From: a virus
IMG/VR virus record: IMGVR_UViG_3300027969_000050
Coordinates: 32,001-96,000 of that record
Reading direction: 5' to 3' (one strand)
DNA: 64,000 bases
The notes beneath the pieces are model-generated. The model did no database searches and had not been told where the DNA came from. It was given only the letters and a program-made list of their open reading frames with translations. A program made the position numbers and the translations under genes. Positions 1 to 64,000 of the stretch are shown one piece after another. How positions within the stretch are numbered: the first letter of the stretch is position 1; each line of letters begins with the position of its first letter.

Positions 1-68
1 TGCTCGCTCGATCTTTTTCGAGATTGGTGAGCTGATCGATTAGCTGATTGTATTCCTCAACCTCTTGG

Positions 69-1127
69 TTAAGCTTGTCTTGAAGGCTCATAGTTCCTTT
101 CGAATGGTGGAGTCTTGGTTTCATCATACCAGCCGTCCTCGGCCAGAGTCTGCAAATGCTTGAAGTAATAATCGTACTGGGGTCCGATCGCGTCCAGAGA
201 CCAAGTTGCTTGGGCGTGCTTGCGGATAGCTTTCTTGTCTAGCTTGTCGGCGTTCTCTACAGCCCACATGAACTCGCCAAGACGATGGCAGCGATAACCG
301 CTGACGCCCTGCTCAACAGTCTCAGTAAACGCGCCCCAGTCAGTTGACACAACAGGAGTTCCACAAAGCTGAGCCTCAACGGCAATACAACCAAATGGCT
401 CAATATAAGTCGTAGGACAGATCAGGGCATGAGCGCCAGCCATAAGCTCGCCTCGCTCCTCAGGACCAACATTGCCAAGAGCCTCACCATAGTCAGGAAT
501 CCAATCTCCGGCCCCAGCGAGCTTAAGGGGCATGTCAAGCCTCTTTGCTGTCTCCGTGACGATCTCAATGCCCTTACGCTGCGTCAGGCGGCCAACGTAC
601 AGGAGATAGTCTCCGCCAGTAGCCTCTGGGAAATCCTCAGGCTCGAAATAGGCAGGAATGACGGCATCGTAAAACGAACCGTCCGCCGAGTTGCTTCCCC
701 GCTGCTGGCCATAGCAAGTATGTTGCCAAGCTCGAGATTCAAAAACCTTATACGGAGCGAAGCAACCTCCGTAACCGATTCCGTATTCAACCGGATACAG
801 GTCAGGAAAAGCGTTCATCAAAGAGGTCTGGCAGTTGCCTCCCATTAATCCGAGAACATCGTCCTTTTCGCAGCGCGCACGGATCTCTTTGATTGCAGCG
901 TCATTGAAAGGTTGCCAACCCTCCTGAGTGAACGGAGGAGGATCGCAGGACGGATAGCAAACCACATGCTCGCCATCGTGGGCGTATTCCTCATCACCAT
1001 AGATGATTACCTCGTGTCCAAGGGGAGTCATCATGTCAGCGAACTTGCGGACCTTCTGAGTAAAAGCGCAAACGCTGTTCTCTTTAGTTACTGGCTGTCC
1101 GGGAAGTGCCGCTAGATGAAATCTCAT
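69..1127 (-). CDS. GT-B fold glycosyltransferase (GT4-like)
   Basis: 352-aa ORF with LLYVGRLTQRKG and EPFGCIAVEAQLCGTPVVSTDWGAFTETVEQGVSG (GT4 E-x7-E motif). Confidence 0.9.
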   Translation of the reverse strand: MRFHLAALPGQPVTKENSVCAFTQKVRKFADMMTPLGHEVIIYGDEEYAHDGEHVVCYPSCDPPPFTQEGWQPFNDAAIKEIRARCEKDDVLGLMGGNCQTSLMNAFPDLYPVEYGIGYGGCFAPYKVFESRAWQHTCYGQQRGSNSADGSFYDAVIPAYFEPEDFPEATGGDYLLYVGRLTQRKGIEIVTETAKRLDMPLKLAGAGDWIPDYGEALGNVGPEERGELMAGAHALICPTTYIEPFGCIAVEAQLCGTPVVSTDWGAFTETVEQGVSGYRCHRLGEFMWAVENADKLDKKAIRKHAQATWSLDAIGPQYDYYFKHLQTLAEDGWYDETKTPPFERNYEPSRQA

Positions 1128-1269
1128 CCTGACTTGTTGCCCAGATAGATCTGGAGGTTTCTGTCTCGCAGGTCTTTGCGATTTCTTCTTGCTTTGGCAT
1201 CGCTTCGAGCAAAAATAAGGAACGAGATCGCTTGGGTGGTATACAAGAATGGAAGTATCAACTTATTCA

Positions 1270-1878
1270 TTATGACCTTTCAGGGAAAAGAGTTTCCAGA
1301 CCAATCTCTTGCCTCGCCTCAGTTCTCCAAGCCGGTTCGTCTTCTGGTTTGGCTCCATCAAATCTCCACTGGAAAAGCTCTGCCATTCTAGAATTGGGAT
1401 CTTTTAAACTTGCAAAAAGTGTAATCTCATCGTTTGCTATTTCGCCCTTTTCAAAGCCTGTGAGAAGAAAACGACCATAAGAACTTTCTTCATTTGGAAG
1501 GAAAATCTTCATGTCGTCAACATAAGTTGCAGCAAAGGTCTTCATTTCTTGAGAGGCAAGATTTTTTATTGGAGCGTCTGAAGTTCGATCACAAAGTCCA
1601 CTTCCCCAAATCATTAGCACCTTGCCGTCTTCTTGTTTTTGAAAATATAGTTCTTGATTACCTGATTCCCAAACTACAGCTATTCTTGCCCATACTCCCG
1701 GCCCCGGCCAAGCATCATAATTAACTTGATCTCTTGGAAGGTCTATATTGTCAAGAGTGATAATTTCTGGATTCTTATACTCCCAATTTGAGTAAAAAAG
1801 AATTGTTTTATCAGAAATCTTGAAAGCTTGATCTAGAGATTCAGTTGCACCCTCGCCAAGCAAATCGTCAAGGTTCAT
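1270..1878 (-). CDS. hypothetical protein (AT-rich gene)
   Basis: 202-aa ORF starting 2 nt after the stop of 1881..2147; no family recognised. Confidence 0.7.
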   Translation of the reverse strand: MNLDDLLGEGATESLDQAFKISDKTILFYSNWEYKNPEIITLDNIDLPRDQVNYDAWPGPGVWARIAVVWESGNQELYFQKQEDGKVLMIWGSGLCDRTSDAPIKNLASQEMKTFAATYVDDMKIFLPNEESSYGRFLLTGFEKGEIANDEITLFASLKDPNSRMAELFQWRFDGAKPEDEPAWRTEARQEIGLETLFPERS

Positions 1879-1880
1879 CT

Positions 1881-2147
1881 TTAAACCTCTTCAACTTTAA
1901 TAATCATTTTAACTTCTCTATCGGGATTAGGCTTTACGTAAACAGTGTGATCCATCACGCTTTCAAAATTCAGAGTGAGACGATTAGACCAAAGCTCTTT
2001 ATCAGTCGAAATCTCTCCGCCGTCGCCAATAACATAAGCTTCTTCGCTACCTCTAATGATTAGCATTAAAGGCTCAAGGAAACCACCGACAGTTACCTCG
2101 TTTTGCGCTACTAAAACTCTCGACTCTCCATCAAAAATATGATACAT
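1881..2147 (-). CDS. hypothetical protein
   Basis: 88-aa ORF with AAGGA SD-like sequence, directly downstream of the tail-collar genes. Confidence 0.7.
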   Translation of the reverse strand: MYHIFDGESRVLVAQNEVTVGGFLEPLMLIIRGSEEAYVIGDGGEISTDKELWSNRLTLNFESVMDHTVYVKPNPDREVKMIIKVEEV

Positions 2148-2160
2148 AAATTCCTTTGCT

Positions 2161-3216
2161 TTATAGTTTAATAATGTAGTTTAAAGCTATTTCAGGCTGA
2201 ACATTTGTGTGCGCTGAAGATGCTGCAACTTCAGTATTAGAAGTTACAGCAAGACCGTTGAGCGTTCCACCACTGAAAGATATATCAGCAGTCACAGAAG
2301 TATAATATTGATTTCCGGCTTGGTAGCCGTCTGGATGGTATAGCGCAGCGTCAGCATTTTTGGTATCGACGGTAGTTCCGGCAAACTTCTGCTGATGAGC
2401 GTGGCCTGACTGCGCCACATTTCCTCCGTGATTATGAGTTACCTGATTTACAGAATGCCTGTGATTTTTAACACCAGTTTGACCGACAGTTAAAAGATGA
2501 GAAGTAGAGCCTGACCAAGTTCCGAGTCCTCCATCGCCCTCGGTGCTTGTGACCGTAAACGAATCTATCCAGTAATACGCTGACAAACCGAAGAAGCCTG
2601 ATCTATCACTCATAGCAAATTGAGCGCCGGTTACATTTGAAGTGGGTGTCCAATCAATAGTATAGGTGTTCCAGATACCCGCAGTAAAAGTAGTAATTCC
2701 ATCTTTGAATGCCTGATTAGAAGTTGAAAAATCTCCAAAGTATCCATATAGCCAAGCATTGGCAGAAGCTCTCATCTTCCAAGCAATTGTGTAGGTCACT
2801 CCAGCAACAAAAGTTCCATTGAGGGTGGTCGCAATGCTGTCTGAAAAATCAAGAACATTGGAAGCGCCAGTATTATCCCACCTGCCTGAAGCTGGTGAAG
2901 AATCAAACACGGAAGTGTCACGAGTTATTGTGCTGGTGCTAGCAGTCCAGCCAGTTGTATTCGTATCAAAGGTAGGATTTGTAAAGGACACCTCTGTACC
3001 AGTTCGTGGTCCTACTGGAACTCTAGATCCCAGATTTGGAACAGCGAATGAAGACTGGCCGGTGCCACCATAGGTTGTTCCTATAACAGACCAAAGCTTG
3101 GCGTAATTAGAATCGTTTCCATTGTATGTAGACCCATCGCAAGAAACCCAGTTAGTAGGAATAACTGGAGAAGAATGAGGAGTAATTGTTCCCGTGGGAA
3201 AGTCAAAAACAGGCAT
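2161..3216 (-). CDS. tail-collar domain fibre protein with inserted carbohydrate-binding-like beta-sandwich
   Basis: PTGTI..WVSCDGS..LWSVIGTTYGG..FAVPNL collar motif; C-terminal H-x-H motifs and HTNVQPEIALNYIIKL; central NPTFDTNTTGW...YWIDSFTV insert resembling CBM4/9. Confidence 0.85.
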   Translation of the reverse strand: MPVFDFPTGTITPHSSPVIPTNWVSCDGSTYNGNDSNYAKLWSVIGTTYGGTGQSSFAVPNLGSRVPVGPRTGTEVSFTNPTFDTNTTGWTASTSTITRDTSVFDSSPASGRWDNTGASNVLDFSDSIATTLNGTFVAGVTYTIAWKMRASANAWLYGYFGDFSTSNQAFKDGITTFTAGIWNTYTIDWTPTSNVTGAQFAMSDRSGFFGLSAYYWIDSFTVTSTEGDGGLGTWSGSTSHLLTVGQTGVKNHRHSVNQVTHNHGGNVAQSGHAHQQKFAGTTVDTKNADAALYHPDGYQAGNQYYTSVTADISFSGGTLNGLAVTSNTEVAASSAHTNVQPEIALNYIIKL

Positions 3217-3965
3217 TATGTTTTGATGATGAAGTTTAGAACTAGAGAAGGCTGAGAGTTAGGATGAGGGTGCAAGGCGCTTGCTGATTTATATCCTACC
3301 ACGCCGAGGTTTCCAGCGCCATCTGTAATGTTTGAGCTTTCGGAGCTAATTGAATAAACAGCGTTGGCCGATCCACTGCCCGAATTACCGCCCGTATAGT
3401 AAGTACCCGGCTGACCAAAATAATCCGTGAAGTAATTAACAGGATTACTACCTGATTTAGTGTTAGGAGCAATAGACACTCCATACTGATGTCTATGATT
3501 AGTATTGGTACTTATTGGGTGCGCGCCTTGCGCAGTTCCGTGATCTGATTCTGTAATTGCGTGACTATGCAAAGGAAAACCAGATTCTGCTGCTGAAAGC
3601 GTAACCGGCGTTGCTCCTACCTGCTGGCCAATGGTTCTAGCTGTTAAAGCCGATCCGCCAGTAATTAGTCCTGTCCCTGATGTTGCTCCACCAGTTCCTG
3701 TTCCTACTCCCATAGGTGAGCGTTTGGTGAAATCTGGTAGGCGGAAATTACCCGCTGCTTCACCGCCAGTATTGAATCCGCCTGCTATTGCTGTGTTTAG
3801 TGACGGGTAAGTAGTTGCCGATACGACTGTTCCGTCACAGATCAGCCAGCCTGTAGGCGCCGATGATCCAGCATAAGAAACGATAGTTCCTGTTGGTGGA
3901 GGAATAACCTTGTAAGGTTTTTTCGCTCCAGTATTTCGATAAAAAGTAAAGGTAGATCGCTTCAT
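3216..3965 (-). CDS. phage tail-collar domain protein
   Basis: PTGTIVSYAGSSAPTGWLICDG..FRLPD; ends QPSLVLNFIIKT. Confidence 0.9.
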   Translation of the reverse strand: MKRSTFTFYRNTGAKKPYKVIPPPTGTIVSYAGSSAPTGWLICDGTVVSATTYPSLNTAIAGGFNTGGEAAGNFRLPDFTKRSPMGVGTGTGGATSGTGLITGGSALTARTIGQQVGATPVTLSAAESGFPLHSHAITESDHGTAQGAHPISTNTNHRHQYGVSIAPNTKSGSNPVNYFTDYFGQPGTYYTGGNSGSGSANAVYSISSESSNITDGAGNLGVVGYKSASALHPHPNSQPSLVLNFIIKT

Positions 3966-4663
3966 TATGTCTTAATAATAAAATTAACGACTAGGCAAGG
4001 CTTTACGTTTTGATGAGCGTCTCCTGATTGCCCTGCTTCGTCTTGAGTTGTGGTAACGCCAGACTTTCCAGCCGGAATACTTCCTCCCGGATAAGCATAT
4101 GTTGTATAAGAAAAGTAAGGGCCAGCAGTGTTGGCCATTATGATCCCTCCTGCTCCGCTCTGAGTTTTATAAGCAAAGTAAGATGAGTTAATAGTGTGGT
4201 TATGAGAACTAGAACCACTAATGCTGTGTGTATGAGCCGAGGAGCCAATCGTATGATCGTGGCTTGGCAGAGCAGATTCAGAAGTTGAAAGGGCGACAGT
4301 TTCTCTCCCCGCCCAATCACCAAGAGTTCTAGCGGCAACTGAAGTGCCGTAGGCAATAGATCCTTTTCCGCCGCTATTAATTCCAGCGCCAGCACGATTG
4401 CCTACAGGAATTCTGCCTCTTAGATCTGGTACTCGAAAATGAGTCGTTCCAGCGGCGCTGGAACCATTTGTCAGAGATCCGTAATTAGTACCAACTGCTT
4501 GATATAGATCAGGATAGCTGCCAATTGCTACTTCTTGCCCCTGACATAAAAGCCAGCCACCCGGCGCAGTAGAGGAGGCATATTGAACAATTAGTCCAGC
4601 AGTATTACGCTCTTCTTCGGTGTACTTTTCTTTGCCTGTACTAGTAAAAAATCCCCACGCCAT
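3965..4663 (-). CDS. phage tail-collar domain protein
   Basis: AGLIVQYASSTAPGGWLLCQG..FRVPDLRGRIPVG; HDH/HTH/HNH motifs; ends KPCLVVNFIIKT. Confidence 0.9.
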   Translation of the reverse strand: MAWGFFTSTGKEKYTEEERNTAGLIVQYASSTAPGGWLLCQGQEVAIGSYPDLYQAVGTNYGSLTNGSSAAGTTHFRVPDLRGRIPVGNRAGAGINSGGKGSIAYGTSVAARTLGDWAGRETVALSTSESALPSHDHTIGSSAHTHSISGSSSHNHTINSSYFAYKTQSGAGGIIMANTAGPYFSYTTYAYPGGSIPAGKSGVTTTQDEAGQSGDAHQNVKPCLVVNFIIKT

Positions 4664-5292
4664 TAGCCAACCCTAATCGGTACGACTGAAAGGCTTGCGT
4701 TGTAAAGAGTCAACGTAGTGGACCCCGCTGAGGTTTTGTAGTAGCGTTGAAGAATCACAGTGTTAGCGGTTGACATCGTGACCCTTCCAGCAGCACTCAG
4801 CCAGTACGCAACAGCCGCCGTAGTCTGCTCTAACAAACCGGTCGTAGCCTCAAGCGCGCCTGACGGCTCTGTAGCGTTTAGTTTTACACCAACTGCTAGG
4901 GTTCCCGTCGCTGTGTTGTTTAGTCCTGCCGCGTGCCGGACGTAATACTCCCCAGCGAGCGGCACCGTTACGCGAGGATCCAGCGTTGCGCTGATCTGGC
5001 TCCACGTAGATGCAGCAACACTCGCGCTTGTCGCGCCTGCTGAAGCGTGACTGATTGGCGCAGCCCCTACTACTTCCCACTTGTAACTTGATGATGATGC
5101 CGCCCGATACCTGAGAAGCCAAACGGCACCAACATCAGCCATCGAGTTAGTAGCGCCACCACCAGTACCAGCCGTAGAAGACTGGTAAAAAACCTCTTGC
5201 CCATTAACAGGAGAAGAAGGAAGCGTGGACACAAGTTCCCGGCCAGTGTTGGTCTTAAGGAAACCAGCAGGGTTATAAAAATTCCAACTCAT
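4663..5292 (-). CDS. putative tail fibre / virion appendage protein
   Basis: Ser/Thr/Ala-rich, LPSSPVNGQEVFY motif, TAATG coupling with neighbours. Confidence 0.65.
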   Translation of the reverse strand: MSWNFYNPAGFLKTNTGRELVSTLPSSPVNGQEVFYQSSTAGTGGGATNSMADVGAVWLLRYRAASSSSYKWEVVGAAPISHASAGATSASVAASTWSQISATLDPRVTVPLAGEYYVRHAAGLNNTATGTLAVGVKLNATEPSGALEATTGLLEQTTAAVAYWLSAAGRVTMSTANTVILQRYYKTSAGSTTLTLYNASLSVVPIRVG

Positions 5293-5642
5293 TATGTTAA
5301 CTGTACACCATAGACGGTCACAGTGATAGTGGCGGCTCCAGCTTGGGCGTAGATTGTCTCGCCCGCCGCCATCGTGAGCGTTCCGTCGAACTCAGCAAAG
5401 CCACTAGCATCAATTGAGACCGCAGGAAGAATTGCCGATGCGACAACATCGCCAGACATCAATGCGTCACCATGATGCCAAAGTTTAATGGTCGTCGAAT
5501 TAGTGGCGTGAGTATTGACAATCCTGATCGATTTGACAATCGCTGATGTAGCAGCCGGTACGGTATAAATGACACCAGTGGCGCTGCTTGGCAAAACCGT
5601 GTTCGCCGCCAATCCAGCTAGTTTTTTGTACGTTTCAGCCAT
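5292..5642 (-). CDS. putative virion structural protein
   Basis: IYTVPAATSAIVKSIRIVN beta-rich small protein of a type seen in tail modules. Confidence 0.65.
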   Translation of the reverse strand: MAETYKKLAGLAANTVLPSSATGVIYTVPAATSAIVKSIRIVNTHATNSTTIKLWHHGDALMSGDVVASAILPAVSIDASGFAEFDGTLTMAAGETIYAQAGAATITVTVYGVQLT

Positions 5643-5652
5643 AATCTCTTTC

Positions 5653-7053
<1,401 letters not shown>

Positions 7054-7100
7054 ACCTACCCTTTAAGGACTCGGAACAGACGCCAAGTCTAGCAAGGAGA

Positions 7101-8636
7101 CTATCCGGTTACAACTACGCGATAAGTATTGCCATCGTTATTACCGAAGGTAATGTTGACGGCGGTAGAGCTTGAAACCGAAATGTCTGGGAATACTTGA
7201 TTAACGGGAGTTCCAGAAGAGGTGTCATACACCTGAACCGTTACGTCGGTTGTGCCAAGATTGTGAGTGAAAGAAATAGGGCTTGTCGTGTTGCAGGTAA
7301 TCGCGCCAGCGATCTTCGTAGCAAGAACCGGACCGGCTCCCGAAGTGCTGCCGGACTGAGCGGCAAGGTTGGTCCTTGCGCCAGAAGCGGTGCTTGATCC
7401 CGTACCACCATCAACAACAGCGATGTCGGTGCCGTTCCAAACACCGGTTCCAATAGTACCGAGTGTCGTGATCGAGCTTTGACCGATGTAGCTAGTTGAA
7501 ATGTCAATTGCGTCGGCACTGACCGAAATTCGGTTTAATGTGCCAACTGCATCAATTGTGTTGCCGGTCTTTGTAAGACCATCACCGGCTGTAATGCTTG
7601 AGGCGCCAGTAAACTGTGTAAACGACAGGCTGGTAGTGTCAACGATGATTGGGTCGTCGGTAACTAGTACCCAACCGCTGTCGCCATAAACAGAACCTTC
7701 AGTTACCCATACTGCAAGACCGGCGGTTACTTCGGCGTCAGCATCTGCATCGGCTGAACGCGACCATGTGCTTGCGGAGGCAACGTATACGCCATTTTCC
7801 GAAGCTGTGGTTTGATTCTTAACTAAGACGCGATTTCCGGCGACAACAGATACCCCGTCAATGGTTTGAGCGCCAGAGAGGGTAATGTTGGAAGTCGTTG
7901 CGGCTCGTACCGAAGGCTTCCAGTCAATGCCTACAACAGCGGCGTCAACATACGCTTTGGTCGCGGCGTCAGTGTCTGACGTTGGAGCGGCTAGGTTGGT
8001 AATCTTTTGGCTGTTAAGGCTTACGCTTGCGCTTGGCGTACCAATTGAGCTTAATGTTACGGCTCCGGTTCCGGAGGTAACAAGCTTGCCGACCTGAATG
8101 CTGCCAGCAAGATCACCGTTTGTAATTGAACTGGCAAGGCTAAGCTTGGAGTATGCGATAGCCGCATTGGTAGCGACGTCGCTGTTCTGAATGCTGGTTG
8201 AAAGATTAAGCTTGCTGTAGGCAATGGCGGCTGATACGCCGATGTCTGCGTTTACGATGTTGCCCGTAAGGTTCAGCTTGGAGTAAGCAATTGAAGCACT
8301 TGCCGAAATGTCAGCATTGACGACACCACCTGTAAGACTGAGCTTGGAGTACGCAATGGCGGCGCTGGACGAAACATCAGCGTTAACGATGCTTCCTGAA
8401 AGACTTAGCTTCGAATAGGCGATTGCGGCGTCTGCCGCAACGTCACCATTTGAAATAGTGCCTGAGAGGACCTTTTCCCAGCCAGCTCCGTTATAAATAT
8501 AAAGCTTGTTAGCAGTCGTAGACTCAAAGTAAATTTGGCCTTTAACCGGACTGGCCGGAGCGGTTCCCGTATTTTGAATACGAGCATTGAGAAGCTCGTT
8601 CTTTGATAGGTCTACTGCTGAGAGAAATTTAGGCAT
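7101..8636 (-). CDS. tail fibre-like structural protein with tandem 22-aa repeats
   Basis: five I-x-N-x-D-x5-IAYSKL-x-L repeats, DAATKAYVD, WKPSVRAATT..RVLVKNQTTASENGVY, C-terminal THNLGTTDVTVQVYD. Confidence 0.85.
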   Translation of the reverse strand: MPKFLSAVDLSKNELLNARIQNTGTAPASPVKGQIYFESTTANKLYIYNGAGWEKVLSGTISNGDVAADAAIAYSKLSLSGSIVNADVSSSAAIAYSKLSLTGGVVNADISASASIAYSKLNLTGNIVNADIGVSAAIAYSKLNLSTSIQNSDVATNAAIAYSKLSLASSITNGDLAGSIQVGKLVTSGTGAVTLSSIGTPSASVSLNSQKITNLAAPTSDTDAATKAYVDAAVVGIDWKPSVRAATTSNITLSGAQTIDGVSVVAGNRVLVKNQTTASENGVYVASASTWSRSADADADAEVTAGLAVWVTEGSVYGDSGWVLVTDDPIIVDTTSLSFTQFTGASSITAGDGLTKTGNTIDAVGTLNRISVSADAIDISTSYIGQSSITTLGTIGTGVWNGTDIAVVDGGTGSSTASGARTNLAAQSGSTSGAGPVLATKIAGAITCNTTSPISFTHNLGTTDVTVQVYDTSSGTPVNQVFPDISVSSSTAVNITFGNNDGNTYRVVVTG

Positions 8637-8677
8637 GGTTATCTCTTAACGACTAGAGGCGCAAAATAAATAAGTGA

Positions 8678-9067
8678 CTAGTTTAAATATGCCTTGCCAG
8701 AGAACGCCGAAGAGAAAGTTAGGGTGATTTGACTCGAAGAGTTGTATTTAACGTCTCCAACAACAACGTTTCCACCCGAGTCAACAACCGTAACTGAACA
8801 AAATTTCTTCAGATTGTGATTAACTATCCAAATGTTGTTTGGCTGTCCCTCTGAGTGGACGTACTCAAACACAGCATTAGCGTCAAACTGCCCGTCTATT
8901 GCGTCAGGAGATATACTTACATAGACGGGCGTCGATTCTGTTGATAAAAGAATCGGACTTGGGTCTGTGTTTTCGAGGATGACATTGCCACCCTCAACGG
9001 AAACTGAAACCCTGTTTGTCGGGATCTCAACGACGACTTGCTCTTCGCCGGTTAGATCTCCGTTCAT
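8678..9067 (-). CDS. putative virion structural protein
   Basis: WIVNHNL..SVTVVDS..FSGKAYLN, related to the C-terminus of the 7101..8636 product. Confidence 0.7.
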   Translation of the reverse strand: MNGDLTGEEQVVVEIPTNRVSVSVEGGNVILENTDPSPILLSTESTPVYVSISPDAIDGQFDANAVFEYVHSEGQPNNIWIVNHNLKKFCSVTVVDSGGNVVVGDVKYNSSSQITLTFSSAFSGKAYLN

Positions 9068-9396
9068 ATCGAGCTTAGAACCTTGATCGTTCCAAACAGA
9101 AGGGTGTCTGTGACTCCAGCCGAGCTTGTGATTGACATCTCGTAACTAGCGCCCTTCCAAGTCAATGCGGCGGTGGTCGCTTTGGGGATCGTGAACTCAA
9201 TTAGACCAGTTGCGGTAGTGATAACGCCAGTGACCACGACGGGAGATAGGGATTTTGGCTGAATCGTAATCTTTGCCGTATAGCCGGAAAGGTCTCGATA
9301 TGACGTCCTAGAGGCGTTGGCATAAAGAGTAATTCGCTCGTAAAAAGTTGATCCCTTCCAAATAGAGAAGGAATGTTTATCTGGGATGACGGTCAC
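9064..9396 (-). CDS. putative baseplate/BppU-like adaptor protein
   Basis: IWKGSTF..DLSGYTAKITI..YEMSI..LLFGTIKV pattern; GTG start at 9396 chosen to avoid overlap with the upstream gene. Confidence 0.55.
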   Translation of the reverse strand: MTVIPDKHSFSIWKGSTFYERITLYANASRTSYRDLSGYTAKITIQPKSLSPVVVTGVITTATGLIEFTIPKATTAALTWKGASYEMSITSSAGVTDTLLFGTIKVLSSI

Positions 9397-9425
9397 AGTG
9401 ATTATGTCCTTGGTAAGGCGTACAT

Positions 9426-12239
9426 CTATGTCCTGCCAACATCTAAGTTTAATTTCCAAAGCTCTTCAGGGGATAATTTCAAATCTCTTCTCAGGTGCTT
9501 CATGATCGAATCGCCGTCTTGTCCCTCAACTACGTCTCCTGCGTCTGAAAGATAATAGGGACGCTGGCCTTGGAAGGAGGAACCCTTCCAGCCGGGAGGA
9601 GTTTGAAGCTGGTCAATTTCTTTCCGAAGGGCCTTCTTGAACATTTTCCAGTCAAGCTCCCCGCCACGAAAATCATCTTGGTGCTTGTCGAGGTACTCAG
9701 TAATTTTCTTTTTCGGCGTCTTGTTGAGGACGGCATAGGCGCCAAGCTGCTTAATCTGCGATAGCGTTCCGCTGATTGGCTTGAGTTTATTCCATGACTC
9801 AATAAAGGTCGGAAAAATATTTGCTGTCCTGAACGGAACGGTGTTTCTGCTGTGTTGAGATGCTTCATTAGCGTTCCAAAGATCCTCGACGACCTTTCCG
9901 GCATCCTCACTGTTAGCCCACCATTCTTCAGGGCCTTCGATCTGGTTAGGGCGACCACGATCTAGAACGTGGTTTCCTTCTTCGTCGGCTTCGTACTCAA
10001 TTTTCTTAGACCAGTCTCGGGTCTCTGTTGGGTCCTTCTTTGCCCAATCAACTTGGTCATGCGGCGTAGGGTTCATTGGCTTAAGCGCCGTATGGTCCTG
10101 ATGCGACCCGACTCCGGTGCGCTTTGCGTCCCATAGCGCCCATTGAGCCTGACCCAAAGGCATCGATCCGTAGCCCATATTGTCAGTTCTAGCACGAAGC
10201 ATGCGCTCGTACTTAAAATAATCCCGGTTTGAAAGATCTGACTGCTTGCCCCCAAGCATTGAAATCATGTGGGTATCGATTGTTGCAAGCTCCGAGGTCA
10301 TTGGGCTTAGTAGAAGCCAAGCAAACGAAGCAACCTTCGGGCCAACGCCCGGAAGGTTCAAATGCATTACCTCGGTCCTAAAAATATGGCCCTTTCCGCC
10401 AGAATTGGCGTCTTCGACCGCCGCATCGTAAAGCGAATCAATATGTCGGGAGATGGCCGCAATATTTTTTGTTTGCTGGATGAGCCAGCCACCGTAAAGC
10501 TCATCGTCCCCAGTTTCCGCCGGAAGAGGGTCCTCGTCGTTCAATAAATTTTTCTGGCCCTTGTTCACCTGCTTGAACTTTGGCTTCTTGGCCGCAATTA
10601 AGCCCAGTTGCTCATGCTCGACATCATGCTTCTCGTTCTTGGCCTTCATCGAGTCCCGAAGATGGGTTTTGACCAGTGCTGCGGCAGCGGCAGTTATCTG
10701 GTCAGCGCTCTTGCGCTTGTCCTCGGCCTTATCGGACTCCTCGCCCTCAAGCATTCTTTCGTAGTGATAAAGAAGATTATGGACCTCGAGTTCGGTGTTT
10801 TTTCGAACTTCCGATGGATCCACGTCTGGATGCTGGGCAATTTTTAATCCGATGAGATCTTTGAGTTCTTCTCGGTACGGGATATGGACATCGGCAAAAT
10901 CAGGACCAAACTTGCTTACGTTCCATTTGACCCTCTGGTCGTTTAGAGCCTCGTGATAAACACTTGGGTCGGTTACGTCATACGGAATCTGCATGAGGTG
11001 TTGGTACTGAATGGCGTTCCAGCGCAGATTTTTCATTGGGGAAAGAACCGCTGCTCGCAGGGCGTTTGCGATTGATGCCTTGGCTAGGGATTCGTCCATC
11101 TTGTTCAAGGGCTGGCCCTGAAGCTTCTGAGCTACGTCCTGAATCCCGCCCTCTTTCCCATAATCGAGCGGGTCGCCGTAATGCAGGTAGGCATTCTGGT
11201 CGGCAGGGGCGATTCCGGACTCCCATTGATGGTTAGGGTCGAAAAGCTCCTGACCCTCCTCTGTAATCGTCTTTGAAATAACTGGCGGCCTTGGAAAACC
11301 CTGCTCGTAGTCGTACCAGCCCTCAGGCCAGCCCATTCCCTCTGCCTCGTGCGGAGCTGTCGTGCCTAGATCGAGACCCTGTGCGGGACTTGGCGCGACT
11401 TCTGGCATTGCCATTGGGGCGTAAGAATGCTCAACCGGAACGCCAGTGTGATCAACATCGTTTTCGGCATATTGGGCCTCACCAAGGAACTGGGGAAGTA
11501 AAACAATTTTTTGAGGACCGAAGGACCGGTAATACTGCGAATACGCAGTCTGGGCGATGCATTCTGAGAAAAGCGCCTGCTGGGCAAGCGGGGAGAGCAG
11601 CGGAAAATGCGCGGCACAGGCTTGGTTCTCTCCAACCCAGCCAAAATCGCCTCCCGAAACACAATGCCCAAGCACATCATGAACCACGCGAAAAGCGACA
11701 TTCTCATCTACGGACCAAATTGGATGTTCGCTATTGGCACGGCTAACTTTAAATTTTCTTTTGTTGTGGACGTCCTCGCACATCTCCTGAGGATTGGCAT
11801 ACGGCTCAGGGTCATCAACTATTTCGATGTCTATCTGCTGTGCAAGAACCTCCATACGGCGAACGCTGTCGTCGGCAAGTTCTTTCCAAGCCGGACCAGC
11901 TTTTGGATCATAGGCTGGAGCCGTTGCATAGGCCTCAGCAATCTCTTGAATCTGATCGGTCCAATTCGACTTCCACATTCCAACGTGCCTCTGGGCAGCA
12001 GAGCGGACATGCTCGCGCCGCATAATGGCAATCAAAAGAGATCCAAGGGCAGTAGCCTGATCGCGGCCAGTCTTAGTTACTTTCTTGCCGCTTGGATTGG
12101 TTGCCGAGGCATGGTATTCGCCCTTTTTGAACTCAACCTTTCCTACCGTCCAGCCCCTAGCGTGGATCTCGTTCATTAGATCCCTTACAGGCGTAGTTAT
12201 GCCCCTGAAGGCTGACGTGAGATCAATCGTGCGCATCAC
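9426..12239 (-). CDS. large multidomain protein with HDxxGH domain and HhH-GPD (Ogg2-like) DNA glycosylase domain
   Basis: FRVVHDVLGH..GE motif; LPGVGPKVASF..LATIDTHM..YFKYE..QWALW matches the helix-hairpin-helix glycosylase pattern with Lys and Asp. Confidence 0.7.
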   Translation of the reverse strand: MMRTIDLTSAFRGITTPVRDLMNEIHARGWTVGKVEFKKGEYHASATNPSGKKVTKTGRDQATALGSLLIAIMRREHVRSAAQRHVGMWKSNWTDQIQEIAEAYATAPAYDPKAGPAWKELADDSVRRMEVLAQQIDIEIVDDPEPYANPQEMCEDVHNKRKFKVSRANSEHPIWSVDENVAFRVVHDVLGHCVSGGDFGWVGENQACAAHFPLLSPLAQQALFSECIAQTAYSQYYRSFGPQKIVLLPQFLGEAQYAENDVDHTGVPVEHSYAPMAMPEVAPSPAQGLDLGTTAPHEAEGMGWPEGWYDYEQGFPRPPVISKTITEEGQELFDPNHQWESGIAPADQNAYLHYGDPLDYGKEGGIQDVAQKLQGQPLNKMDESLAKASIANALRAAVLSPMKNLRWNAIQYQHLMQIPYDVTDPSVYHEALNDQRVKWNVSKFGPDFADVHIPYREELKDLIGLKIAQHPDVDPSEVRKNTELEVHNLLYHYERMLEGEESDKAEDKRKSADQITAAAAALVKTHLRDSMKAKNEKHDVEHEQLGLIAAKKPKFKQVNKGQKNLLNDEDPLPAETGDDELYGGWLIQQTKNIAAISRHIDSLYDAAVEDANSGGKGHIFRTEVMHLNLPGVGPKVASFAWLLLSPMTSELATIDTHMISMLGGKQSDLSNRDYFKYERMLRARTDNMGYGSMPLGQAQWALWDAKRTGVGSHQDHTALKPMNPTPHDQVDWAKKDPTETRDWSKKIEYEADEEGNHVLDRGRPNQIEGPEEWWANSEDAGKVVEDLWNANEASQHSRNTVPFRTANIFPTFIESWNKLKPISGTLSQIKQLGAYAVLNKTPKKKITEYLDKHQDDFRGGELDWKMFKKALRKEIDQLQTPPGWKGSSFQGQRPYYLSDAGDVVEGQDGDSIMKHLRRDLKLSPEELWKLNLDVGRT

Positions 12240-12271
12240 CGTTTAAATCAGAGGAGCAGGGCTATTTGCGG

Positions 12272-12688
12272 CTACATAAGGTCAAGCACACGCAATTCAA
12301 AATCATACGCATCATCTTCAGATTCCTCAATGCTCAACGGGTTGATTGTCAGCGTTCCATATTTTTTCTTTCCTCGATTGAACTGACTGATGTGTCGAAG
12401 TTCATGGGCAAACAGCCTTATGATGTCGCGCTCTCCACATTCAAACCCCAGAGACATTTGCACCCACCCATCGGGGTGATAGCGGAAATTATTTCTTCGG
12501 ACGGAAAAGTTGTCCGGATGCGCCCAACCATTGAAATCAGAATGCGACGGAGAGAGCCGCGTTTCGACAAAGAGGCCCCGTACCCTCAGATCACGATCAA
12601 CCTCTCTTACAACGGCCTTTACGTCGTTTAGAAGCAACCTTAGATCCGGGAACTCACAGTCAATCCCAGCAGAGCAAGATACTTGCAC
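12272..12688 (-). CDS. HExxH zincin-like protein
   Basis: LFAHELRHISQ plus downstream EDDAYDFE. Confidence 0.6.
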   Translation of the reverse strand: MQVSCSAGIDCEFPDLRLLLNDVKAVVREVDRDLRVRGLFVETRLSPSHSDFNGWAHPDNFSVRRNNFRYHPDGWVQMSLGFECGERDIIRLFAHELRHISQFNRGKKKYGTLTINPLSIEESEDDAYDFELRVLDLM

Positions 12689-12769
12689 GGTTTCCCCCCT
12701 TTGGATGGAGGAAACTTATGCTCTCTTTACGGCTGTGTAAATAGTCCTAACGGACTACTTTAGGGACGG

Positions 12770-13123
12770 TTAGGCGCCATCCGTTTGGATAGGTGCCATT
12801 GGCCTGCCGTACTGGTAGCGATCCCAATCAAACTGAGGACTATTGTCGTATTCCTCGTTAGGGTGTCCCGGCCCAAGAGCCTGAACTACCTGTCGTTTAA
12901 CGAAAGGATCGGTTAGGGGCTTACCCTTGACGTCTGTTACTCGCCAGCCGCGCTTAATCTTTGCGGCAAAGCCCGTCATCGCGTTTGGATCCCCAGACTC
13001 ATTAGCCAAGCTTTCGAGAGTCGGATTGTCGAGCGGGTGGTCTTCTAAAGCGTGAGCGAAAGTGACCGCTGCTGTTTGAGGAGAAAAGCACCACATGTAG
13101 AACGTCGGTTCATAGGTCATCAA
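12770..13123 (-). CDS. hypothetical protein
   Basis: 117-aa ORF directly after the glycosylase gene. Confidence 0.65.
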   Translation of the reverse strand: MMTYEPTFYMWCFSPQTAAVTFAHALEDHPLDNPTLESLANESGDPNAMTGFAAKIKRGWRVTDVKGKPLTDPFVKRQVVQALGPGHPNEEYDNSPQFDWDRYQYGRPMAPIQTDGA

Positions 13124-13126
13124 CGA

Positions 13127-13555
13127 TTACAGGGCGTATTCAGGGTGCTTAGAGGGCCAGAAGTAGGGCATCGGAGAGTCGTCCCAGAGTTCTCCGTACC
13201 AGTCAGAATCCTTCACTATAAGATTTGAACGGTGCGATGCGTGTACACGATCATCGCCCCACCACGCAGGGAATGACTCGTCGTCAAACTTGAAAGCTTC
13301 AATGCGACCTCGTAGATCGGTGTTGTCATTGCCACCTTGAGCGACCCACTCGTCGCACATGATTAGACCGTAGAGACGCAAGGCGCCGCCGTAACCGCGC
13401 CACATATGAACGGCTGGGTGACTCTGCCAGCCGTAAGTGTCGTCTGTGATCGCACGAAGAACCTGAAACGCCTCGATTCGCTGCTTGTTGAGGCGACGAC
13501 GATCTAAGGACGAAGCACACTTGTAGATATCTGGATACGGAACGAATGTCTGCAT
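13127..13555 (-). CDS. pyrimidine-dimer DNA glycosylase / endonuclease V family (MSMEG_6728-like)
   Basis: MQTFVPY..LDRRRLNKQRIEA..HPAVHMWRGY..HASHRSNL..YFWP signature. Confidence 0.9.
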   Translation of the reverse strand: MQTFVPYPDIYKCASSLDRRRLNKQRIEAFQVLRAITDDTYGWQSHPAVHMWRGYGGALRLYGLIMCDEWVAQGGNDNTDLRGRIEAFKFDDESFPAWWGDDRVHASHRSNLIVKDSDWYGELWDDSPMPYFWPSKHPEYAL

Positions 13556-13557
13556 CG

Positions 13558-13794
13558 CTATATTATATCAGTAATAGATGAACGAATGCTATCCAAGGCC
13601 TGCTGGGCGCGCTTAACTCCAGCCGCGCTGTTTGGCAAGGAAAGAGGGACCGTCGCTATTTCAACAAGCGCATCGCGAAGACTGTTTCTCTCCATAATTG
13701 CCTTGTCGATTGCCTCCTGTACATCCTTGTACTGGACCCAGTTTCCCTTGTTGTCTCGCCTTATCTTATTGCCGTCTATGCTATATCGTCTCAT
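13558..13794 (-). CDS. hypothetical protein
   Basis: 78-aa ORF with ATGA overlap to the upstream gene. Confidence 0.6.
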   Translation of the reverse strand: MRRYSIDGNKIRRDNKGNWVQYKDVQEAIDKAIMERNSLRDALVEIATVPLSLPNSAAGVKRAQQALDSIRSSITDII

Positions 13795-14006
13795 TGTTTG
13801 TGAAGCTCCCCATCGGAAAGAAATTGTGTGATTCTTTGACGAGTGTACGGAGTCCTTACCGCTATCTCACGATGAGACGCCCCGGCGCGACCCGCCCTGC
13901 GACAAGCAGAAGCCAAAACCTCACGCCTGTTCTCAAGTTCCGCCTTTGCTTGAAGGTATTTATGAGAGGCAAGTTCAACAGATTCCAAAGCATGCTTGCG
14001 GCTCAT
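13791..14006 (-). CDS. small HTH DNA-binding protein
   Basis: AGASHREIAVRTPYTRQRITQFL helix-turn-helix; ATG at 14006 overlaps the upstream stop. Confidence 0.7.
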   Translation of the reverse strand: MSRKHALESVELASHKYLQAKAELENRREVLASACRRAGRAGASHREIAVRTPYTRQRITQFLSDGELHKQ

Positions 14007-14191
14007 TTTGCTTTCCTCCAAAGACCTACGACTTGACGAGCGGTTACTGAGTAGTGAGTAAACCTAGGATCCATCGGCTGGATAGAGAGGGAACTCTCCC
14101 CCTCTTTCTTTTCCGTCACCGTAGCGAAGAAAATTCTCCCCTTGATGTCGCACTTGACGATATCTCCAGATTTGACTCTCGATAGTTGCAT
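14003..14191 (-). CDS. small SH3/KOW-like hypothetical protein
   Basis: VKSGDIVKCDIKGRIFFATV beta-barrel-like pattern. Confidence 0.55.
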   Translation of the reverse strand: MQLSRVKSGDIVKCDIKGRIFFATVTEKKEGESSLSIQPMDPRFTHYSVTARQVVGLWRKAK

Positions 14192-14322
14192 TCGACGAAA
14201 CTACTGAATGGCCAATCGATTAGCAACCCGTCTAAACGGATGGTTTTACTTTCAAACGGACTGGTCAATCTGGGTTGCATGTCGCCATCACATTGTTATA
14301 CCGGTATCCAAACGGATAAAGG

Positions 14323-14637
14323 ATGATGGCGGCCCCAGAACCACTAGAAATAATTTTAAAACACATCGAGCAGCTCCGAGAGGATGTTCGTGAAGGCTTT
14401 GAACGGATTGACGGTCGGCTTACCAAGCTTGAAGAACGAGTAGGCCGAACTGAAAAATGGCAAGCCGAAAAAGACGCCGTTGAGAAGGCCTTAGATGATC
14501 AGTCAGACGAGAGAAACGCAAACGCGCATATTACTTTAAACAGCCGTCAAGTAGTGATTGCAACGATAGGCGGAGTGCTTGCCCTCGCAATGGTAATCAT
14601 TAGCGTATTACAAGTCTTTAACGTCATCGGTACTTAG
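14323..14637 (+). CDS. coiled-coil membrane protein (XhlA/holin-like)
   Basis: N-terminal heptads (IDGRLTKLEERVGRTE) and one C-terminal hydrophobic helix. Confidence 0.6.
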   Translation: MMAAPEPLEIILKHIEQLREDVREGFERIDGRLTKLEERVGRTEKWQAEKDAVEKALDDQSDERNANAHITLNSRQVVIATIGGVLALAMVIISVLQVFNVIGT

Positions 14638-16641
14638 CATTCCGCGCATCAGATCGCGCAGAATACTTGTTTGAGCGGGGTTGTCTCCGCCGTCCATAAT
14701 TGCGCTAGTGACCGTGCGCTTGCTCTCAATCAATTCCACAATGCGCTCGTCGATTGTTCCCTGAGCAATCAGGTACCAAGCCGTAACCGAATCTGACTGA
14801 CCGATACGGTGGCAGCGGTCCTCCGCCTGATCGTGTTCCGCTGGCGTCCAACCAACCTCTAAGAAAGCAACATTTGATGCAGCCGTAAGGGTGATGCCGG
14901 TGTTTGCAGCCTTGAGAGAGCAGACGATAATACGGCAGGACTCGTCATTTTGAAACTTATCAACCTGTTCTTGCTTTTCCTTGGCGTCCATTCCGCCAGA
15001 AATGCTTGCCATGTTGGACTTTGCAAGGCGCTTGTCCTCACGAACGCTTTTGGCAACGTCACGATGATGAACAAAGAGAACCAGCTTCTCCGACTCGATA
15101 AAGTCAGCGGCCCATTCGATAGCGGCCTCAACCTTTCCTCTTGCCGCGATCTGCTTAAGGGTCTGAATTTGGACGAGGACTTCTGCCTGCGACGCCCTTG
15201 CCGCAGCGGTGTTAGCGCGCTGGTCACGGAGCTTTTTCTTTTCTTCCTTGGAGAGACCGGCCTCTTCGGCTTCAATCTCGGCCTTCTGCTCCGCACTCTT
15301 GCGTAGATATCCGATTACGTCGTCTTCTGCGGCTCGGTACTCAGAAAAGTTGTCGATCTCCATTGGGATAATCGCCCGCTGCTTGGCGGGAAGCTCTTTT
15401 AGAACGTCGCTCTTAAGACGCCGAACAAAGCACGAGCCGCGCAGCTTTTCGTTTAGCTCGTCAAGATGGGTGGCTCCGTCCATGTTCCAACCGAAGCGGT
15501 CCTTGTAAGCGCCACAGTAACGAAGAAAGAACTTGAAGCCGCCGAACTCTTTTTCTCGTCCCAGAATCTTTAGCTGCGGAGCAAGTTCTTTTGGTCGATT
15601 GAGGACAGAGGTTCCGGTTAGGTTCAAGACAAGCCCATCGTCCGGAATAAGGTTTGCGATTGCAAGATCGGCCTGAGTCCTTTTAGCCTTCGGGTTCTTG
15701 AGATTGTGGGACTCATCGTTTACGAGAGACTTGGGAGAGAAGGCGATTAGTTCTTCCTTCCAAGAGTCCAAGATGTCGTAGTTGATTACTACAACGTCGC
15801 AGGCGTCTGGGATCCTAAGCGCCTTTTTGCCTGAGAGTACGTCCACGACTCGATTTGGACAGGCGGTCTTCCATGCCCTCTGCCAGCCGTACTTCATGTT
15901 TCCTTGACAGACAATGACTACCGGGAAGGCATCGGCGGCGTGAATTGAAGCAATAGCCTGAAAGGTCTTGCCAAGCCCCTGCTCGTCAGCGATGAATGTG
16001 CGGCGGGTTTTCAAAACGTATTCGACCCCGGCCTTCTGGAATGGATAAAGCTCGACGCCGAAATCCTTGATCTCAAAGTCGGACTCCGCTTCGTCTTGAC
16101 GGGAGAGGATGGTTAGCTCGTCGTGTTTTGCCTCTTCGATGACGGCGCCATCAAGGAGAGTGGAAAGATGAGCGGTCACGTCCTTGCCGACCTTTACGTT
16201 GAACCGAGTGATGAAATTTGCCGTGCCGTCAGCGGCTTTCGGAACTCCGGGTACCGTCCATGTCTTGCTGGTCGGGTTGAAGTTGCGTCCGGGGATGCTC
16301 TTCACTGACTCCAAGCAATTATAGAAGTCATCGGTTCCGGGTTCAAAGCTGATTTCAAAGTCGCCCTGATTGAGCCGAACTTTGATTAGCGGCTCGTCGG
16401 CTACTTTGTCGAGTTCCTTGCTGGCCTCGTCCGTGAGAGAGAAGCCGTGATTCTCAGCGAGAGAACGGACAGGGGCTGCGTTGCCAGCGGATACAGAGGC
16501 GGTCCAGAACTTATTGCTGGGGTTCCACTTGCGCCTCGGAAGAGATTTGATCGAAGCAACGACTTCACTGTCGTATTCGCACTCGATTACGAGATCGGAA
16601 CCGTCAAATGAGATTTTGCGTTCCTTCTGCTTGGTAGCCAT
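14608..16641 (-). CDS. SNF2-family helicase with two N-terminal HARP-like domains (SMARCAL1-like)
   Basis: ADEQGLGKT, DESH, LTGT, QAEDRCHRIGQ motifs; two IKSLPRRKWNP / VKSIPGRNFNP..W repeats. Confidence 0.93.
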   Translation of the reverse strand: MATKQKERKISFDGSDLVIECEYDSEVVASIKSLPRRKWNPSNKFWTASVSAGNAAPVRSLAENHGFSLTDEASKELDKVADEPLIKVRLNQGDFEISFEPGTDDFYNCLESVKSIPGRNFNPTSKTWTVPGVPKAADGTANFITRFNVKVGKDVTAHLSTLLDGAVIEEAKHDELTILSRQDEAESDFEIKDFGVELYPFQKAGVEYVLKTRRTFIADEQGLGKTFQAIASIHAADAFPVVIVCQGNMKYGWQRAWKTACPNRVVDVLSGKKALRIPDACDVVVINYDILDSWKEELIAFSPKSLVNDESHNLKNPKAKRTQADLAIANLIPDDGLVLNLTGTSVLNRPKELAPQLKILGREKEFGGFKFFLRYCGAYKDRFGWNMDGATHLDELNEKLRGSCFVRRLKSDVLKELPAKQRAIIPMEIDNFSEYRAAEDDVIGYLRKSAEQKAEIEAEEAGLSKEEKKKLRDQRANTAAARASQAEVLVQIQTLKQIAARGKVEAAIEWAADFIESEKLVLFVHHRDVAKSVREDKRLAKSNMASISGGMDAKEKQEQVDKFQNDESCRIIVCSLKAANTGITLTAASNVAFLEVGWTPAEHDQAEDRCHRIGQSDSVTAWYLIAQGTIDERIVELIESKRTVTSAIMDGGDNPAQTSILRDLMRGMLSTDDVKDL

Positions 16642-16647
16642 ACGAAT

Positions 16648-16656
16648 AGTATAGCA
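16648..16656 (-). promoter_or_regulatory. extended -10 promoter TGCTATACT, leaderless
   Basis: 6 nt upstream of the helicase ATG, no SD. Confidence 0.7.
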
Positions 16657-16668
16657 GATTTGAAGATT

Positions 16669-17049
16669 CTAGTCTACAGGCTGGCCGAGCGCCGCAGCCG
16701 CGATTTGCTGCGCCTGTGACTTGGTGCAATCGGCGCAGGCCTGCAATGCCTCTACAAACTTAGTGTTATTGGCCTTATACGCCTCTAACTCAATGCTTAG
16801 TTGTTCTACGTCTGATTGACTGACGCTATGGCTAGAGACCTCTAATAGCTTGGTCTGGGAGTCTTTCAGATCTTTACGAAGGGAATCAACCTCCACTTGA
16901 CGCATTGCGCTTGCTTGCTCAGTTGTGCTTCGCGCCGCTGCGACCGCCTCTCGAGCCTCGATTAGAAGGCTCTCAGAAGCCGCTAGTTGGCGCTGGAGAT
17001 CAGAAGTTTTTTGGACGGCATCAAGATACTGCTGACGATAATCAGCCAT
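16669..17049 (-). CDS. coiled-coil hypothetical protein
   Basis: 126-aa helical ORF, TAATG coupled. Confidence 0.7.
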   Translation of the reverse strand: MADYRQQYLDAVQKTSDLQRQLAASESLLIEAREAVAAARSTTEQASAMRQVEVDSLRKDLKDSQTKLLEVSSHSVSQSDVEQLSIELEAYKANNTKFVEALQACADCTKSQAQQIAAAALGQPVD

Positions 17050-17375
17050 TACTGCGCCTTCATTGACGAAACCGCGTCTGCCGTCTTTTGGATGTTCGCA
17101 AGATCCGACGCCGAAGCAACAGATAACTTCGACTCAGACGGGAGCTTGCTGGACTCCTCTACAAGCCGCTCGCCCATTTTCTCTGCCGCCTCTTTATTCA
17201 AAGAGAAGGAGATCTGGCCAAACGGAACCTGAAGCGGGTTTCCGTCACCGGAATCAAGTGGAAGCATTTGCCCAATTGTGAGATTGACCCTGAGACCAGC
17301 CTTGGCTGCTTCCTCGTCCTCCGGAACCGAGAGGCTCATACCCATTACATTAATCTCTGCGTTGAATGCTGTCAT
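17049..17375 (-). CDS. hypothetical protein
   Basis: 108-aa ORF; TGATAGGAT extended -10 lies 6 nt upstream. Confidence 0.7.
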   Translation of the reverse strand: MTAFNAEINVMGMSLSVPEDEEAAKAGLRVNLTIGQMLPLDSGDGNPLQVPFGQISFSLNKEAAEKMGERLVEESSKLPSESKLSVASASDLANIQKTADAVSSMKAQ

Positions 17376-17408
17376 TGCTAAATCCTATCACTTGTCATTG
17401 GTTTGCCT

Positions 17409-17430
17409 ACCCGTCCAAAAGGATGGGTTT
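17409..17430. terminator. stem-loop ACCCGTCC-AAAA-GGATGGGT
   Basis: inverted repeat immediately after the response regulator stop. Confidence 0.45.
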
Positions 17431-17434
17431 ACTA

Positions 17435-18049
17435 TCAATCGATTAGCCCTTGACGAAGAGCAGCGCTAACCGCCGCCCCCTTGTTATGGACGCCGAGTTT
17501 GGAATAAATATTGCGAAGGTGGAATTTGATTGTGGGTTCAGCGATGTAAATCTCCCCCGATATTTTCTTTGCGGTAAGCCCGTCCGCGACCAAGATCAAG
17601 ATCTCGCGTTCACGCGGGGTCAGCTTGCACGGCCTCCCTGCGTCTCTGAGAGTTCCTACGAGCTGCGAGTGAATCTCCCCTAGAGCGGTCTCACCACGAG
17701 CCACTTGCTTGACCACATCAAAAATGCTTTTTGGGGACCGAGTTGCAAACCCCATCAATCCATTCGCCACAGCCTCAACGAAATCTATCGTGTGGCAGCT
17801 ACAGCAGATTAAGACCGGGGCCGCTTCTGATTCGGCCTCGTGCAGCTTGCGAATTATCTGCGGGCCAGAAAGTCCCGGGAGGCAGGCTCCCAAAATCGCA
17901 ACGGTTGGAGCTTCAATAATAAGCTCTTGAAGGGCCTTGGCTCCGTCCGACGCGGAGCCTAAAACACGGCCCTCAAACAACTGTGACAGGCCGATGATTG
18001 AAATTGGATCGTCAGCTATGTAAACGCTAAACCCCTGCTCTAAGCCCAC
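17435..18049 (-). CDS. NarL/LuxR-family response regulator with atypical receiver
   Basis: LTPREREILILVADGLTAKKISGEIYIAEPTIKFHLRNIYSKLGV LuxR HTH; receiver-like N-terminus. Confidence 0.92.
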   Translation of the reverse strand: MGLEQGFSVYIADDPISIIGLSQLFEGRVLGSASDGAKALQELIIEAPTVAILGACLPGLSGPQIIRKLHEAESEAAPVLICCSCHTIDFVEAVANGLMGFATRSPKSIFDVVKQVARGETALGEIHSQLVGTLRDAGRPCKLTPREREILILVADGLTAKKISGEIYIAEPTIKFHLRNIYSKLGVHNKGAAVSAALRQGLID

Positions 18050-18103
18050 TTTTTCTCCAATGATGGTGTGTGGGCGGAACTATACAGACGGATGGGGTCT
18101 AGG

Positions 18104-18595
18104 TCAAGAAAGCGCCGATGCGCCATACGAAGAAGCCGCAAAATGCGTTAATTCTTTAGCGTGGGACTGGGTGAAGCCCTCAAAGGGATCAACCTGAATC
18201 GCCATCGTCGGAACCGACAAGGAACGACGCCTTGCCCATTCAACCCCGTCTTCGTAGATGTGGTCGTCCATCCAAACCAGCGGTCGGTCCTCGTGTTCAT
18301 TGTCCTCTAGGTATCGGTCGATTCCGTAGAGCTTGAAGGTTTGGTGATTGAGATCCATCGAGGCAAAGCTGATGGCGTCAAGAGGTGGGAGATCATGAAG
18401 AGGCCCAACGTCAATGTTGGCCGTCGTTCCTCTCATCGTCGCCCAGACAATCTCGTAGGACTCCATAAGATGCGTCAAGGCATCGCGGGTTCGAGGACTC
18501 CAATACACCTGCATCTCAGGATGCCATGTGTACGAAGGGGCGGGGGCGAACGGGAAAAGAACGCCGTCAACATCAAGCAAAAGTAGTGGTCTCAT
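18104..18595 (-). CDS. HAD-superfamily protein (Swiss-Army-Knife RNA-repair-like HAD)
   Basis: LLLDVDGVL, VWAT, LVWMDD motifs. Confidence 0.85.
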   Translation of the reverse strand: MRPLLLLDVDGVLFPFAPAPSYTWHPEMQVYWSPRTRDALTHLMESYEIVWATMRGTTANIDVGPLHDLPPLDAISFASMDLNHQTFKLYGIDRYLEDNEHEDRPLVWMDDHIYEDGVEWARRRSLSVPTMAIQVDPFEGFTQSHAKELTHFAASSYGASALS

Positions 18596-18624
18596 TGCTT
18601 TAGTTTATCACATTCGGTAAGAGA

Positions 18625-18654
18625 TTGACACCGCGTATCTTTTCATGCTAGACT
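18625..18654 (+). promoter_or_regulatory. sigma70/SigA-type promoter
   Basis: TTGACA-N18-TAGACT with TG extension, upstream of 18745. Confidence 0.7.
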
Positions 18655-18744
18655 TCTCACATCAGGCAAATGGATTAGCGAATCAGTAAGTTTGAGTTTT
18701 GTTGCTACTCTATTTGCGTCAGGTAATTCAAACAGGAGAATCAC

Positions 18745-19287
18745 ATGTCTAGTCGTACCAAGCAGCGCCCCAAGACCAAGGCCAAGGCCAAGGTAGTAAC
18801 CACACGGAAGCAGAGCATCACCAAACAGTTCCGTGCCAAGGCAATGGCTCGTGCAAAGGTTCTCGCCCCTCAGGTTCATGAGTACCATGAACTGATCGAG
18901 TTCCTCGATATGACGGCTCCGAAAGTGGCGCCGAAGCCAGAAGCAGCAAAGCCAAAGGCAAAGGCCGCGCCTAAGAGCCGTTCGCGTAAGCGCACAGCTA
19001 CCAAGGCAACAGGCAAGCGCCGAGGCGCTCCGCCGCGCAGGGCGACTGAGTTCGCCAATCTGGTAAATGAGAACCCCGGCATGACCGTCCGTGAAGCTTC
19101 AAAAAAGCTTGACGACGTAAATGAGACCTACCTGCACCGCATCGGTAAGGATCTCGTCGGTGACGGAACGCTCCGCAAGGAAGGTTCCGGGTACTACCCA
19201 GCAGGAAACGCAGTGGTCGTCGAAGCCGCTCCGGTAGTAACGGAGACCCCGGCAATGACGCCGGTTGAAACGCCAGAAGCCTTCTAG
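18745..19287 (+). CDS. basic histone-like protein with C-terminal winged HTH
   Basis: K/R/A/P-rich N-terminal half; LVNENPGMTVREASKKL..YLHRI..GTLRKEGSGYY; AGGAG SD. Confidence 0.8.
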   Translation: MSSRTKQRPKTKAKAKVVTTRKQSITKQFRAKAMARAKVLAPQVHEYHELIEFLDMTAPKVAPKPEAAKPKAKAAPKSRSRKRTATKATGKRRGAPPRRATEFANLVNENPGMTVREASKKLDDVNETYLHRIGKDLVGDGTLRKEGSGYYPAGNAVVVEAAPVVTETPAMTPVETPEAF

Positions 19288-19308
19288 GCGTTTCTTCCAT
19301 ACGCAGTA

Positions 19309-19341
19309 AGCGGCCCGCCTTTGTGCGGGCCGTTTTATTTT
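19309..19341 (+). terminator. intrinsic terminator
   Basis: GCGGCCCGC-loop-GCGGGCCGT followed by a T-rich tract. Confidence 0.8.
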
Positions 19342-19368
19342 CTCGTCCAGTTCCAATCCGTAAAGAAT

Positions 19369-19677
19369 GTGATCTGGCAAGACGCAGTTTTCTCGTTTGG
19401 AGCTTTGATATTCGCCGTAGCCTTGCTTCCGGCAATACTCACCAAGCGCTACCCGCCGATCTCAACGTGTGTTGTCACGGCTCTACTTCTCGTGGCATTC
19501 GCAGTTGCCGACGCATCGCTCGGTCTCGTGTTCGCCACCGCTTTTTCACTGCTTGACGCAGCCCTATGGGGCTATATGGGGGCTAAGCAGCTTCGTGGTA
19601 AGAGCGCTCGATCTCTTCCGAATCAAGGCTCGACACATCAAACACCCGACCAAGATGCCTTAGAAGGTCCTCAGTGA
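19369..19677 (+). CDS. small membrane protein (3 TM, PQ-loop-like size)
   Basis: three hydrophobic segments; GTG start at 19369 just after the terminator. Confidence 0.6.
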   Translation: MIWQDAVFSFGALIFAVALLPAILTKRYPPISTCVVTALLLVAFAVADASLGLVFATAFSLLDAALWGYMGAKQLRGKSARSLPNQGSTHQTPDQDALEGPQ

Positions 19678-19891
19678 GGTAGGGAGCGTCCCAATCGGTG
19701 CGACGAAGGAAAGTGTCGATGCAGGGGAAGCTAAGCGCAGTCCTCATAGCCATTGCGTAGTTTCCGCCTATAACTCCAACTGACAGGCGGTCGTGTCTGA
19801 CTTTGGCGTACAGAGACCGTGAGTCCTCTAGTTCGCCCTCCCATTGGCAGATGTGCCACTCGGACACCTTACGAAGGGCGATTATCTTCAT
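19583..19891 (-). CDS. hypothetical protein
   Basis: CQWEGELEDSRSLYAKVRHDRLSV; GGGGA SD-like before ATG 19891. Confidence 0.55.
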   Translation of the reverse strand: MKIIALRKVSEWHICQWEGELEDSRSLYAKVRHDRLSVGVIGGNYAMAMRTALSFPCIDTFLRRTDWDAPYLTEDLLRHLGRVFDVSSLDSEEIERSYHEAA

Positions 19892-20004
19892 TGTGCTTTC
19901 CCCACAGAGCATCAAACATTGCAGCGAAGATAGGGTACAAGAAAGCCGCTGTCAAATCTCCAGCGTGATGAGCGACTGTTCTAATTGGGTTCACGTTTAA
20001 ATCT

Positions 20005-21507
20005 CTACCGGTTCGCCAAATTGATGTTGGCGATGTGGGCCGTCGTTACGTCAGGCGGCTGTTGAGGATTCGGCGCATAGCGTAAAATCCAGTCCCGCGA
20101 TGGAATTTCTTTTTTGATCTCTTGGAAGGAAATCGCATCATCCGCGCTCAGTCCGTAATCGGTGCGGGTCAAGCCACGCTCGATTTCTTCCGCCGCGCCG
20201 GGAAATTCGTATTGATACGGAAGCCGGTGAACCCCGTCAGTATCGTAGGCATACTGGTCGTCATGGGTAAAGAAATGCCACGGCGTTACCGGACTCTCGA
20301 CGTATTCGCCATTGACTACATCGCGGGACGGCACGTCTACATAATGCATTCCAATACTAAGCTCAGGGTAGGCTTGCTGATGTGCAATAGCCCATTCCAA
20401 GCAACTTCCGAACATCCCATTCTCGGCTTCGTCCTCTGACGGCACCCATCGAGCGCCCAGCACATAGGAAGATTCACGAGGAGAAAGCTTCGCTAGGGGC
20501 TTATCCCAAGCGCCAGCCTTTTCTTGAATGCTTAGGTCGCCCACAACTGGCAGTCCAATGTCGGACGGATGCATGTATTGAGGAGGCGTTGGATTTCCTT
20601 GGTAGTCTTGGTAGGGTCCCACATATTGGAACCTATGACCATTAGGCTTATACGGCTTGCGAGTAGATCGAATAACGAAAACAGGAAGGGAGGTCAGGCC
20701 CAACTGTTCCGCAATTCCGACTCGGTGATTCCCTTCTGAAACGTGTGCCTCTCCAGTTAGTTCATTGAACTCAACCACGACCGGTTCCTGAACACCATTC
20801 TGGGCGATACTGTCCTTTAGTTCATCTATGGCGACACTGTCCTTCAGTGCATCTACGTCCTCTCCGAAACGGTCGTACTCGAGAAGTTCTGTCAGCAATT
20901 GAGTGGGAACGTATCCGGTAAATTCCTCCAAAAAAGCAGTCTTTTTTTGGGAAGCCTGAATTCCCGGCTTCATCTCCCTGATGCTGGACTGGTCAATTGG
21001 GTCGCTGGCCCAGTCGGCTCCTTCTCCCCAAGACAAGCACTTACAGCTTTCGTAAAGCTCGTCACATTCGGGGCAGACATGCGGGTCCTTGTCTAGGCGA
21101 CCAAACTTTGCCGTTCCAAGAAAAGAAGTCAAGGCGTCAGAGATCTGCTTCTGATCCTTTTCCGAACAGTTCCACCCTCGGGCCGTCGGAATGTTTACGT
21201 CGCCAGTGACCCGAGAAACGTGACCCCGATGAATTGGCCCAATGAGATCCCCGTCAATGGCTTGCATTATTTGTGCGTGCAAGCTTCCCGGGGGCGCTAA
21301 AAATATTTTTCTTGCGCCCATGTCAACGAGGAAAGGCGTCGTTTCGGGCTGAAAATTTTCATCATCGTCAACGTCAACCCATTGGATCTCGTATTTTGGC
21401 TCGTTAGGAGCGACAGAGTTTGGAAAGTTTCCGGGCTGAATAGACTTGCCGGAGTCCCCGTCCTCGCCCCAGTCCGAATCATAAGCATCAGAAAGACGCC
21501 GGTACAT
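20005..21507 (-). CDS. multidomain protein: repeat-family domain + Cys knuckle + ParB/Srx-like domain + putative Cys-His-Asp domain
   Basis: ELKDSIAQNGVQEPVVV..VSEGNHRVGIAEQLGLTSLPV (ParB-N); CPEC..CKC; GSCLEWA..WHFF..YDTDG. Confidence 0.75.
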   Translation of the reverse strand: MYRRLSDAYDSDWGEDGDSGKSIQPGNFPNSVAPNEPKYEIQWVDVDDDENFQPETTPFLVDMGARKIFLAPPGSLHAQIMQAIDGDLIGPIHRGHVSRVTGDVNIPTARGWNCSEKDQKQISDALTSFLGTAKFGRLDKDPHVCPECDELYESCKCLSWGEGADWASDPIDQSSIREMKPGIQASQKKTAFLEEFTGYVPTQLLTELLEYDRFGEDVDALKDSVAIDELKDSIAQNGVQEPVVVEFNELTGEAHVSEGNHRVGIAEQLGLTSLPVFVIRSTRKPYKPNGHRFQYVGPYQDYQGNPTPPQYMHPSDIGLPVVGDLSIQEKAGAWDKPLAKLSPRESSYVLGARWVPSEDEAENGMFGSCLEWAIAHQQAYPELSIGMHYVDVPSRDVVNGEYVESPVTPWHFFTHDDQYAYDTDGVHRLPYQYEFPGAAEEIERGLTRTDYGLSADDAISFQEIKKEIPSRDWILRYAPNPQQPPDVTTAHIANINLANR

Positions 21508-21509
21508 AA

Positions 21510-22331
21510 CTACGTTTTAATAATGTAGTTAAGGGCTAGGGAGGGCTGCATGTTTGGATGCGAGCCGCCGTCCCCAGTGTAATCAGTAAATCCGGTAACG
21601 GAGTGGCGATGGTCAGCGTTTTGCGGAGCGGTCCCGCCGCTGTGATTGTGGGCTGCTGGGCCGTTAGCCCCTACATCTAGGTACCCTCGCTCGAATGGTC
21701 CAACGCTCGTTCCGCCTGCAAACTTTGCGGTTCCGGCTGTACGATAAACGCCGCCAGAGCCGCCTTGATTATTCAAAGAGTGAGTATGACTCAAAGACTG
21801 GTTTTCGGTCCCCGTAGTAAAGCTGTGGGCGTGGTCGGTATCTTGGATCCCAGTTCCAAGCGTGGTACCACTGTGACGATGAGATGGGATCTGCGCTGTC
21901 GTCAGCGTATGGGATTCCGTACCAAACACGCTGGCAAGGGTTCTTGCGGTTAAGCCAGATCCGGTTCCAACTCCAACAATAGCGCGGCCCCGAAGGTCGG
22001 GAAGCGTGAAACTTCCGCCGGAGCCGCCGTATGTATAGGCGACAACAGCGAATAGGTCGGCGTAGGTCGTAGTTGATACGCTTGCACCATCACAGAGCAG
22101 ATATCCAGTTGGAGACGAGCTGCCAGCGTAGGGAAGGATTACTCCGGTGATTCCCGTGCCAGCAGCGCCAGTTGGTCCGGTAGCTCCTGTCGGTCCTCCT
22201 GAAGGCCCCGTTGGTCCTGTTGATCCGGTAGGTCCGGTGGATCCAACTGACCCTGTCGGGCCTGTTGGGCCTGTTATTCCTGTTGGTCCGGTGGGTCCTG
22301 TTTGTCCGGCCTTACGAGTAAGGCTAGTCAT
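21510..22331 (-). CDS. collagen-repeat tail-collar fibre protein
   Basis: N-terminal GPT triplets, [17 protein letters not shown] collar, several H-x-[17 protein letters not shown]. Confidence 0.9.
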
Positions 22332-22798
22332 TAGCTAAGAGCCGTCCAACTAACGCCGTCGCCACTTGTCGTTGCGTCAATGTAAATCAAGCTCGGGTTT
22401 GTGATATCAATAGTTACCGTATCGCCAATACCGAGCGGCGTACCCCTGCGGGTAGGGCTTCCTTGAGTTCCGGGAGCAGCAACACAAGTAGATCCGCCAA
22501 CAACAATTGTTCCGGTGTTTGTTGACAAAGCTGTAATGATAATTTGTTTAATTGTTGCCGACGCGGCGAGGGAGGCTCGAGTTCCGGCTGTTGTGACTAC
22601 TTTAATTCCATCGGTAATTGTCGTGTTGGCAATTAAAGGAATCGTAACGGGTAAAGGATTGGCCGCCGTAACGTGACTGGCAACACCGTCTCCACCCATA
22701 TCTAGCTTTATGTACTGGTACTGCACGCCCCCAACATCGTCGGAAGCGATGTTCGCGGTTCCGGAACTAGCATTAATTATTACGTTATCAGCCATCAA
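22331..22798 (-). CDS. putative virion structural protein
   Basis: Thr/Ile/Gly-rich beta protein coupled to the fibre gene. Confidence 0.65.
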
Positions 22799-22871
22799 CC
22801 TTTACAGTCCCGCTAACCAGAGATTTCCGGGGTTGGTTGCGCGGAGCAATTTTGTCTGCTACCTTTCCCGA

Positions 22872-23057
22872 ATGGATACAGAACAAAACAGAGAGATAGA
22901 GTATGAGGAATATGTCAAAGCTATCTCTCTTGACAGCGAGCTAATCAAGAACGGAAAGATTGAAATTCCTTCGTTTGAAGAGTGGCTTTCTTATCAGCTT
23001 TACTCTGAGCAAATATCAGTAGGCAAATCACCTAGGAGGCAATGTGCCAGTAATTAA
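22872..23057 (+). CDS. hypothetical protein
   Basis: ATG 6 nt after a TGCTACCTT extended -10. Confidence 0.5.
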   Translation: MDTEQNREIEYEEYVKAISLDSELIKNGKIEIPSFEEWLSYQLYSEQISVGKSPRRQCASN

Positions 23058-23241
23058 ACCGCGTCGTCGTCGGGTTTGGGAAAATCCGCCAGAGAGCCGC
23101 AAGGCTTGGAAAAAGAATAAGAAGGCCGATCTTCGGAAGGCTGGCTTGGAAACTCGCCATGCGGTCAAAAAGGCCGCAGTAAAGGCAGAGAAACGGGCCG
23201 CCAAGAAGGAAGCAAGGGAGTCGGCAAATGAGAACGCTTAA
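23044..23241 (+). CDS. small highly basic protein
   Basis: AGGAGG SD; K/R/A-rich 65 aa. Confidence 0.65.
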   Translation: MPVIKPRRRRVWENPPESRKAWKKNKKADLRKAGLETRHAVKKAAVKAEKRAAKKEARESANENA

Positions 23242-23479
23242 GCTTTTTCGCTGGGTCATTGAGACGCGAGCGCATCGAACACGATTCATCGGCTTAGGCA
23301 TCGAGATTGACCCCGCAGTAGGCGGAGTCGGATTTCTCTTCTGCCTACCGCTCATTGATGTTTCGTTCGACGTTTGGAGCTTAAGCCACCTGCAAAAGGC
23401 GGCGGAGCAACTAGCGGAGTTAGTTAACGCTGAAAAGCCTGACTGGAGCATTTACGCCCCAGCCAAGCAAAAGCATTAG
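23228..23479 (+). CDS. hypothetical protein
   Basis: GGGAG SD, overlaps the upstream gene end. Confidence 0.6.
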   Translation: MRTLKLFRWVIETRAHRTRFIGLGIEIDPAVGGVGFLFCLPLIDVSFDVWSLSHLQKAAEQLAELVNAEKPDWSIYAPAKQKH

Positions 23480-23652
23480 TCGTCTCGGTTAGAAACACTG
23501 ACAATGTGGCTTGGGTTTAGCGCAAGCCGCATCTCGGCACCGTCTGGGCCAATCGTCGTTAATTCAACTAGTGGTCCTTGAAGGTCCTTGATCTCGTCTA
23601 GGCTCTCAACGACTACATAGTTGCCTTGGGTGGTACTGATTACAGTTGACAT
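23476..23652 (-). CDS. hypothetical protein (58 aa, below the ORF-track cutoff)
   Basis: AAGGAG SD, MSTVISTTQGNYVVVESLDEIK... Confidence 0.6.
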   Translation of the reverse strand: MSTVISTTQGNYVVVESLDEIKDLQGPLVELTTIGPDGAEMRLALNPSHIVSVSNRDD

Positions 23653-23695
23653 GAATTACTCCTTGTGTGGTTTGTTACAAGGTATTCTATCACAA

Positions 23696-23923
23696 CTATA
23701 GTCCGGGCTTCTGCAATACCCCCTGCAAGAGTCCTGTGGCTTGGTTTAGCAGGTTTACGGCGTTGTTTACGTCCGCATCGGGGTTATTAGCTAGAGCTTG
23801 AGTCATCTGCTGAATGGACAGCAATTGCGTGACGAGGGGCTGAAGGTTGGCGTTTTGCGCGCTTACGCGCCCCAACCCGTGACGAATCGACCGCTGCTCG
23901 TCTCTATCAAAGCTTTTAGGCAT
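23696..23923 (-). CDS. hypothetical protein (Gln/Asn-rich)
   Basis: 75-aa ORF preceded by the GTAA-N6-ATG motif. Confidence 0.6.
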   Translation of the reverse strand: MPKSFDRDEQRSIRHGLGRVSAQNANLQPLVTQLLSIQQMTQALANNPDADVNNAVNLLNQATGLLQGVLQKPGL

Positions 23924-23949
23924 CAGCCTTTACGCGGTTGTATTTGGAT

Positions 23950-23988
23950 AAAAGAAGGGCCGGGTTCCCGAGAGGTTCCCGACCCTTC
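23950..23988 (-). terminator. intrinsic terminator
   Basis: minus strand GAAGGGTCGGG...CCCGGCCCTTC-TTTT. Confidence 0.7.
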
Positions 23989-24064
23989 CCCACACAACCA
24001 TCATGGCTGGCATCACACCAGCTTGTAAAGCATAGCAGACTCCTTATGTGCTATACTATTGGCT

Positions 24065-24658
24065 ATGCCCAACTGGTGTTTAAACAAATTAGAAATTGAC
24101 GGACGACCAGAGGTGCTTTCCAGATTCTACGAGGAAAACCTCTCAGAAGAGGGAAGCTCGCTGTCATTCAGTAGATCCGTTCCGCTCATGGACCCGCTTA
24201 AGTTTGAAAGCACTTTGATTCCCTTGGCCGTAATTGTTTGGGGAACCAAATGGGACGCCTGTGAGGTAACGGCCTTTGCTGATGAGGCTTTGACCGACCC
24301 AATTGATATTGCTCGGCGCATCGGAGAAGGGGCAAAGTTCTATTACAAGTTTGACACCGCTTGGTCTCCGCCAGTCGAGTGGCTGGAGCAGATCGCCCCC
24401 AAGTATCCGGAGATCTCTTTTCGGCTGTCCTTTGTGGAGCCGGGAATGGATTTTATGGGAGAAGACGTCCATGAGAACGGGGAGCGCAAGTCTAGTTCTA
24501 GCGGCCCAATGGACTACAAGTTTGCTTCTGAGCGAGGGTTGCTATCATGGCCAGACTGTTACGGATGCGGTGATCCGCACACCGAAGAGTTTGTCAACGA
24601 AGAGCTTTGTGAGAAGTGTGCAGAGCAAGACCTAATGATGAGAGGAAAACCATCGTGA
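24065..24658 (+). CDS. YubB/DUF1281 ferredoxin-like domain protein
   Basis: MPNWCLN, WGTKWDA, FDTAWSPP, EPGMDF signature; leaderless after TGCTATACT (24049-24057). Confidence 0.85.
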   Translation: MPNWCLNKLEIDGRPEVLSRFYEENLSEEGSSLSFSRSVPLMDPLKFESTLIPLAVIVWGTKWDACEVTAFADEALTDPIDIARRIGEGAKFYYKFDTAWSPPVEWLEQIAPKYPEISFRLSFVEPGMDFMGEDVHENGERKSSSSGPMDYKFASERGLLSWPDCYGCGDPHTEEFVNEELCEKCAEQDLMMRGKPS

Positions 24659-25563
24659 ACAACCACCCAATTGATTCGATCCGTGTAGTTGAGTTCTGGG
24701 AGCAAGGTTATAACTATCGTGAAACCGGAGAGCAGTTCGGCGTAAGTCGAGAGCGTATTCGGCAGATCGTAGTCGCCTCGCACAAGAAAACCTGCCAGCT
24801 ACCTTGGATTGGACCCGGAGAGGGAGTGGCCTGTGGGTGCATCAGCGCCCATAGATCCGGTCGGGATCGCCTTCGTGGAGAAATACTGGCGAAGCATGCG
24901 GACGCAATTAAGGTTGAATACCTAAGCGGAATGCCGATGAAGGATATTGCACAAAAGCACGATCTTTCAGCCAAGGATACTCATTGGTTTGTTGAAGGTT
25001 TCTCTGAGGAAACCAAAGCAATTCGCAATTCCAATATGTGGACTGCAAACAAAACCCGAGGCACCAACGATCTTGATAAGCACATTGTGAACATCAAGTC
25101 CCTTGCCGACAAACTGGGTCGGGTTCCAACAAGGGCTGAATATGACCGCGAAGCCGCTTTGCAAGGCTGGCGCTCAGCCCAAACAATCTGCATTAGGTTT
25201 GGGTACTGGTCAAGTGCAATCAAGGCCGCTGGGCTTGTTCCAAGCAAGGTCACAGCAAGCGTGAGTAAGTCCCGGCGCGACAAGCATTGGAACGACGAGA
25301 AAGTGCTTGACGCAATGCACTACATGTATGAGGCCTATGGCGAGATCCCCCCTTTAACTCGATACCGGGAAATCTATAAGGAAGTTCCGTGGCTTCCTTC
25401 GGACCAAATGATTCGTCGCGGAAGCGGCTGGCCTGAGACGCGCCTATTGATCATGAATACGCATGATGATTGGGAGCCTAAGTTCAGCACCGACGAGCTT
25501 ATTCCGCCAACGGGAACTGGTGGCCGACCAAAGAACACAAACACAACGGAGGCAATAGCATGA
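24655..25563 (+). CDS. DNA-binding protein: sigma-r4-like HTH plus homing-endonuclease-associated repeats
   Basis: YRETGEQFGVSRERIRQI; LGRVPTRAEYD..SAQTICIRFGYWSSAIKAAGL and a second degenerate copy. Confidence 0.75.
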   Translation: MNNHPIDSIRVVEFWEQGYNYRETGEQFGVSRERIRQIVVASHKKTCQLPWIGPGEGVACGCISAHRSGRDRLRGEILAKHADAIKVEYLSGMPMKDIAQKHDLSAKDTHWFVEGFSEETKAIRNSNMWTANKTRGTNDLDKHIVNIKSLADKLGRVPTRAEYDREAALQGWRSAQTICIRFGYWSSAIKAAGLVPSKVTASVSKSRRDKHWNDEKVLDAMHYMYEAYGEIPPLTRYREIYKEVPWLPSDQMIRRGSGWPETRLLIMNTHDDWEPKFSTDELIPPTGTGGRPKNTNTTEAIA

Positions 25564-25793
25564 CTAGTATGATCAAGTTCGGAACTATTGACGCTAAGGG
25601 CAAGGTCACTAACGTTCGTATGGTTCCCAATTCGTCAGTTCACGACTGTCCATTTCGCATTCTTACCCCTTCGCATTACCGCAAGACAAAGAGTGCTAAG
25701 TGCCGATGCGATGATCCCAAGCATCTTGAAATGGCAGACAACGGTTACGTGTGGAACAAAAAGGAAGGTGTTTGGAATGCCGTGGAGCGTTGA
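25560..25793 (+). CDS. hypothetical protein
   Basis: GGAGG SD, CPF..HY..CRCDD. Confidence 0.65.
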   Translation: MTSMIKFGTIDAKGKVTNVRMVPNSSVHDCPFRILTPSHYRKTKSAKCRCDDPKHLEMADNGYVWNKKEGVWNAVER

Positions 25794-26019
25794 TCAGACC
25801 TGCCTTTACGAATACGATATCGGCCTGCTTCCAATGATCTCCGAGTGCGGAGTGCTAAGTACCTCCAAGCCATCACCTTTGACTCGTGACGAAATCGTCC
25901 CGGTCCTTGAGAAAATTGCAAAGCATTCAAGCTACCAAAAGCAGACCATTGTTTGCCATGATGAAAACTTTGATCCTATTGTCTTGCAAGATGGAAAGGT
26001 AATGAACGATGACGACTGA
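25777..26019 (+). CDS. hypothetical protein
   Basis: ATG 25777 with GAAGG upstream, in operon. Confidence 0.5.
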   Translation: MPWSVDQTCLYEYDIGLLPMISECGVLSTSKPSPLTRDEIVPVLEKIAKHSSYQKQTIVCHDENFDPIVLQDGKVMNDDD

Positions 26020-26269
26020 AACGCGCAAGCGAAAGATGCCCAAGACGGCTGTCCTATCGGCTCCGCTTAGGGAATGGCTTCTGGAAAACTATCCGACCCT
26101 AAGCGTCCTTGAACTTAGCAGGGAGATTGGGCTTCACGAAAGAACAACAAGGGCCATTGTCTTTGCCGAAAGACCGACAGTCAACATCACGCTGGTCGAT
26201 CAGGTCTTTACCAATCTTGGAAGTCCTTATCTTCTAGATGAGCTTTACCCAATGGACGAAGCGGCATGA
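26009..26269 (+). CDS. Cro/C1-like HTH protein
   Basis: LSVLELSREIGLHERTTRAI. Confidence 0.6.
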   Translation: MTTETRKRKMPKTAVLSAPLREWLLENYPTLSVLELSREIGLHERTTRAIVFAERPTVNITLVDQVFTNLGSPYLLDELYPMDEAA

Positions 26270-26363
26270 GACTAAAAGACGCCGCCTACGGAGCGTTTTT
26301 GGTCGTTGGGGCCACGCTGCTGTTCATCTTCGTTATGGGCCTCTGTAGGCTTGTTATGAGCCT

Positions 26364-28979
26364 CTAAGAGTGCATTAAGCCGTTCCAGCCAGAGGTAAGC
26401 TGCTGGTTTACTGGCTGGGCGTTAGGGTAGTTCTCGTAATACCACTTGTTAGCTGCCGACTGACCTTCGTTAGTCCAGATGCGGGAATACTCCCTTGCGA
26501 TATCGGCAGGATTGTTTCGAGGTTCGACAAACGTGTTATACATTGGCTCGCCCATTCTTTCGCCAAAGGGGACCTCCTCTAGCTCACGGTTGTATTGCTG
26601 TACAGTAACCGGCTGATTTTCGGTTAGAGGCAATTTGTCAAATGGGTCAGGGTCGCGGCGGCGACCAAACTCATCATAGCTAACTGGTGGCGGCGCCGTG
26701 TAATCTCCCGGTTGCGCGTCATTGTTGAGACCCATATTAATTCTTTCGCGCCCTTCATCAGACAACTGTGGGTTGGTCGGATCTTTGTATTCGCCCGCCA
26801 TTGGATCCTTGCCGGGTGGGGTTCTTAGCTGGATAAGATTTAGGAACCTTTCGTCAATAACTTCATCGGCAACTTCCCTTTTAAGAGCCTCTTCATCAAA
26901 ACTAAAAGCCTCCACTTCCCCGCCTGCTTCTGAGTACTGCGCTTCTTCCTCTGGCGACATTTCATCAGTAATGTAACGAGGATAACGTTCGTACTCTCCA
27001 GCCCAATAGTCAAGAATTTCTTTAATGAAGTTGTTCAAGTTCATTCCATAAAAACCATAGCTGCCTTGCTCGCTTAGAAGCCCAATAAATGTTTCCGGGA
27101 ACGAATGGTAGTTTTCTACTGCATCCATAGCAAGCGCCTCAGGAATTGGATCGGCCTCAAGCGTACACTCGTCATCGATGTTGTCGTCAGAAAATTGGCG
27201 AATTACGTCCCAAGGATCATCCATAATTGCTTCTGCCCTGTCGATTTCTTCGACGCTTCCAAAGTCCCAATTAGTAATGCCACCGGCACGCTCGGCCCAG
27301 TCATACATTCCAAGACTTTCAAAATAGTAAGCATTGTCACGGTTTTCGGACAAGCTGTCATTTCCTTGGCCGCCACCATCATCGTCTCGGCCTGTAAAAT
27401 TGTTGAAGGCAGAAATTAATTCTCGCCATTCCTCCTTCGGATATCCGGACCTTCCTTGAATGTGTCCCAAAGAGTTGTCCTCAGGATTCCAATTCCAAGT
27501 TGCCTTTGGAATTCCGTCTGGATCACGAAGAGAAAAGCACTCTAATTTTTCTTCCGCAATGCCGTAAACATACGGCTGCTCATCACTGCCAATGCAGTGT
27601 CCTAGAATTGCTGTTTCTAAGCGTGCGCTTTCTGCGGTTGTGATTTGTACAGCGCGCCAGCCTTTATATTTTTCTGGGTCAATTATTCCCGGGTAGCCTC
27701 GTTCAACGAGATCTTCCATTGTGTAAGGCTCGTCACGACTTGTTTCGCCGCGCAGCTTTGCGTCCTCTAGTTCTTCTAGGACCTGCATATTTCTAGCCTC
27801 AATTGCCTGCGGAAGGTCAACGACCATTGGGTTGTAAAACTGATCAGGAGGGGTATTTGCCCTTTGAAGTTCGTCCTCTTTGCGCTTAGACGTTTCGTCT
27901 TCAAGTAGCTGTTTTGAATACTGCTTGATCATTTCTTGGCTACGGACCCATTCAAGATGCTCATCAGAAATTTTCCACGCTTGATCCACGTCCATCTCCA
28001 TAACATTCTTGCCTTGTCGAAATGGAGACTGACGGGCGTTAAACCATGTTGCGATTGAACCAAACAATAATTCTACGTTTGTGGTGCCGTGATTCAAGCC
28101 AATTTGGTCTCCTCGAGCGGCTTCGCCTCTAGCTCCAAAGTTTGGAGTAATGTCGTTCTTTGCCAGTCTTGCAACAAGCCAAGGAAGCAGCCCTTCAGCG
28201 TCATTTTTGGCGCAGAGATTATCAAGGCGTTCAAGAACTTTGAGTCCAGCATTAGGACCACCGGGGCCTTGAGAGTTTGGGACCTCCCCGGAGAGCGGAC
28301 CATTGCGTCTAAATATTTTTTGGTTTTGCTTGAAGATTTTTCGTCCGGCATTTGTCTTGAGGTCCGGAACGAAGTCTTCTTGCTGACCCCGAGTTTCCTC
28401 AACCGCATTATCAATCCCTCGACGCAGATCAGAGGCAATTGCGTCTGATATACCTTCTTGAGCAATTCGAGCTATTTGAGGAGGGGAGAGTTCTACTATC
28501 CCGATGTTTAGTTCTTTAGCCTGTTCCAGCCCAAATAGGAATAATTTGCCTTCAGCGTCGCAAACAATAGCGTCTACGTCAAGGACTCTACGATCACGGA
28601 ATTCGTACCCATTGCTTACAAGCCAATTGGTTAGGTGTATTTCCGCCATAGAGGGAGTGCGGCCAGCATCGTGAGTGGCGAAAGGGTCGTAGTCCTCTGG
28701 TGGCGTCCCGAACTTGCCAATAAAAAGGCCTACTTTTGGTTTTGGCGCCTCTTCTTCCTCAGCGGCAACTTTCGTCTGCTCTTCCTTGTCCGAATGCCAA
28801 TATCCGCATGAGCAAGGCAGGCCACTAAAAATATTTCTGTGGGTGTAATTCTCCGCATTTTGCGGGTCTTCTTCTTGAAGCGCTTCAGAAATTTTTCTGC
28901 TTGACAGGTCGTCAAACCCAATCATCTCTGGGGTCAGATCGCCTTCAAAGAAAGGGTCTTTTGAGAATTTGCGAGGCAT
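26364..28979 (-). CDS. large acidic multidomain protein with PcfJ-like domain
   Basis: LETAILGHCIGS..Y..CFSLRDPDGIPKAT..HIQGRSG matches the PcfJ-like pattern. Confidence 0.7.
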   Translation of the reverse strand: MPRKFSKDPFFEGDLTPEMIGFDDLSSRKISEALQEEDPQNAENYTHRNIFSGLPCSCGYWHSDKEEQTKVAAEEEEAPKPKVGLFIGKFGTPPEDYDPFATHDAGRTPSMAEIHLTNWLVSNGYEFRDRRVLDVDAIVCDAEGKLFLFGLEQAKELNIGIVELSPPQIARIAQEGISDAIASDLRRGIDNAVEETRGQQEDFVPDLKTNAGRKIFKQNQKIFRRNGPLSGEVPNSQGPGGPNAGLKVLERLDNLCAKNDAEGLLPWLVARLAKNDITPNFGARGEAARGDQIGLNHGTTNVELLFGSIATWFNARQSPFRQGKNVMEMDVDQAWKISDEHLEWVRSQEMIKQYSKQLLEDETSKRKEDELQRANTPPDQFYNPMVVDLPQAIEARNMQVLEELEDAKLRGETSRDEPYTMEDLVERGYPGIIDPEKYKGWRAVQITTAESARLETAILGHCIGSDEQPYVYGIAEEKLECFSLRDPDGIPKATWNWNPEDNSLGHIQGRSGYPKEEWRELISAFNNFTGRDDDGGGQGNDSLSENRDNAYYFESLGMYDWAERAGGITNWDFGSVEEIDRAEAIMDDPWDVIRQFSDDNIDDECTLEADPIPEALAMDAVENYHSFPETFIGLLSEQGSYGFYGMNLNNFIKEILDYWAGEYERYPRYITDEMSPEEEAQYSEAGGEVEAFSFDEEALKREVADEVIDERFLNLIQLRTPPGKDPMAGEYKDPTNPQLSDEGRERINMGLNNDAQPGDYTAPPPVSYDEFGRRRDPDPFDKLPLTENQPVTVQQYNRELEEVPFGERMGEPMYNTFVEPRNNPADIAREYSRIWTNEGQSAANKWYYENYPNAQPVNQQLTSGWNGLMHS

Positions 28980-29032
28980 TCAATACTTACGGGCCAGATC
29001 CTCCGAATATGTAGGCGAACCTGCATCGGCAC

Positions 29033-29061
29033 TTGCACTGATCGCATGGATGCGCTATACT
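29033..29061 (+). promoter_or_regulatory. sigma70/SigA-type promoter
   Basis: TTGCAC-N17-TATACT, then AAGGA SD and ATG 29084. Confidence 0.7.
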
Positions 29062-29083
29062 ATGTACTCAAGAAAGGAACGTT

Positions 29084-29365
29084 ATGACTGTTGACCATTA
29101 CTCAGCCCTTTGGGACGAATCAGCTACCGAAGAGGACGTTATTCAGACGTATCAACACCTCATAAACACTGGCCAAGCATGGCAGCTTGAAGGCCATGTT
29201 GGACGTACTGCGATGCGTCTTATCGAGGACGGAGTTTGCGCCCTTGGCAAGTCCGATCACCGCGACTACTACGGAGGCCACATTCCTAGTCGTTTTCAGG
29301 TCGAGGCCGGAACCAAGGGAAGCGTCGAGTTCGTACAAGAACACGGTAACGAGGTCTCAGAATGA
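29084..29365 (+). CDS. hypothetical phage protein
   Basis: YQHLINTGQAWQLEGHVGRTAMRLIEDG; own promoter and SD. Confidence 0.75.
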   Translation: MTVDHYSALWDESATEEDVIQTYQHLINTGQAWQLEGHVGRTAMRLIEDGVCALGKSDHRDYYGGHIPSRFQVEAGTKGSVEFVQEHGNEVSE

Positions 29366-29477
29366 CCAGCGCTCTTATAGTTGGGGCGCTTGTTATTTTC
29401 GTTGGTGCCTTGCTGGCAGCCATCGATTTGGTTCTGGATTTCTTCTGGGGTAAAACACCGAAGAGAAAGAAACGACG

Positions 29478-29864
29478 ATGAGGATTCTAATCACAACAAT
29501 TGCATTCTGCGCTCTTGCGGCTCCAGCTATAGCCAGCCCGATCAGTCCAAGCTTGATCGGCGTGATGCCTGAGCAACCTCCTATTGTCAAGGCCAAACCC
29601 AAGGTCAAGCCCATGCCAGACAACTCAGAGGTTTGGATTAGGATTGGACGTTGCGAACAACCGGGTTCGGGTAAGTGGGGAATCAATTGGAGCCACCCCG
29701 GACCTCAGTTTCAAGGTGGCCTAGGTTTCTATTCAGGAACTTGGGATTCGTACAGGCCTAGTGGCTACCCAGATGAAGCTGGGCAAGCTACTTGGCGTCA
29801 ACAAATGAACGTCGCAAACCGCGTCGCAAACGACGTAGGGTTTTCGGCTTGGGGGTGTTTTTAA
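29478..29864 (+). CDS. secreted resuscitation-promoting-factor (Rpf)-like transglycosylase
   Basis: signal peptide; WIRIGRCE..NW..FQGGLGF..TW..ATWRQQMNVANRV..GFSAWGC aligns with the Rpf core, catalytic Glu retained. Confidence 0.85.
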   Translation: MRILITTIAFCALAAPAIASPISPSLIGVMPEQPPIVKAKPKVKPMPDNSEVWIRIGRCEQPGSGKWGINWSHPGPQFQGGLGFYSGTWDSYRPSGYPDEAGQATWRQQMNVANRVANDVGFSAWGCF

Positions 29865-30256
29865 TGATTGCCACAGCACTAGCAGCAGCAGCACTAATGA
29901 CCGGATCCGGTACCGCCTATCACAGTTGCGATGGCAGTACCTCGATGACAGCAAGCGGACGGACGGCAAAGGTCGGCTACGTCGCTCACAACGGCCTGCC
30001 TATTGGGTCATGGATTGAAATGGTTCGCCCTCGTACCGTCATGGACCGCAAGTGGTTCCAAGTCATGGATCGCGGCGGACCCTCCTTCCTAGTTGATTTC
30101 TGGGCCAAGGACTGTTCTTGGATGCATGCCTTCGGACGCAGAACAATTACGATCAAAGCCGTCCCGAGGTCAGAACTCTACCGAGGCAAGCCTATGAAAG
30201 GCTGGTCGTTTCGTAGAGGCTCAAAGTCAGCCAAGCTTGTTTGGAGGGCGAAATAA
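29864..30256 (+). CDS. secreted 3D / RlpA-like double-psi barrel protein
   Basis: TAY..MTASG..VA..LPIGS..VMDRGG..VDFW; TAATG coupled to the Rpf gene. Confidence 0.75.
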   Translation: MIATALAAAALMTGSGTAYHSCDGSTSMTASGRTAKVGYVAHNGLPIGSWIEMVRPRTVMDRKWFQVMDRGGPSFLVDFWAKDCSWMHAFGRRTITIKAVPRSELYRGKPMKGWSFRRGSKSAKLVWRAK

Positions 30257-30609
30257 TGGCCGCTCCCAAAAGCCCCCTAAGCGAAACCGTTGAGTTTGGT
30301 CAAACCCTGCGCCTGTGGGACTACGACTGCGCCGGGTATCAGATCGGATACATTGACGAGGACGGCTGCTGCTGGGAGTCCTGCCGGGAGCGAGACCTAG
30401 CAACAACCGAAGGCCGCTTCAGGGACGGAATGATTTACTGGAACCGAGGGGAGGCTAGTTCGCCTCCTAATGCTCTAGAAATTGCCAAGCTTGAGTGCCG
30501 GGACCCAGACAACATTGAGGACGCGGCTAAGGCCGCTGAGGGCCTTGTGGGGGACAAGCCTTGGGATATCGGACAGGCCTTGGGGCGTCCGGTTACAAGA
30601 GCGGCTTAG
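30256..30609 (+). CDS. hypothetical protein
   Basis: GGAGG SD and TAATG coupling. Confidence 0.65.
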   Translation: MAAPKSPLSETVEFGQTLRLWDYDCAGYQIGYIDEDGCCWESCRERDLATTEGRFRDGMIYWNRGEASSPPNALEIAKLECRDPDNIEDAAKAAEGLVGDKPWDIGQALGRPVTRAA

Positions 30610-31223
30610 TCGTCGTAATCGTCGTACTGGCTTTCACCGTAGCCATCGTTGTAGCTATCGATGGCGCGCCTGTGTAGCTCCGTAATAACCTCGTCGTTAT
30701 CGAAAACAGCCTTTGCGACCGCTGCGGTCAACTCCTCAGGAATCTGAGGGTAGATGTACTCAATCTCTTCATTTGTATCAGGAGAGGTGTAAATTGCCTT
30801 CCCGATGGCAAAGTCCGCCTTGGCTTCGTTCAGGTCCACCTCAAAGAGTTCTTCGCTTCCTGCGCCGGACCCCTCTCCCCAATGATTCCAACTACTTTGA
30901 ACATTTGGATCCAAGTCAATATCAATGTCCTCGGCGTAAATGCTTTGACCGGCTGAGTTCTCAACCACCACATATCGAATCGTCGAGCTTCCGGTCATGT
31001 TGACATCGGTAACGGCCCAATCATCGTTTAAGTACCCGGCGCCGATCTTCATGATGTCATTCCAGCTTGATTTCTTTTCATCAAAGATGTCTAGCTGATC
31101 ACCATGCTCATCATCGCACGAGTAGCACTGGCGCGTGTAAGGGTCGATGCTAGTCGGGCTGTCGCCGCAGCGTTCACACTTGGTTACGTTGATTCGTTCA
31201 GGCTTCTTGTCTGGATCTTCCAT
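30606..31223 (-). CDS. acidic protein with N-terminal Zn finger
   Basis: CERC..CYSC; SSWNDIMKIGA junction. Confidence 0.7.
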   Translation of the reverse strand: MEDPDKKPERINVTKCERCGDSPTSIDPYTRQCYSCDDEHGDQLDIFDEKKSSWNDIMKIGAGYLNDDWAVTDVNMTGSSTIRYVVVENSAGQSIYAEDIDIDLDPNVQSSWNHWGEGSGAGSEELFEVDLNEAKADFAIGKAIYTSPDTNEEIEYIYPQIPEELTAAVAKAVFDNDEVITELHRRAIDSYNDGYGESQYDDYDD

Positions 31224-31255
31224 ACAAGGCTTAAACGACTGTAAGCGGCAATAAA

Positions 31256-31522
31256 CTAGGCTTTACTAGTCCACCACACGTCCCGAATGATCGAAATCAT
31301 TGGAAGGTTGATTTCGATACCCATTGGGCTGAAGTAAATTCCGAAGCGAATGTCCTTTGGGACAAAATAAAAGTTCCAATTCGCATGCTTAACCAGATCG
31401 GAATCTTTCATCATCCTCTTAAACTCTTTGTAGTCATTGATCTCGCGCTCGTTTTGCATCTCTTTAAAAATCTTAGCCATGTCCTCTCCAATATTTCTCT
31501 CACTGGGTAGTAGATCAAACAT
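31256..31522 (-). CDS. hypothetical protein
   Basis: 88-aa ORF with AAGGAAGG upstream. Confidence 0.5.
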   Translation of the reverse strand: MFDLLPSERNIGEDMAKIFKEMQNEREINDYKEFKRMMKDSDLVKHANWNFYFVPKDIRFGIYFSPMGIEINLPMISIIRDVWWTSKA

Positions 31523-31702
31523 CTTTAACGCCTTCCTTGTGCTTTTGGATCATGTTAATCATCGAATCCAGAGCCTCTTCGTTGAACGGAACATGGAACA
31601 TGATCTCGGACTTTTCGTCGAGGAAGTTGAATTGCAACCCATCTTCGATCTCATCCGATCCCCACTTACAACTCTCAATAGAAATTCTAATCATTTTCTC
31701 TC

Positions 31703-32521
31703 CTAAAGCGTCAAAGCGCCGAATTTGGACTGGTGAACGGCCTCTATTCTAGCAACCGTTTCGTCAAGCGGAACCTTGGTCAAGCTCGCCGTTTCTTCGA
31801 TGCCGTTTCCGTGCATCTTAATCCTTGCCTTTGGAGCTTTTAGTTCTTTCCGCCACCATGCAAGAATCGACCGCTCAACTTCAAGGGCGTCAGATCCACG
31901 AGGGAAATGCCAAGTCCCATAGATGTCCCAGCCCTGCTGGCGAAACTTATTTAGACGAGATTCGCGCTCGATATCGCCACTAACGCCGACCTTGATAGTG
32001 GTGTTTTTAATCGCAAGGTAGACCATCGCTGGCAGCTTGCCATTAAACCCAGTTGGCTTTCTACATTTGGCGCAAGCCAATCCTACTTTTCTGGGGTCCC
32101 GGATGTTTGCAGCACTCGCCTCCCACTCATGCTTACAAGTGAGGCAGCGAATAGGAACCTTGACAAATTGGTTGACGGGCGGTCCAAGCCATTCGGCTCC
32201 AACAGCAAAAGCCTCGGCGTCTCTCTGCTCCCGAGTAGCCGTTACCTTTTCGTCATGGCTTTTCCTTGCGCACTTGGGGCAGCCCCATTTGCGAGTCTTG
32301 TTTCCTTGGCTGGTATACCCGTTTTTGACAGATTTTGCACCTGACGAAACATTGTTTGGCAGCGCGGCCCATTCGTTTCCGCAACTAAGGCAGCGGATGG
32401 GAGTCTTATCTTTGCCTCTTCCGCAAGGCTCCAGCCATTCCGCCCCAATTGCTTTGGCCTGACGATCCCTAATCTTCTGGGATACCTTTTTGTATCCAAC
32501 CTTTTTGTATCTAGACGGCAT
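31703..32521 (-). CDS. Zn-ribbon repeat protein with GIY-YIG-like C-terminal domain (putative endonuclease)
   Basis: two CxxC..EW..CxxC units; VYL..IKVGVS..RL..A..VE; GGAGG SD before ATG 32521. Confidence 0.65.
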   Translation of the reverse strand: MPSRYKKVGYKKVSQKIRDRQAKAIGAEWLEPCGRGKDKTPIRCLSCGNEWAALPNNVSSGAKSVKNGYTSQGNKTRKWGCPKCARKSHDEKVTATREQRDAEAFAVGAEWLGPPVNQFVKVPIRCLTCKHEWEASAANIRDPRKVGLACAKCRKPTGFNGKLPAMVYLAIKNTTIKVGVSGDIERESRLNKFRQQGWDIYGTWHFPRGSDALEVERSILAWWRKELKAPKARIKMHGNGIEETASLTKVPLDETVARIEAVHQSKFGALTL

Positions 32522-33023
32522 TTTGATCCTCCTCTGGACTCCAAGGCTTGCCGCCAATCCAATCCATAACGTCATCAAGAGAAACGTCGCAGGACCTTAG
32601 GTCGTCAAGCAGAACAGTTTCCGTTTTGCCCTCGACCATATCGATGTCCTTGGCGACACGACGATTGATTCTAGGCACCCAAAGATCTCGCCTCCACCAC
32701 CGAATGACCTCCTGTTCGGCAGCAAGCGCTTCCGAGCCAAGATCAAAGTACCTCATGCCGTAGAGCTTCCAGCAATTTCGATTAAACTTAGCTAGTCGGG
32801 AGCTTTGGTTCTGATGGGAGTCTTTGGTCGTCTTTATCCAAAGCTGCCCGGTCACGCCAACCTTGACAACGGTTGGTCGAAGGTTCTCCCTTCTGACTGA
32901 GAGGTACGCAACAGCAGGGGCGTCTAGATTGAATCCCAGCCTTTGCGTTGGTTTATTTGGCTCCGGCATGAGCCTCTCGATTTTTGCGTTGAACTGGGCA
33001 GCAAACTCATCAAGACTCGTCAT
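32511..33023 (-). CDS. GIY-YIG-like domain protein, paralogue of the downstream gene's C-terminus
   Basis: GFNLDAPAVAYL..VKVGVTG..SRLAKF..GSEALAAEQEVIRWWR..ET. Confidence 0.6.
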   Translation of the reverse strand: MTSLDEFAAQFNAKIERLMPEPNKPTQRLGFNLDAPAVAYLSVRRENLRPTVVKVGVTGQLWIKTTKDSHQNQSSRLAKFNRNCWKLYGMRYFDLGSEALAAEQEVIRWWRRDLWVPRINRRVAKDIDMVEGKTETVLLDDLRSCDVSLDDVMDWIGGKPWSPEEDQNAV

Positions 33024-33474
33024 CGTCTTCTCCGCCTAGGTGAGCATGGAGATCAATGTGCATTTGGGTAAGCATTTCGGTCATGCCGTTCATCTGGACC
33101 TCTAGAGCGTCCATACGCTTCACTACGGAGTCCAGCTCCAGTTCTACTCCCAAAGGGTCGTCAAAGTGCATTTACGGCCTCCCTAGCGCTCTCATAGCCT
33201 TAGACCGCCAACCGCATGAGCAGATGGCCAGCTTGGCTGGTTTCTTGCTGAACCGATCACGGAAGTGATAGGCAGTAAGTCGATGTTTGATGCGCTGAGT
33301 AAGCATGTTGAATCCCCTTGGGCTTTGCCCGCGAGTTTTTGCGGTAATTACGGTCAAGCCTGTCGTGTGCGGGATCTGTGCGGAAGGGCGCAGCCTGCTA
33401 TTGGAATAACGGCTGCGCTTTCCCCACTTAGCCCGGAATCGACGACTGAACCCATAGGGCTTAGTATAGCAGAG

Positions 33475-33711
33475 TTATTGAAGAAAGCGGGAGCGAGTGT
33501 AGTTGTCTCGTAGTTTCTTCATTGCTTGATAGTCTTGGTATTCGATTCTTAAGGAAATTATTATTGCTAAGACACTAATGATAATGAGAGCCATTCCTAA
33601 GAAATGATGGCCGAAGGTCTTAGTTAGTACTCCTAGGGCTAGGATGATTACTGATAGGGCTAGGCTCATTGGTTGTTTTCCTTTTGGGCGAGATTGTCTT
33701 TTACTGGCCAA
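33475..33711 (-). CDS. small 2-TM membrane protein
   Basis: two hydrophobic helices. Confidence 0.55.
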   Translation of the reverse strand: MASKRQSRPKGKQPMSLALSVIILALGVLTKTFGHHFLGMALIIISVLAIIISLRIEYQDYQAMKKLRDNYTRSRFLQ

Positions 33712-33971
33712 CTGCTTATGGGGTCTATTTCTTCTCTTAGGTAAGTTTTGAGCGTTTCTTGGTTTGCACAGTTTAGGCAGATGTATGTTCTTCTATCTGC
33801 TTGGGAGATTGCTGGGTAGGGTGGATCGTTTCTTTGCCATTCGTTTCCAAAGTTGAGGGGCGTGTATTTGTTGTTCTCGCATCTTGGGCAGAGGGTGGCG
33901 CGAGAATTTCTTCCGAAGTCTCCTGAGTGCCAGCGGTCCGTCATTCTTCTGTGGTTCCGGGGGGCGACCAC
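33666..33971 (-). CDS. Zn-finger hypothetical protein
   Basis: CPRC..YPAISQADRRTYICLNC. Confidence 0.65.
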   Translation of the reverse strand: MVAPRNHRRMTDRWHSGDFGRNSRATLCPRCENNKYTPLNFGNEWQRNDPPYPAISQADRRTYICLNCANQETLKTYLREEIDPISSWPVKDNLAQKENNQ

Positions 33972-34189
33972 TTCACGATGTTGAGGAAGTCTTGGTACTT
34001 TTTGTCATCGGAGGAGGTTTCCTCAATGAACTGGTTGTGCTTCATCAGGTTTATTTCACGGCGAGTTTCTCCGTGGGACTGGCGTTCGTGTTGCCAGTAG
34101 TCGTAGAAGTTTGCGGCGTTTTGATTAACGGCCTCGAGATTCGCTTCTAGCTCTTTGATGCGGGCTTCAAGATCTTTTCTTTTAAACAC
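33941..34189 (-). CDS. coiled-coil hypothetical protein
   Basis: GGAGG SD; LEARIKELEANLE. Confidence 0.6.
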   Translation of the reverse strand: MFKRKDLEARIKELEANLEAVNQNAANFYDYWQHERQSHGETRREINLMKHNQFIEETSSDDKKYQDFLNIVKWSPPGTTEE

Positions 34190-34214
34190 TGAACTTGCCC
34201 TCCGGTTGTGTGTG

Positions 34215-34397
34215 CTACAGAGAAGAAATACTATCGCCCCAAGAGACCGCTGTCAAGTGGCGATCTTTACGGCGAGCTTTGTCCTTCTGGCTCTGCTTAA
34301 CGACGTAATGGATTTCTTGGGAGATCCACTGCATCTCGACTAACATCTTTGAGACCTGAGTCCGGAGGACTGGATCTTTGATGTTAGGAGGGGCCAT
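34215..34397 (-). CDS. hypothetical protein
   Basis: 60-aa ORF, TAATG coupled. Confidence 0.5.
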   Translation of the reverse strand: MAPPNIKDPVLRTQVSKMLVEMQWISQEIHYVVKQSQKDKARRKDRHLTAVSWGDSISSL

Positions 34398-35023
34398 TAG
34401 AAGTCGGAAGGACGGTATTCGGGAGAGAGATCTTTGCCGGGACCATGACGACCCATTGCCGTTCCGTCGGGGTCGTAAGGATCTTCAAGATCTTCAAGAG
34501 CGTCAGATTCCATTCCTCGCTTGTCTTCCATCATTTGAATCTTCATCTTGACTTCTTCGATCTGTTCCATGAGACCAGCCAACTCTTCCTCAGCAGCTAA
34601 TAGAGGGTCGGGCTGCGGTTCCTCTGGACGATTCTCAATCTCAAACGCTCCTGAACGAGGATCATCATTGGTTAGCTGACTATGAACGCTGCCTTGCCTC
34701 GATGAGTAATTGCGGTTCTCCCAATCAAAGGCTAGGCTCTCGTCGTTGGTCAAATTCGTCTCAGAGGACAGCTCGCTAAGACAGTCATCGCAAAGCTTCT
34801 GATTTCCATAACCGGCCTCAGCAAGATAATGAAAGTTTTTCGTGTTGTCGCCTGTCAGAACGTCTTCGCAATGCTCACAACGTTCTGGCTTCCATCCCTC
34901 GGGAGCCATAACAGGGAACTTAGTCGAAGGCTGATCGCCAGCTTCGTAATCCTCAAGTTCATATTCGCTAGGGAACCAAGGATTGCCGCTAGTGATTTGA
35001 CTATGAATTGAGTTCTTTTCCAT
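34397..35023 (-). CDS. acidic protein with Zn finger and internal repeat
   Basis: CEHC..CDDC; SIHSQITS / SVHSQLTN duplicated. Confidence 0.7.
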   Translation of the reverse strand: MEKNSIHSQITSGNPWFPSEYELEDYEAGDQPSTKFPVMAPEGWKPERCEHCEDVLTGDNTKNFHYLAEAGYGNQKLCDDCLSELSSETNLTNDESLAFDWENRNYSSRQGSVHSQLTNDDPRSGAFEIENRPEEPQPDPLLAAEEELAGLMEQIEEVKMKIQMMEDKRGMESDALEDLEDPYDPDGTAMGRHGPGKDLSPEYRPSDF

Positions 35024-35184
35024 GGTTATCTTAGGCTCGTCTTAAGGCTTCCTTAGTCTTTATAGGTCTGTTTATAGTGTTTAATAGTATTGGGGTATAG
35101 CAGACTTGTTTTGAAAGCGGTAGCTCCTAGCTTTCTGTCTGGCGACCTGCTATACTTGTTGAACACCAACCGAAGGACTCAATC

Positions 35185-35748
35185 ATGGACAGCGAAGAAT
35201 TCAATCCCATTGACTTTGAAGACCGCCCCGGATACCGGGCGTTCATCATTGGCGACCTCAAGCTCGTGTTCAAAGAGGACGAAGATCCTCTTGGGCCAAA
35301 AGAGATCCATCTGCTCGTTCGCGGCGAGCCAGTAGCCTCGGCGGTTTTCAATCCAACCAACACGGCAATTGCTTTTGATATTTCCGACGGCGCGGCGGAT
35401 CACGAACGGGCAATGCAACTGTTTACCGAACTCGTGAACTCCTTCCAAGACAAGCAAGTTGTGGCGGCGGAGTTTAGGGTCGAACTAGACACTTGGGAAC
35501 ACGCAGACCCCCGTATGCCTTTCGGACCCACCACCTACTCTCAGGACGCGCCTGAGGACCCTTACGCGGCCTATGTGAAGGAAGACCCGGAGCGGGTCGA
35601 GGATCTCATCAACAGGATGATTTGCAACATCAATGACGACGAGGCGCCGTTTGATATCTTTCAAGAAAATCGATGGGTAAAGGATCACGGCGAGCAGTGC
35701 AAGGTGGACTGTCCAATGACCGAAGAGGAATACTGGGAAGGCGAATAA
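35185..35748 (+). CDS. acidic hypothetical protein
   Basis: TGCTATACT promoter at about 35148-35156 and AAGGA SD. Confidence 0.75.
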   Translation: MDSEEFNPIDFEDRPGYRAFIIGDLKLVFKEDEDPLGPKEIHLLVRGEPVASAVFNPTNTAIAFDISDGAADHERAMQLFTELVNSFQDKQVVAAEFRVELDTWEHADPRMPFGPTTYSQDAPEDPYAAYVKEDPERVEDLINRMICNINDDEAPFDIFQENRWVKDHGEQCKVDCPMTEEEYWEGE

Positions 35749-35945
35749 TGACGAATAACTACTACATCATTCGTTTTTGTTTGGACAGAGAGGACCCTGA
35801 CCACCTGCGAATTATTCGCACCGGCTTGACAAGAGCCGAAGCGATGGAGCATTGCGGGCGGGAAGACACACACGAGAAAAACCCGGACGGAACTACTAAG
35901 TGGTTCGACGGCTTTGATTACGAGAAAAGCAAGGTGAAATTGTGA
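35748..35945 (+). CDS. hypothetical phage protein
   Basis: IIRTGLTRAEAMEHC..WFDGFD; TAATG coupled. Confidence 0.65.
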   Translation: MTNNYYIIRFCLDREDPDHLRIIRTGLTRAEAMEHCGREDTHEKNPDGTTKWFDGFDYEKSKVKL

Positions 35946-36307
35946 ACTTTCAAGACGCCCATAGGATTTTCAAGACGGCAAGAAACAAAGCCTCCGGCAA
36001 GCCGCTTGGTAACAACACACGCCTTCACCAGCGAAAGAACTGGGACGGCGACGCTTACTACTACGCGGTCACGCTTCACGGCACTGACGTAGTTGAGATC
36101 TACCGAGACGGCAAAAGGGTTCTCAACAGCGGAGGCTGGCAGACGATCACGACGAAGGACCGGATCAACACCTACGGTGCCGGTCGAGTGATTCAGAAAG
36201 ACTTCGTTTGGTACTGGCACCCGGAAAGCGAATGGGACGATCTCAAACTCGTCCGCTTCGAAGACGGGATGACGGTGACTCCGCTAAGGGCGCTCACCCA
36301 TGCCTAG
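35942..36307 (+). CDS. hypothetical phage protein
   Basis: LHGTDVV..LNSGGWQTITTKDRIN..QKDFVWY motif. Confidence 0.75.
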   Translation: MNFQDAHRIFKTARNKASGKPLGNNTRLHQRKNWDGDAYYYAVTLHGTDVVEIYRDGKRVLNSGGWQTITTKDRINTYGAGRVIQKDFVWYWHPESEWDDLKLVRFEDGMTVTPLRALTHA

Positions 36308-36420
36308 ATGCCCTGACTGCATGGCAACCAAAACGCACATCATCTACTGCGACGGCTGCTGGCTTAAGCTCGTCCGACGCTCCAAGGACGTCGGCTACAA
36401 GCTGCCCCTAAAGGAAGAGC

Positions 36421-38259
36421 CTAAGAGGGATCCTCGACGGGACTAGCCTCATCAGGCTCAAAGGTCCTTTGATTGAACAGCCCCTCGTTCTCAACGTGAG
36501 AACTTGAATCGCCTCCGCACAAAGGACAGTTCCATTGGCGATACTCCGCAGGGGGACAATTGCGACTACGACCGTGATGCATTTTCTCGTTCCAGCCGGA
36601 GGTCTTCTCATCACTGCCGCCATTAATTTTGTGGTACATCGAGTTGGCCCAAGAGCGACCAGCATCGCCACCCCAGAGAAGCCAAGCGGTCTTCCACGGA
36701 GAGTTGCCCTTCCCTCCATCATCGGGACGAGTCTTGTCATGCCGCTCAAAGAAAGAATGCATCCTCTGAATGTGATCGGAAGTAAGAGGCTTGCCATCAG
36801 CAATCGAATGAGCGCGAGTCACAGTTGCCGACTCAAGTCCGTCTCCAGCCTCCCCTTGATTGACTAGCTCAATACCACGCCGAGCATTAGATCGCGCTCC
36901 TGATGGGGCAACATAGGAAGCTCCAAATTTAAATTCATTGGCTGGCCGATAGCCTTTGCCCGACAAAAATTTTTCAATCGCCGTTGCCTCAACGGCAACA
37001 TCGCCTTGATCGCTTTCGATGTTGTGCTTGCGAAAGAACTCCAAAGGCGAATCATTGAGATCATAGCGAGAAGGCCGAAAGGACTCGGGATGTTCATCCG
37101 GGTTCATGCCAGTCATCTGCTTGATCGAATCCGCCATTTCTAAATGATAACCCTTTTCACGTCCGATGAAAATGGTCTTTGATTTGCCATCATCAAAAAT
37201 CCAGATTGGCCAATCGCCCTCCTCCGGAAAGACTTCGCTGTGATCTCCATGCACATCCTCAACGCCTGTCAGATCGACAACTTGAACGCTCAATGGCGGA
37301 ACCTCATCTTTTGCCCCTCGCTGCATACGATCATTCCAGTCCCGAGGCCAAAGGTCCTCATCATTTAGCTCGTCTTCATTCCAAGCCGATCCCGGCTCCT
37401 CAGGAAGGAGTGTGCGATCTGCAATCGGTATGGTCCCGAGGCTCCTTGGCTCGGTTCCCCTTGGCCGGTCATCAAGCGGATAAGCCCCAGCAATTTCGGT
37501 CTCTCGTTCAACAGCGTTGTTTACGTCTGGCACGGTTTGGCTTGGACCCTTGGGTTTCCTTGTTTCAACTCCATTTTGACCAAGAAGCCTTTGAATCGTG
37601 GGATAGCTGACATTAAACTCGCGTCCAATGGCCCTAAGAGACGCCCCACCTTCGTACATCTCTTTCACCTTGGCTATGGCCTCTGGAGTTTGAAGAGCGG
37701 CTGCCTCCGGAGGAATTTGAGGCCTGAGTTCATTTCCCTCATCGGTAAGAACTCTTCTAACGGTCTCCCCGGCAACTCCAAGCTCGCGTCCAATCTCCTT
37801 TACGGATTTTCCGCCCTCGTACATCTCTTGAACTTCCCTAAGCATTCCTCGAATCTTGTCAGCGTGACCTTTGGTGGGCGGTTGAATGCCACCACCAAAT
37901 TTCATACGCTCGTTCCAGCTCGATTGACGACCCGGCATATAAAACCCTTGTTCGACGCCCCAGCCATCATCGTCAAGTTGAAGCCAATCGAACCGCATAA
38001 AAAATTCTCGGTTCTCGATCTCATTGACAAATAACGTCTTGCCAGTCTGATCGGAGTACGCCTTTAGAGCAAGCATGAATTCGGAACCCAATCCGGATCC
38101 CTTTTCTAAGGCGTGAAGATTGTCAAGATGAACGCTATCCGAATCCTCACGAAGCGCGAACTCGATGTTGCCACTGCGCGTCTCCAATTGAAGCCCCGAA
38201 AATTCGCTGTTAGAAACAACGCCTCCCAATTGCTGGGCTATGAAATCTTGAACCTGCAT
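36421..38259 (-). CDS. multidomain protein: GNAT-like + 2x HTH + repeat-family domain + head-associated WGGD domain + Zn ribbon
   Basis: EKGSGLGSEFM; two EMYEGG-x-S..IGRE HTH repeats; RMHSFFERH..AWLLWGGDAGRSWA; CPLCGG; start placed at ATG 38259. Confidence 0.72.
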   Translation of the reverse strand: MQVQDFIAQQLGGVVSNSEFSGLQLETRSGNIEFALREDSDSVHLDNLHALEKGSGLGSEFMLALKAYSDQTGKTLFVNEIENREFFMRFDWLQLDDDGWGVEQGFYMPGRQSSWNERMKFGGGIQPPTKGHADKIRGMLREVQEMYEGGKSVKEIGRELGVAGETVRRVLTDEGNELRPQIPPEAAALQTPEAIAKVKEMYEGGASLRAIGREFNVSYPTIQRLLGQNGVETRKPKGPSQTVPDVNNAVERETEIAGAYPLDDRPRGTEPRSLGTIPIADRTLLPEEPGSAWNEDELNDEDLWPRDWNDRMQRGAKDEVPPLSVQVVDLTGVEDVHGDHSEVFPEEGDWPIWIFDDGKSKTIFIGREKGYHLEMADSIKQMTGMNPDEHPESFRPSRYDLNDSPLEFFRKHNIESDQGDVAVEATAIEKFLSGKGYRPANEFKFGASYVAPSGARSNARRGIELVNQGEAGDGLESATVTRAHSIADGKPLTSDHIQRMHSFFERHDKTRPDDGGKGNSPWKTAWLLWGGDAGRSWANSMYHKINGGSDEKTSGWNEKMHHGRSRNCPPAEYRQWNCPLCGGDSSSHVENEGLFNQRTFEPDEASPVEDPS

Positions 38260-38333
38260 ATTATTTAACCCCCAGCAAGGGGACCCAACTAAGCAAAAGA
38301 CGGGACTCCTAAAGGGGACCCAAAGGGACCCGC

Positions 38334-38645
38334 TTACATCAAGCCGAGAGTACGACCCGCCGAGAGCCAACCGTGTTCGCACACGCCATCAGCTTCAACG
38401 TAACATCCTTCAGGACAATCCGTCAAGCCCATCGTGTCTTCCAACTCATGAGGAGCATATCCGTATTCAATATCTGATTGAAGTTCCGCCGCCGCATTTG
38501 GAGAAGGTTTCTCGCCTTGGCCGGTGGTGGGCTTAGAACCGGGAGGGCTAGGAATGTGATCGGGATGAACCCAACCGGGCTGCTCACCCTGTTGAGCGAT
38601 CTTCATTTCAGCCAGCATATCTTTAGATGTCGTAAGTTTCTTCAT
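38334..38645 (-). CDS. hypothetical protein with Cys/His cluster
   Basis: CPEGCYVEADGVCEHGWLS. Confidence 0.65.
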   Translation of the reverse strand: MKKLTTSKDMLAEMKIAQQGEQPGWVHPDHIPSPPGSKPTTGQGEKPSPNAAAELQSDIEYGYAPHELEDTMGLTDCPEGCYVEADGVCEHGWLSAGRTLGLM

Positions 38646-38970
38646 AAACATTACCGTGAGGAGCAACACATATATAATGGCAAACGGGTTAGCAAAATAT
38701 TCAATTTAGATCAGCGCGTTAGAGAATGGGGTATCACCGATCATACAGGGGGTACCCTAGAATCACTATCCTCGGACTTCACGGGGGGTCGCCCTATGAC
38801 AGGTTCCCTCTCTGGGGCTATTGCTGGAGACTGTGGGGGCTATGGGTGGGCGAGATAGGTGAGCATCAGGGGAGAGATAGACAGGGCGTTAGGCGCTGTT
38901 TATGGGCGTCATAGGTTTGCTTGTGCTGTTTGATACAAGCCCTCTCTCAATCATAATACGTCAGACATAG

Positions 38971-38995
38971 TTCCGTCCGATGAGTGTGATAGGGA
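38971..38995 (+). promoter_or_regulatory. TTCCGTCCGA-box element, copy 1 (degenerate -10)
   Basis: TTCCGTCCGA-N9-TAGGGA. Confidence 0.5.
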
Positions 38996-39051
38996 AATAA
39001 CCCAATGATTACGCATACTTCGCACTAGGGGAAACAGAACACTTACCTTCC

Positions 39052-39076
39052 TTCCGTCCGAACAGTTTGGTAGAGT
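39052..39076 (+). promoter_or_regulatory. TTCCGTCCGA-box promoter, copy 2
   Basis: TTCCGTCCGA-N9-TAGAGT, then AGGAG and ATG 39109. Confidence 0.8.
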
Positions 39077-39108
39077 GGTCACAGTCAATCTCAAACAGGA
39101 GAACCCCA

Positions 39109-39420
39109 ATGATGAAGATCAATCGCCGCAACGTAAGACTCGCAGACACACTCTCACCCAAGAGAGGCAAGACAGAGGACTACGATCCCCTAGTCATCAT
39201 CGAGCTATGGCGAGCAGACGGCAAGGCCAGAGTCAAAGACGCCTCCCTCGTCAGCAAAGATGAAGGCTGGGCAAAGAACCACGTCGCAGACCGAGACGGC
39301 AGCCACATCGTCACCCTAGACGAGCTTAACCGCAACTACCGGATCACCTGCGAAGCAGGACGCCCCTGCTGGATCGAATACCTCCACATCAAGTACGGCG
39401 GCACCTACTCAGAGCAGTAG
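39109..39420 (+). CDS. hypothetical early protein
   Basis: AGGAG SD, own promoter. Confidence 0.75.
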   Translation: MMKINRRNVRLADTLSPKRGKTEDYDPLVIIELWRADGKARVKDASLVSKDEGWAKNHVADRDGSHIVTLDELNRNYRITCEAGRPCWIEYLHIKYGGTYSEQ

Positions 39421-39512
39421 GGAGCCGACCAGCCCCTACACACGCGCACGAGAGAGGTTGTTTCGTTGAGGGGCAGAGGGGATTCGACCCAACAGTTATG
39501 GGGATCTGTCCC

Positions 39513-39537
39513 TTCTGTCCGACGCTGTTGCTAAGAT
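39513..39537 (+). promoter_or_regulatory. TTCCGTCCGA-box promoter, copy 3
   Basis: TTCTGTCCGA-N9-TAAGAT-GGATACATC. Confidence 0.8.
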
Positions 39538-39565
39538 GGATACATCAACCCATTAGGAGATCATT

Positions 39566-39772
39566 ATGACCATCACCAACTTCGCACTCATAGCACTCAA
39601 CGACGCAGAGATCGAGATCATTCTCGACGCTCTCGTCCCCAAGAGCGAGCAGGAGGACGTCGCGGCTGCTCAGGCCGCTGCCGATCTGCGGCTGGCTCTG
39701 TTCGTTCGTCAGCAGGATCGTCGTCGTAAGTCACGGCTGGCAGCAGAGGCAGCGCTAGAGGGGAGCCGATAA
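39566..39772 (+). CDS. hypothetical early protein
   Basis: AGGAG SD. Confidence 0.75.
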   Translation: MTITNFALIALNDAEIEIILDALVPKSEQEDVAAAQAAADLRLALFVRQQDRRRKSRLAAEAALEGSR

Positions 39773-40023
39773 TGCTCTCTCGATCAGACGCAGCGAAGCT
39801 GTCAAGCGCCCTGACCAAGGCTCACCTGTCCAAGGACTCAGATGCCTCTGACGCAATCCGTACTGCCTTCGAAGCAGGAGTGACCTCAGCTATCTTTGAG
39901 ATCTCAATGCTCGTGAACGAGTTGAGTGGCGGGCGAGTGGACGGCGTAGCCTTTCATCAGACCGCTCTGCTCACCGAGAGTCACTTCGCAGACCTCGAAG
40001 CTCAGATCATCAGGAGCCTCTAG
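39772..40023 (+). CDS. hypothetical early protein
   Basis: GGGAG SD, TAATG coupling. Confidence 0.75.
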   Translation: MLSRSDAAKLSSALTKAHLSKDSDASDAIRTAFEAGVTSAIFEISMLVNELSGGRVDGVAFHQTALLTESHFADLEAQIIRSL

Positions 40024-40136
40024 GAGAGAAGGGGAGCGACACAGCGGGCGAATGACACGGAGACCGCTGCCTGTCGCTGCCTCTCTCAGACCTAGCTCCC
40101 ATCGCAAAAAACGCGGGGCAGCGTCACCGTGACCGG

Positions 40137-40161
40137 CTCCGTCCGACGGGTTTGATAGAAT
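40137..40161 (+). promoter_or_regulatory. TTCCGTCCGA-box promoter, copy 4
   Basis: CTCCGTCCGA-N9-TAGAAT-GGATACAT. Confidence 0.85.
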
Positions 40162-40192
40162 GGATACATTCCACCACTCAGGGAGACACCGA

Positions 40193-40456
40193 ATGACCAT
40201 CATCGAGACCCAGACAGACCACACTTGGAAGCAGACCAAAGAGGGCTACGGCATACGCCACACTCTCGTCGGCACCTCGTACTCAATCCTTGCCAGCGGC
40301 GAGGTGATCGTTGATAGTTACGGCGCTCACGGACGGGCGCGGCTTAGTGGCAAGAGGTCATACACAATCTACGACGGGGAGCGCAGTTTCCGCTACTGCG
40401 ACCTGCTCAAAGACGCCAAGCAGGTCTGCGAACGTCGCTCAGAAGGGAGCCGATAA
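40193..40456 (+). CDS. hypothetical early protein
   Basis: GGGAG SD before ATG 40193. Confidence 0.75.
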   Translation: MTIIETQTDHTWKQTKEGYGIRHTLVGTSYSILASGEVIVDSYGAHGRARLSGKRSYTIYDGERSFRYCDLLKDAKQVCERRSEGSR

Positions 40457-41232
40457 TGACCATCACTCTCGCCGTACAGACCGACACCGCACTCGCAGCC
40501 CTCTGGACTCAGATCTACGCTCTGCGGGGCGAGGTCGCTCAGGCCGTAGCATCGCTTGGCGATCAGACCAAGACCGAGGGCGACTACCTCTACAAGCGCG
40601 GCTACAAAGTCTTTCAGGGCGACGCTCGTGGCTGGACTCAGATCTTGACTCACGCGGCATCGCTGGCCTACTGCCCTGTCGGCGCAACCAACGTCTTTCG
40701 CACCGGCGCTGAGAGTCGAGACAAGTACGGTAAGATGGGCGAGGGCGAGAAGGATCGTCTGCTGAACACTCTCTCCAAGTACGAGACCCTTCGGGACAAG
40801 ATGGCCGAGATCGAAGTCGAGACCGACCCGCTCCAAGCAATCTACGAGCAGCATCGCTGGAGCCGGTTCTTTCTCGTGACAAGTTCTCAGGGTCACGTTC
40901 ACTCGTCAATGAGTTGCTCGACCTGCTTCCCTACGACTGAGTACGGCTGGCTCCCGAACCTCTCAGGACTGACCGAGGCCGACGCTGTGGCGCAAGAGGG
41001 TTCGATCCTCTGCTCCGTCTGCTTCCCTTCCGCTCCGACCGAGTGGACGACGGGGATCTCCAAGGCTCAGGCCGAGAAGGAAGCGGCGAAGTGTTCCGGC
41101 TCCGGCAGCCGAGTGGACGCCAGCGGCGAGTCGCTCAACCCCTACCGCAATAACTATGGCTCCTGCCCTGACTGTAAGGCGCAGCCCGCCATCACCAGCA
41201 CCGGCAAACTCCGCGCTCACAAGCCCGCCTGA
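40456..41232 (+). CDS. Cys/His-rich (Zn-binding) phage protein
   Basis: GHVHSSMSCSTC..LCSVCFPSAP..CSGSG..CPDC..LRAH. Confidence 0.8.
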   Translation: MTITLAVQTDTALAALWTQIYALRGEVAQAVASLGDQTKTEGDYLYKRGYKVFQGDARGWTQILTHAASLAYCPVGATNVFRTGAESRDKYGKMGEGEKDRLLNTLSKYETLRDKMAEIEVETDPLQAIYEQHRWSRFFLVTSSQGHVHSSMSCSTCFPTTEYGWLPNLSGLTEADAVAQEGSILCSVCFPSAPTEWTTGISKAQAEKEAAKCSGSGSRVDASGESLNPYRNNYGSCPDCKAQPAITSTGKLRAHKPA

Positions 41233-41236
41233 GCGG

Positions 41237-41261
41237 TTCCGTCCGACGACTTTGGTAGAAT
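41237..41261 (+). promoter_or_regulatory. TTCCGTCCGA-box promoter, copy 5
   Basis: TTCCGTCCGA-N9-TAGAAT-AGATACATC. Confidence 0.85.
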
Positions 41262-41301
41262 AGATACATCAACCAACCACACCACAGGAGATACGATCAT
41301 T

Positions 41302-42426
41302 ATGGCTTCATCACCGATTCCCAAGGCAGACCAATGGCTCGATCAGAGCATCAAGAACCACGCCGCAGGTAAGCGTGGGATCAACGCTCTGCTCGTCGGC
41401 CTACACGGCACCGGCAAGACGACGTATGTAATGGAGAGGGCAGCAGCCAAGGGTCTGAAAGTCGCCCTGTTCACCTGCTCGATCCTCGACCCGTACACCG
41501 ACTTCGTTGGCGTCCCGTTCCAAGTGATTACCAACGAGGGAACGCCGAGCGAATCGCGCTACCTAGAGAAGGTGCGCCCCAAGGCAGTGGACGAGTGCGA
41601 TCTCATATTCTTCGACGAGATCAACCGCGCCGCTCCGGTCGTCCTGAACGCAATGCTGGAGATCATTCAGTTCGGCACGATCAACGGCGAGAAGCTCCCG
41701 AAGCTGATCGGCTGCTGGGCAGCGATGAACCCGCCTGACGCGGGCTACGACGTGAACCCTCTCGACCCTGCTCTCGTGGATCGCTTCGACACTTTCTACG
41801 AGGTCAAGGCCAAGCCGTCCGTGAAGTTTATGAGCGCGTCAATGCGCCCAGAGATCGCTAAGGCTCTCGTCAAGTGGTGGGAGGGTATGGATCGCTCCAA
41901 GCGAGACAACACCGACTACATCAGCCCTCGCCGTCTGGAAAAGATCGGCATCTACTACGACACCTTCGGCACGTTTGAGGAAGCCCTACCGGCCTCTATG
42001 ACGGTCGAGCGGTCGAAGCTGGCTGACCTGCTCCGTGACGCTGAGAACCAAGGCAAGGGCGTCGCCGCAGCAGCCTCGCAAGGCGGCATCGGTGGGGCGG
42101 CCAACGCCACCCTGACCTACAACCGCGATTGGATCCGCGAGTACCCGTCGGCCACTGTTGCCGTCCTCTCGTCGGCACCGGACGATCTGACCACTCACAA
42201 CGCGGTCGTGGCTTGCTTCGACAAGACCAGCGGGGCGAACCTCGTCAAGGACGACGGCGAGGTACTCAACGCCATCAAGCCGTCGGTGCTGGAGGCCTTC
42301 GTCGCCGGACTGACGCCAGCCAAGGCCAAGACTCTGGCCGAGAACGTCGCTGTGCTGCCGCAGGCAGACCGTGACCGGCTCGCCAGCCTCGTCTCTGTGG
42401 TGGAGGCAGATGCCCAGAAGCGCTAG
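41302..42426 (+). CDS. MoxR-like AAA+ ATPase
   Basis: GLHGTGKT Walker A, IFFDEINRA Walker B, AAMNP, LDPALVDRF, ISPRRLE. Confidence 0.92.
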   Translation: MASSPIPKADQWLDQSIKNHAAGKRGINALLVGLHGTGKTTYVMERAAAKGLKVALFTCSILDPYTDFVGVPFQVITNEGTPSESRYLEKVRPKAVDECDLIFFDEINRAAPVVLNAMLEIIQFGTINGEKLPKLIGCWAAMNPPDAGYDVNPLDPALVDRFDTFYEVKAKPSVKFMSASMRPEIAKALVKWWEGMDRSKRDNTDYISPRRLEKIGIYYDTFGTFEEALPASMTVERSKLADLLRDAENQGKGVAAAASQGGIGGAANATLTYNRDWIREYPSATVAVLSSAPDDLTTHNAVVACFDKTSGANLVKDDGEVLNAIKPSVLEAFVAGLTPAKAKTLAENVAVLPQADRDRLASLVSVVEADAQKR

Positions 42427-42437
42427 GGCAGCGGACA

Positions 42438-42462
42438 GGGCGGGGGGCTTCGGCTCCCCGTC
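42438..42462 (+). terminator. GC stem with UUCG loop
   Basis: GCGGGGGGC-TTCG-GCTCCCCGT after the ATPase stop; no clear U tract. Confidence 0.55.
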
Positions 42463-42467
42463 CGGCG

Positions 42468-42492
42468 TTCCGTCCGACACCTCTGGTAGAAT
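42468..42492 (+). promoter_or_regulatory. TTCCGTCCGA-box promoter, copy 6
   Basis: TTCCGTCCGA-N9-TAGAAT-GGATACATC. Confidence 0.85.
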
Positions 42493-42525
42493 GGATACAT
42501 CAACCGCAAGACTTTGGAGATTCTT

Positions 42526-43872
42526 ATGACCACCACCATCACACCTGACCAGCACTACCGCGAAGCGATCAAGTGGATTGACACCGAGGCCTACGCCTAC
42601 TTCGTCACTTCGATCCTGAACCTTGGCAAGCCCAACTGGAACAGCGCGATCCCCACAGCCTGCGTAGGCGTCCCTCAGGACGGCCAGCAGGGTCACGGCA
42701 GCACCAGCGGCTTTGAGTACCACTTTAACCCTCAGTTCGCTCTCAAGCTCCCAGCGTCCCAGCTTGCCTTCGTCGCAGCCCACGAGACGCTCCACATCGT
42801 CCTGAACCACCTCGCCCTGTCGGACAAGTACCCCGACCACTCGCTCTTTAACATCGCCGCCGACTGTGTTATCAACGACTACCTCGCCCAGCAGGGCTTC
42901 GACGTGCCTGAGTGGGTTATGACCGGCGAGAAGCAGGTCGGTTGGAACGCAGCGGATAGCACCGTCAGCGCCGTGTACGCGGCTCTCCAGCACCGTGAGC
43001 GCACCGAAGGCGGCTCTCCAGAAGCGGGAGAGGCCGGAGACACCTCAGGCGGCAGCGCAGGAGACGGCAGCCTCGTGGACACCCACGAGTGGATCCACGA
43101 CGCTACGGCGGAGCAGAAGGCCGCCGCCGAGAAGGCGTCCGGCGATCAGAAGGACGCTGGCAACCTGCCGCAGGAGGTCGAGGATCAGAAGGGCGACGCT
43201 CAAACCGGCAACGGTCACGGCATCAGCGGAGGGGGCGAGGGGCGCGAGTTCTTTAAGGACGGCTCCGTGACGCTCCGCTGGGAGGCTCTGATCCGCCGCA
43301 TCAACCCAGACGCCTACAAGCGTCACGCTCCGGCTCCAAGTTGGCTGCGCCAGCCGCCACGCCTGATCGGGAGCAACTGCCGCCTGCCTGAGTACCCAGA
43401 CGTGAACCGAGACCAGTCCGGCTTCGCAGAGCAGCCCGCTCTCGTCCTCGCTCTGGACACCAGCGGCTCGATCCAAGACGAGGACGCCCGCCGCTTTATC
43501 AACCTCGCTCGCTCGATCCCCCAGAGCAAGGTCAAGCTGTTCCCCATCACGTTCACAACCAAGACGATGGATCTCGATCTCGACAACCCGTACTACGAGG
43601 GAGGCGGCACCGACTTCGGTTGTATCGAGGCCTACATTCAGGCCAGCGTCGTGAGCCAGCTAGGCCACTACCCCAAGGCCGTCGTCGTCATTACAGACGG
43701 GCAGGCTGGCTGGCATCGTGGCCAGCACGTCGAGCCGTCAAACCGCAAGTCGTGGACGTGGCTCTGGACTCACAAGGGTACCTTTAACCGCTACGCCCAC
43801 AACTCCGGCTACGCCGAGGGCGAGACCTGTAACTTCGGAACCGCTGAGGCTCTCAGCGACTACACCAACTAG
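42526..43872 (+). CDS. HExxH metallopeptidase-like + VWA domain protein (DUF2201-type MoxR partner)
   Basis: AHETLHIVLNH, NIAADCVIN, LALDTSGS (MIDAS), GGGTDF, VVITDG. Confidence 0.9.
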   Translation: MTTTITPDQHYREAIKWIDTEAYAYFVTSILNLGKPNWNSAIPTACVGVPQDGQQGHGSTSGFEYHFNPQFALKLPASQLAFVAAHETLHIVLNHLALSDKYPDHSLFNIAADCVINDYLAQQGFDVPEWVMTGEKQVGWNAADSTVSAVYAALQHRERTEGGSPEAGEAGDTSGGSAGDGSLVDTHEWIHDATAEQKAAAEKASGDQKDAGNLPQEVEDQKGDAQTGNGHGISGGGEGREFFKDGSVTLRWEALIRRINPDAYKRHAPAPSWLRQPPRLIGSNCRLPEYPDVNRDQSGFAEQPALVLALDTSGSIQDEDARRFINLARSIPQSKVKLFPITFTTKTMDLDLDNPYYEGGGTDFGCIEAYIQASVVSQLGHYPKAVVVITDGQAGWHRGQHVEPSNRKSWTWLWTHKGTFNRYAHNSGYAEGETCNFGTAEALSDYTN

Positions 43873-43884
43873 GAGGGCTGGACA

Positions 43885-44715
43885 ATGGCTAACGAGATCT
43901 GGACAGACGTATCAGCAGTACCTACGAGCAGTGGCAACATCGTGACCGGAGGCAGCTACCACAACGCCGAGTGGCACCTAGAGGGAACGGATCTGAATCT
44001 GATCCAAGAGTCACCTCACCCTCAGACGGGAGAGGCTAGGGGCTTTACCCTCAGCACGATGGGCTGCTACCGCTCGTCAAAGCTGGAGGCCACCAGCGTC
44101 TCCGATGCGATGCTGGAGGTCGAAGCGATCTGCCAAACCGGCTGGCTTCGCCCTAGCCACCTTCACAGCCTGACGAGCCTCCGAGGCTGGGACAAGGAAG
44201 CTAACCAGTGGATCGAAGTTGAGGACGCGATGCTTCCAGTCAAGATCGGCAAGAAATGGCACTTTGTTATCTCGTCGGACGAGATCGGAGTGGGCGTCGG
44301 TCGGCCTGAGGTCGTGAACGTCTCGCAAGTTGTTCTGGGACGCCAGCGAGAAAAAAATTATTCTGGCTGCGGTCGCCACTGCGAGGACAGGCTGACTGAC
44401 CTAAAGCGGATCACGGACGCGCTGCCTGATTACAGCTACGAGGACAGGATTGGCGAAATGGTGGCAGCCGTCCAAACCGGAGGCTCAAAGACCACGCGCC
44501 ATCGCAACCACCCCGCCGCTGTCTGCTCAGTCTGCGCCGACGCTGCTGGCCTGCTGGCGCTGAGGAAGGCCTGCGAGTGTGACGATCACAAGTGGCAGGA
44601 CAAGTACGGCTACCCCAACAACGTCTGCGAGTCCTGCGACGGCCTGACGCCTTGGAGGGCATACACCGAAGCCAGCCCGCACCATCAGCCAAGGCCAGAG
44701 CGCGTCAAGGTCTGA
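43885..44715 (+). CDS. Zn-binding hypothetical protein (PVK..KWH family, copy 1)
   Basis: AGGAGG SD; LPVKIGKKWHFV..CGRHC..CSVC. Confidence 0.75.
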   Translation: MANEIWTDVSAVPTSSGNIVTGGSYHNAEWHLEGTDLNLIQESPHPQTGEARGFTLSTMGCYRSSKLEATSVSDAMLEVEAICQTGWLRPSHLHSLTSLRGWDKEANQWIEVEDAMLPVKIGKKWHFVISSDEIGVGVGRPEVVNVSQVVLGRQREKNYSGCGRHCEDRLTDLKRITDALPDYSYEDRIGEMVAAVQTGGSKTTRHRNHPAAVCSVCADAAGLLALRKACECDDHKWQDKYGYPNNVCESCDGLTPWRAYTEASPHHQPRPERVKV

Positions 44716-44740
44716 GTCCGTCCGACAGTGTTGCTATAAT
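44716..44740 (+). promoter_or_regulatory. TTCCGTCCGA-box promoter, copy 7
   Basis: GTCCGTCCGA-N9-TATAAT. Confidence 0.85.
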
Positions 44741-44774
44741 ACCCATTACAACCCAACCACAGGAGTCAATCATT

Positions 44775-45563
44775 ATGGCCGTCAAGACCACCAACATCAT
44801 TCTCGCAGGAACCACCGTTATCCCCGTGAAGCTGGACAAGGCTACGGAGAGCGGAACCGACGTCAAGCTCAACCGCTGCTCGCCAGAAGGCAACGCGGTC
44901 AAGCAGACCTACCGCGATGAAGTCACAGGGCAGGTCTATGAGACCTCTGAGCTTCCCAAGGATCGTCTGTACGACGGCCACCTGATCGGCGGCGATGATC
45001 TCGCTGAGATTGACGCCGAGTGTAAGATCGAGGATCTGGAGGCGTCCATCGTCCCGATTAGCTCGATCCCTTGGCACTACGCCAAAGGCACCTACTACAT
45101 CTACCCTGATCCAAAGGCCAGCGCCGCCGTCAAAGGCATCTTTCACGCCTTTATGGAGGCAGCCCAGAAGGAAAAGCGGGCGCTGCTCTGTAAGTGGACT
45201 CCCCGCAGCCGTCAGTCGGCTCTGGCGATCACCTTTGACGGCGAGAAGGCCGTAGCGGTCGAGATCGCTTTCGCCGGTGACGTTCGCAAGCCGAGCGACA
45301 ACGCTGTGGAGTTCGCAGCCGAGAAGCCAGTCAAGGCCGTCGTGGACAAGGTGCGCGAAGTGCTAGTCGCCCTGACCGACGAGAACGCCTACGACGGTCT
45401 CAAAGACGAGGCCGTAGAGAAGCGTCGCTCGCTCGTGGAGAAGGTCGCCAGCGGCGAGAAGGTCGTCAGCACCAAGCCAGCCCGCAAGGCGGCAGACACG
45501 GCGACAGCGGTGGACTCCGTGATCGCAGATCTCGACGCGGCTCTGGCAGCCAAGGTGAAGTAG
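44775..45563 (+). CDS. ku: Ku-like DNA end-binding protein
   Basis: IPVKLDKATE..VKQTYRDEVTGQVYETSEL..YYIYP..LVEKVASG..VIADLDAALA follows the prokaryotic Ku pattern; AGGAG SD before ATG 44775. Confidence 0.8.
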   Translation: MAVKTTNIILAGTTVIPVKLDKATESGTDVKLNRCSPEGNAVKQTYRDEVTGQVYETSELPKDRLYDGHLIGGDDLAEIDAECKIEDLEASIVPISSIPWHYAKGTYYIYPDPKASAAVKGIFHAFMEAAQKEKRALLCKWTPRSRQSALAITFDGEKAVAVEIAFAGDVRKPSDNAVEFAAEKPVKAVVDKVREVLVALTDENAYDGLKDEAVEKRRSLVEKVASGEKVVSTKPARKAADTATAVDSVIADLDAALAAKVK

Positions 45564-45598
45564 CGCAGCGCCTGATCCCTCAGACCGAGCAGCAAACC

Positions 45599-45622
45599 AG
45601 CGCCCCCGAAAGGGGGCGTTTG
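45599..45622 (+). terminator. intrinsic terminator
   Basis: AGCGCCCCC-GAAA-GGGGGCGTT-T. Confidence 0.8.
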
Positions 45623-46097
45623 TCGTTGTGCGACGATCCGCAAGTCGCCTAGCCAGAAGATCTGACTGCGCCGTTAGGACGAATAAAAAATAATTCTCGA
45701 GCCTTGCCAAACCGCTCTGGCCCGAAAACTCAGCAAAGGCGGGCTTAAAAATTAGCCGGTCTTCTTCAGCGGCAGGAAAAAATAATTTCCAACCTGACGG
45801 ATTCGCAACTTTGCGTTAGGGGTCAGTCGTTGTCCCTGAGCCAAGGGAAGTCGAAGCGGTCGTGGAGCATCAAACCGAGACCGACGACAGTGAGACCGAC
45901 GCCAACCAAGCCGTGATGAACCCTCGCGCCGAGAACCCAAACCCGCTGGGCTTGCCGATCCCAGACAATCACTGCGACCTCTTGCGTCTAGCCCACAAGA
46001 AATAAAAATAATTTGTGTGCCGGTTCCCAGTTGTCCCAGTCGTCCCTGTCGTGCCGGTCACTCCAGTTGTTCCCGTCCCAGTCATCGAAATAAAAAA

Positions 46098-46331
46098 TTA
46101 CGCTGCTATCGGCGCCGGACGAGGAGGAACATCAACCGAGAAACCTTTGTCTAGTTCCAACTGACGGATCCCACGCCTGTCAGCTTCCCCTACAAAGGCC
46201 GTCCAAGCCGCTTTACGAGCGCCAATCGTGAACAAGATGACAGTCCAGCCGTCCTCTTGGCTGATCCTGTGTATCTGAGTGTGTCGGTACCCACAACTAG
46301 CGAGAAAGTCTGCGGCGTCGAAGTCGGTCAT
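46098..46331 (-). CDS. hypothetical protein
   Basis: 77-aa ORF preceded by the GTAA-N8-ATG motif. Confidence 0.5.
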   Translation of the reverse strand: MTDFDAADFLASCGYRHTQIHRISQEDGWTVILFTIGARKAAWTAFVGEADRRGIRQLELDKGFSVDVPPRPAPIAA

Positions 46332-46444
46332 CGTACTGCTTACGGGTAAGAAAAAATAAATAAGAGAGTCCCACCCTTGACATCGACCTCCAAACCGCGC
46401 ATAATAATCGAGGCTATCCTGCCCGCCACATTAGGAGATCAGTA

Positions 46445-46597
46445 ATGAACCTCGTAGATAGTGTTCACGGTCGAGTGGATCCCTGCCGACTACCTGAGCT
46501 AGATGCTGCCGCTGCTAAGGAAGGGCGGCCAACCACACCGATCTATCAGGCGATGCTTCGCTGGAAAGAACAGCAGCAAGCCGCTAAGAAAAAATAA
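46445..46597 (+). CDS. hypothetical protein (50 aa, below cutoff)
   Basis: TTGACA-N17-CATAAT promoter (46377-46405) and AGGAG SD. Confidence 0.6.
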   Translation: MNLVDSVHGRVDPCRLPELDAAAAKEGRPTTPIYQAMLRWKEQQQAAKKK

Positions 46598-46651
46598 TAA
46601 TCATACACTCATCGTCATCCCGACCTGAGTGGGAAATAACTTTGCCCGTCG

Positions 46652-46676
46652 TTCCGTCCGACCTCTTTGCTATACT
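46652..46676 (+). promoter_or_regulatory. TTCCGTCCGA-box promoter, copy 8
   Basis: TTCCGTCCGA-N9-TATACT, then AGGAGG and ATG 46708. Confidence 0.85.
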
Positions 46677-46707
46677 GTGACTCACAGCAACTATCAGGAG
46701 GATTACG

Positions 46708-46941
46708 ATGTACCTAGTGACGATGAAGGACGGAAGCACAGAGCAGATCAAGTTCTTTGACGGCGGCGGCTGCTTCATTGGCGGCGGCGGCTACAACGTT
46801 GCCTGCTACGACGAGCAGGGCAACTTCTGTGAGATTCCACAGGCCGAGATCCTTTCGGTCGTGGACGAGAGCGGCGAGGTCTATACCGACTTCGGCAACA
46901 ACCTCTTTGACGGACACCCTTACCCAAAGGCGGTGGCGTAA
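46708..46941 (+). CDS. hypothetical early protein
   Basis: AGGAGG SD. Confidence 0.75.
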   Translation: MYLVTMKDGSTEQIKFFDGGGCFIGGGGYNVACYDEQGNFCEIPQAEILSVVDESGEVYTDFGNNLFDGHPYPKAVA

Positions 46942-47558
46942 TGAGCCATCTATGGAGCAAGGTCGAGATCGACAACGAACACGAGCAGAATTATTACAAA
47001 AACCGGTGGAAGTTGGAAGGCAGCCCTTTCACGATTGACCAGCGAAAGGACGTTGGTACTTGGCGGGCTGTTGCCGGTTCGCGCTCACAGCTTTACGGCA
47101 GTAGCGCCCGTTACTTTGGCGTCGCGTCGCTTGACAGCACGACACTCAAAGCCGCTCAAAAAGAGGTCGAGATCGTAGTTGAGCAGAGCTTCTTTCGCGC
47201 TCACAGCGGTCTCTGGAACCGAGGCCTTCTGACGACGGCTCAGTGGGATCCAGCGGCGCAGGAATACAGCGAGATCGAAAACTTCTTGCGGCCTGTTAAG
47301 GTCGGTCGCGGAAGCAAGAAATGGCATCTAGTGGCACGAGACGGCTACGAGGACGACAGCGGCTTTCAGCGCTTCACTCTCTGCGGCTACGAGTGCGAGA
47401 GCGAAGTCAAGCAGCAGGACGAGCTTGCGGCTGCCCTAAAGGACACTGGATACAGCCTCGATCAAGACCTAGCCCGACACGAGCTAGGAAACATCTGCTC
47501 TAAGTGCGCCGACGCCAATGGGCTTATCGTTATCAAGCAAGAGGAAGTGGTCGTATGA
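46941..47558 (+). CDS. Zn-binding hypothetical protein (PVK..KWH family, copy 2)
   Basis: LRPVKVGRGSKKWHLV..CGYEC..CSKC. Confidence 0.75.
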   Translation: MSHLWSKVEIDNEHEQNYYKNRWKLEGSPFTIDQRKDVGTWRAVAGSRSQLYGSSARYFGVASLDSTTLKAAQKEVEIVVEQSFFRAHSGLWNRGLLTTAQWDPAAQEYSEIENFLRPVKVGRGSKKWHLVARDGYEDDSGFQRFTLCGYECESEVKQQDELAAALKDTGYSLDQDLARHELGNICSKCADANGLIVIKQEEVVV

Positions 47559-47719
47559 CCTGTCCAGAGTGCGAACACGACGAAGTAATCGAGAGCGAGG
47601 TCGAGAGCGACCTGTGCGAGTGCCTGATCTGTGGCCTTGAGTTCGCCCTCAAACCGGCGTCGCCGGACAATGACAACGGCTGGGTAACGGCTGCCCCTAC
47701 TGTCTGGGTAGGCTCGTAA
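47555..47719 (+). CDS. small Zn-ribbon protein
   Basis: MTCPEC..CLICG; ATGA overlap. Confidence 0.65.
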   Translation: MTCPECEHDEVIESEVESDLCECLICGLEFALKPASPDNDNGWVTAAPTVWVGS

Positions 47720-48039
47720 TGACCTTCATCTTTGGAAAGTCAGAGCGTGGCTTTGGATGCGACACTCCGGTTAGGCTGAGGCCTGTCAAACCGGACGGCA
47801 GCCGGAAGTGGCATCTAGTTGTGGAGGACGAGGACGGCACAGCGGCCAGCGGCGCGGCCAGACGATCCATCTGCGGCGTGAATTGTAACCAAAACGGGGA
47901 GATCCAACGTCAGGAGGAATTGGCCGATTCGCTTAGGCACACCGGCTACCTGCTCAGCGAGGATCTCAGCAGGATCCCGCCAAAACAGATCTGTGCGAGT
48001 TGTGTTGGCAGAGAAGGCGTAAAAGTGGAGGCCGAATGA
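47719..48039 (+). CDS. Zn-binding hypothetical protein (PVK..KWH family, copy 3)
   Basis: LRPVKPDGSRKWHLV..CGVNC..CASC. Confidence 0.75.
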   Translation: MTFIFGKSERGFGCDTPVRLRPVKPDGSRKWHLVVEDEDGTAASGAARRSICGVNCNQNGEIQRQEELADSLRHTGYLLSEDLSRIPPKQICASCVGREGVKVEAE

Positions 48040-48242
48040 CCAAGCGAAAACTACGAGCCGAAAACCGACGCTACAGAGACGCCCTAGAGGGCATACAGAC
48101 GATTGCCGACCTTGCCCTTCACGGAGACGAGGACGGCGGTCAGACGCTCTCTATTGACCTCACAGAGGGTATGGAGGGCATCGAAGCAATCAGCGACCAC
48201 GCCTTACGCGGCGACAACCCAAGAGAGAAAGCAGACCAATGA
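48036..48242 (+). CDS. hypothetical protein
   Basis: GGAGG SD, ATGA overlap. Confidence 0.65.
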   Translation: MTKRKLRAENRRYRDALEGIQTIADLALHGDEDGGQTLSIDLTEGMEGIEAISDHALRGDNPREKADQ

Positions 48243-48592
48243 TCTACCGAACAAGGCGATCAGCCTTTATGGTGCCAACCCTTCTGAGGCTTGCTCAGGA
48301 GTACGACAAGCAAGACTGTAAGCTGGTAGGGCGCAACCCTGACCCGCTGGAGCCTCAGTACCTAATCGAGTTTGCCGACGGCCATCAAGGCGCGGCTCAC
48401 GAATTGGAGTTGTTCACAGACATTAACGATGTCGGATACTCCGAGTTTGATTACCTGTCCTCGCTCGCGCCTTCTGAGGCAAAAGAGACGACGGGCAAAA
48501 AGATCAAGACAACCAAAACAAAGGTCAAAGCCATCAAACCGACCAAAGAAAAAACTGTGGCCGAGACACTGACGGAAAGGACAGCACGATGA
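48239..48592 (+). CDS. hypothetical protein
   Basis: ATGA overlap; YLIEFADG..AHELEL. Confidence 0.65.
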   Translation: MIYRTRRSAFMVPTLLRLAQEYDKQDCKLVGRNPDPLEPQYLIEFADGHQGAAHELELFTDINDVGYSEFDYLSSLAPSEAKETTGKKIKTTKTKVKAIKPTKEKTVAETLTERTAR

Positions 48593-48849
48593 TTGACGGA
48601 GCTTACGCAATGGGAAGGCGTCACGCTTTAGAGCGCGGGCCAAAAACGCAGGCAGGCATTGAGTCAATCCAAGGACTCAACGAGATCGAATACCTCGACT
48701 ACCTTCGGGGAGTCAAGTCTGGCCTCAACGAGATCGTTAGCAACGCCGCCGGAATCGGTGAGCAAAAAATAATTGCTACCAAGATCCACGACCTCCCTTA
48801 CCCAAACGAGATCATTCATACCGAGTTCATAGGTGAGGACAATGATTAA
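48589..48849 (+). CDS. hypothetical protein
   Basis: AAGGA SD, ATGA overlap. Confidence 0.65.
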   Translation: MIDGAYAMGRRHALERGPKTQAGIESIQGLNEIEYLDYLRGVKSGLNEIVSNAAGIGEQKIIATKIHDLPYPNEIIHTEFIGEDND

Positions 48850-49312
48850 GACAGGCGTCGTCCACGAAGGTCTAGAGATCTACCTGTCCAACCACGCCAA
48901 CGAGAGAGTCGTGGAGCGCGTCTATGGCGGCACCACCCGCAATGTGATCGCGCTGACCTGCGCCTTGATCGAAGGCTCAACCATCAGCGTCGCCCAGCCG
49001 GACTTTCTCGACTCAGAGAGTCACAGCAGAGACGGCACCCCAAGCTGTTGGCTAGTTCACGACAAGGCTGGAGTTCAGTTTGCGATGCCCCTTCACTATT
49101 TGGAGGTGAGAGGGAGGCAGTCGTTATGCGCCACAACCTGTCTCATTCCGTCCTACAAATCACGCAGACCTAAGGAAGCCAAGGCAAGCAAAAAGACAAA
49201 GCTGCGAAAGCACAAGATCGGTGGGCGTGGCAATGCCCCGATTTCATCACCAAACCGCATAGCCGGACGTAGCGCCGCAGCAAAGACGACGATAACGTGG
49301 CGGCAAGACTAG
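48842..49312 (+). CDS. hypothetical protein (HAxER motif, basic tail)
   Basis: IYLSNHANERVVER; GAGG SD. Confidence 0.65.
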   Translation: MIKTGVVHEGLEIYLSNHANERVVERVYGGTTRNVIALTCALIEGSTISVAQPDFLDSESHSRDGTPSCWLVHDKAGVQFAMPLHYLEVRGRQSLCATTCLIPSYKSRRPKEAKASKKTKLRKHKIGGRGNAPISSPNRIAGRSAAAKTTITWRQD

Positions 49313-49381
49313 CTGAGAGGCCGTTAGGGACGTTCTAAGCGCCTCTCAGGAGGTACAAACGGACAAGGAAGGTGGGAAGGT

Positions 49382-49618
49382 ATGACCTATGAGGAAAGAG
49401 ACACGTCGGTACGGATTGTTACCGAGACCGGCGCATCTTGGGAGGATGTGCCATCGGTTGAAACGTTGGCTAGGCTAATCGTTCTCGCCACTTATGCGAA
49501 ACCAGATCAAGGGGTTTGGAGGGCGATTGACCTATGGGATTTGTCGCGGCGAGTTGCGGCGCTACTACCTGACGCTGACGTTACGGCGGCTGTGGCTTTA
49601 GCAAAGATAGAATGGTAA
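49382..49618 (+). CDS. hypothetical protein
   Basis: 78-aa ORF with purine-rich leader. Confidence 0.55.
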   Translation: MTYEERDTSVRIVTETGASWEDVPSVETLARLIVLATYAKPDQGVWRAIDLWDLSRRVAALLPDADVTAAVALAKIEW

Positions 49619-49630
49619 GTTAAGTCCCAC

Positions 49631-49673
49631 AAACGGAAGGCTAAACCGACCGCTCAGGCGGTCGTTTCCGTTT
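49631..49673. terminator. probable bidirectional terminator between convergent blocks
   Basis: AAACGGAA..CGACCGC-TCAG-GCGGTCG-TTTCCGTTT nested inverted repeat. Confidence 0.65.
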
Positions 49674-49774
49674 GTCTCTCCAAACCGCGATTTCATCACG
49701 CACCAAACCGCGAACAAAGAGCGCTGGAAGCAACGCCCAGAAAACGATCTCCGTTATCTCGTGGCCGCGAAACT

Positions 49775-51235
49775 TCACAAACCGCTTTCTTTCCAGTCGA
49801 ACACGCCTGACGTTCTTCCCAAAGCCAAATTGAGAAGTTTGTCTCGTTCGTTGATCGAAGGATCGCCAATCACCTGACCCATAAGGCTCTCAAGAATTTG
49901 TCCGATCTCTGGGCCTCGAGGAACGCCAGCCTCAATTAAATCTTGGCCGTTGATTGCCAACTGAGAAAGATCAGTCGGCTGCTGCTGCTGGCGCACTTGA
50001 TCCACAAGGCCGCGCTGAACCTCGTACTCGTTGTCATCAAACGCATCTTGCCCTTCGCCCTTCGCCGCTTGATCAGCCCAGCGCAGGTTCAGCAGATCAT
50101 CTGCGTGCGGCTCGACCCGATTTAAAAATTTTCTTGCGCCCTTCTCCGAGTCAAACGGGGCAAACATATGGTGCTTTACGAGGTCCGAAACCCGATCAGT
50201 CCTGTCCTTCGGGTACCTCAAACGGGTCATTGCGTCCCTAGTCATTTCCTCACCGACGAGTTCGTGTTGCTGACCTATTGTGCTTCCGTCAGGCAGGCGC
50301 TTCTGGTAGTAATGGTTTGTTCCTCGCTCTGGATTCACCCAAGCGGATGCGGGCTTGCCAATATCGTGGAGCAAACCGGCCAAACGGGCATCTGGGTCAT
50401 CAGTTTTCTGACTGATTCGGTCAAGCACGTCAAGCATATGCTCGCCAAGTTCTAAAGCGTGGTGCGGATTGTTCTGGTCGTAGCCGAACGTTGCATCGAC
50501 CTCAGGCAAAATATATTTAAGTACGCCGCTGTCGTGGGCCAAACGGATGGCGCCGACTGGGTCGTCCGAAGAAAAAATTTTATCCAGCTCTGCTTGCACT
50601 CTTTCGGCTGGGAGATGTTGGAGGCTTGCTGCCGCCTCAGCCATTTGGGCAATCGTTCCCTCGTCAGGGTGAAGGCCATGCCGACCCTTAGCCACAAGCG
50701 CCCTAGCAACCCTGAGCGGATCCTCGCTTAGCGACTGGTCGTGGATTGTTCTTAGTCGCCCACCTGCGATGTCCTCAGCGCCATTGTGCGGATCAATAAG
50801 TTCGCCCGTTCCTAGATTGACGGCCATCGCATTCGCTGTGAAGTCACGCCTCAAAAGATCTTCTTCAGGCGAAAGGGTGTGGTCGGCATCAACAGAAAAA
50901 TCCGTGTGCTTGTCGCCAGTTGACTGTTCGTGGCGAGGCAGCGCGATCTCGACCTCCTCACCGCCCTGCTTGTAACGAAAGACGCCAAAATCTTTTCCTG
51001 TGTAATCAATGTCTCCACCCAGTGGAGCTAAAACCGAATCAATATTTTCTTTTGGAATACCAGAGACCATGAGGTCAATGTCCTTCGGGGTCTTGCCCAT
51101 GATCGTGTCCCGGACCGCGCCTCCAACTGCGTAAACCTGCCCACCAGCAGCCATAAGCGCTTCAACAACGGGCTGAATAACAGGATTGCTTGCGACAATT
51201 TGCCTTACCGACTGTCCCACATTGTCCTCAGCGGC
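49775..51235 (-). other. cca: class II tRNA nucleotidyltransferase (CCA-adding / polyA polymerase family) + HD domain, within the large ORF
   Basis: YAVGGAVRD, KDIDL, EDLLRRDFTANAMA, EDPLRVAR, ERVQAELDK, QNNPHH..HM, LLHDIGK, LAINGQDLI..GPEIGQIL. Confidence 0.92.
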
Positions 51236-54200
51236 TCCGAAGTGAAACTCGTCTCCGCCCTGACCTCGCGCCCTTCCACGGAGGCCTCCGCCCGGTTGTA
51301 GGTCCGGCTGACCCAAGGCGCGATTGATCATTTCCACCTGATCGGGGGTTGGGTTTCCATAAAAACTGATCTTCTGATCCTCTCTTGGCGGACCCGAGGC
51401 GTGACTATTCGGGGGCCAAGTTACTCGACCACTGAGAAAGGTTCCTTCCTGAAGGGCTTTCATCCAGAAAGTGATTGCGCTGGCGCCATCCCCATTCAAA
51501 AATTTATTTCTGAATTCGGAATCCTGCGAGAGCATCTCGTAGTGATAGCCACCGGGCGGTCCAAAATAAACGGCGTTGTCCTCCGGGAGATAGAACCAAG
51601 GGGCGTCTAGTTCAGGACTCTTGTGAACTTCGTTGGGCTGGAACTTGATGTAAACGACTTTTGGAGGATTCAGTTCGTCAAATGCCCCGAAACGAAAATC
51701 TTCTTCTTGCTCATCCAGAACCTCATCCGCAGGAAAAATATTTCTTAGGGCGTCGTTGACTCCCGGAGCCGGTTCCGTCAGACCTTGATTGTCGGAGTTT
51801 GGAAACGAATCTTCCCAACTAAAATTACCTGAATTTTGCCAATACTCGCCTCTGCAAGGATCGCCCGCCGCAATCAAATTTTCTCCAACGTTCTCAGAGA
51901 GTCCCATAGGACGACCCACCCTTGGAATATCAAACTCGTTTATAAGGTCCTCGTGATACTGACCGCGAAGGCCAACGTAAAGCGCATTGGCGGAAGGCCA
52001 ATAGATAAACGGAATTCGGTTTTCGTGGTAGTCCATTCCTTTCCTATTGTGTTCTTCATTCTGAGATATGAAAACCGTGACGCCTTGCCTAGTTCTATAG
52101 GTGCCAGCGGCTCCGAAACGGAAGCCCTCATCTTCTTGAGCCGGATCAGAAAAAATATTTATTAGCGCGTCGTTGAGTCCTGCTTCTGGTTCGGTGCCTT
52201 CATCGTTGAACCACTGAAGGGAGTCGTAGCTTGGTGGAATAAAACTTCCGTCACCCGGAACGCGGCGCCAATACTCGCCGTGTGTGTCAGGCCCAAAACC
52301 GCCGCGTAAATCGAAATCGGCTTCCGTCCAAGCCCCCCGAATGTCGAATTCTTCTACAAGGTCGTCGTGATACTGGCCAAAGACGCCAACATAGAGCGCG
52401 TTATTGACAGGGCAATAAATAAATGGCGCCCTGTCCTTGTTGAAAACCCTATGTTCATCTGGATCTTGTGATATCAAAACATCGGTGCCAAACTCAGTGG
52501 CCGCCCCGAAATGAAAGTCTTCAGGGCTTTCGCTTTGCCTCAAATCATCTAGATCAGCAAGCGGATAGTCGGGCAAACCAAGCGCTTCGCAGATGGCTGG
52601 AGCCAATGCCGCCGCCTCTGGGTTATTGGGATCAACAAAGTCGGGCATCAGGCGGTCAAACCTCGTCCAAAAAGAAAATCTTGGCGCGTCCTCGAGTCCG
52701 GCCTCCCTAAGAGCTTTTTCAATGATCACATGATGGATGTCGGGAACCGAGCCAATCCAAATTTGTCCCTGCTCAGGCAAAACAATTAGGGAGTAGCCTC
52801 CAAGCTCATCTCCTTCCCTAGGAATAATTATTCCTTTGTTCGCACGGCCCGTGCCGACAACTCGACCATCATCATCAAGCCAAACGGGAGTTAATTCTGT
52901 CGAGGATCCAAAGTGGAATTCTGAGGCTCCTCCGCCAACAAGGCCATTCAAAGCAGTAATCATTTCCGCTTGGACGCTTTCGGGGACTCGGCTGCCATAA
53001 AACACCAAGTCATTTGGCGGCGAGAACCTTCCAAAGAAATCATAAGACCCGTACTGATTGACGACGCCTCTAGGAAGCTTATTTGTCATTTCGTTATGAA
53101 AGCCGTCTTCCCTTCCAATAGCAATGCTCCATCCATCGTGCCGCGTCGCGTCAGGGTTCATCTCGAGATAGCGCCGTTCTTCTTCGGCTGGGACGCCGAA
53201 CCGCTCTTCGATGTTTATGTCTAGGGTTCCTTCGTCCCAAGCAACAACAGGGTAAAGCTTGTCCATACCTGCACTCGGATAAGGGGTACTCTCCAAATAT
53301 TCTCCGTGGCTTGGATAATCGGGATCCGCCTTGGCGCCCCTGAGGTCAAGCAGCTCGACATGGCTTAAGATGGCTCGAGATTTTTTCTTTGCGCCCTCAT
53401 CATCTCCTTGGCCTTCTTCGCTAAGATTTTTTAATTCTGAGATGTCGGTTGGCTCTTCAGGAATGATCATTGGTCCGCCCATTGATTTGGGGCAAGGACC
53501 GGGCTTGTGATTGAAGCCGCATTCCTCACAGGCACCAAATTTTAAATCCTCTTCGTCAAGCTCAACACGCACTTGTTCGCTCTTACGACGGAACTTATCA
53601 AGCACCTTTTGGATGCGCGAAGTTGACTTTTTTCCTCCAGAGAGAAAATCGGAGTTCCGGATACCACTTTCATTTTCATTTTCGAACGAATTCACCCAGT
53701 TTCTAAGGATATTTGCGAAGATCGGGGCGTCAAGTTCATCATCTTTGGCAAATGCGTTTGCCTGACTATCGGCAGGTTGGGCAGGTTGCGTATCAGAGAA
53801 GGAAAAGTCAGGATCCCCAAGGAAATGATCAACAATTCCCTCGCCTCCTTGCGGATCAAACGCCTCCCAGCCTGTTCCAAAGGGCTTGTTGTCTGCTCCG
53901 AACTTAAAATCTTCTTGCTCCCACTGCTGGCTAATGTCAAGATTGTCGATAAAGGCCTTGATATTAGAGGGGATCGGCTGTTCATCATAAGGCGGGCGCA
54001 TCCAATCAACCGGACCAAATTGACTTTTCCTTCCTTCCCACGCAGCTCCGTCGATTGCGCCCAAAGTCAAATGCGAGTCCCAAGTGGTTCCAACTTGAAC
54101 CGTGTTGCTTTTTGGCCAATAAATAATCGGACAGTCGCCTCGAGGATCGGGCGCACCGCCGCCGGTTGATTCAAAGACGACCTTTGGCTCCTCTGAAGCG

Positions 54201-56248
54201 CCAAATTTAAAATCTTTGGGCGTTCCAAAGAACTCATCAAGCTTTGCTTCGCAAGCAGCCTTCTCTGATTCGGATAAATTTTCCAGACCAGACCCCCACA
54301 GTTCGCCATCGTATCGGCACTGAGCAACAAAAGTAAGATCTTTGTTTACATCCACCGCTCTGTTAGGAATGTCTGAGTGGTAGGCCCCTTCAGCTCCGAT
54401 ATACATATTGATTAGGCTTGCTGGCGCCCATTCGGAACTTTGGTCCAACAAGGCATAAATATAAACTGGGTGGGACACGCCACCACCCTCATCATCATGT
54501 TCAGATCCGTAGTCGGATTCCTTGATTAGATCGATGACATTGATCTCTGGTTGCTCTGCCGCTCCAAACTTAAACCCGGGAGTGGTACCCAAAAATTCAT
54601 CCAGACTATTTTGAATGTCTTCACGAAGCATGGGATCACCATCAGCAATAAAATCGCGTCCATGAGGATAACGCAGAAGAGGCAAAGTTGAGATATCCAC
54701 CCCATCAATCTCTGCTCGTTTTGCGACCTCACGGAATTTCGGATCCCCCATAATTTCTTCGTGATAGCCATTTGGCCTACCGACGAAAACTTCGTATTTT
54801 ATATCGCCCTCCCAAGGATGTCCTACCGGAACAATTATTATTGGCCAATCGGTTCCACCGGTATCGATTCTTTCGTTGTGGTCTCCGTGAAGGTCACGGA
54901 CTCCAGTCAGGTCAACCACCTCAACAAAATTAGGAAGCGAGCCGCCTTCGTCTTCTAAGACCGAACCGAACTTAAACCCGGGATCCGTACCCAAAAACTC
55001 GTCCAGATCCTTTTGGATGTTTTCCGGGACGTATTGGCGTCCAGACGGGTAGCGACTGTAGCCGACCTCTTCGTACCACTTCCGTGAAAAGACATCAGAA
55101 CCGGACATGCGTTTTTCGAACTCGGGATCCTCTTCTATTTCAGTATGGAAGCCGTTTTCTCTGCCAACAAAGACGGTCCAGCGATTTCCTACTGGAACAA
55201 TAATTATTGGCCAGTCAAAGGATCTAGGTTGCTTGCTTGGTTCGTCCCCGACTTCAGAAATAAAAGCGTCGTGGCCACCGAAGCGATCATCCATTTCGGT
55301 TAGGTCGATGATCTCGACATCCTCATTAGAACCGAATTTAAAATCGTCTTGAACTCCGAGGGCCGACTTTACCGCTGAATCAAATTCGACTGTCCATCCA
55401 TCGGGGTACCCCCGGCCAGCGGAGCCATACTCATGCTCGCTGCCCAAAAGCATCCACTGGGTAATTGCATCGTTTACACGAAATAAAGCAACTTGATCAC
55501 CGTAAAAACGATCAACATACCTTGCTCCTCCGGGAGAGGCGATGCCACGCGCAGTAAGTACCGTCATCACATCTTCATGGAAATCATCATAACTTCCAAT
55601 AAAAGCCCTTGTCTCCGTCGGGCCTAAGATTGCTATTCCGGGTCGATCTCCGGTTCCATGCGAACCGTTAAGATTTGCGTCGTTGGCGTCTGAGGTATCA
55701 AGGATTTCTACTGAGACTGGGACGGTCTCGATCTGTGAGCGCAACCTGCCATCAGAACCAAATTTAAAATCTTCTTGTGCGGGACCCATTACTGGCGCCA
55801 CTCGCTGTAATTCTGACTTGACTGCTGATTCAAATTCGGGAGGTGGACGTGGAATTTCCACAGTGTCCGTCCAATCACTGGAATTGTTCCCGTACCAATC
55901 CTCAATAGTTCCATCAGGATAAACCCGGAAACAAACAACCGGGCCAAGATCGGAAGAGAAAGCGCGAAAGTCTCCCGGCTGTTGGGTCAGAATTCCCTGA
56001 GCTTCCAATATGGCAATTAAGTCATAATGAAATGCTTGATATTCGCCAATGAAAACCTTTATCTCCGTCGGGGCAAAGATCGCTACTCCGGGGCGGTCTC
56101 CGGTGTCGTGCGTTTGCCACGAGTCATAATGCCTTGACTCTGAGGTGTCGAGAACCTCAACTGAAATTGGAAGCGAGTAATTCAGAACCCGCGTCACACC
56201 GTCAATGTTGGTCCAGCCGTCATTGTCAAATTCGGTTAGGTCGTCCAC
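49775..56248 (-). CDS. 2157-aa putative polyprotein: 12 FxFG-delimited modules + C-terminal CCA-adding-type enzyme with HD domain
   Basis: 12 F/L-[KHR]-F-G-[AS] motifs spaced 101-209 aa apart; C-terminal 486 aa is a class II nucleotidyltransferase. Confidence 0.88.
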   Translation of the reverse strand: MDDLTEFDNDGWTNIDGVTRVLNYSLPISVEVLDTSESRHYDSWQTHDTGDRPGVAIFAPTEIKVFIGEYQAFHYDLIAILEAQGILTQQPGDFRAFSSDLGPVVCFRVYPDGTIEDWYGNNSSDWTDTVEIPRPPPEFESAVKSELQRVAPVMGPAQEDFKFGSDGRLRSQIETVPVSVEILDTSDANDANLNGSHGTGDRPGIAILGPTETRAFIGSYDDFHEDVMTVLTARGIASPGGARYVDRFYGDQVALFRVNDAITQWMLLGSEHEYGSAGRGYPDGWTVEFDSAVKSALGVQDDFKFGSNEDVEIIDLTEMDDRFGGHDAFISEVGDEPSKQPRSFDWPIIIVPVGNRWTVFVGRENGFHTEIEEDPEFEKRMSGSDVFSRKWYEEVGYSRYPSGRQYVPENIQKDLDEFLGTDPGFKFGSVLEDEGGSLPNFVEVVDLTGVRDLHGDHNERIDTGGTDWPIIIVPVGHPWEGDIKYEVFVGRPNGYHEEIMGDPKFREVAKRAEIDGVDISTLPLLRYPHGRDFIADGDPMLREDIQNSLDEFLGTTPGFKFGAAEQPEINVIDLIKESDYGSEHDDEGGGVSHPVYIYALLDQSSEWAPASLINMYIGAEGAYHSDIPNRAVDVNKDLTFVAQCRYDGELWGSGLENLSESEKAACEAKLDEFFGTPKDFKFGASEEPKVVFESTGGGAPDPRGDCPIIYWPKSNTVQVGTTWDSHLTLGAIDGAAWEGRKSQFGPVDWMRPPYDEQPIPSNIKAFIDNLDISQQWEQEDFKFGADNKPFGTGWEAFDPQGGEGIVDHFLGDPDFSFSDTQPAQPADSQANAFAKDDELDAPIFANILRNWVNSFENENESGIRNSDFLSGGKKSTSRIQKVLDKFRRKSEQVRVELDEEDLKFGACEECGFNHKPGPCPKSMGGPMIIPEEPTDISELKNLSEEGQGDDEGAKKKSRAILSHVELLDLRGAKADPDYPSHGEYLESTPYPSAGMDKLYPVVAWDEGTLDINIEERFGVPAEEERRYLEMNPDATRHDGWSIAIGREDGFHNEMTNKLPRGVVNQYGSYDFFGRFSPPNDLVFYGSRVPESVQAEMITALNGLVGGGASEFHFGSSTELTPVWLDDDGRVVGTGRANKGIIIPREGDELGGYSLIVLPEQGQIWIGSVPDIHHVIIEKALREAGLEDAPRFSFWTRFDRLMPDFVDPNNPEAAALAPAICEALGLPDYPLADLDDLRQSESPEDFHFGAATEFGTDVLISQDPDEHRVFNKDRAPFIYCPVNNALYVGVFGQYHDDLVEEFDIRGAWTEADFDLRGGFGPDTHGEYWRRVPGDGSFIPPSYDSLQWFNDEGTEPEAGLNDALINIFSDPAQEDEGFRFGAAGTYRTRQGVTVFISQNEEHNRKGMDYHENRIPFIYWPSANALYVGLRGQYHEDLINEFDIPRVGRPMGLSENVGENLIAAGDPCRGEYWQNSGNFSWEDSFPNSDNQGLTEPAPGVNDALRNIFPADEVLDEQEEDFRFGAFDELNPPKVVYIKFQPNEVHKSPELDAPWFYLPEDNAVYFGPPGGYHYEMLSQDSEFRNKFLNGDGASAITFWMKALQEGTFLSGRVTWPPNSHASGPPREDQKISFYGNPTPDQVEMINRALGQPDLQPGGGLRGRARGQGGDEFHFGAAEDNVGQSVRQIVASNPVIQPVVEALMAAGGQVYAVGGAVRDTIMGKTPKDIDLMVSGIPKENIDSVLAPLGGDIDYTGKDFGVFRYKQGGEEVEIALPRHEQSTGDKHTDFSVDADHTLSPEEDLLRRDFTANAMAVNLGTGELIDPHNGAEDIAGGRLRTIHDQSLSEDPLRVARALVAKGRHGLHPDEGTIAQMAEAAASLQHLPAERVQAELDKIFSSDDPVGAIRLAHDSGVLKYILPEVDATFGYDQNNPHHALELGEHMLDVLDRISQKTDDPDARLAGLLHDIGKPASAWVNPERGTNHYYQKRLPDGSTIGQQHELVGEEMTRDAMTRLRYPKDRTDRVSDLVKHHMFAPFDSEKGARKFLNRVEPHADDLLNLRWADQAAKGEGQDAFDDNEYEVQRGLVDQVRQQQQPTDLSQLAINGQDLIEAGVPRGPEIGQILESLMGQVIGDPSINERDKLLNLALGRTSGVFDWKESGL

Positions 56249-56291
56249 ATCAATTAAGGCTGCGCTTTAGGCTAAAACCAACCAACTTGGG

Positions 56292-56444
56292 TTAATCAGC
56301 CTCGACCCATTCCTGTTCAGATAGCTTCACAAACAGGTAATCAGCACCATCTGAGGTCTCTACTTCAAACGGCGCGTAGCGAGCATCGCACTCGCAAACT
56401 AAGACAACTGTGTTACCGGACTCTCCAGCAATGTATATCTCCAT
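56292..56444 (-). CDS. hypothetical protein (50 aa, below cutoff)
   Basis: MEIYIAGESGNTVVLVCEC.. fills the gap after 56457..56708. Confidence 0.45.
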   Translation of the reverse strand: MEIYIAGESGNTVVLVCECDARYAPFEVETSDGADYLFVKLSEQEWVEAD

Positions 56445-56456
56445 TTACGGAAGATA

Positions 56457-56708
56457 TCAGGGCAAAAGAGCGCTGTCAATACCGTGAGTCGAAAAGTCTG
56501 TATCAACGTATCCACGAGCGCGGGCTTCTGTGACGGCAAGAAACTCTTCGTACACAGCGTCTCCAGTGTGATTGAACATCGCTCGGTCGTAAGCGTCGCC
56601 CTTGCTCTGGAACTCACGAATGACCTGTAGCAACTTGATGTTGCCCATTGCTTTGTAGTTGCGTGGCCTTTTGCTTAGGTATGTCATAATAGACATATTA
56701 TAGCACAA
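56457..56708 (-). CDS. hypothetical protein (true start probably ATG 56687)
   Basis: TGCTATAAT at 56697-56705 lies inside the tracked 5' end. Confidence 0.55.
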   Translation of the reverse strand: MCYNMSIMTYLSKRPRNYKAMGNIKLLQVIREFQSKGDAYDRAMFNHTGDAVYEEFLAVTEARARGYVDTDFSTHGIDSALLP

Positions 56709-56722
56709 ACAAAAGTTGGATA

Positions 56723-58174
56723 CTAGCGCGGCCCCATAAACGGATCGCTGATGTCTGGTCTAGGGGCAAGCTGACTGGACGGCAAAATGCACTCTACGAA
56801 GTGAGGCTGAAGCTCGCCTGACTGATGAAGCGGGAAGTGAACAGTCACCCAGTCTAGGGTGGGGTCGTAAGAAAAAACTTTTCCAACCGAGTTAGGGCCA
56901 ACCAGAACCATCTCGCCGGTACCGTTCCCCGGCGCCCCACCAACAGCAGCGCCATACTCGCCATTCCAATTCTGAGCATCTCGTGGCGGAAGGAGCTGAA
57001 CGACATCCTCCTGATTAAATATTTTTTCTCCCGCCGCAGTCCGAACATGCGTGTAGGTTTTTCCAAGAACCCTTGACAAGGCACCCGGCATATGAATATT
57101 TCGCCCGCCAGTTTGGTCATCGGCCTTGGGTTGAGAGAACGGAAGCTCTAGTTGTTCTCCGGGCTGTCCGGGCTGATCTGGGATAACGTCAAACTGGTCG
57201 CTAGGGTTAGCCATAGGATTAGTGCTTTGTCCCTGACCGCGACTTGGAGACGGCTTGGGAACCTGAGCAGGCTGGCCCGTAAGCTGCTCTGGAGCGCCAT
57301 TAGGCTTGCCAGAGGGGGCGGAAGGGGCAGACGGGGCGGAAGGTCCTGCGGGACCCATAGAAGGTCCAGTGGGCGAGGTAGGAGCCGAGGGGGCGCCCGG
57401 AGCAGCGCCACCCGACCCTCCGCCATCGATCTCTTCCTTATCAACGCCCTTCGGAACACCACCGCCTGTTCCGACCTCATTTGTTGGGCCGCCTCCACCG
57501 GGAGCCTGACCGACGCCCTTATCGAACAACTGACCCTGCTGTACAGGCTGGGTTTTCTTCATTCCACGAGGCATCTGACCGTGGATATTGGGGTCGTAAT
57601 CGTCAATTGGCGTAGCCATTGCCTGCCACATAGTTGCGATAACGTGAGAGCAAGAGCGGCCTTCTAGATACTTCCACTTACGGGTACGTTGAAATGCGTA
57701 CTGATCCCAAGGACACTCGCAAGTCCACTGAGTAATCGCCATTGAGTTTGGGTCGTCACGACTGATCGTACACTCGTACTCGCCGTGATCGCCAGTGACA
57801 TTTGAGACGACGACATTCCAGCCATTCCGGAGGATCGTCACCTGACCATTATTTTTTAGACGGACGGCTTTGGCTTTGACGTCATCCCAAGTTGCCGTTC
57901 TAGAATTATCGAAAAGGGTGAAATGCGCCCTGCGATAACCAAATGGCTTTAGATCCTCGTAAACGATCTGCTCAGCAAGATGGCGATCATCATGGGATCC
58001 GCCCTCAGACATAATTACTGCCTGCCCTGCCGGACCTTCCCACCAGCTAACCCTAGTTGAGCCAAGGGTTTGGAACTTAGGCGGCAGGTCTTTTGGCTGA
58101 GAACCTATTGCTAGGCCGACATAATCTTCGAACCAAGTCTTTTCTTCTTGGGCGGTAAGGACGCTCCAAGACAT
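56723..58174 (-). CDS. SWIM Zn-finger protein with Pro/Gly-rich linker
   Basis: WTCECPW..GRSCSHV (CxC..CxH). Confidence 0.8.
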   Translation of the reverse strand: MSWSVLTAQEEKTWFEDYVGLAIGSQPKDLPPKFQTLGSTRVSWWEGPAGQAVIMSEGGSHDDRHLAEQIVYEDLKPFGYRRAHFTLFDNSRTATWDDVKAKAVRLKNNGQVTILRNGWNVVVSNVTGDHGEYECTISRDDPNSMAITQWTCECPWDQYAFQRTRKWKYLEGRSCSHVIATMWQAMATPIDDYDPNIHGQMPRGMKKTQPVQQGQLFDKGVGQAPGGGGPTNEVGTGGGVPKGVDKEEIDGGGSGGAAPGAPSAPTSPTGPSMGPAGPSAPSAPSAPSGKPNGAPEQLTGQPAQVPKPSPSRGQGQSTNPMANPSDQFDVIPDQPGQPGEQLELPFSQPKADDQTGGRNIHMPGALSRVLGKTYTHVRTAAGEKIFNQEDVVQLLPPRDAQNWNGEYGAAVGGAPGNGTGEMVLVGPNSVGKVFSYDPTLDWVTVHFPLHQSGELQPHFVECILPSSQLAPRPDISDPFMGPR

Positions 58175-58176
58175 GA

Positions 58177-59733
58177 TTATGAAATAATGCCGTACTTCTT
58201 GAGGTCTTGAATGAGTGAGTTGAGCGTGACCCTAAGCGCATCAACATTGTCGTTTGTAGCTGTCATGGTGGATGAAAGACTACCATTTTTAATTCCGAAG
58301 CCGGAAGCTGCGTTTGTATACGATCCAACGTAACTTGGTAGGGTGGTAAGCGTAAGCCCACCTAAACCATTGTTACCGACGCTTTTAACTCCGGTTGCGG
58401 CAGCAAACACGACACCGTAAGATAATGAAACGGTGGCGTTAGCGCTGGCGGCTCCGGTAGCGCTCTGGCTCATTGTGATCGTGTAAGGGTTGCTTCCGCT
58501 AACAGCGGTAATAACCGCCGTATTCTGCTCGACAAGAGTGCTTCCGCCAGAGACGACAGAGACGCCCTGACCGACGATTGGCGCGGTGGCCGTCGTCAAT
58601 CCAGTTACCTGATCGAAGGCTGGGCTGGTAATAGACCCGCCAGTGATTGTTTGCGAAGAGGCTAGGGCGGAATACGTTACTTCGTATGACTGATCTTGGC
58701 ATTGTGCTTCGCCTGAAGCAAATCCCGAGTTTGATCCGGGATCAATCTCTGGTCCGCCGACAGTAAATGTGGTTGAGGTAACGGAAGAGATCGTAAACTC
58801 TCCGTTATAAGAAAGATTTACGGCACCCGAGATAATGACGCGAGAGCCAACAGTTAGAGAATGAGCTGCCGAGGCCGTAAAGGTGTAATCATAGGTGTTC
58901 GGAGAGACACTACTGTTTAGCGTCCTTGTGGCAGAAGTAATTGAAAGCGTTTGATCCGGGCGGACGGTAATAATTCCGCTGGTAGGGAATCCTGAAAGGC
59001 TCGACTGAGCCGCCAGAACTCGAGTCCCAGACCCGGCGATGTAAGGGAAAGCTGTAAAGCTTGACGAGTATCCGTTCGTCTCCGTGTTGCCGGACACCGT
59101 AAGCTCGGTGCCGCCGCTGTCATTTGCCGTTGCCGTGATCACAACGTTCTCACCAAACTTAATTGAGTCGTTTCCGAGAGTGACTCCGGCACGAGTGAAG
59201 GTTCCGCTATCAACGTTACCCGCCACAGCTTCGAAATACTGGGTGGCGTCTAAGTTTAGACCAGAAATTTTAATTACATATTGGCCCTCGTCAAGCCATC
59301 CTTCAATCCGTCCATAGGCATCAGTCTTAAGCGACGTGATTGGCGTAATGTTCGTCGGGTTGGAGTACAAATAAATTAGCGACTGAGAAAGAGGAACCTT
59401 GACTGCTGTTCCGCCAGAGATAACCGGAATGTCTGGTCCGCTAGTGCCTCCTACCAAAGAAAACGAGCTGGTCGTTGGGATGGCGGTAATGGCCGCTCCG
59501 GTTACGTTGTAGGCTGGAATCGATGATCCCGTGACGGTGATGAGATTTCCAACAGCCAAATTGTGCGGATAATCCGTCACATATGTGTAGGTTACGCTTG
59601 ATGCGCTTGCCGATGACAGGCCGTAAACGTTGCCTCCAGCGTCATAATCTGCGCGCTTAAAGACGGAGACGTCGGCACCCTCGACAGGGCGACCTTTCTT
59701 ATTCAGAACGACAAATGGAATTTCAACGCGCAT
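58177..59733 (-). CDS. Ser/Thr-rich virion appendage / head-fibre-like protein
   Basis: two H-x-L-x-VG..I/V-x-G..YN beta modules; C-terminal LNSLIQDLKKYGII. Confidence 0.7.
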   Translation of the reverse strand: MRVEIPFVVLNKKGRPVEGADVSVFKRADYDAGGNVYGLSSASASSVTYTYVTDYPHNLAVGNLITVTGSSIPAYNVTGAAITAIPTTSSFSLVGGTSGPDIPVISGGTAVKVPLSQSLIYLYSNPTNITPITSLKTDAYGRIEGWLDEGQYVIKISGLNLDATQYFEAVAGNVDSGTFTRAGVTLGNDSIKFGENVVITATANDSGGTELTVSGNTETNGYSSSFTAFPYIAGSGTRVLAAQSSLSGFPTSGIITVRPDQTLSITSATRTLNSSVSPNTYDYTFTASAAHSLTVGSRVIISGAVNLSYNGEFTISSVTSTTFTVGGPEIDPGSNSGFASGEAQCQDQSYEVTYSALASSQTITGGSITSPAFDQVTGLTTATAPIVGQGVSVVSGGSTLVEQNTAVITAVSGSNPYTITMSQSATGAASANATVSLSYGVVFAAATGVKSVGNNGLGGLTLTTLPSYVGSYTNAASGFGIKNGSLSSTMTATNDNVDALRVTLNSLIQDLKKYGIIS

Positions 59734-60484
59734 CAGTCTTTACGTCCTTGATTAGCCCTGAATAGTTGGTCTTGGCGATGTATTCGCCAGTAGACTCGCT
59801 GATCTGATCTAGCAGGCCTCGATTGGCCAGCATCTTGTAGACAAGATTGGACGGAGCGAAGTCGCCCTTGCCTGCTCTCTGGTCAATCCGACGGCGCTTA
59901 TGGATCTGGTGCCAAAAGGTCTTGGCCTTGTAAGGCTCGTAACGCAGTAGGCGCTCCATTTTGTCAGCCTGCTCTAGCGCGTAGGTGTAAGCGGAGTTAT
60001 AAATTACCTCTGGATCCCTAGCCATTTCGCGGTCAGGAGGATTAACCCACTCGTCATTGAGAATCTCGTAGCCCGAACGCAGCCCCTTCTTATAGAGATC
60101 GGTTGGCAAAACGCCCTCTGGCACAATAAATACCTGAAGGGGATGAGTGGTCATCGGAAGAATGCTTCCGTCCAACTGCTCAACTGCGATGCCAATCATC
60201 TCGGCCCTTGACCACTCAGGAAAAATTTCTGAGTTGACGAACAAGGAGATGTCAAAATCGCTGTCTTCCGAGTACTGGTAGGTCGTGAGGCTGCCAGTGA
60301 CGTAAAGGCTGCCCCAGTTCTGGACATCGTAGCCATGCTCGTTAAACCTGTCAAAGACAAGCTTCTCAACCCACGTTTTATGCTCAAATTTCAGCGTTGG
60401 CTTGACGGATACCGACCCGTCCCAGACCGTAGGGTCTAGCGTTTCATTGATCGGATCGAGAATATTAGACTTCTTAGGCTTCAT
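59723..60484 (-). CDS. Pol-beta-superfamily nucleotidyltransferase (phage type)
   Basis: VTGSLTTYQYSEDSDFD (GS..DxD) and GDFAPSNLVYKML. Confidence 0.8.
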   Translation of the reverse strand: MKPKKSNILDPINETLDPTVWDGSVSVKPTLKFEHKTWVEKLVFDRFNEHGYDVQNWGSLYVTGSLTTYQYSEDSDFDISLFVNSEIFPEWSRAEMIGIAVEQLDGSILPMTTHPLQVFIVPEGVLPTDLYKKGLRSGYEILNDEWVNPPDREMARDPEVIYNSAYTYALEQADKMERLLRYEPYKAKTFWHQIHKRRRIDQRAGKGDFAPSNLVYKMLANRGLLDQISESTGEYIAKTNYSGLIKDVKTDAR

Positions 60485-62477
60485 AGCGTCCGTCCCTCAG
60501 ATCAACGCGATCCTCCACGATCTCCTTGGCGTCCTCGACAATAAAAATTTTAAGCACGGATGACCTCGAGTCCCTCCTCCAAGTAAAAGCCCCTTGATCA
60601 AGGCCAATCAGGTTTAGCTCACCGAGTCCCTCGAGCGTCCGGCGGACTAATTTTTTATTTTTTGAGACAACCTTGAACATGTCTGGAGTTGGAACTTCTC
60701 CTTGCTTTGCCACCTTGAGGGCGTTGCCAACAGCAAAAACCTCGCATCCAGCGGTCAATAAGGCCGAAGTTACGGCCTCTACGTCAGAATTGCTCAAAGA
60801 CCCAATGAAAACAAGGCTGCCTGTGTTTGCAAGCTTCGTCGTTCCGCCATTAATATTTTGCAGCTCCACTGAGTTGACCTTCAGCTCAGGATGCTGGTAA
60901 TACCAGAGGCGAATCAGGTGACGCACTGTGTAGGGGATCGTCGTCGTAGATTTAATTAGGAGCTTTTTAGAGTCGTAAACGCCTTGAACCGTGTTCTCAT
61001 AGCCAGAATCTACCGAGAGATCAGCAACCTGCATGCCCGGATCCCCAACAACAATCGAGTCATCCTCAACGTCGTAAATAAAAGGAATGGGCAGGGCGAC
61101 TGGGTCTACCGCCGACATAAAAGTGATTTCGCCCACTCCTTGAGGCTGTCTCGGGGTGAAATGCGGATTAAAAGTAGCGTCTGGATCAGTGTTAGGGAAG
61201 TGATCGTTCATGACTAGCGTGTCGGATTCGGCCTCGCGGTGCTTAATGAACTCGTGCCACGATGGAAGGAGCTGCTCGCATTCAGGACATTGATAGAGGC
61301 CATTAATTCTTTTTGGGTCCGAAAGTCCAATGGACCCATTTTGCTGTCCGGCGATTGCGCTTTCCTCTGCTGCGGTGTCGTTGAAGAACTGGCCGTCATC
61401 ATTGGCCGGATTTGGGTTTGAAAAGTTGTGTTCTTCCAAATCCTCGATGCGCTTTACAACGTTGTCATTGCCAGCCAGAACAAACTTCAAATTGTTGTCA
61501 TCGGCGTATTCGTTCAGTGCGGACAGAAGCTTAACCCCAAAAATTTTATTTGGGAGCTGGATGTCATCTCCTTCAACCTTGAGAGTCCCAACCGTCATTT
61601 GCCCCGAAAGACGGGTCGCAATCTTGGACCAGTCCTGCTTATGCGAGATTAGGCACTCGTCTCCTTGCTGAACAAAATAAAGATAAGAAGTCTTTGAGGC
61701 CACTTCATGGCCCTCCATGTTGGAAAGGCCGCTCCAAGAAAGACCAACGGAGTTGCAGTACTGCTTCAGGACATCCGAGAGCGCATTGAGGCCAATATTT
61801 GTTTCGACCTCCCATGATGCATTGTCATCCGGGTCAATTTTTAGCGTCCCAACTGCAATTGGCCCCGAAGTTTCGGGGTTTACTAGGCTTTCGAGCGGTT
61901 TGTCATCGACGATGAGCTGCCCATCCGCATAAGAAAAATTTAATTTCTTCGGTTCACGCATGTCGTGGTCCATGTACGACCGATCAATGTGATCTCGATT
62001 GTCCTGAGCCTGAGGTTCCTCAGCAGGAAGGGCGTCACCGGCATAATCCATTGAGACGCGAGCAAAGTGATTGAGGTTCTTGAAAATATTTTCTGCTCGA
62101 TCAGCGAAACGCTCACTCCTCTCGGTGGCCTTTGGACGAACAACATCTAGTCCTCGGTAAAGGGGGTGCGACATGGACTTGTAGATGATGTACTTGTACC
62201 GGTCGCAGGTCAGGTCAATTACATATTTTTTGTCGGACGAGACCCAGACGTAGTGGCCATTGTCCTCGCCAATAAAGCCGCCAAGACGGCGCGTAAGCCA
62301 GAATGAGGTGACGTAGCACTGGCCTTTAGAGGCGTCCTGATCTCCACTGAACTCGGGGTGGCGGGTGTCGTCGTTCCACGCTTTTTCTGCGGCAGACTTA
62401 AGGGCGTGTAACTCGCCCTGAGAAATTGACTTAGGATCGAAGGTCAAAACGGCATCTCCGAATTGGGATCTTCCCAA
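60474..62477 (-). CDS. multidomain protein: YunG/transglutaminase-like C-H-D domain, C2H2-like finger, degenerate repeat-family domain, degenerate CCA-head-like domain
   Basis: KGQCYVTS..HYVW..VIDLT; YQCPECEQLL..FIKH; IPFIYDVEDDSIVVGDPG; ALLTAGCEVFAVGNAL. Confidence 0.7.
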   Translation of the reverse strand: MGRSQFGDAVLTFDPKSISQGELHALKSAAEKAWNDDTRHPEFSGDQDASKGQCYVTSFWLTRRLGGFIGEDNGHYVWVSSDKKYVIDLTCDRYKYIIYKSMSHPLYRGLDVVRPKATERSERFADRAENIFKNLNHFARVSMDYAGDALPAEEPQAQDNRDHIDRSYMDHDMREPKKLNFSYADGQLIVDDKPLESLVNPETSGPIAVGTLKIDPDDNASWEVETNIGLNALSDVLKQYCNSVGLSWSGLSNMEGHEVASKTSYLYFVQQGDECLISHKQDWSKIATRLSGQMTVGTLKVEGDDIQLPNKIFGVKLLSALNEYADDNNLKFVLAGNDNVVKRIEDLEEHNFSNPNPANDDGQFFNDTAAEESAIAGQQNGSIGLSDPKRINGLYQCPECEQLLPSWHEFIKHREAESDTLVMNDHFPNTDPDATFNPHFTPRQPQGVGEITFMSAVDPVALPIPFIYDVEDDSIVVGDPGMQVADLSVDSGYENTVQGVYDSKKLLIKSTTTIPYTVRHLIRLWYYQHPELKVNSVELQNINGGTTKLANTGSLVFIGSLSNSDVEAVTSALLTAGCEVFAVGNALKVAKQGEVPTPDMFKVVSKNKKLVRRTLEGLGELNLIGLDQGAFTWRRDSRSSVLKIFIVEDAKEIVEDRVDLRDGRYEA

Positions 62478-63508
62478 ATTTCATCTGCCGATCCGAACTG
62501 TGGATCGTCGCTGAAGAACAGCTCGTCCTTTGTGGGGGCGCGAAAATCAAACATTTGGCTTGGTTTTACAATGGGGTAGCTGTTCTCATGCGGATTCATA
62601 AATGGGTTTTCAAAGGGAATCTGCTTCAGAAGCGCGTACTGCTCAGGGTCCGACTTAGGTTGAGCGCGAAACTTGCCAAATCCGTAGTAAGTCGTGTTGG
62701 CCCTTGACCCGCCGCTGCCCTGCCAGCCGGAAAGAGGAGTCTCCTTGACATAGATATCAACCATGCTATTGTTGAAGTCGAAGACGGGCAAAACGGCCAG
62801 CAATGCGTCAATGTCGTTGTTCCCTTGCGTGTAGGCTTCAGCTTCAGCCGTCCTACGAGCCGCTACGTTCTCATGCTCTGCTGGCACCTCAGGGACGTTC
62901 ATGCGAGGCTGTATTCCAAGCTGCTGGGAAAGCTCAGGCTCATGGGTTGCGTAATTAGCCGCGTAGTCATGCTTCTTGGCTCGGTCAGCGTTGTTCACGA
63001 TGAACTCTGGATTAGCATTATCGACGTTTGCAGACTTGACCTCGATCCCGTAAACGGTTCCATTGGCGTCACGAGACAATCCGTCTAGGCGACCGTGTTC
63101 CGCAGCTCCACCCGAAGACAGTGATTCGACACCCGGCTGCCACCAAATAATTTCTCCGTACTTGGCCTGCCACTCAGGACTCTTGGAAACGACTTCGTTA
63201 ATAGCCGCCTCGCCCATTTTCCCAAATTGACTGAGCGACATCCCTGCGCGGGCGACATGCTCATTGTCTTGTTCTTTATCAATTCGTTCAAGAAGATCCT
63301 GATTTTGACCGCAATGTGGGCAGTCATACTCGCTGTACTGGCGCTCTGTAAGCCAATCGATGCCCTGAGGCGAAGCGTAGAAATGACACCTAGGAGCCTC
63401 GCACTTTCTCCAGCCGTTTGCTACGGCCTCCTGAGCCTCGGCGGAGGTCTCCATAACCTCGCCAAGATGCAGGCCGTCCTCTTCGATTGGGTAGCTGGAA
63501 GTTCGCAT
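62444..63508 (-). CDS. Zn-ribbon + PD-(D/E)xK nuclease-like protein
   Basis: CEAPRC..CPHCG; GKMGEAA..RLDG..GIEVKS. Confidence 0.65.
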   Translation of the reverse strand: MRTSSYPIEEDGLHLGEVMETSAEAQEAVANGWRKCEAPRCHFYASPQGIDWLTERQYSEYDCPHCGQNQDLLERIDKEQDNEHVARAGMSLSQFGKMGEAAINEVVSKSPEWQAKYGEIIWWQPGVESLSSGGAAEHGRLDGLSRDANGTVYGIEVKSANVDNANPEFIVNNADRAKKHDYAANYATHEPELSQQLGIQPRMNVPEVPAEHENVAARRTAEAEAYTQGNNDIDALLAVLPVFDFNNSMVDIYVKETPLSGWQGSGGSRANTTYYGFGKFRAQPKSDPEQYALLKQIPFENPFMNPHENSYPIVKPSQMFDFRAPTKDELFFSDDPQFGSADEIWEDPNSEMPF

Positions 63509-63516
63509 ACTACTAA

Positions 63517-63741
63517 TTAAGCGTCGGGACTGGCTTCATTACCGTCAATTCGGTCCATATGACCTCGCATAGCGGCCTCATAAGCACCTCCGTCGCAATA
63601 AACACAAAGACGGGCCGGAACGCCTTTCATTGCAAAGATCCGATGTTGAGTCGTTTCCACTGGCGTACTAAGAACCCGGCGAGGGGACTCACCTTTCGCT
63701 TTGCGATTTTTTAAACAGACCTTGCATATCGATTGAGCCAT
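63517..63741 (-). CDS. small Zn-binding hypothetical protein
   Basis: CKVC..CVYC; GAGGTG SD before ATG 63741. Confidence 0.6.
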   Translation of the reverse strand: MAQSICKVCLKNRKAKGESPRRVLSTPVETTQHRIFAMKGVPARLCVYCDGGAYEAAMRGHMDRIDGNEASPDA

Positions 63742-63742
63742 C

Positions 63743-63964
63743 TCACCTCTTATCGGCTTGCTTGCAGCCAAATCCACAGGTGAGACCCTTCCGAAAACGG
63801 CGAGCCTTGCGATGGCAAATGCAGCAGACAACATGATCGCCGCTACTGCACTTAGCAAACCTAGAGTTCGATGCCGTCGATACAAAACCACCACATTCGC
63901 AATCGAACCCAGAGGGTCCGTCGCCCTTAATTTCTACGCTGATTAAATGCCCTTGCCCATCCAC
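63743..63964 (-). CDS. small Cys-rich hypothetical protein
   Basis: GAGGAG SD; CECGG..C..H..CCICH. Confidence 0.55.
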   Translation of the reverse strand: MDGQGHLISVEIKGDGPSGFDCECGGFVSTASNSRFAKCSSGDHVVCCICHRKARRFRKGLTCGFGCKQADKR

Positions 63965-64000
63965 TCACTTGCTCCTCTTCCTTAAAAGCTTTTTAAGCTT

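Follow-up and report, generated by a model that had tools for sequence, protein, structure and literature searches.

A repeated acidic domain in multidomain proteins of an uncultivated phage and its possible role in head-carried proteins

The window considered here is a stretch of 64,000 nucleotides from a virus (IMG/VR record IMGVR_UViG_3300027969_000050, positions 32,001 to 96,000 of that record); positions below are those of the window. Four of its genes encode multidomain proteins that bear on the spread of one small domain, and all four, with their parts, lie on the minus strand. One is a giant open reading frame (ORF) of 2157 aa at 49775..56248, in which the translation, Pfam, NCBIfam and 11 HMM domains together delineate 11 tandem modules, a spacer that is not a module and, at the C-terminus, a CCA-adding enzyme. 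With boundaries set at the motif F[KRH]FG[AS], the array (51233..56188, spacer included) runs through M1 (55754-56188), M2 (55328-55753), M3 (54962-55327), M4 (54560-54961), M5 (54197-54559) and M6 (53894-54196), is interrupted by a spacer with a Zn-knuckle (53327-53893), and continues with M7 (52904-53326), M8 (52502-52903), M9 (52109-52501), M10 (51683-52108) and M11 (51233-51682). When the 11 repeats are aligned, a G, an H and FxFG are invariant, and we refer to the unit as the His-module. The paralogous modules are 20-50% identical to each other around a fixed core, and every one of them is acidic (pI 4.1-5.1, net charge -6 to -19). The proteome of this phage is acidic throughout, with a median pI of 5.3.

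The array is followed by a CCA-adding tRNA nucleotidyltransferase with an HD domain (49775..51232). This cargo conforms to the class II pattern of a PolyA_pol head, GGxVRD and DxD motifs, an RNA-binding region and HD; Pfam places PolyA_pol, PolyA_pol_RNAbd, HD and tRNA_NucTran2_2 within aa 1705-2141, with E values of 1e-23, 6e-14 and 5e-8, each above the cut-off. The NCBIfam CCA models also match, with equivalog scores below their cut-off, so that the enzyme may be CCA-adding or A-adding.

The gene at 36421..38382 encodes a 653-aa protein with an N-terminal domain, two HTH domains, a His-module, a head-interior domain and a Zn-ribbon. Its module (aa 352-490, 36913..37329) has the FKFGA motif at its end and is 52% identical to module 4 over 63 aa. 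The domain right after it (aa 489-595, 36598..36918) belongs to PHROG 2859 (3e-15), has tblastn matches in 38 phage records, and in cultured phages forms the N-terminus of protease-capsid fusions, with the Pfam architecture S78 plus Phage_capsid, or of coiled-coil proteins in the scaffold position.

The 500-aa product of 20005..21507, a gene that starts 2 nt past a tail-fibre-like gene (21510-22331), consists of a His-module, a Zn-knuckle, a ParB/Srx-like domain and a C-terminal domain. Its module (aa 46-137, 21097..21372) keeps the His and has AKFG at its end, groups in the tree with a module of the metagenomic protein P0046, and is also found when the N-terminus is compared with the family by local hhalign (probability 86%, E 5e-6, against E of at least 0.07 in every reversed or shuffled control). 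The ParB-like region (aa 191-327) and the C-terminal domain (aa 338-486), together at 20050..20937, were traced by BLASTP and phmmer, the former to P0101, P0106, P0050, P0014, P0031, P0046, P0074 and P0069, the latter to P0014, P0074 and P0005. The ParB region matches Pfam ParB_N at 5e-4 (20.4 bits, below the curated cut-off of 26.3), PHROG ParB families at 3e-6 and NCBIfam parB_part at 2e-4, the last two again below curated cut-offs and consistent with the first; PDB ParB and sulfiredoxin entries match at E 0.2-0.3.

The fourth gene, 60474..62477, encodes a 667-aa protein with a YunG-like N-terminus, a middle region, a His-less variant of the module (aa 459-555, 60813..61103) and a degenerate CCA-enzyme head that lacks the RD and DxD motifs (aa 551-637, 60567..60827). 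The initial annotation had attached cargo labels to these genes. The HTH and CCA labels hold, and ParB is weakly supported; the supposed C-H-D domain corresponds to a sub-threshold YunG match (6e-5), and a GNAT domain in the 36421-38382 product found no Pfam match at E <= 0.01 and no PDB sequence match. That product contains a GxGxG string resembling motif A, noticed by eye only.

Two profiles were used to search for the module. The first HMM, built from the 11 giant-ORF repeats only and run against all 1729 ORFs from a six-frame translation of the 140-kb genome, picked up the 36421-38382 product across the full model (E 6.2e-10) and no further ORF in that set. The second, rebuilt from 389 module copies in 120 metagenomic database proteins, recovered 36421-38382 at E 1.2e-15, 20005-21507 at 2.3e-6 (aa 46-133) and, more weakly, 60474-62477 at 0.018, while the next ORF followed only at E 5.4. 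The initial annotation had proposed that the domain is shuffled into at least three other multidomain genes, and the search bears this out. All the strings that it had quoted were located in the translations, although the one said to open the 20005-21507 product begins at aa 58.

On the strength of these profile comparisons, these segments all belong to a single domain family of roughly 100-140 aa, with the core RRPFIYxPxxNxVYVGxPGxYHxDL. The His occurs in 99% of copies, D or E two residues on in 67%, and Asn or Asp in the hairpin in 58%. The AlphaFold model, of moderate confidence (pLDDT 68 overall, about 88-91 in the core), predicts a four-stranded beta region and then a helix that starts with the invariant His. 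The module had no match in Pfam, PHROGs, NCBIfam, PDB or BFVD, and neither Foldseek nor VIA-align related it to a known fold, nucleases included (best Z 2.8). The family is nearly confined to large multi-copy proteins of uncultivated large phages: 1.84 billion proteins yielded 120 representatives, all metagenomic, mostly of 1000-4900 aa and with 2-13 copies each. In 36 of the 120, modules make up at least 75% of the protein, and these have no recognisable enzyme.

Protein alignments show that modules and enzyme or DNA-binding domains are swapped as cassettes, both within one phage and between phages. The mix-and-match system envisaged in the initial annotation is thus well supported, by fusions elsewhere and by whole-module differences among close relatives. 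The YunG-like N-terminus, ParB and the CCA enzyme, which belong to separate genes here, are fused in one 2163-aa protein elsewhere, and P0046 joins the 60474-62477 N-terminus, five modules, a ParB domain like that of 20005-21507 and a complete CCA enzyme. In other phages, fusions to the module involve the cargo domains of these genes and those of three more genes of this phage. For example, a 253-aa gene without a module (59723..60484, minus strand) encodes a domain that is fused to His-modules in P0123 and P0091 (BLASTP 3e-47 and 2e-15; also phmmer), and a 937-aa gene, again without a module (9426..12239, minus strand), shows homology to P0103 and P0055, both module-bearing, over their N-terminal parts (BLASTP 6e-175 and 1e-81). 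Among near relatives, P0005 and P0006 have orthologous modules 92-99% identical to those of the giant ORF, and the CCA part of P0005 is 99% identical; compared with the giant ORF, these relatives are without M2, M4 and M6, have an inserted domain like the C-terminus of 20005-21507, or are without the CCA part. One relative's gene stops just past module 11, where the giant ORF runs on into the CCA enzyme.

A second conserved element is the acidic peptide [WF]xF(G), which stands at the end of the modules and is also the C-terminus of about a third of family members. The acidic-[WF]xF[GSA] motif occurs 275 times, as against 33 +/- 6 in shuffles, and it ends two unrelated kinds of module. Within the giant ORF it is found at every module boundary and also behind non-module segments. 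The motif ends 37 of the 120 proteins, compared with 4.8% of random windows; in 12 family proteins the chain stops exactly on the last aromatic residue, and in others one or two more residues follow. The codons of the motif show synonymous variation, and the linker is unstructured in the AlphaFold model.

Do these proteins belong to the phage head? The genes for the large terminase and the portal are on the same strand as the main block, which starts 5.4 kb downstream of the portal. Non-structural genes (dNMP kinase, phosphoesterase) are also present between the portal and the giant ORF, and the latter, set off by a gap of 474 bp, has a promoter-like site to itself; co-expression with the head genes is uncertain for these two reasons. 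A 483-aa gene (56723..58174, minus strand) separates the giant ORF from the rest of the block, and its product (aa 65-212) matches that of a portal-adjacent gene of Rhodococcus phage Finch and proteins of cluster-C-type mycobacteriophages. Elsewhere in the genome, an 840-aa ORF contains a head-protease-like region. Head association of the module proteins is plausible from the gene order downstream of the portal, from the tail-fibre gene that abuts 20005-21507 and from the flanking domains, which have homologues in portal-adjacent head proteins of cultured phages. The more specific idea of the initial annotation, that each module is a capsid-loading or ejection handle for the enzyme attached to it, is weakened by the occurrence of up to 13 tandem copies, by the 36 proteins that are nearly all module, and by the cargo homologues that exist here as separate, module-less genes.

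We propose, with about even confidence and from sequence evidence, that these are polyvalent proteins carried in the head and entering the host together with the DNA. The load so delivered would comprise a tRNA CCA-repair enzyme, a ParB-type nuclease or NTPase, and HTH DNA binders. Each acidic module, together with the disordered acidic linker that closes on [WF]xF(G), would be a repeatable structural or delivery unit, a bead of at most 15 kDa on a string, and docking or processing may be signalled by the aromatic peptide. The module itself would be neither an enzyme nor a mere tag for the adjoining one. Against this proposal, very acidic proteins are unusual companions of DNA inside a capsid, and the His that never varies, with a D/E often found two positions on, could belong to an active or metal site. 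The phage has three tRNAs without an encoded CCA, which fits a tRNA-repair role for the CCA enzyme.

Polyvalent proteins were described from phages and conjugative elements as polypeptides with two to 15 effector-type domains, predicted to be delivered with the DNA and encoded in a late or virion gene context in portal-terminase phages; a zincin-like metallopeptidase, MuF or portal domain is usual in them and not obligatory (Iyer, Burroughs, Anand, de Souza, Aravind 2017; PMC5512222). The present proteins resemble them in joining several such domains on one chain (modules with CCA and HD; two HTH with a module and the PHROG 2859 domain; a module with ParB and the C-terminal domain), in their repertoire (ParB, Pol-beta-type nucleotidyltransferase, HNH, HTH), and in domain mosaicism, with fusion, fission and module indels relative to P0046, P0005, P0006, P0123 and P0103. 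The setting is likewise a portal-terminase phage with a late/virion context, the tail-fibre gene abutting 20005-21507, though with non-structural genes interspersed. Zincin peptidase, MuF and portal domains were absent by Pfam and PHROGs from the four proteins and from 25 family members. Unlike in polyvalent proteins, the commonest part here is an undescribed tandem module, joined in relatives by a second, 'GKG' module; a conserved acidic aromatic peptide marks the boundaries, and many members have no recognisable enzyme.

A tentative alternative, compatible with the main proposal and not exclusive of it, is that a phage or host protease cuts these chains as polyproteins at [WF]xF|G, releasing about 12 small proteins and free enzymes with acidic aromatic tails. 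The placement of the motif at each boundary and after non-module segments, its use by two module kinds, the proteins that terminate on or next to it, the relative's gene that ends straight after module 11 and the head-protease-like region of the 840-aa ORF all speak for such processing. However, no protease of matching specificity was found, Gly follows the Phe in just about 40% of family motifs, and an uncleaved docking motif would explain the same data.

It seems rather unlikely that the effector role falls to the modules, as a diversified array of small acidic domains that bind targets or act as decoys (such as DNA-mimic-like inhibitors of host nucleases or defences), with the enzymes as occasional passengers. 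The enzyme-less, nearly all-module proteins would fit such an array, as would the divergence of paralogous modules around a fixed core, their strong negative charge and the shifts of copy number among near relatives. The acidity is proteome-wide, however, the near identity of orthologous modules gives no sign of rapid substitution, and no similarity to known inhibitors or DNA mimics was found.

If the likeness of the 60474-62477 segment were a short chance motif, just two extra genes would carry the module. The HMM match is limited to 20 residues of the core hairpin, and the invariant His is missing. This reading is nonetheless improbable. A two-sequence profile of the segment and its conserved counterpart in P0046 (aa 552-649; phmmer block 6e-20) matches the family by hhalign with a probability of 92% and E 7e-7, while ten column shuffles gave E of at least 0.19, and the P0046 orthologue by itself scores 1.4e-4. 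The segment also lies directly upstream of the degenerate CCA head, which is matched to the P0046 CCA head by phmmer and to giant-ORF aa 1676-1761 at E 2e-6 by BLASTP; module 11 holds the same place in the giant ORF. Very unlikely, finally, is an enzyme or metal-binding module, such as a degenerate beta-beta-alpha His-metal finger with repeats raising local activity: the His, the D/E, the hairpin Asn/Asp and the predicted hairpin-plus-helix core recall one, but only a single residue is invariant (other candidate ligands in a His-Me finger/HNH comparison are not conserved), a His-less subtype is conserved in two phages, 11-13 tandem catalytic copies would be unusual, and no nuclease fold matched.

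The proposed head-carried proteins may be set beside known systems. The internal proteins (IPs) and Alt of T4 have a capsid-targeting sequence, one N-terminal peptide of about 10 aa, which the prohead protease cleaves after Glu; the inner-body paralogue families of phiKZ and SPN3US are head-internal or ejection proteins processed by a prohead protease. Both sets share with the proposal paralogous families loaded into the head and ejected, with short conserved peptides steering loading or cleavage. Unlike the T4 sequence, the unit here is a folded domain of 100-140 aa, internal or C-terminal, in up to 11 copies in this phage; the peptide is aromatic and C-terminal to each unit, and units occur at any position. 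Polymorphic toxins such as CdiA and Rhs have demarcation motifs, VENN and DPxGL, at the cassette junction, in Rhs also a cleavage site. They too place a short conserved peptide where cassettes are exchanged, but they are bacterial secretion substrates with one variable C-terminal toxin, whereas the phage proteins have many junctions each. In Roseobacter phage CRP-811 (gene 45) and Synechococcus phage S-CBS1 (gp04), the PHROG 2859 domain, which has 33-40% identity to aa 489-595 of the 36421-38382 product, heads a fusion with the S78 protease and HK97-type capsid protein; here, unlike there, it stands behind a His-module, in a multidomain protein that binds DNA and is encoded a long way from the capsid gene.

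More speculatively, large uncultivated phages may possess a previously unseen 'grammar' of head-carried proteins, in which two small acidic module kinds are combined with enzymes, and [WF]xF(G) linkers act as docking or cleavage signals that yield WxF-COOH tails like PDZ-ligand or SSB-tail peptides; any enzyme cassette, the CCA tRNA-repair enzyme for one, could then be loaded and injected. The dark matter of large phage genomes would thereby gain a domain family and a boundary signal that are both new, along with a concrete rule by which such phages build multi-enzyme proteins and trade them. Should the aromatic peptide prove to direct loading or processing, it would offer a candidate means of placing proteins of choice in phage heads. 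A virion-delivered CCA-adding enzyme would, moreover, place ready-made tRNA repair among the injected counter-defences.

The motif F[KRH]FG[AS] divides P0001, the giant 2157-aa product of the ORF at 49775-56248 (minus strand), into 11 units (M1-M11) that are homologous to one another and 101-150 aa long, besides a spacer and a CCA-adding enzyme. Across the alignment of these modules, invariance is confined to one Gly, one His and the terminal FxFG; a Pro is almost invariant. The initial annotation proposed that the same domain occurs in at least three other multidomain genes, those for P0002 (36421-38382, 653 aa), P0003 (20005-21507, 500 aa) and P0004 (60474-62477, 667 aa). When all six-frame ORFs of the genome were searched with an HMM built from P0001 alone, P0002 was the only match (E 6e-10). 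Among 1.84 billion representative proteins, a profile search identified 120 family members, mostly of 1000-4900 aa with 2-13 copies, and a second HMM was built from 389 instances in these proteins. This HMM recovered P0002 (E 1e-15), P0003 (2e-6) and, weakly, P0004 (0.018), with the next ORF at 5.4. Comparisons by hhalign, with controls, confirmed the P0003 module, and also the P0004 module when its segment was used together with the orthologous segment of P0046, a metagenomic relative. The P0004 motif lies where it would be expected, because the His-less module of this protein is followed by an inactive CCA-head remnant, just as module 11 of P0001 is followed by the active head. The His-less form is kept in two phages and is therefore a subtype rather than a product of decay. 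The segments in all three proteins are thus the same domain as the P0001 modules, as proposed, even though the HMM match of P0004 is weak.

The family core has the consensus RRPFIYxPxxNxVYVGxPGxYHxDL, with the Gly in 95%, the His in 99% and the Pro in 87% of copies. A first AlphaFold model from 12 rows was too weak for use (pLDDT 59.8), but a model from 37 rows, of moderate confidence, has a predicted core of four strands and a helix that begins with the His (pLDDT ~88-91 over aa 1-60). Beyond this core, the model shows a variable loop and a second helix, and the acidic tail is without structure. The modules are acidic, with a pI of 4.1-5.1 and a net charge of -6 to -19. Pfam, PHROGs and NCBIfam, applied to P0001-P0004 and 25 family members, left the module without annotation. 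A sequence profile search of the PDB gave ERGIC-53 alone, at chance level (E 0.25); Foldseek against the PDB and BFVD and a wide VIA-align search, both with the better model, gave no match (best Z 2.8), and the ESM Atlas offered no usable lead. The module is absent from GenBank phages at BLAST sensitivity, with zero tblastn matches among 50,697 of them for P0003, P0004 and the metagenomic relatives P0039 and P0006, and scans of viral and metagenome contigs for loci related to family members found none.

Several smaller features accompany the modules. All four proteins contain a short Cys-rich element, a knuckle or ribbon (CPEC-type, CxxC...CxxC), at ~53500-53545, ~21030-21075, ~36500-36570 and ~61230-61290; three of the four lie just past a KFG-type or similar junction motif, and knuckles of similar type occur in family proteins. 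In P0002, the string WN[DE][KR]M plus basic-x-G appears three times, at aa 156, 349 and 597, at domain junctions. This motif is absent from the rest of the genome and, in its P0002 form, from the family, so that WNE[KR]M was rejected as a general boundary feature and is restricted to P0002. The tandem HTH pair of P0002 (37543-37845) matches the NCBIfam model of Cbp1, a CRISPR repeat-binding protein, at 2e-16, although this is far below the model cut-off.

Judged from sequence comparisons, the shuffling of modules and cargo is real, and the mix-and-match arrangement that had been suggested is upheld by cargo fusions and by module insertions and deletions. In the 2163-aa P0046, a single chain contains a P0004-like N-terminus with a His-less module and, besides five His-modules, a ParB of P0003 type and a complete CCA enzyme. 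The ParB region of P0003 is present in eight module proteins, and its C-terminal domain in three, one of which is P0005, the closest relative of P0001. Three module-less genes of the phage (those of 253 and 937 aa, and a portion of an 871-aa gene) have module-fused counterparts elsewhere. Orthologous modules in P0005 and P0006 are 92-99% identical, and these proteins lack M2, M4 and M6 and carry an additional module or cargo domain insertion; P0006 lacks the CCA enzyme, yet retains the same C-terminal tail. In the module tree, a quick search with many open forks, every module type is older than these phages, and the P0003 module groups with one P0046 module.

A stretch of acidic residues leading into [WF]xF, in many cases with G[AS] next, was counted 275 times across the family versus 33 +/- 6 in shuffles. 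The same peptide ends the "GKG" modules, a second kind that looks unrelated. In all, 59 proteins hold 228 copies of this kind, and its best match in the present genome is not significant (E 0.095). The peptide forms the C-terminal end of 37 of the 120 proteins, compared with 4.8% of random windows, and 12 family proteins stop precisely at its final aromatic residue. Its codons vary synonymously, so that constraint acts on the peptide and not on the DNA; the idea that module boundaries carry a recombination signal in the DNA itself was rejected for this reason. We infer that the boundary peptide is a linear signal, because it is constrained in this way; docking or cleavage may be its function, these being the obvious options. 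Two ORFs may end in the same signal, with a count near chance: a 626-aa head-region ORF (L008:7074-8954, another stretch of this genome), which has a weak "GKG"-like stretch (E 0.095) and an acidic F-L-F-G-L-L tail, and a 441-aa ORF between portal and terminase (L009:8481-9806, likewise), which ends in D-D-I-L-F-G.

The virus record, from IMG/VR, spans 140,266 bp, with an estimated completeness of 87%, and the window covers its bases 32001-96000. Megablast against the 50,697 GenBank phages gave no near relative, and nothing in that set exceeds 34% identity to the phage helicase. A protease-like ORF of 840 aa lies outside the window (genome 23609-26131). The large terminase (genome 105845-107893) and portal (genome 99867-102101) lie on the minus strand, where the portal is followed by a phosphoesterase, a dNMP kinase, small ORFs and then a compact run, with some genes overlapping, that encodes a 354-aa product, P0004 and products of 253, 518 and 483 aa. 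P0001 comes next across a 474-bp gap and ends at a terminator-like site. The 354-aa product (62444-63508) matched no family; its C-terminus, an acidic stretch plus M-P-F, recalls the SSB C-terminal tail. P0003 starts 2 nt past a tail-fibre-like gene. There are four tail-fibre-like paralogues (2161-4663 and 21510-22331) with near-identical ends (...LN[FY]IIK[TL]), one of them set apart immediately upstream of the P0003 gene. A plus-strand block at 40001-48000, with G+C of 0.57-0.62 versus ~0.50 and strong positive AT skew, contains an ATPase-like and an HNH-like gene. Outside the window, none of three tRNA genes (Lys-UUU, Leu-UAA and Asn-GUU; L009:18449-19470, genome 114449-115470) encodes its 3' CCA, and this is consistent with the phage making a CCA-adding enzyme that works.

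The position of the module genes downstream of the portal supports head association, short of proof of packaging, and two flanking domains point the same way. The domain just C-terminal to the P0002 module has matches in 38 cultured phages. In these it makes up the N-terminus of S78-protease-capsid fusions adjoining the portal or of a coiled-coil protein encoded at the scaffold position, or else corresponds to a small gene located between those for portal and capsid. In Rhodococcus phage Finch, the gene after the portal carries a domain of the 483-aa neighbour. Gene position and flanking domains fit the picture of polyvalent proteins (PMC5512222).

What, then, does the module do? It could act as an effector or decoy, serve in polyprotein processing, or be catalytic, and each of these is a rival reading. 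The suggestion that it is a handle for the attached enzymes fits poorly, because up to 13 copies occur in tandem, 36 of the 120 proteins consist almost wholly of modules, and cargo homologues without modules exist in this phage. The favoured reading is that the module is a unit for structure or delivery that can be repeated, in which a small acidic bead is paired with a signal peptide.

Follow-up and report, generated by a model that had tools for sequence, protein, structure and literature searches.

The sequence analysed here is a 140,266-bp circularly assembled contig of an uncultured phage (IMGVR_UViG_3300027969_000050), self-closing into a 140-kb genome; positions refer to the window, a 64,000-nt stretch of that record, unless stated otherwise. 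At 38640..49800 (window 38.64-49.8 kb, genome 70.6-81.8 kb; plus strand) lies a contiguous island nearly devoid of CATG, TGCA, GGNCC, CCSGG, GAAGA, GGATG, GTYRAC and CYCGRG. Refinement placed its edges at ~38.64 kb on the left and ~49.8 kb on the right (length ~11 kb), close to a divergent gene start (38647) and a terminator (49647-49664). The left flank (36421..38647, minus strand), encoding a 653-aa multi-HTH protein and a small leftward ORF, has a normal site density, and restriction-type words reappear at 49814 in the right flank (49775..56248, minus strand), a 2157-aa ORF with a CCA-adding enzyme at its end. The 35 kb next to the island is coded on the opposite strand, and the genes downstream of the island converge on it.

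Judged by its layout, the island is a self-contained plus-strand early block, bounded by a promoter and a terminator and divided into two sub-blocks, with a promoter class of its own, GGAG-type ribosome-binding sites and ~20 mostly orphan genes. Ten promoters are predicted, all co-oriented on the plus strand (eight of a 'box' class and two sigma-70-like). One sigma-70-like promoter (38930..38957; TTGATA, 16 nt, CATAAT; 10/12) stands at the upstream end, separated from the leftward gene start (ATG 38647) by a G-run-rich non-coding stretch of 280 bp (38648..38929) that gave no match in an Rfam search, and the other (46377..46405; TTGACA, 17 nt, CATAAT; 11/12) opens the second sub-block. Promoters of the box class (~8 copies) have a TCCGTCCGA box that precedes an extended -10 by 9 nt; they are found at 38970..38992 (TTCCGTCCGA box), 39051..39089, 39512..39550 (box with one mismatch), 40136..40174 (extended -10, TGnTAnAAT), 41236..41274 and 42467..42505 (both combining an extended -10 with the conserved leader GATACATCAACC), 44715..44753 (5' of the Ku gene) and 46651..46689. 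Box promoters lack a -35 element and may need an activator, so that the genes can be termed 'immediate' early only provisionally.

The first sub-block begins with four small orphan ORFs (39109-39420, 39566-39772, 39772-40023 and 40193-40456; block 39109..40456), none of which had a Pfam or PHROG match, followed by a 258-aa protein of PHROG 2433 (40456..41232; function unknown), a family widespread in actinophages. A MoxR-like AAA+ ATPase (41302..42426; Pfam AAA_5) precedes a VWA-type protein with a DUF2201_N putative metallopeptidase domain (42526..43872), the customary partner of MoxR ATPases, the closest phage relatives of which are in N4-like phages of Proteobacteria. Beyond a 276-aa orphan (43885..44715) lies a divergent homologue of the bacterial-type DNA-end-binding protein Ku (44775..45563; Pfam Ku, E 1.6e-14), which matches TIGR02772 over its full length (E 1e-19), under the curated cut-off. 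A GC hairpin read from the sequence (GCGCCCCC-GAAA-GGGGGCG, then a T-rich tail; 45600..45627), likely the terminator of this sub-block, was not flagged in a consensus terminator scan. An ORF-poor spacer (45628..46376) with 4 of the 6 copies of an A-rich word (A5-6 TAAT/TAAA) leads to eleven small orphan ORFs (46445..49618), several of them acidic (pI 4.1-4.9), ten of which lie at 46445-46597, 46708-46941, 46941-47558, 47555-47719, 47719-48039, 48036-48242, 48239-48592, 48589-48849, 48833-49312 and 49382-49618. All these genes are on the plus strand, and their transcription is predicted to end at an intrinsic-terminator-like hairpin (49647..49664). Between this and a convergent, terminator-like minus-strand hairpin (49719..49738) belonging to a minus-strand polyprotein gene, a direct repeat could be read, CCAAACCGCG ... 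CCAAACCGCG around GATTTCATCAC (49680..49712, plus strand), and the GATTTCATCAC-CCAAACCGC unit has a further copy at 49241.

The original prediction described this early-gene block as free of CATG and TGCA, and the computed picture is stronger than the claim. CATG is missing over 12,230 bp (38447 to 50677) and TGCA over 12,237 bp (38255 to 50492), whilst TTCAA and TTGAA have gaps of 12,461 bp and 10,980 bp in the window; for each of the four words this is by far the longest gap in the whole 140,266-bp genome, the density outside the gaps being 1.3-2.5 per kb. On the right, the CATG and TGCA gaps overshoot the island by 0.7-0.9 kb, consistent with extension by chance. Co-located gaps that the prediction had not included were found for GGWCC (11,856 bp) and CCCGG/CCGGG (~13 kb), and CCSGG is missing or almost missing from the island. 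The null model shuffled synonymous codons while leaving the proteins and codon usage of the island unchanged; the lowest shuffle count is reported beside the expectation. Under this model the island has no CATG (21.5 expected, lowest shuffle 14), no TGCA (21.3, lowest 12), no GGWCC (24.4, lowest 13), two GGNCC (43.7, lowest 27) and two CCNGG (40.2, lowest 26), together with 7 GAAGA against 24.3 expected, 4 GGATG against 20.8, 0 GTYRAC against 8.6 and 1 CYCGRG against 12.8. Computed k-mer counts, named beforehand as a possible refutation, thus put CATG and TGCA far below expectation rather than at a normal density. The predicted avoidance of TTCAA and TTGAA fared less well: the long gaps are there, but the shuffle supports depletion weakly (4 observed against 9.9 expected).

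The depletion is confined to the one contiguous early-type block, as had been proposed. In the rest of the genome the island-depleted words have observed/expected ratios of 0.64-1.46, and no second region with island-like depletion was found in the genome, the ligase operon and all other regions being normal. When ten island-only words were pooled they occurred once per 56 bp outside the island, whilst 38639-49444 holds 11 sites against ~190 expected, and the six longest pooled-word gaps of the genome all sit contiguously in the island. Five of the 11 residual sites cluster within 110 bp (45656-45763).

The avoidance is visible in codon choice, as was also predicted. None of the 26 codons before ATG in the island ends in C, compared with 44% of all codons; where the next codon starts with A, Cys is TGT in 7/7 cases, whilst TGC is used in 40 of 50 elsewhere; and Phe before AA is TTT in 4/4. 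Among the asymmetric words, GAAGA, GGATG, GGACC and CCCGG are depleted whichever way round they are read, which identifies duplex DNA, not RNA, as the target of selection. As in restriction-site avoidance, the words are palindromic or depleted strand-symmetrically, the depletion goes beyond codon and amino-acid constraints, and it is achieved by synonymous choice. Natural selection has thus purged the island of the words that many Type II restriction enzymes recognise, via synonymous codons and on both strands.

This avoidance has two tiers, rare 6-mers and CCWGG being purged genome-wide and frequent 4-5-mers in the island only. The genome-wide tier covers a dozen 6-mers and includes CCWGG, GDGCHC, GTCGAC, GCCGGC and others; it is a standard example of the selective loss of palindromic Type II words, of the kind described across phage genomes (Rusinov et al., 2018, as cited in PMC8594841). 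The second tier differs in being regional and in concerning 4-5-bp words, which would be costly to purge throughout 140 kb. The island shares every genome-wide avoidance (~76 sites expected, none seen), and GATC is over-represented genome-wide, the island included, an excess peculiar to this phage. Because both traits are shared, the island appears to have evolved in place.

In composition the island stands apart, with a GC content of 0.55-0.63 against 0.50 and a GC3 of 0.71 against 0.50 elsewhere. The three phage tRNAs (Lys-UUU, Leu-UAA and Asn-GUU) decode codons used less in the island than outside it, and GC-rich island codons with this tRNA set would fit translation preceding the availability of phage tRNAs. 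Searches of the island proteins against Pfam, PHROGs and NCBIfam gave no match to known anti-restriction families, including Ocr-type or SAM-hydrolase-type genes, small acidic orphans being present, and none to T5 A1/A2-type DNA-transfer proteins among those scanned, although remote homologues are possible. An integrase, a transposase and flanking direct repeats were all looked for without success, and in this respect the island does not resemble a mobile element despite its atypical composition. An ATP-dependent DNA ligase is encoded outside the island (genome 19.3-20.2 kb) in the operon of normal site density mentioned above.

A distant relative with a 56% identical portal (G004) has a GC-rich 16-kb island of its own, in which AATT is absent (34 expected under a Markov model, 102 from the outside density) and TTAA occurs 3 times against 18 expected, on top of the avoidance of AGCT and CCWGG throughout its own genome. 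The G004 island has ~17 co-oriented TTGACA-type promoters, is inverted in orientation relative to the one described here, and holds orthologues of genes, the helicase included, that this phage carries outside its island; the PHROG 2433 gene is the only one common to both. Four higher-GC relatives have no such island, and the island's genes are missing from closer relatives. By portal (41% identity) and terminase (34-35%), the closest matches among characterised phages are mycobacteriophage cluster C and Rhodococcus phage E3. The genomes of cluster C (PMC4472892) and of the Rhodococcus myophages, Finch among them (PMC13313380), are circularly permuted, which argues against fixed ends. Headful packaging leaves no particular stretch of DNA to enter first (PMC12455610).

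Among the closest known parallels is T5 first-step-transfer DNA, bases 1-10219 of the T5 record being annotated as first to enter. Both are ~10-11 kb of small early genes with strong promoters and lack restriction sites found elsewhere in their genomes, and the products of both are thought to protect the remaining genome. T5 becomes sensitive when an EcoRI site is placed in its first-transfer DNA (PMC12455610). In the same test, however, the T5 signature is much weaker, being limited to rare 6-mers, with CCWGG low and no 4-mer purged (first-transfer DNA against the next 40 kb: EcoRI 0 and 3, HindIII 0 and 6, PstI 0 and 4), and T5 shows no GC shift. The island has no homology to A1, A2 or dmp, and the structural genes of this phage are like those of actinobacterial myophages, not Demerecviridae. 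T5 has a terminal duplication and two-step entry, both of which are hypothetical for the island. The T7-like murciaviruses also restrict such an effect to part of the genome, with co-oriented early promoters: restriction motifs matter solely in the first-injected, variable region with its anti-defence genes (PMC12455610). That case involves one Type I motif in a 40-kb podovirus with genes all in one direction, whereas at least eight Type II-like words are purged here in a 140-kb phage. A third parallel is the 12.4-kb terminal host-takeover region of SPO1 (PMC6873191), a paper in which region-limited site avoidance is unmentioned. In ~12 kb that large myovirus packs ~24-26 small early genes, which are highly expressed from several strongly promoted operons, and the island likewise combines ~20 ORFs, 10 promoters and ribosome-binding sites in a module of similar size; the two share no sequence homology, and the terminal site is a feature of SPO1 that for the island would be hypothetical. 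SPO1 DNA carries hydroxymethyl-U in place of T.

Given the published precedents of T5 and the T7-like phages (PMC12455610), exposure of this DNA before protection is expressed is the most economical reading. We consider it somewhat more probable than its alternatives combined that the island is early DNA which has to come through host Type II restriction without help, most simply because it is the first to enter. Against this stand the circular permutation of the nearest characterised relatives, headful phages having no fixed first-entering DNA, the missing -35 element of the box promoters, the inversion of the island in G004 and its lack in the four higher-GC relatives, the lack of a match to anti-restriction families and the 110-bp patch with its five sites; moreover, complete later protection would make the genome-wide avoidance of 6-mers superfluous.

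It is unlikely that the island is a T5-type long terminal repeat, present at both ends of the packaged genome, collapsed in the circular assembly and acting as first-step-transfer DNA. Its 11 kb of many small early genes do resemble the T5 repeat (10,219 bp) and the SPO1 region (PMC6873191), and a repeated CCAAACCGCG unit lies right at the distal edge, the position of the repeat-rich injection-stop region of T5. A collapsed repeat would give a self-closing contig, but a permuted genome is equally expected to assemble as a circle, related myophages are permuted, and neither the lack of a family match to A1/A2 nor the inversion in G004 fits. Decidedly unlikely, too, is entry of the whole genome at once, with cuts outside the island survivable and cuts inside always lethal, the island Ku, the phage ATP-dependent ligase and unknown inhibitors protecting or rejoining ends. 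Ku is encoded in the island and the ligase elsewhere in the genome, the depletion coincides with a transcription block, a role for ligation in T5 restriction resistance has been proposed (PMC8594841) and permuted relatives are compatible with this scheme; yet with 300-380 sites per 4-mer an unprotected genome would fall into many pieces, unjoinable in order, exonucleases would reach the island from any nearby cut, and the ligase operon itself has a normal site density.

We give very little credence to the island being a foreign module, for example from a small phage avoiding 4-mers throughout, that retains the composition and avoidance of its donor. The distinct GC content, codon usage and promoter class, the absence of the genes from closer relatives and the N4-like affinity of the VWA-partner gene would all suit such an origin. 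The shared genome-wide avoidances and phage-specific GATC excess do not, nor does the lack of an integrase or flanking repeats; the G004 island contains core orthologues lying outside the island here and avoids different words, and zero counts in five word classes need continuing selection. Equally improbable is the alternative offered in the original prediction, that words or bases are chemically modified across most of the genome and the island must stay unmodified, e.g. for host RNA polymerase. The related Finch has modified, MseI-resistant DNA and a preQ0 pathway (PMC13313380), and GATC is over-represented here. However, searches of the 140-kb genome found no N6/N4, C5 or D12-class methyltransferase, no TGT/DpdA and no thymidylate-synthase-like hydroxymethylase, and the genome-wide purge of a dozen 6-mers suggests cleavable DNA. 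We know of no mechanism that would exempt a single 11-kb region.

Returning to the early block that survives restriction unaided, the island would be transcribed and translated while host restriction remains active, and its products would then render the remaining genome safe, which would allow the rest to retain ~300-500 copies of each word. By analogy with T5 first-step transfer and the T7-like leading region, staged entry with the island first would most simply explain how the remaining DNA avoids cleavage until then. The interpretation originally proposed is therefore partly supported: the depletion of duplex DNA and the precedents agree with a segment that enters first and must survive restriction, whilst the permuted relatives and the inversion in G004 do not. 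The island is the part of the genome that probably works before the DNA-cutting defences of the host are disarmed.

The original prediction of an early-gene block of about 12 kb lacking CATG and TGCA proved exact, with 12,230 bp free of CATG (window 38447–50677) and 12,237 bp free of TGCA (window 38255–50492). The gaps it described for TTCAA and TTGAA are also real (12.5 kb and 11.0 kb), but synonymous shuffles lend little support to depletion of these words (4 observed, 9.9 expected). When the whole genome was scanned, the gap in this block (the 'island') was by far the longest for each of the four words, and co-located gaps were found for GGWCC (11.9 kb) and CCCGG/CCGGG (13 kb). Expected counts were obtained by shuffling synonymous codons among the island's own genes, a null that preserves both the proteins and island codon usage. 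CATG, TGCA, GGWCC and GTYRAC were absent from the island against expectations of 21.5, 21.3, 24.4 and 8.6 respectively, whilst GGNCC and CCNGG occurred twice each (43.7 and 40.2 expected), CYCGRG once (12.8 expected) and, counting both strands, GAAGA seven times (24.3 expected) and GGATG four times (20.8 expected). These shuffles reject a compositional artefact, and a codon check in the island genes showed that the codon-level avoidance originally proposed as the mechanism is real. Pooling the ten island-only words gave one site per 56 bp outside the island and 11 sites in window 38639–49444, where about 190 would be expected. The genome's six longest gaps between pooled sites lie side by side in the island; the longest of the others measures 663 bp. 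Every asymmetric word is depleted in both orientations within the island, so selection reads duplex DNA and not mRNA, and selection at the RNA level was rejected on this ground. Selection against Type II restriction sites in the island is well supported. Five of the 11 residual sites, including the only CYCGRG and one of the two GGNCC, fall in a 110-bp patch just past the Ku terminator (window 45656–45763), which represents a recent insertion or else a position where sites are tolerated.

Running the same null on the other 128 kb of the genome separated two tiers of avoidance. The first tier is purged genome-wide: in those 128 kb CCWGG was observed 0 times against 259 expected and GDGCHC 0 times against 186, GTCGAC, GCCGGC, CAGCTG, CCGCGG and CTGCAG were all absent, and CGGCCG and CGATCG occurred once each. 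Inside the island, about 76 sites of these genome-wide-avoided words were expected and none was seen. The second tier, purged in the island only, comprises the 4–5-bp words together with the degenerate 6-bp GTYRAC and CYCGRG, and has observed/expected ratios (O/E) of 0.64–1.46 outside it. GATC is in excess of synonymous shuffles both in the rest of the genome (O/E 1.21, z +6.2) and in the island (window 38648–49700; 104–106 observed, 67–68 expected, z +7); in five relatives tested its O/E was 0.92–1.04.

The virus contig in IMG/VR is 140,266 bp long, with the window at its bases 32001–96000. Its opening ~130 bases reappear close to the other end (1–132 and 140135–140266), followed by an apparent adapter remnant, which makes it a closed circular assembly despite the record's label of 'linear, 87% complete'. 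It encodes a tailed phage with portal, large terminase, family-B-like DNA polymerase, tail fibre and baseplate genes. The nearest characterised relatives are distant actinobacterial myophages: by portal, mycobacteriophage cluster C (41% identity), and by terminase, both cluster C and Rhodococcus phage E3 (34–35% identity). A phage collection searched for near-identical phages held none, and portal-based searches yielded ten further related contigs.

Both flanks of the island are minus-strand genes, the left one starting at window 38647 and the right one being a 2157-aa ORF (window 49775–56248, stop at 49775) whose last ~450 residues make up a complete CCA-adding enzyme, with PolyA_pol head, RNA-binding, HD and tRNA_NucTran2_2 domains, and whose first ~1700 residues gave no family match. 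Inside these flanks, the left end of the island is a 280-bp non-coding stretch rich in G-runs. A sigma-70-like promoter at window 38930 is followed by eight copies of a private promoter class, consisting of a TCCGTCCGA box, 9 nt including TG, and TAnAAT, often accompanied by the leader GATACATCAACC. A second sigma-70-like promoter at window 46377 and two terminator-like hairpins (window about 45600 and 49647) delimit two sub-blocks. An Rfam search of the island gave no match, and scans for the promoter signature gave only three chance single matches in viral contigs and none in metagenome contigs.

Several short words of the island were recorded alongside these features. CAAACCG (extended form YCAAACCGS) has 15 plus-strand and no minus-strand copies in window 43201–50372, compared with 11 on each strand in the other 128 kb; coding copies occupy several reading frames, other copies are in non-coding DNA, and density peaks at the island's distal edge. 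A codon-aware null, which expects 5.4 copies where 12 are observed, reduces this to a moderate excess, and most of the strand bias follows A-over-T composition; both points weaken the case for a strong Chi-like signal, and the word could be Chi-like, a binding site or an RNA signal. A repeated unit, GATTTCATCAC adjoining CCAAACCGC(G), lies at window 49680–49712 and 49241–49259. At the island end, precisely between the convergent terminators, are two copies of CCAAACCGCG spaced by 23 bp; they are a candidate site for protein binding, as a terminus, an injection stop or an origin. An A-rich word, A5-6 followed by TAAT or TAAA, has six plus-strand copies, all inside the island (window 45685–48764), four of them in an ORF-poor spacer (45.63–46.38 kb) and a fifth just beyond at 46589; the four copies elsewhere in the genome are all on the minus strand. 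A/T runs are otherwise scarce in the island.

The island carries about 20 plus-strand ORFs, including a PHROG-2433 protein, a MoxR-like AAA+ ATPase not present in the IMG/VR relatives, a DUF2201_N protein and a divergent Ku (window 44775–45563) with no match among PDB sequences. Many of the others are small orphans, several of them acidic, for which Pfam, PHROGs, NCBIfam and the ESM Atlas gave no usable function. The Ku homologue and an ATP-dependent DNA ligase encoded outside the island (genome 19358–19900, locus L079) are together both parts of a minimal end-joining system. GC3 is 0.71 in the island compared with 0.50 elsewhere, and codons read by the three phage tRNAs (Lys-UUU, Leu-UAA and Asn-GUU; genome 114449–115470, minus strand, L004:18449–19470) are commoner in non-island genes. 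This pattern, together with documented cases of low-GC actinophages whose hosts have about 62% GC (PMC13313380), suggests that the island holds host-adapted genes translated before the phage tRNAs are available. Island proteins (window 39109–49618) also contain half the methionine (0.88% vs 1.94%) and double the cysteine (1.94% vs 0.86%) of those encoded elsewhere.

A second island was found in G004, an 81.6-kb fragment (GC 0.48, portal 56% identical) and the one further low-GC relative long enough to be assessed. This GC-rich region (41919–57946, 16 kb, loci L054–L058) contains no AATT, against 34 expected from a Markov model and 102 from the density outside, and three TTAA against 18 expected; AGCT and CCWGG are separately avoided throughout G004. 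It lies between the tail and head blocks, broadly as in the phage under study, but inverted, and has about 17 co-oriented, TTGACA-type promoters. The repeated promoters, on the minus strand, consist of TTGACA, a spacer TC(C/T)GACCCGAAAGGTAG and TAGTCT, preceded by a conserved AAACACAATC word. The TCCGTCCGA box resembles the G004 promoter spacer (TCCGACCCGA), but G004 has just two exact copies, and the resemblance may be a coincidence. Only one gene is common to both islands, and that of G004 contains orthologues of genes outside the other, including a helicase; this gene content indicates that such an island characterises a region or temporal class rather than a given set of genes. The two phages also lack different words, a difference that presumably follows their hosts. 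The four higher-GC relatives (GC 0.57–0.70) show genome-wide avoidance only, or none; no regional island was found in G001, G002, G003, G005 or the fragments G006–G010, and protein-based scans with the shared island gene and with the G004 helicase revealed nothing new.

Acquisition of the island from another element is disfavoured, given that all the genome-wide avoidances and the phage-specific GATC excess are present within it, as well as by the gene content of the G004 island. An assembly chimera was rejected since the avoidances seen elsewhere in the genome are present in the island too, and G004 repeats the pattern. For modification of these words by the phage outside the island, no supporting enzyme was found. 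Cutting followed by repair, using the island Ku and the phage ATP-dependent ligase, is compatible with permuted genomes, but the hundreds of sites for each word are difficult to square with it, and the ligase operon itself shows no depletion.

We infer the reason for the regional limit of site avoidance from what cleavage-based explanations need, namely that the rest of the genome, with 300–500 copies per word, be out of reach during island exposure. Under staged entry, island DNA would be exposed first with the remainder meanwhile out of reach. Precedents are the first-step-transfer DNA annotated in the T5 record, the T5 EcoRI experiment and a Murciavirus result (PMC12455610), and DNA-protection functions, not identified, have been proposed for the early-injected region of T5 (PMC8594841). 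The original prediction had offered a first-injected segment or a long terminal repeat. A fixed first-entering end is opposed by the circular permutation of cluster C phages (PMC4472892) and the Rhodococcus myophage Finch (PMC13313380) and by the inversion of the G004 island, which makes the terminal-repeat version, on balance, less likely; known relatives of the lineage package by a headful mechanism. Our tentative proposal, which we consider rather doubtful as it stands, is that an actinophage-like myovirus lineage evolved a means to expose only one 11–16 kb early block to host restriction, through staged delivery or a so-far-unknown sub-genomic protection of the remaining 90%.

Treated with the same statistics, the 10.2-kb repeat of T5 itself showed only missing 6-mers and low CCWGG, with no 4-mer purged, so the present island is much more extreme than the model system. 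The principle of region-limited avoidance is already known, although to our knowledge it has been demonstrated experimentally only in T5-like and T7-like phages. New here are the lineage, the thoroughness with which 4–5-bp words are purged and an explicit two-tier structure that recurs with different words in a relative. The present 140-kb phage, uncultured and unrelated to those phages, shows region-limited logic in a far more extreme, two-tier form, and genome-wide site counts would mispredict restriction sensitivity. If this reading is true, the words missing from the island would directly report which Type II enzymes are active in the host (at least eight specificities here), and the island's orphan genes would form a rich pool of novel anti-restriction functions of broad action. 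Simple word statistics would then show where uncultured phages carry vulnerable early or first-entering DNA, list the restriction specificities that they face and flag orphan-gene blocks that are likely to neutralise restriction broadly.

Follow-up and report, generated by a model that had tools for sequence, protein, structure and literature searches.

A giant phage gene of chained acidic modules and a CCA-adding-type enzyme: a possible cleavable polyprotein

The window, a stretch of 64,000 nucleotides, belongs to the 140-kb record of an uncultured phage, which encodes P0001, a protein of 11 copies of one acidic domain and a tRNA CCA-adding-type enzyme (Table 1). The gene is a single open frame of 2157 amino acids plus stop with a GTG start. 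The motif [FL][KHR]FG[AS] occurs in P0001 12 times, against a mean of 0.018 and a maximum of 2 in 20,000 shuffles of the protein, and every codon coordinate and piece size given by an earlier sequence-only reading of this DNA matches exactly. The codons of the joints vary synonymously among copies (TTT/TTC, GGT/GGA/GGC/GGG, GCN/TCN), hence the constraint is on the peptide and not on the DNA. No in-frame start codon follows any joint of P0001 as read from the sequence, and separate products would therefore need proteolysis. The earlier inventory of 12 motifs holds for P0001 but lacks a 13th copy, EFKFGAS, in a second modular gene. This gene encodes P0002, which contains two HTH domains (Pfam), one domain of the P0001 type, a phrog_2859 domain and a Cys-rich, by eye Zn-ribbon-like C-terminal region. 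In a six-frame scan of the 140-kb record (frames of at least 80 codons) F[KHR]FG is found only in P0001 and P0002. A looser pattern gives four other isolated matches, one near the start of a 606-aa ORF (genome 136530-138350), and none in the capsid, protease-scaffold, portal or six tail/virion ORFs scanned by PHROG.

Table 1. Features of the P0001 locus and of the second modular gene; positions are those of the window
Feature	Position	Strand	Residues (length, aa)	Closing motif (residue; codons)	Remarks
Gene P0001	49775..56248	(-)	1-2157 (2157)		12 motif-delimited pieces, then CCA-adding/HD enzyme
Piece 1	55757..56248	(-)	1-164 (164)	DFKFG (161; 55757-55768)	His-module
Piece 2	55331..55756	(-)	165-306 (142)	DFKFG (303; 55331-55342)	His-module; missing in P0004, P0005
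Piece 3	54965..55330	(-)	307-428 (122)	GFKFG (425; 54965-54976)	His-module
Piece 4	54563..54964	(-)	429-562 (134)	GFKFG (559; 54563-54574)	His-module; folded copy
Piece 5	54200..54562	(-)	563-683 (121)	DFKFG (680; 54200-54211)	His-module
Piece 6	53897..54199	(-)	684-784 (101)	DFKFG (781; 53897-53908)	Short His-module; missing in P0004, P0005
Piece 7	53534..53896	(-)	785-905 (121)	DLKFG (902; 53534-53545)	No His-module; 94-95% conserved among close relatives; holds degenerate DFSFS copy
Piece 8	52907..53533	(-)	906-1114 (209)	EFHFG (1111; 52907-52918)	His-module with long insert; N-terminal stretch Cys-rich
Piece 9	52505..52906	(-)	1115-1248 (134)	DFHFG (1245; 52505-52516)	His-module
Piece 10	52112..52504	(-)	1249-1379 (131)	GFRFG (1376; 52112-52123)	His-module
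Piece 11	51686..52111	(-)	1380-1521 (142)	DFRFG (1518; 51686-51697)	His-module; 355-aa cassette in place of core in P0004
Piece 12	51236..51685	(-)	1522-1671 (150)	EFHFG (1668; 51236-51247)	His-module; abuts enzyme
Piece 13	49778..51235	(-)	1672-2157 (486)		Class II tRNA nucleotidyltransferase (CCA-adding type) + HD
Candidate promoter	56451..56479	(-)			Sigma-70-like, TTGACA-17-TATCTT with TG; ~200 nt upstream of start
Terminator-like hairpin	49719..49738	(-)			Just 3' of stop codon
Gene P0002	36421..38382	(-)	(653)		Second modular protein
13th junction motif	36922..36933	(-)		(E)FKFG(AS)	End of P0002 His-module

The chain ends with an intact class II CCA/HD enzyme directly after the last motif, as the sequence-only reading had described. 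It matches the PolyA_pol head (PF01743, 1e-23, 84.4 bits against a cut-off of 23), PolyA_pol_RNAbd (PF12627, 52 bits), HD (PF01966, 33.7 bits) and tRNA_NucTran2_2 (PF13735, 29.3 bits against a cut-off of 27), as well as the phrog_2244 tRNA nucleotidyltransferase (5e-75). The motifs GGAVRD, DID, RRD (RRDFTANA), EDPLR (EDPLRVAR) and H...HD are read directly. Judged by its sequence, which cannot separate CCA-adding, A-adding and poly(A) polymerase enzymes with certainty, the enzyme is of the CCA-adding type. It is fused to modules in P0001, P0004, P0006, P0007 and P0033 and encoded by a separate adjacent gene in the locus L008. The phage also has three tRNA genes in which CCA is not encoded, and completion of their 3' ends is a plainer role for the enzyme than the tRNA repair ahead of phage gene expression that the sequence-only reading had suggested.

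Of the 12 pieces before the enzyme, 11 are copies of one acidic domain of ~110 aa, the His-module (each ~110-150 aa, pI 4.1-5.1), which has no match in Pfam, PDB or viral folds. With its profile we find 114 protein clusters, with proteins of up to 4,942 aa and up to 14 copies, which form a family of giant phage proteins not described before. PcfJ, HNH, GNAT and cREC_REC Pfam domains occur in some of 16 relatives scanned; the first three we take to be typical polyvalent-protein domains. Each module has an invariant His, usually with an acidic residue at the second position after it. Across the aligned modules the only invariant residues are G, H and F-x-F-G, with a mean column identity of 13-25%, hence the joint is indeed better conserved than the modules it connects. 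The AlphaFold model of piece 4 has strands at 27-32, 54-61, 70-75 and 110-113 and helices at 82-87, 89-100 and 125-139. In two models (pLDDT 70.8 and 80.4) both flanking motif copies are predicted as coil outside the strand-helix core and not as an integral strand, in line with the sequence-only reading. The motif stands after the last helix, at a distance that varies by ~20 residues in the module alignments, and its pLDDT of just 58-62 leaves room for a loosely docked tail.

The joint [DE]-[WF]-[KHR]-F-G-[AS] is used in 30 of 117 family proteins and the others show different recurrent words. With P0003, a duplicate of P0001, omitted, [DE][WF][KHR]FG[AS] has 150 sites in 29 proteins with a median spacing of 135 aa; the whole family set holds 165 motifs versus 22.6 in shuffles. 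Of 205 residues that directly follow [DE]x?[WF][KRHQ]F, 192 (94%) are G, A or S, and at the same unbiased sites the +2 residue is A or S in 62%, rising to 91% where +1 is G. In other lineages the repeated short words are SKTAA/HTAA, WDFTSA, GASEP and HLVDP, some of which directly precede a module; such lineage-differing words fit the pattern expected of protease sites co-evolving with their protease. Many family members, however, have no recognisable repeated joint, which counts against cleavage. In the close relatives P0004 and P0005 whole pieces are missing or swapped exactly at motifs, and in P0123 cassettes are exchanged between fixed joints. Module number thus varies among close relatives with gain and loss bounded by the motif, an outcome that the sequence-only reading had proposed to look for. 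Natural protein ends, too, fall at the motif: of 115 family proteins, 21 terminate no more than two residues from the aromatic pair (expected number 2.9, P about 1e-12), 12 of them exactly at ...[WF]-x-F, and the stop codons at the motif were checked on the DNA for P0040, P0011 and P0025. At the locus L018 one gene terminates ...HWQFGE and the next module-chain gene begins one base later.

Given the coil location of the motif, the gain and loss of modules at it and the termini near the aromatic pair, we tentatively take processing at or next to F-G as the best reading, to which the unlikely capsid version of cutting discussed below would add a little. The motif is probably a cutting signal, since across the family it stands at the same joints and at many natural termini. 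Hence, we suggest that the gene may encode a precursor polyprotein, a chain of acidic alpha/beta His-modules, in which each module tail has the acidic-aromatic form [DE]-[WF]-[KHR]-F and is followed at internal joints by G-[AS]. The chain would probably be cut post-translationally at each joint, F|G or G|A/S, by a putative protease of the phage or the host, probably not the prohead protease. The cut at FG|A/S of the sequence-only reading may hold, but the natural termini favour F|G, after the second Phe, at least as much. Cutting would release ~12 small acidic proteins, each with its aromatic tail at or close to the newly exposed C-terminus, together with the CCA-adding/HD enzyme as a separate 53-kDa protein, which would at least complete the three phage tRNAs at their 3' ends. 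The small modules most likely are fast-evolving host-takeover or counter-defence factors, a function that we infer.

A more specific version, a 'tail-exposing' polyprotein, seems possible to us but doubtful. Here the protease, dedicated or from the host, would cut after Phe at every [DE][DE][WF]xF|G[AS] joint, yielding a dozen diverged acidic mini-proteins and freeing the CCA/HD enzyme too. Each mini-protein would need its free acidic-aromatic C-terminus, with which it could dock on host or phage partners; such a C-terminus resembles the C-terminal tails of SSB and T7 gp2.5.

Doubtful to a similar degree is the alternative that the chain stays uncut, like beads on a string, the acidic-aromatic peptide being the C-terminal tail of the module, a short linear binding motif or cap that would serve within the chain just as well, with the CCA enzyme active as part of a 235-kDa fusion. 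The aromatic core persists at genuine C-termini, at which no cut is needed, and the termini fit a tail owned by the module. The stand-alone CCA enzyme P0122 keeps an N-terminal module and then the core as WKFVP, without the small residues, and its module may stay attached to the enzyme. Moreover, trypsin-like, S78, S77 and Prp profiles gave no match in the 87% complete record, and the motif pLDDT of ~60 permits partial docking in the models. However, the residues at +1 and +2 are far tighter than in an ordinary linker, the joint is exactly where gene boundaries and module indels lie, the distance from fold to motif is variable, and unrelated words stand in other lineages, some at module boundaries. 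The cis-acting version of cutting, in which the His-module would be an autoprotease that cleaves the joint at its C-terminal end, much like the alphavirus capsid protease at W|S, we regard as very improbable. The invariant His with its usual acidic neighbour stands in every module beside the invariant joint, and the alphavirus site, with acidic residues, an aromatic P1 and a small P1', resembles this joint; yet the modules have no invariant Ser, Cys or Asp nucleophile and no protease-like fold match, and piece 7 and other family pieces without a module-profile match (some perhaps too diverged) also end with the motif.

The sequence-only reading had gone further and proposed that the chain enters the prohead and is cut at each motif by the head-maturation protease, and that the pieces, CCA enzyme included, are injected with the DNA. 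The portal gene has the same orientation and lies ~11 kb upstream of this gene, the 483-aa gene upstream has a domain in common with Bixzunavirus gp97, which is placed between the genes for portal and capsid, and precedents exist in the head proteins of T4 and phiKZ/SPN3US (PMC10052503) and in polyvalent proteins (PMC5512222). Against this, in the 87% complete record no copy of motif or module turns up in the major capsid protein, in the protease-scaffold fusion, in the portal or in the scanned tail proteins; genes for a dNMP kinase and a phosphoesterase intervene between portal and P0001; and the gene has its own terminator-like hairpin and candidate sigma-70-like promoter, conserved in the relative L006. 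Two of four relatives carry the giant gene away from the syntenic row that here follows the portal, in L007 and L008 amid small ORFs and DNA ligase, MoxR and Ku genes. We therefore consider capsid loading with prohead-protease cutting unlikely, whereas the cleavable polyprotein itself gains from the conserved motif, the predicted coil, the module gain and loss, the termini and the gene boundary. The same arguments on late or virion association weigh against a still less probable proposal, that the motif is a cargo-targeting peptide docking the modules, cut or uncut, on the inner HK97-fold capsid or on the scaffold. The peptide is indeed short, terminal or linker-placed, lineage-specific and repeated, and the phage capsid protein belongs to a major-head-protein PHROG family; the HK97 fold is common to such capsids and to the shells of encapsulins, whose cargo carries C-terminal loading peptides.

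If the joints are cut, tailed phages would use the polyprotein strategy of RNA viruses and polyubiquitin to obtain many small proteins from one gene, and the lineage-differing 'junction code' would make the mature proteome of uncultured phages predictable from sequence, with the natural C-termini as a concrete, testable prediction of the cut position. Were the acidic-aromatic tails exposed in this way, large phages would have a general, lineage-coded route to arsenals of small effectors, with the His-module as a new fold family. A new domain family is defined in at least 114 protein clusters, whose longest members reach about 5,000 residues. The link of module chains with the CCA/HD enzyme recurs, fused in two branches and as an adjacent gene in a third, and points to a role in controlling or repairing the 3' ends of tRNAs in the course of infection.

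Among the closest known systems are the polyvalent proteins that phages and conjugative elements encode (Iyer, Burroughs, Anand, de Souza, Aravind 2017, PMC5512222). Like them, P0001 is very large, strings together independent modules including a nucleic-acid enzyme and shows mosaic module gain and loss, and for them too proteolytic processing into units has been proposed. Unlike them, the P0001 chain consists mostly of one domain (x11) and perhaps not of disparate activities, the rest being one other small module and the NTase + HD (P0002 adds HTH and the Zn-ribbon-like region); it has no peptidase domain by Pfam scan, nor do the 16 relatives scanned; and virion delivery is not supported for it. 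A DUF2201_N metallopeptidase gene lies 6 kb off and is also common in N4-like phages. P0001 also has a strict repeated junction peptide, of which the 12 of 20 'cleavage' and 'processing' passages of PMC5512222 covered here contain none; 'linker' is absent from its main text, 'CCA' from the text, and a CCA-adding enzyme from the domains given there.

Prohead-protease substrates comprise T4 internal proteins and Alt (gp21, L/I-x-E) and head and ejection proteins of phiKZ and SPN3US (gp175, gp245) (PMC10052503, PMC5694885). There too a short repeated motif marks cut sites and enzymes can be delivered in the head. In the T4/phiKZ type, however, the motif is shared with capsid, portal and scaffold and cutting mostly trims N-terminal propeptides, whereas the P0001 motif occurs in no more than two modular proteins, where it stands between entire domains. 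Sites of the protease Prp have the context N-L-Q-x-F|A, unlike the P0001 context [DE][DE][WF][KHR]F|G[AS], and the Prp gene (PF04327) was not found in the phage record. Prp is a host protease that cuts L27 and the capsid and scaffolding proteins of phage 80alpha between F and A (PMC5744158). The putative P0001 cut would likewise fall after Phe and before a small residue, and Prp is a precedent for a phage using a host protease.

In polyubiquitin and tandem-repeat polyproteins head-to-tail copies are freed by cutting at a conserved C-terminal peptide. Nematode polyprotein allergens belong to the latter (PMC3079579). As in polyubiquitin, the last copy may bear a few extra residues, which is the case in P0011 and P0021; unlike there, the P0001-type copies are strongly diverged, their fold is unrelated and an enzyme ends the chain. 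This enzyme has the same four Pfam domains and catalytic motifs as the E. coli Cca-type enzyme and the stand-alone phage phrog_2244 proteins, but in P0001 it sits behind 1671 residues of modules.

The P0001 gene, which encodes the giant protein, is one uninterrupted frame of 2157 codons. We found all 12 copies of [FL][KHR]FG[AS] that the sequence-only reading had listed, at identical positions, and the piece sizes between them were reproduced (164, 142, 122, 134, 121, 101, 121, 209, 134, 131, 142, 150 and 486 aa). In 20,000 shuffles of P0001 the motif occurs 0.018 times on average and twice at most, versus 12 times in the real protein. F, G and A/S are encoded by varying synonymous codons among the 12 copies, hence it is the peptide and not a DNA repeat that is conserved at the joints, which rules out that a repeat or recombination signal in the DNA accounts for motif conservation. 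Separate translation of the modules of P0001 is also ruled out, since no joint is followed by an in-frame start codon. Neither the whole gene (megablast) nor its module part (tblastn) had a match in the phage collection, and the CCA enzymes found in IMG/VR are only 31% identical.

One domain, the His-module, makes up eleven of the 12 N-terminal pieces, in diverged copies (18-54% identity to piece 4, taken as the reference). Its signature, x-V-F-V-G-x-x-x-G-[YF]-H-x-[ED], contains an invariant Gly and His, and an invariant F-x-F-G stands at the end. The pieces of P0001 are all acidic (pI 4.1-5.1), and the His-module has no Pfam match when single pieces are searched at E up to 0.05. Its profile found 114 clusters among 1.84 billion representative proteins, 44 of them at E ≤1e-10; many members are giants, the longest having 4,942 aa, and as many as 14 module copies were matched in one protein. 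Pfam matches in 16 relatives are scattered and limited to PcfJ, HNH, GNAT, cREC_REC and YunG. The His-module is a new domain family.

The fold was predicted for piece 4 together with the joints on both sides, with a mean pLDDT of 70.8 from an 11-row alignment and of 80.4 from a 37-row alignment (five models, 77.2-80.4). The same core is predicted in both cases: three strands, two helices, a strand and a long helix. The flanking motif copies are both placed in coil, where pLDDT is <50 in the 11-row model and 58-62 in the 37-row model, and in the alignment the distance from the last helix to the motif differs by ~20 residues between His-module copies. Thus, the motif is not predicted as an integral strand of the module fold, an arrangement that the sequence-only reading had named as evidence against itself. 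Piece 7 is a small module of another kind. Among the non-enzyme pieces it is the best conserved across relatives (94-95% in P0004/P0005 and 55-56% in P0006/P0007, all homologues of P0001) and has a degenerate inner motif, DFSFS in P0001 and DFTFG in P0006 and P0007.

The joint is described by 150 sites from 29 of the 30 family proteins that have two or more copies of it, with P0003 excluded as a duplicate of P0001. Acidic residues predominate at positions -3 to -1 (E/D 57-95 of 150), with Pro the next most frequent there. Position 0 is W (78) or F (55), position +1 is K (69), H (57) or R (23), position +2 is F (128) or L (19), position +3 is G as set by the search pattern, and position +4 is A (80) or S (56). 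The median spacing between these 150 motifs is 135 aa. In the whole family set 165 motifs were observed versus 22.6 in shuffles, and at least two copies of the same joint occur in 30 of 117 family proteins. When the search left the residue after [DE]x?[WF][KRHQ]F free instead of requiring G, 192 of 205 sites had G, A or S there. Different short words recur in other members, some directly preceding a module: SKTAA/HTAA, WDFTSA, GASEP and HLVDP.

The joints are also the places where family proteins are rearranged and where they end. The pieces that P0004 and P0005 have in common with P0001 are 71-99% identical; pieces 2, 4 and 6 are missing from both, piece 10 is missing also from P0005, and P0004 has a 355-aa cassette in place of the core of piece 11. 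Every break point relative to P0001 lies at the motif. P0011, an enzyme-less module chain at a syntenic locus, has the C-terminus ...FKFGFRFGNAS. The C-terminus lies at most two residues from the aromatic pair in 21 of 115 family proteins (2.9 expected, binomial P ~1e-12), and 12 of the 115 end exactly in ...[WF]-x-F; the stops of P0040, P0011 and P0025 were checked on the DNA and are genuine. In L018 a gene ends in ...HWQFGE and another module-chain gene starts one base later. The terminus, gene-boundary and module-exchange data are consistent with cutting of a precursor into units. Natural ends lie at F and a strong G/A/S-A/S preference is confined to internal joints, which together suggest F|G as the scissile bond. 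The cut had earlier been placed at FG|A/S: cutting at the joints agrees with our data, but the termini favour F|G, with G|A/S possible.

Hence, we tentatively suggest, at slightly less than even confidence, that P0001 is a processed precursor and that the protease is one other than the prohead enzyme. Some protease would cut the chain at every joint and so release twelve small acidic proteins, each with an acidic-aromatic C-terminal tail, and the free CCA/HD enzyme. From uneven divergence (74-99% between close relatives), gain and loss, acidity and small size we infer that the modules may resemble counter-defence arsenals. That the chain stays uncut and the tails are functional is unlikely, albeit a serious rival, and that the modules cleave themselves is very improbable.

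The IMG/VR virus record is linear, 140,266 bp long (the window being bases 32001-96000) and 87% complete by CheckV. The phage is contractile-tailed, with PHROG matches for sheath, capsid and terminase, and is a distant relative of Bixzunavirus (cluster C mycobacteriophages), with a portal 41% identical. On the minus strand, terminase and then two unknown genes precede the portal gene, which is followed by phosphoesterase, dNMP kinase, small genes, five more unknown genes (354, 667, 253, 518 and 483 aa) and the P0001 gene. Beyond the P0001 gene lies a convergent plus-strand block that includes a MoxR ATPase together with a DUF2201_N metallopeptidase. This pair and Ku are kept near the giant gene in the relatives L006, L007 and L017. 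The 40-46 kb block is GC-rich (0.60-0.63 versus ~0.51 elsewhere). The capsid gene and the protease-scaffold fusion P0009 lie ~60 kb from the P0001 gene.

Coordinates of the features discussed
Feature	Location	Strand	Remark
P0001 gene	window 49775-56248	-	
Piece 7 of P0001	window 53534-53896	-	
P0002, second modular protein	window 36421-38382	-	653 aa
MoxR-type AAA ATPase and adjoining DUF2201_N putative metallopeptidase	window 41302-43872	+	
Promoter-like TTGACA-17-TG-TATCTT	window 56451-56479	-	in 474-bp gap upstream of P0001 gene
Promoter-like site	window 34228-34256	-	
Promoter-like site	window 19927-19955	-	
Terminator-like hairpin	window 49719-49738	-	after P0001 stop
Second terminator-like hairpin, facing the first	window 49647-49664	+	460-bp gap between convergent gene blocks
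P0009, protease-scaffold fusion	L002:3609-6131 (genome 23609-26131)	-	840 aa; phrog_18299 head maturation protease, residues 98-261
tRNA genes Lys-UUU, Leu-UAA, Asn-GUU	L003:18449-19470 (genome 114449-115470)	-	sole tRNA genes of record
P0122, separate CCA enzyme	L008:15432-17237	+	601 aa; distant relative

The promoter-like site of the P0001 gene and a ~200 nt leader are conserved in L006. Consensus scans overall are at chance level, so the site is only a hint that host RNA polymerase transcribes the gene as a unit of its own. The three promoter-like sites have in common a TA..(C)TT -10 and an extended -35 element, TTGACAGCG. No Rfam RNA family was found in the entire window, and thus none in the conserved leader.

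The sequence-only reading had the precursor loaded into the capsid and cut by the prohead protease. Throughout the record motif and module are confined to P0001 and P0002; the recognised head proteins (capsid protein, portal and protease-scaffold fusion) and the tail proteins have neither. The promoter-like site and the terminator-like hairpin also count against capsid cargo, as do the surroundings of the giant gene in L007/L008, where small ORFs, DNA ligase, MoxR, DUF2201_N and Ku genes are found. A link to the head is favoured by the 483-aa protein upstream of P0001, which shares ~100 aa with Bixzunavirus gp97 (1275 aa), whose gene lies between the portal and capsid genes. We consider capsid cargo improbable, and more improbable still that the joints are capsid-targeting peptides.

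P0009 has no sequence relative in the PDB. It contains several CxxC pairs, and its C-terminal half carries EPFP[AS][AS][DE]EGVKKS twice; P0009 may itself be processed at these two places. Trypsin_2, Peptidase_S78, Peptidase_S77 and Peptidase_Prp were not detected in the record (87% complete), nor was a phage SSB, sought for a matching tail. The DUF2201_N metallopeptidase with the MoxR ATPase was considered as the processing enzyme. Four related contigs have it conserved close to the giant gene, but all are syntenic relatives and the family is common in N4-like phages too, hence there is no specific link.

Piece 13 of P0001 matches PolyA_pol head, PolyA_pol_RNAbd, HD, tRNA_NucTran2_2 and phrog_2244 (5e-75), and the catalytic motifs described earlier as intact (GGAVRD, DID, RRD, EDPLR, H...HD) are all there. 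The enzyme is fused to modules in P0001, P0004, P0006, P0007 and a separate cluster, P0033. L008 has it as a gene of its own, immediately after a 4,516-aa module chain; its product P0122 retains one N-terminal His-module followed by WKFVP, the aromatic core without the small residues. None of the three phage tRNA genes encodes CCA, and TTT, TAG or TTT comes next instead. The minimal task of the enzyme would be completing these tRNAs. It may also repair tRNAs with damaged 3' ends; in E. coli Cca, the HD domain acts as a 2',3'-cyclic phosphodiesterase.

P0002 consists of two HTH domains, one His-module ending in EFKFG|AS, a phrog_2859 domain and a Cys-rich, Zn-ribbon-like C-terminal region. Its homologue P0123 has a nearly identical HTH pair and Zn-ribbon-like region, with another His-module and another fourth domain between the same joints. 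At the remaining domain boundaries of P0002 W-N-[ED]-[RK]-M-x-x-G occurs three times, with ATGs at 37905, 37326 and 36582 and a weakly Shine-Dalgarno-like CTGGAAYGA just 5' of each. The Met of the first copy is exactly the start of P0123, the sole near homologue. Translation may thus start internally at these sites, instead of or besides cutting there.

The nearest described concept is that of polyvalent proteins (Iyer et al. 2017, PMC5512222). The part of that article used here describes neither a repeated junction peptide nor the His-module, and 'CCA' is nowhere in its text. It does propose processing of polyvalent proteins by peptidase domains. Cutting signals as such exist in phages, in head proteins of T4, phiKZ and SPN3US (PMC10052503), and the host protease Prp, which cleaves F|A, gives a further phage precedent (PMC5744158).
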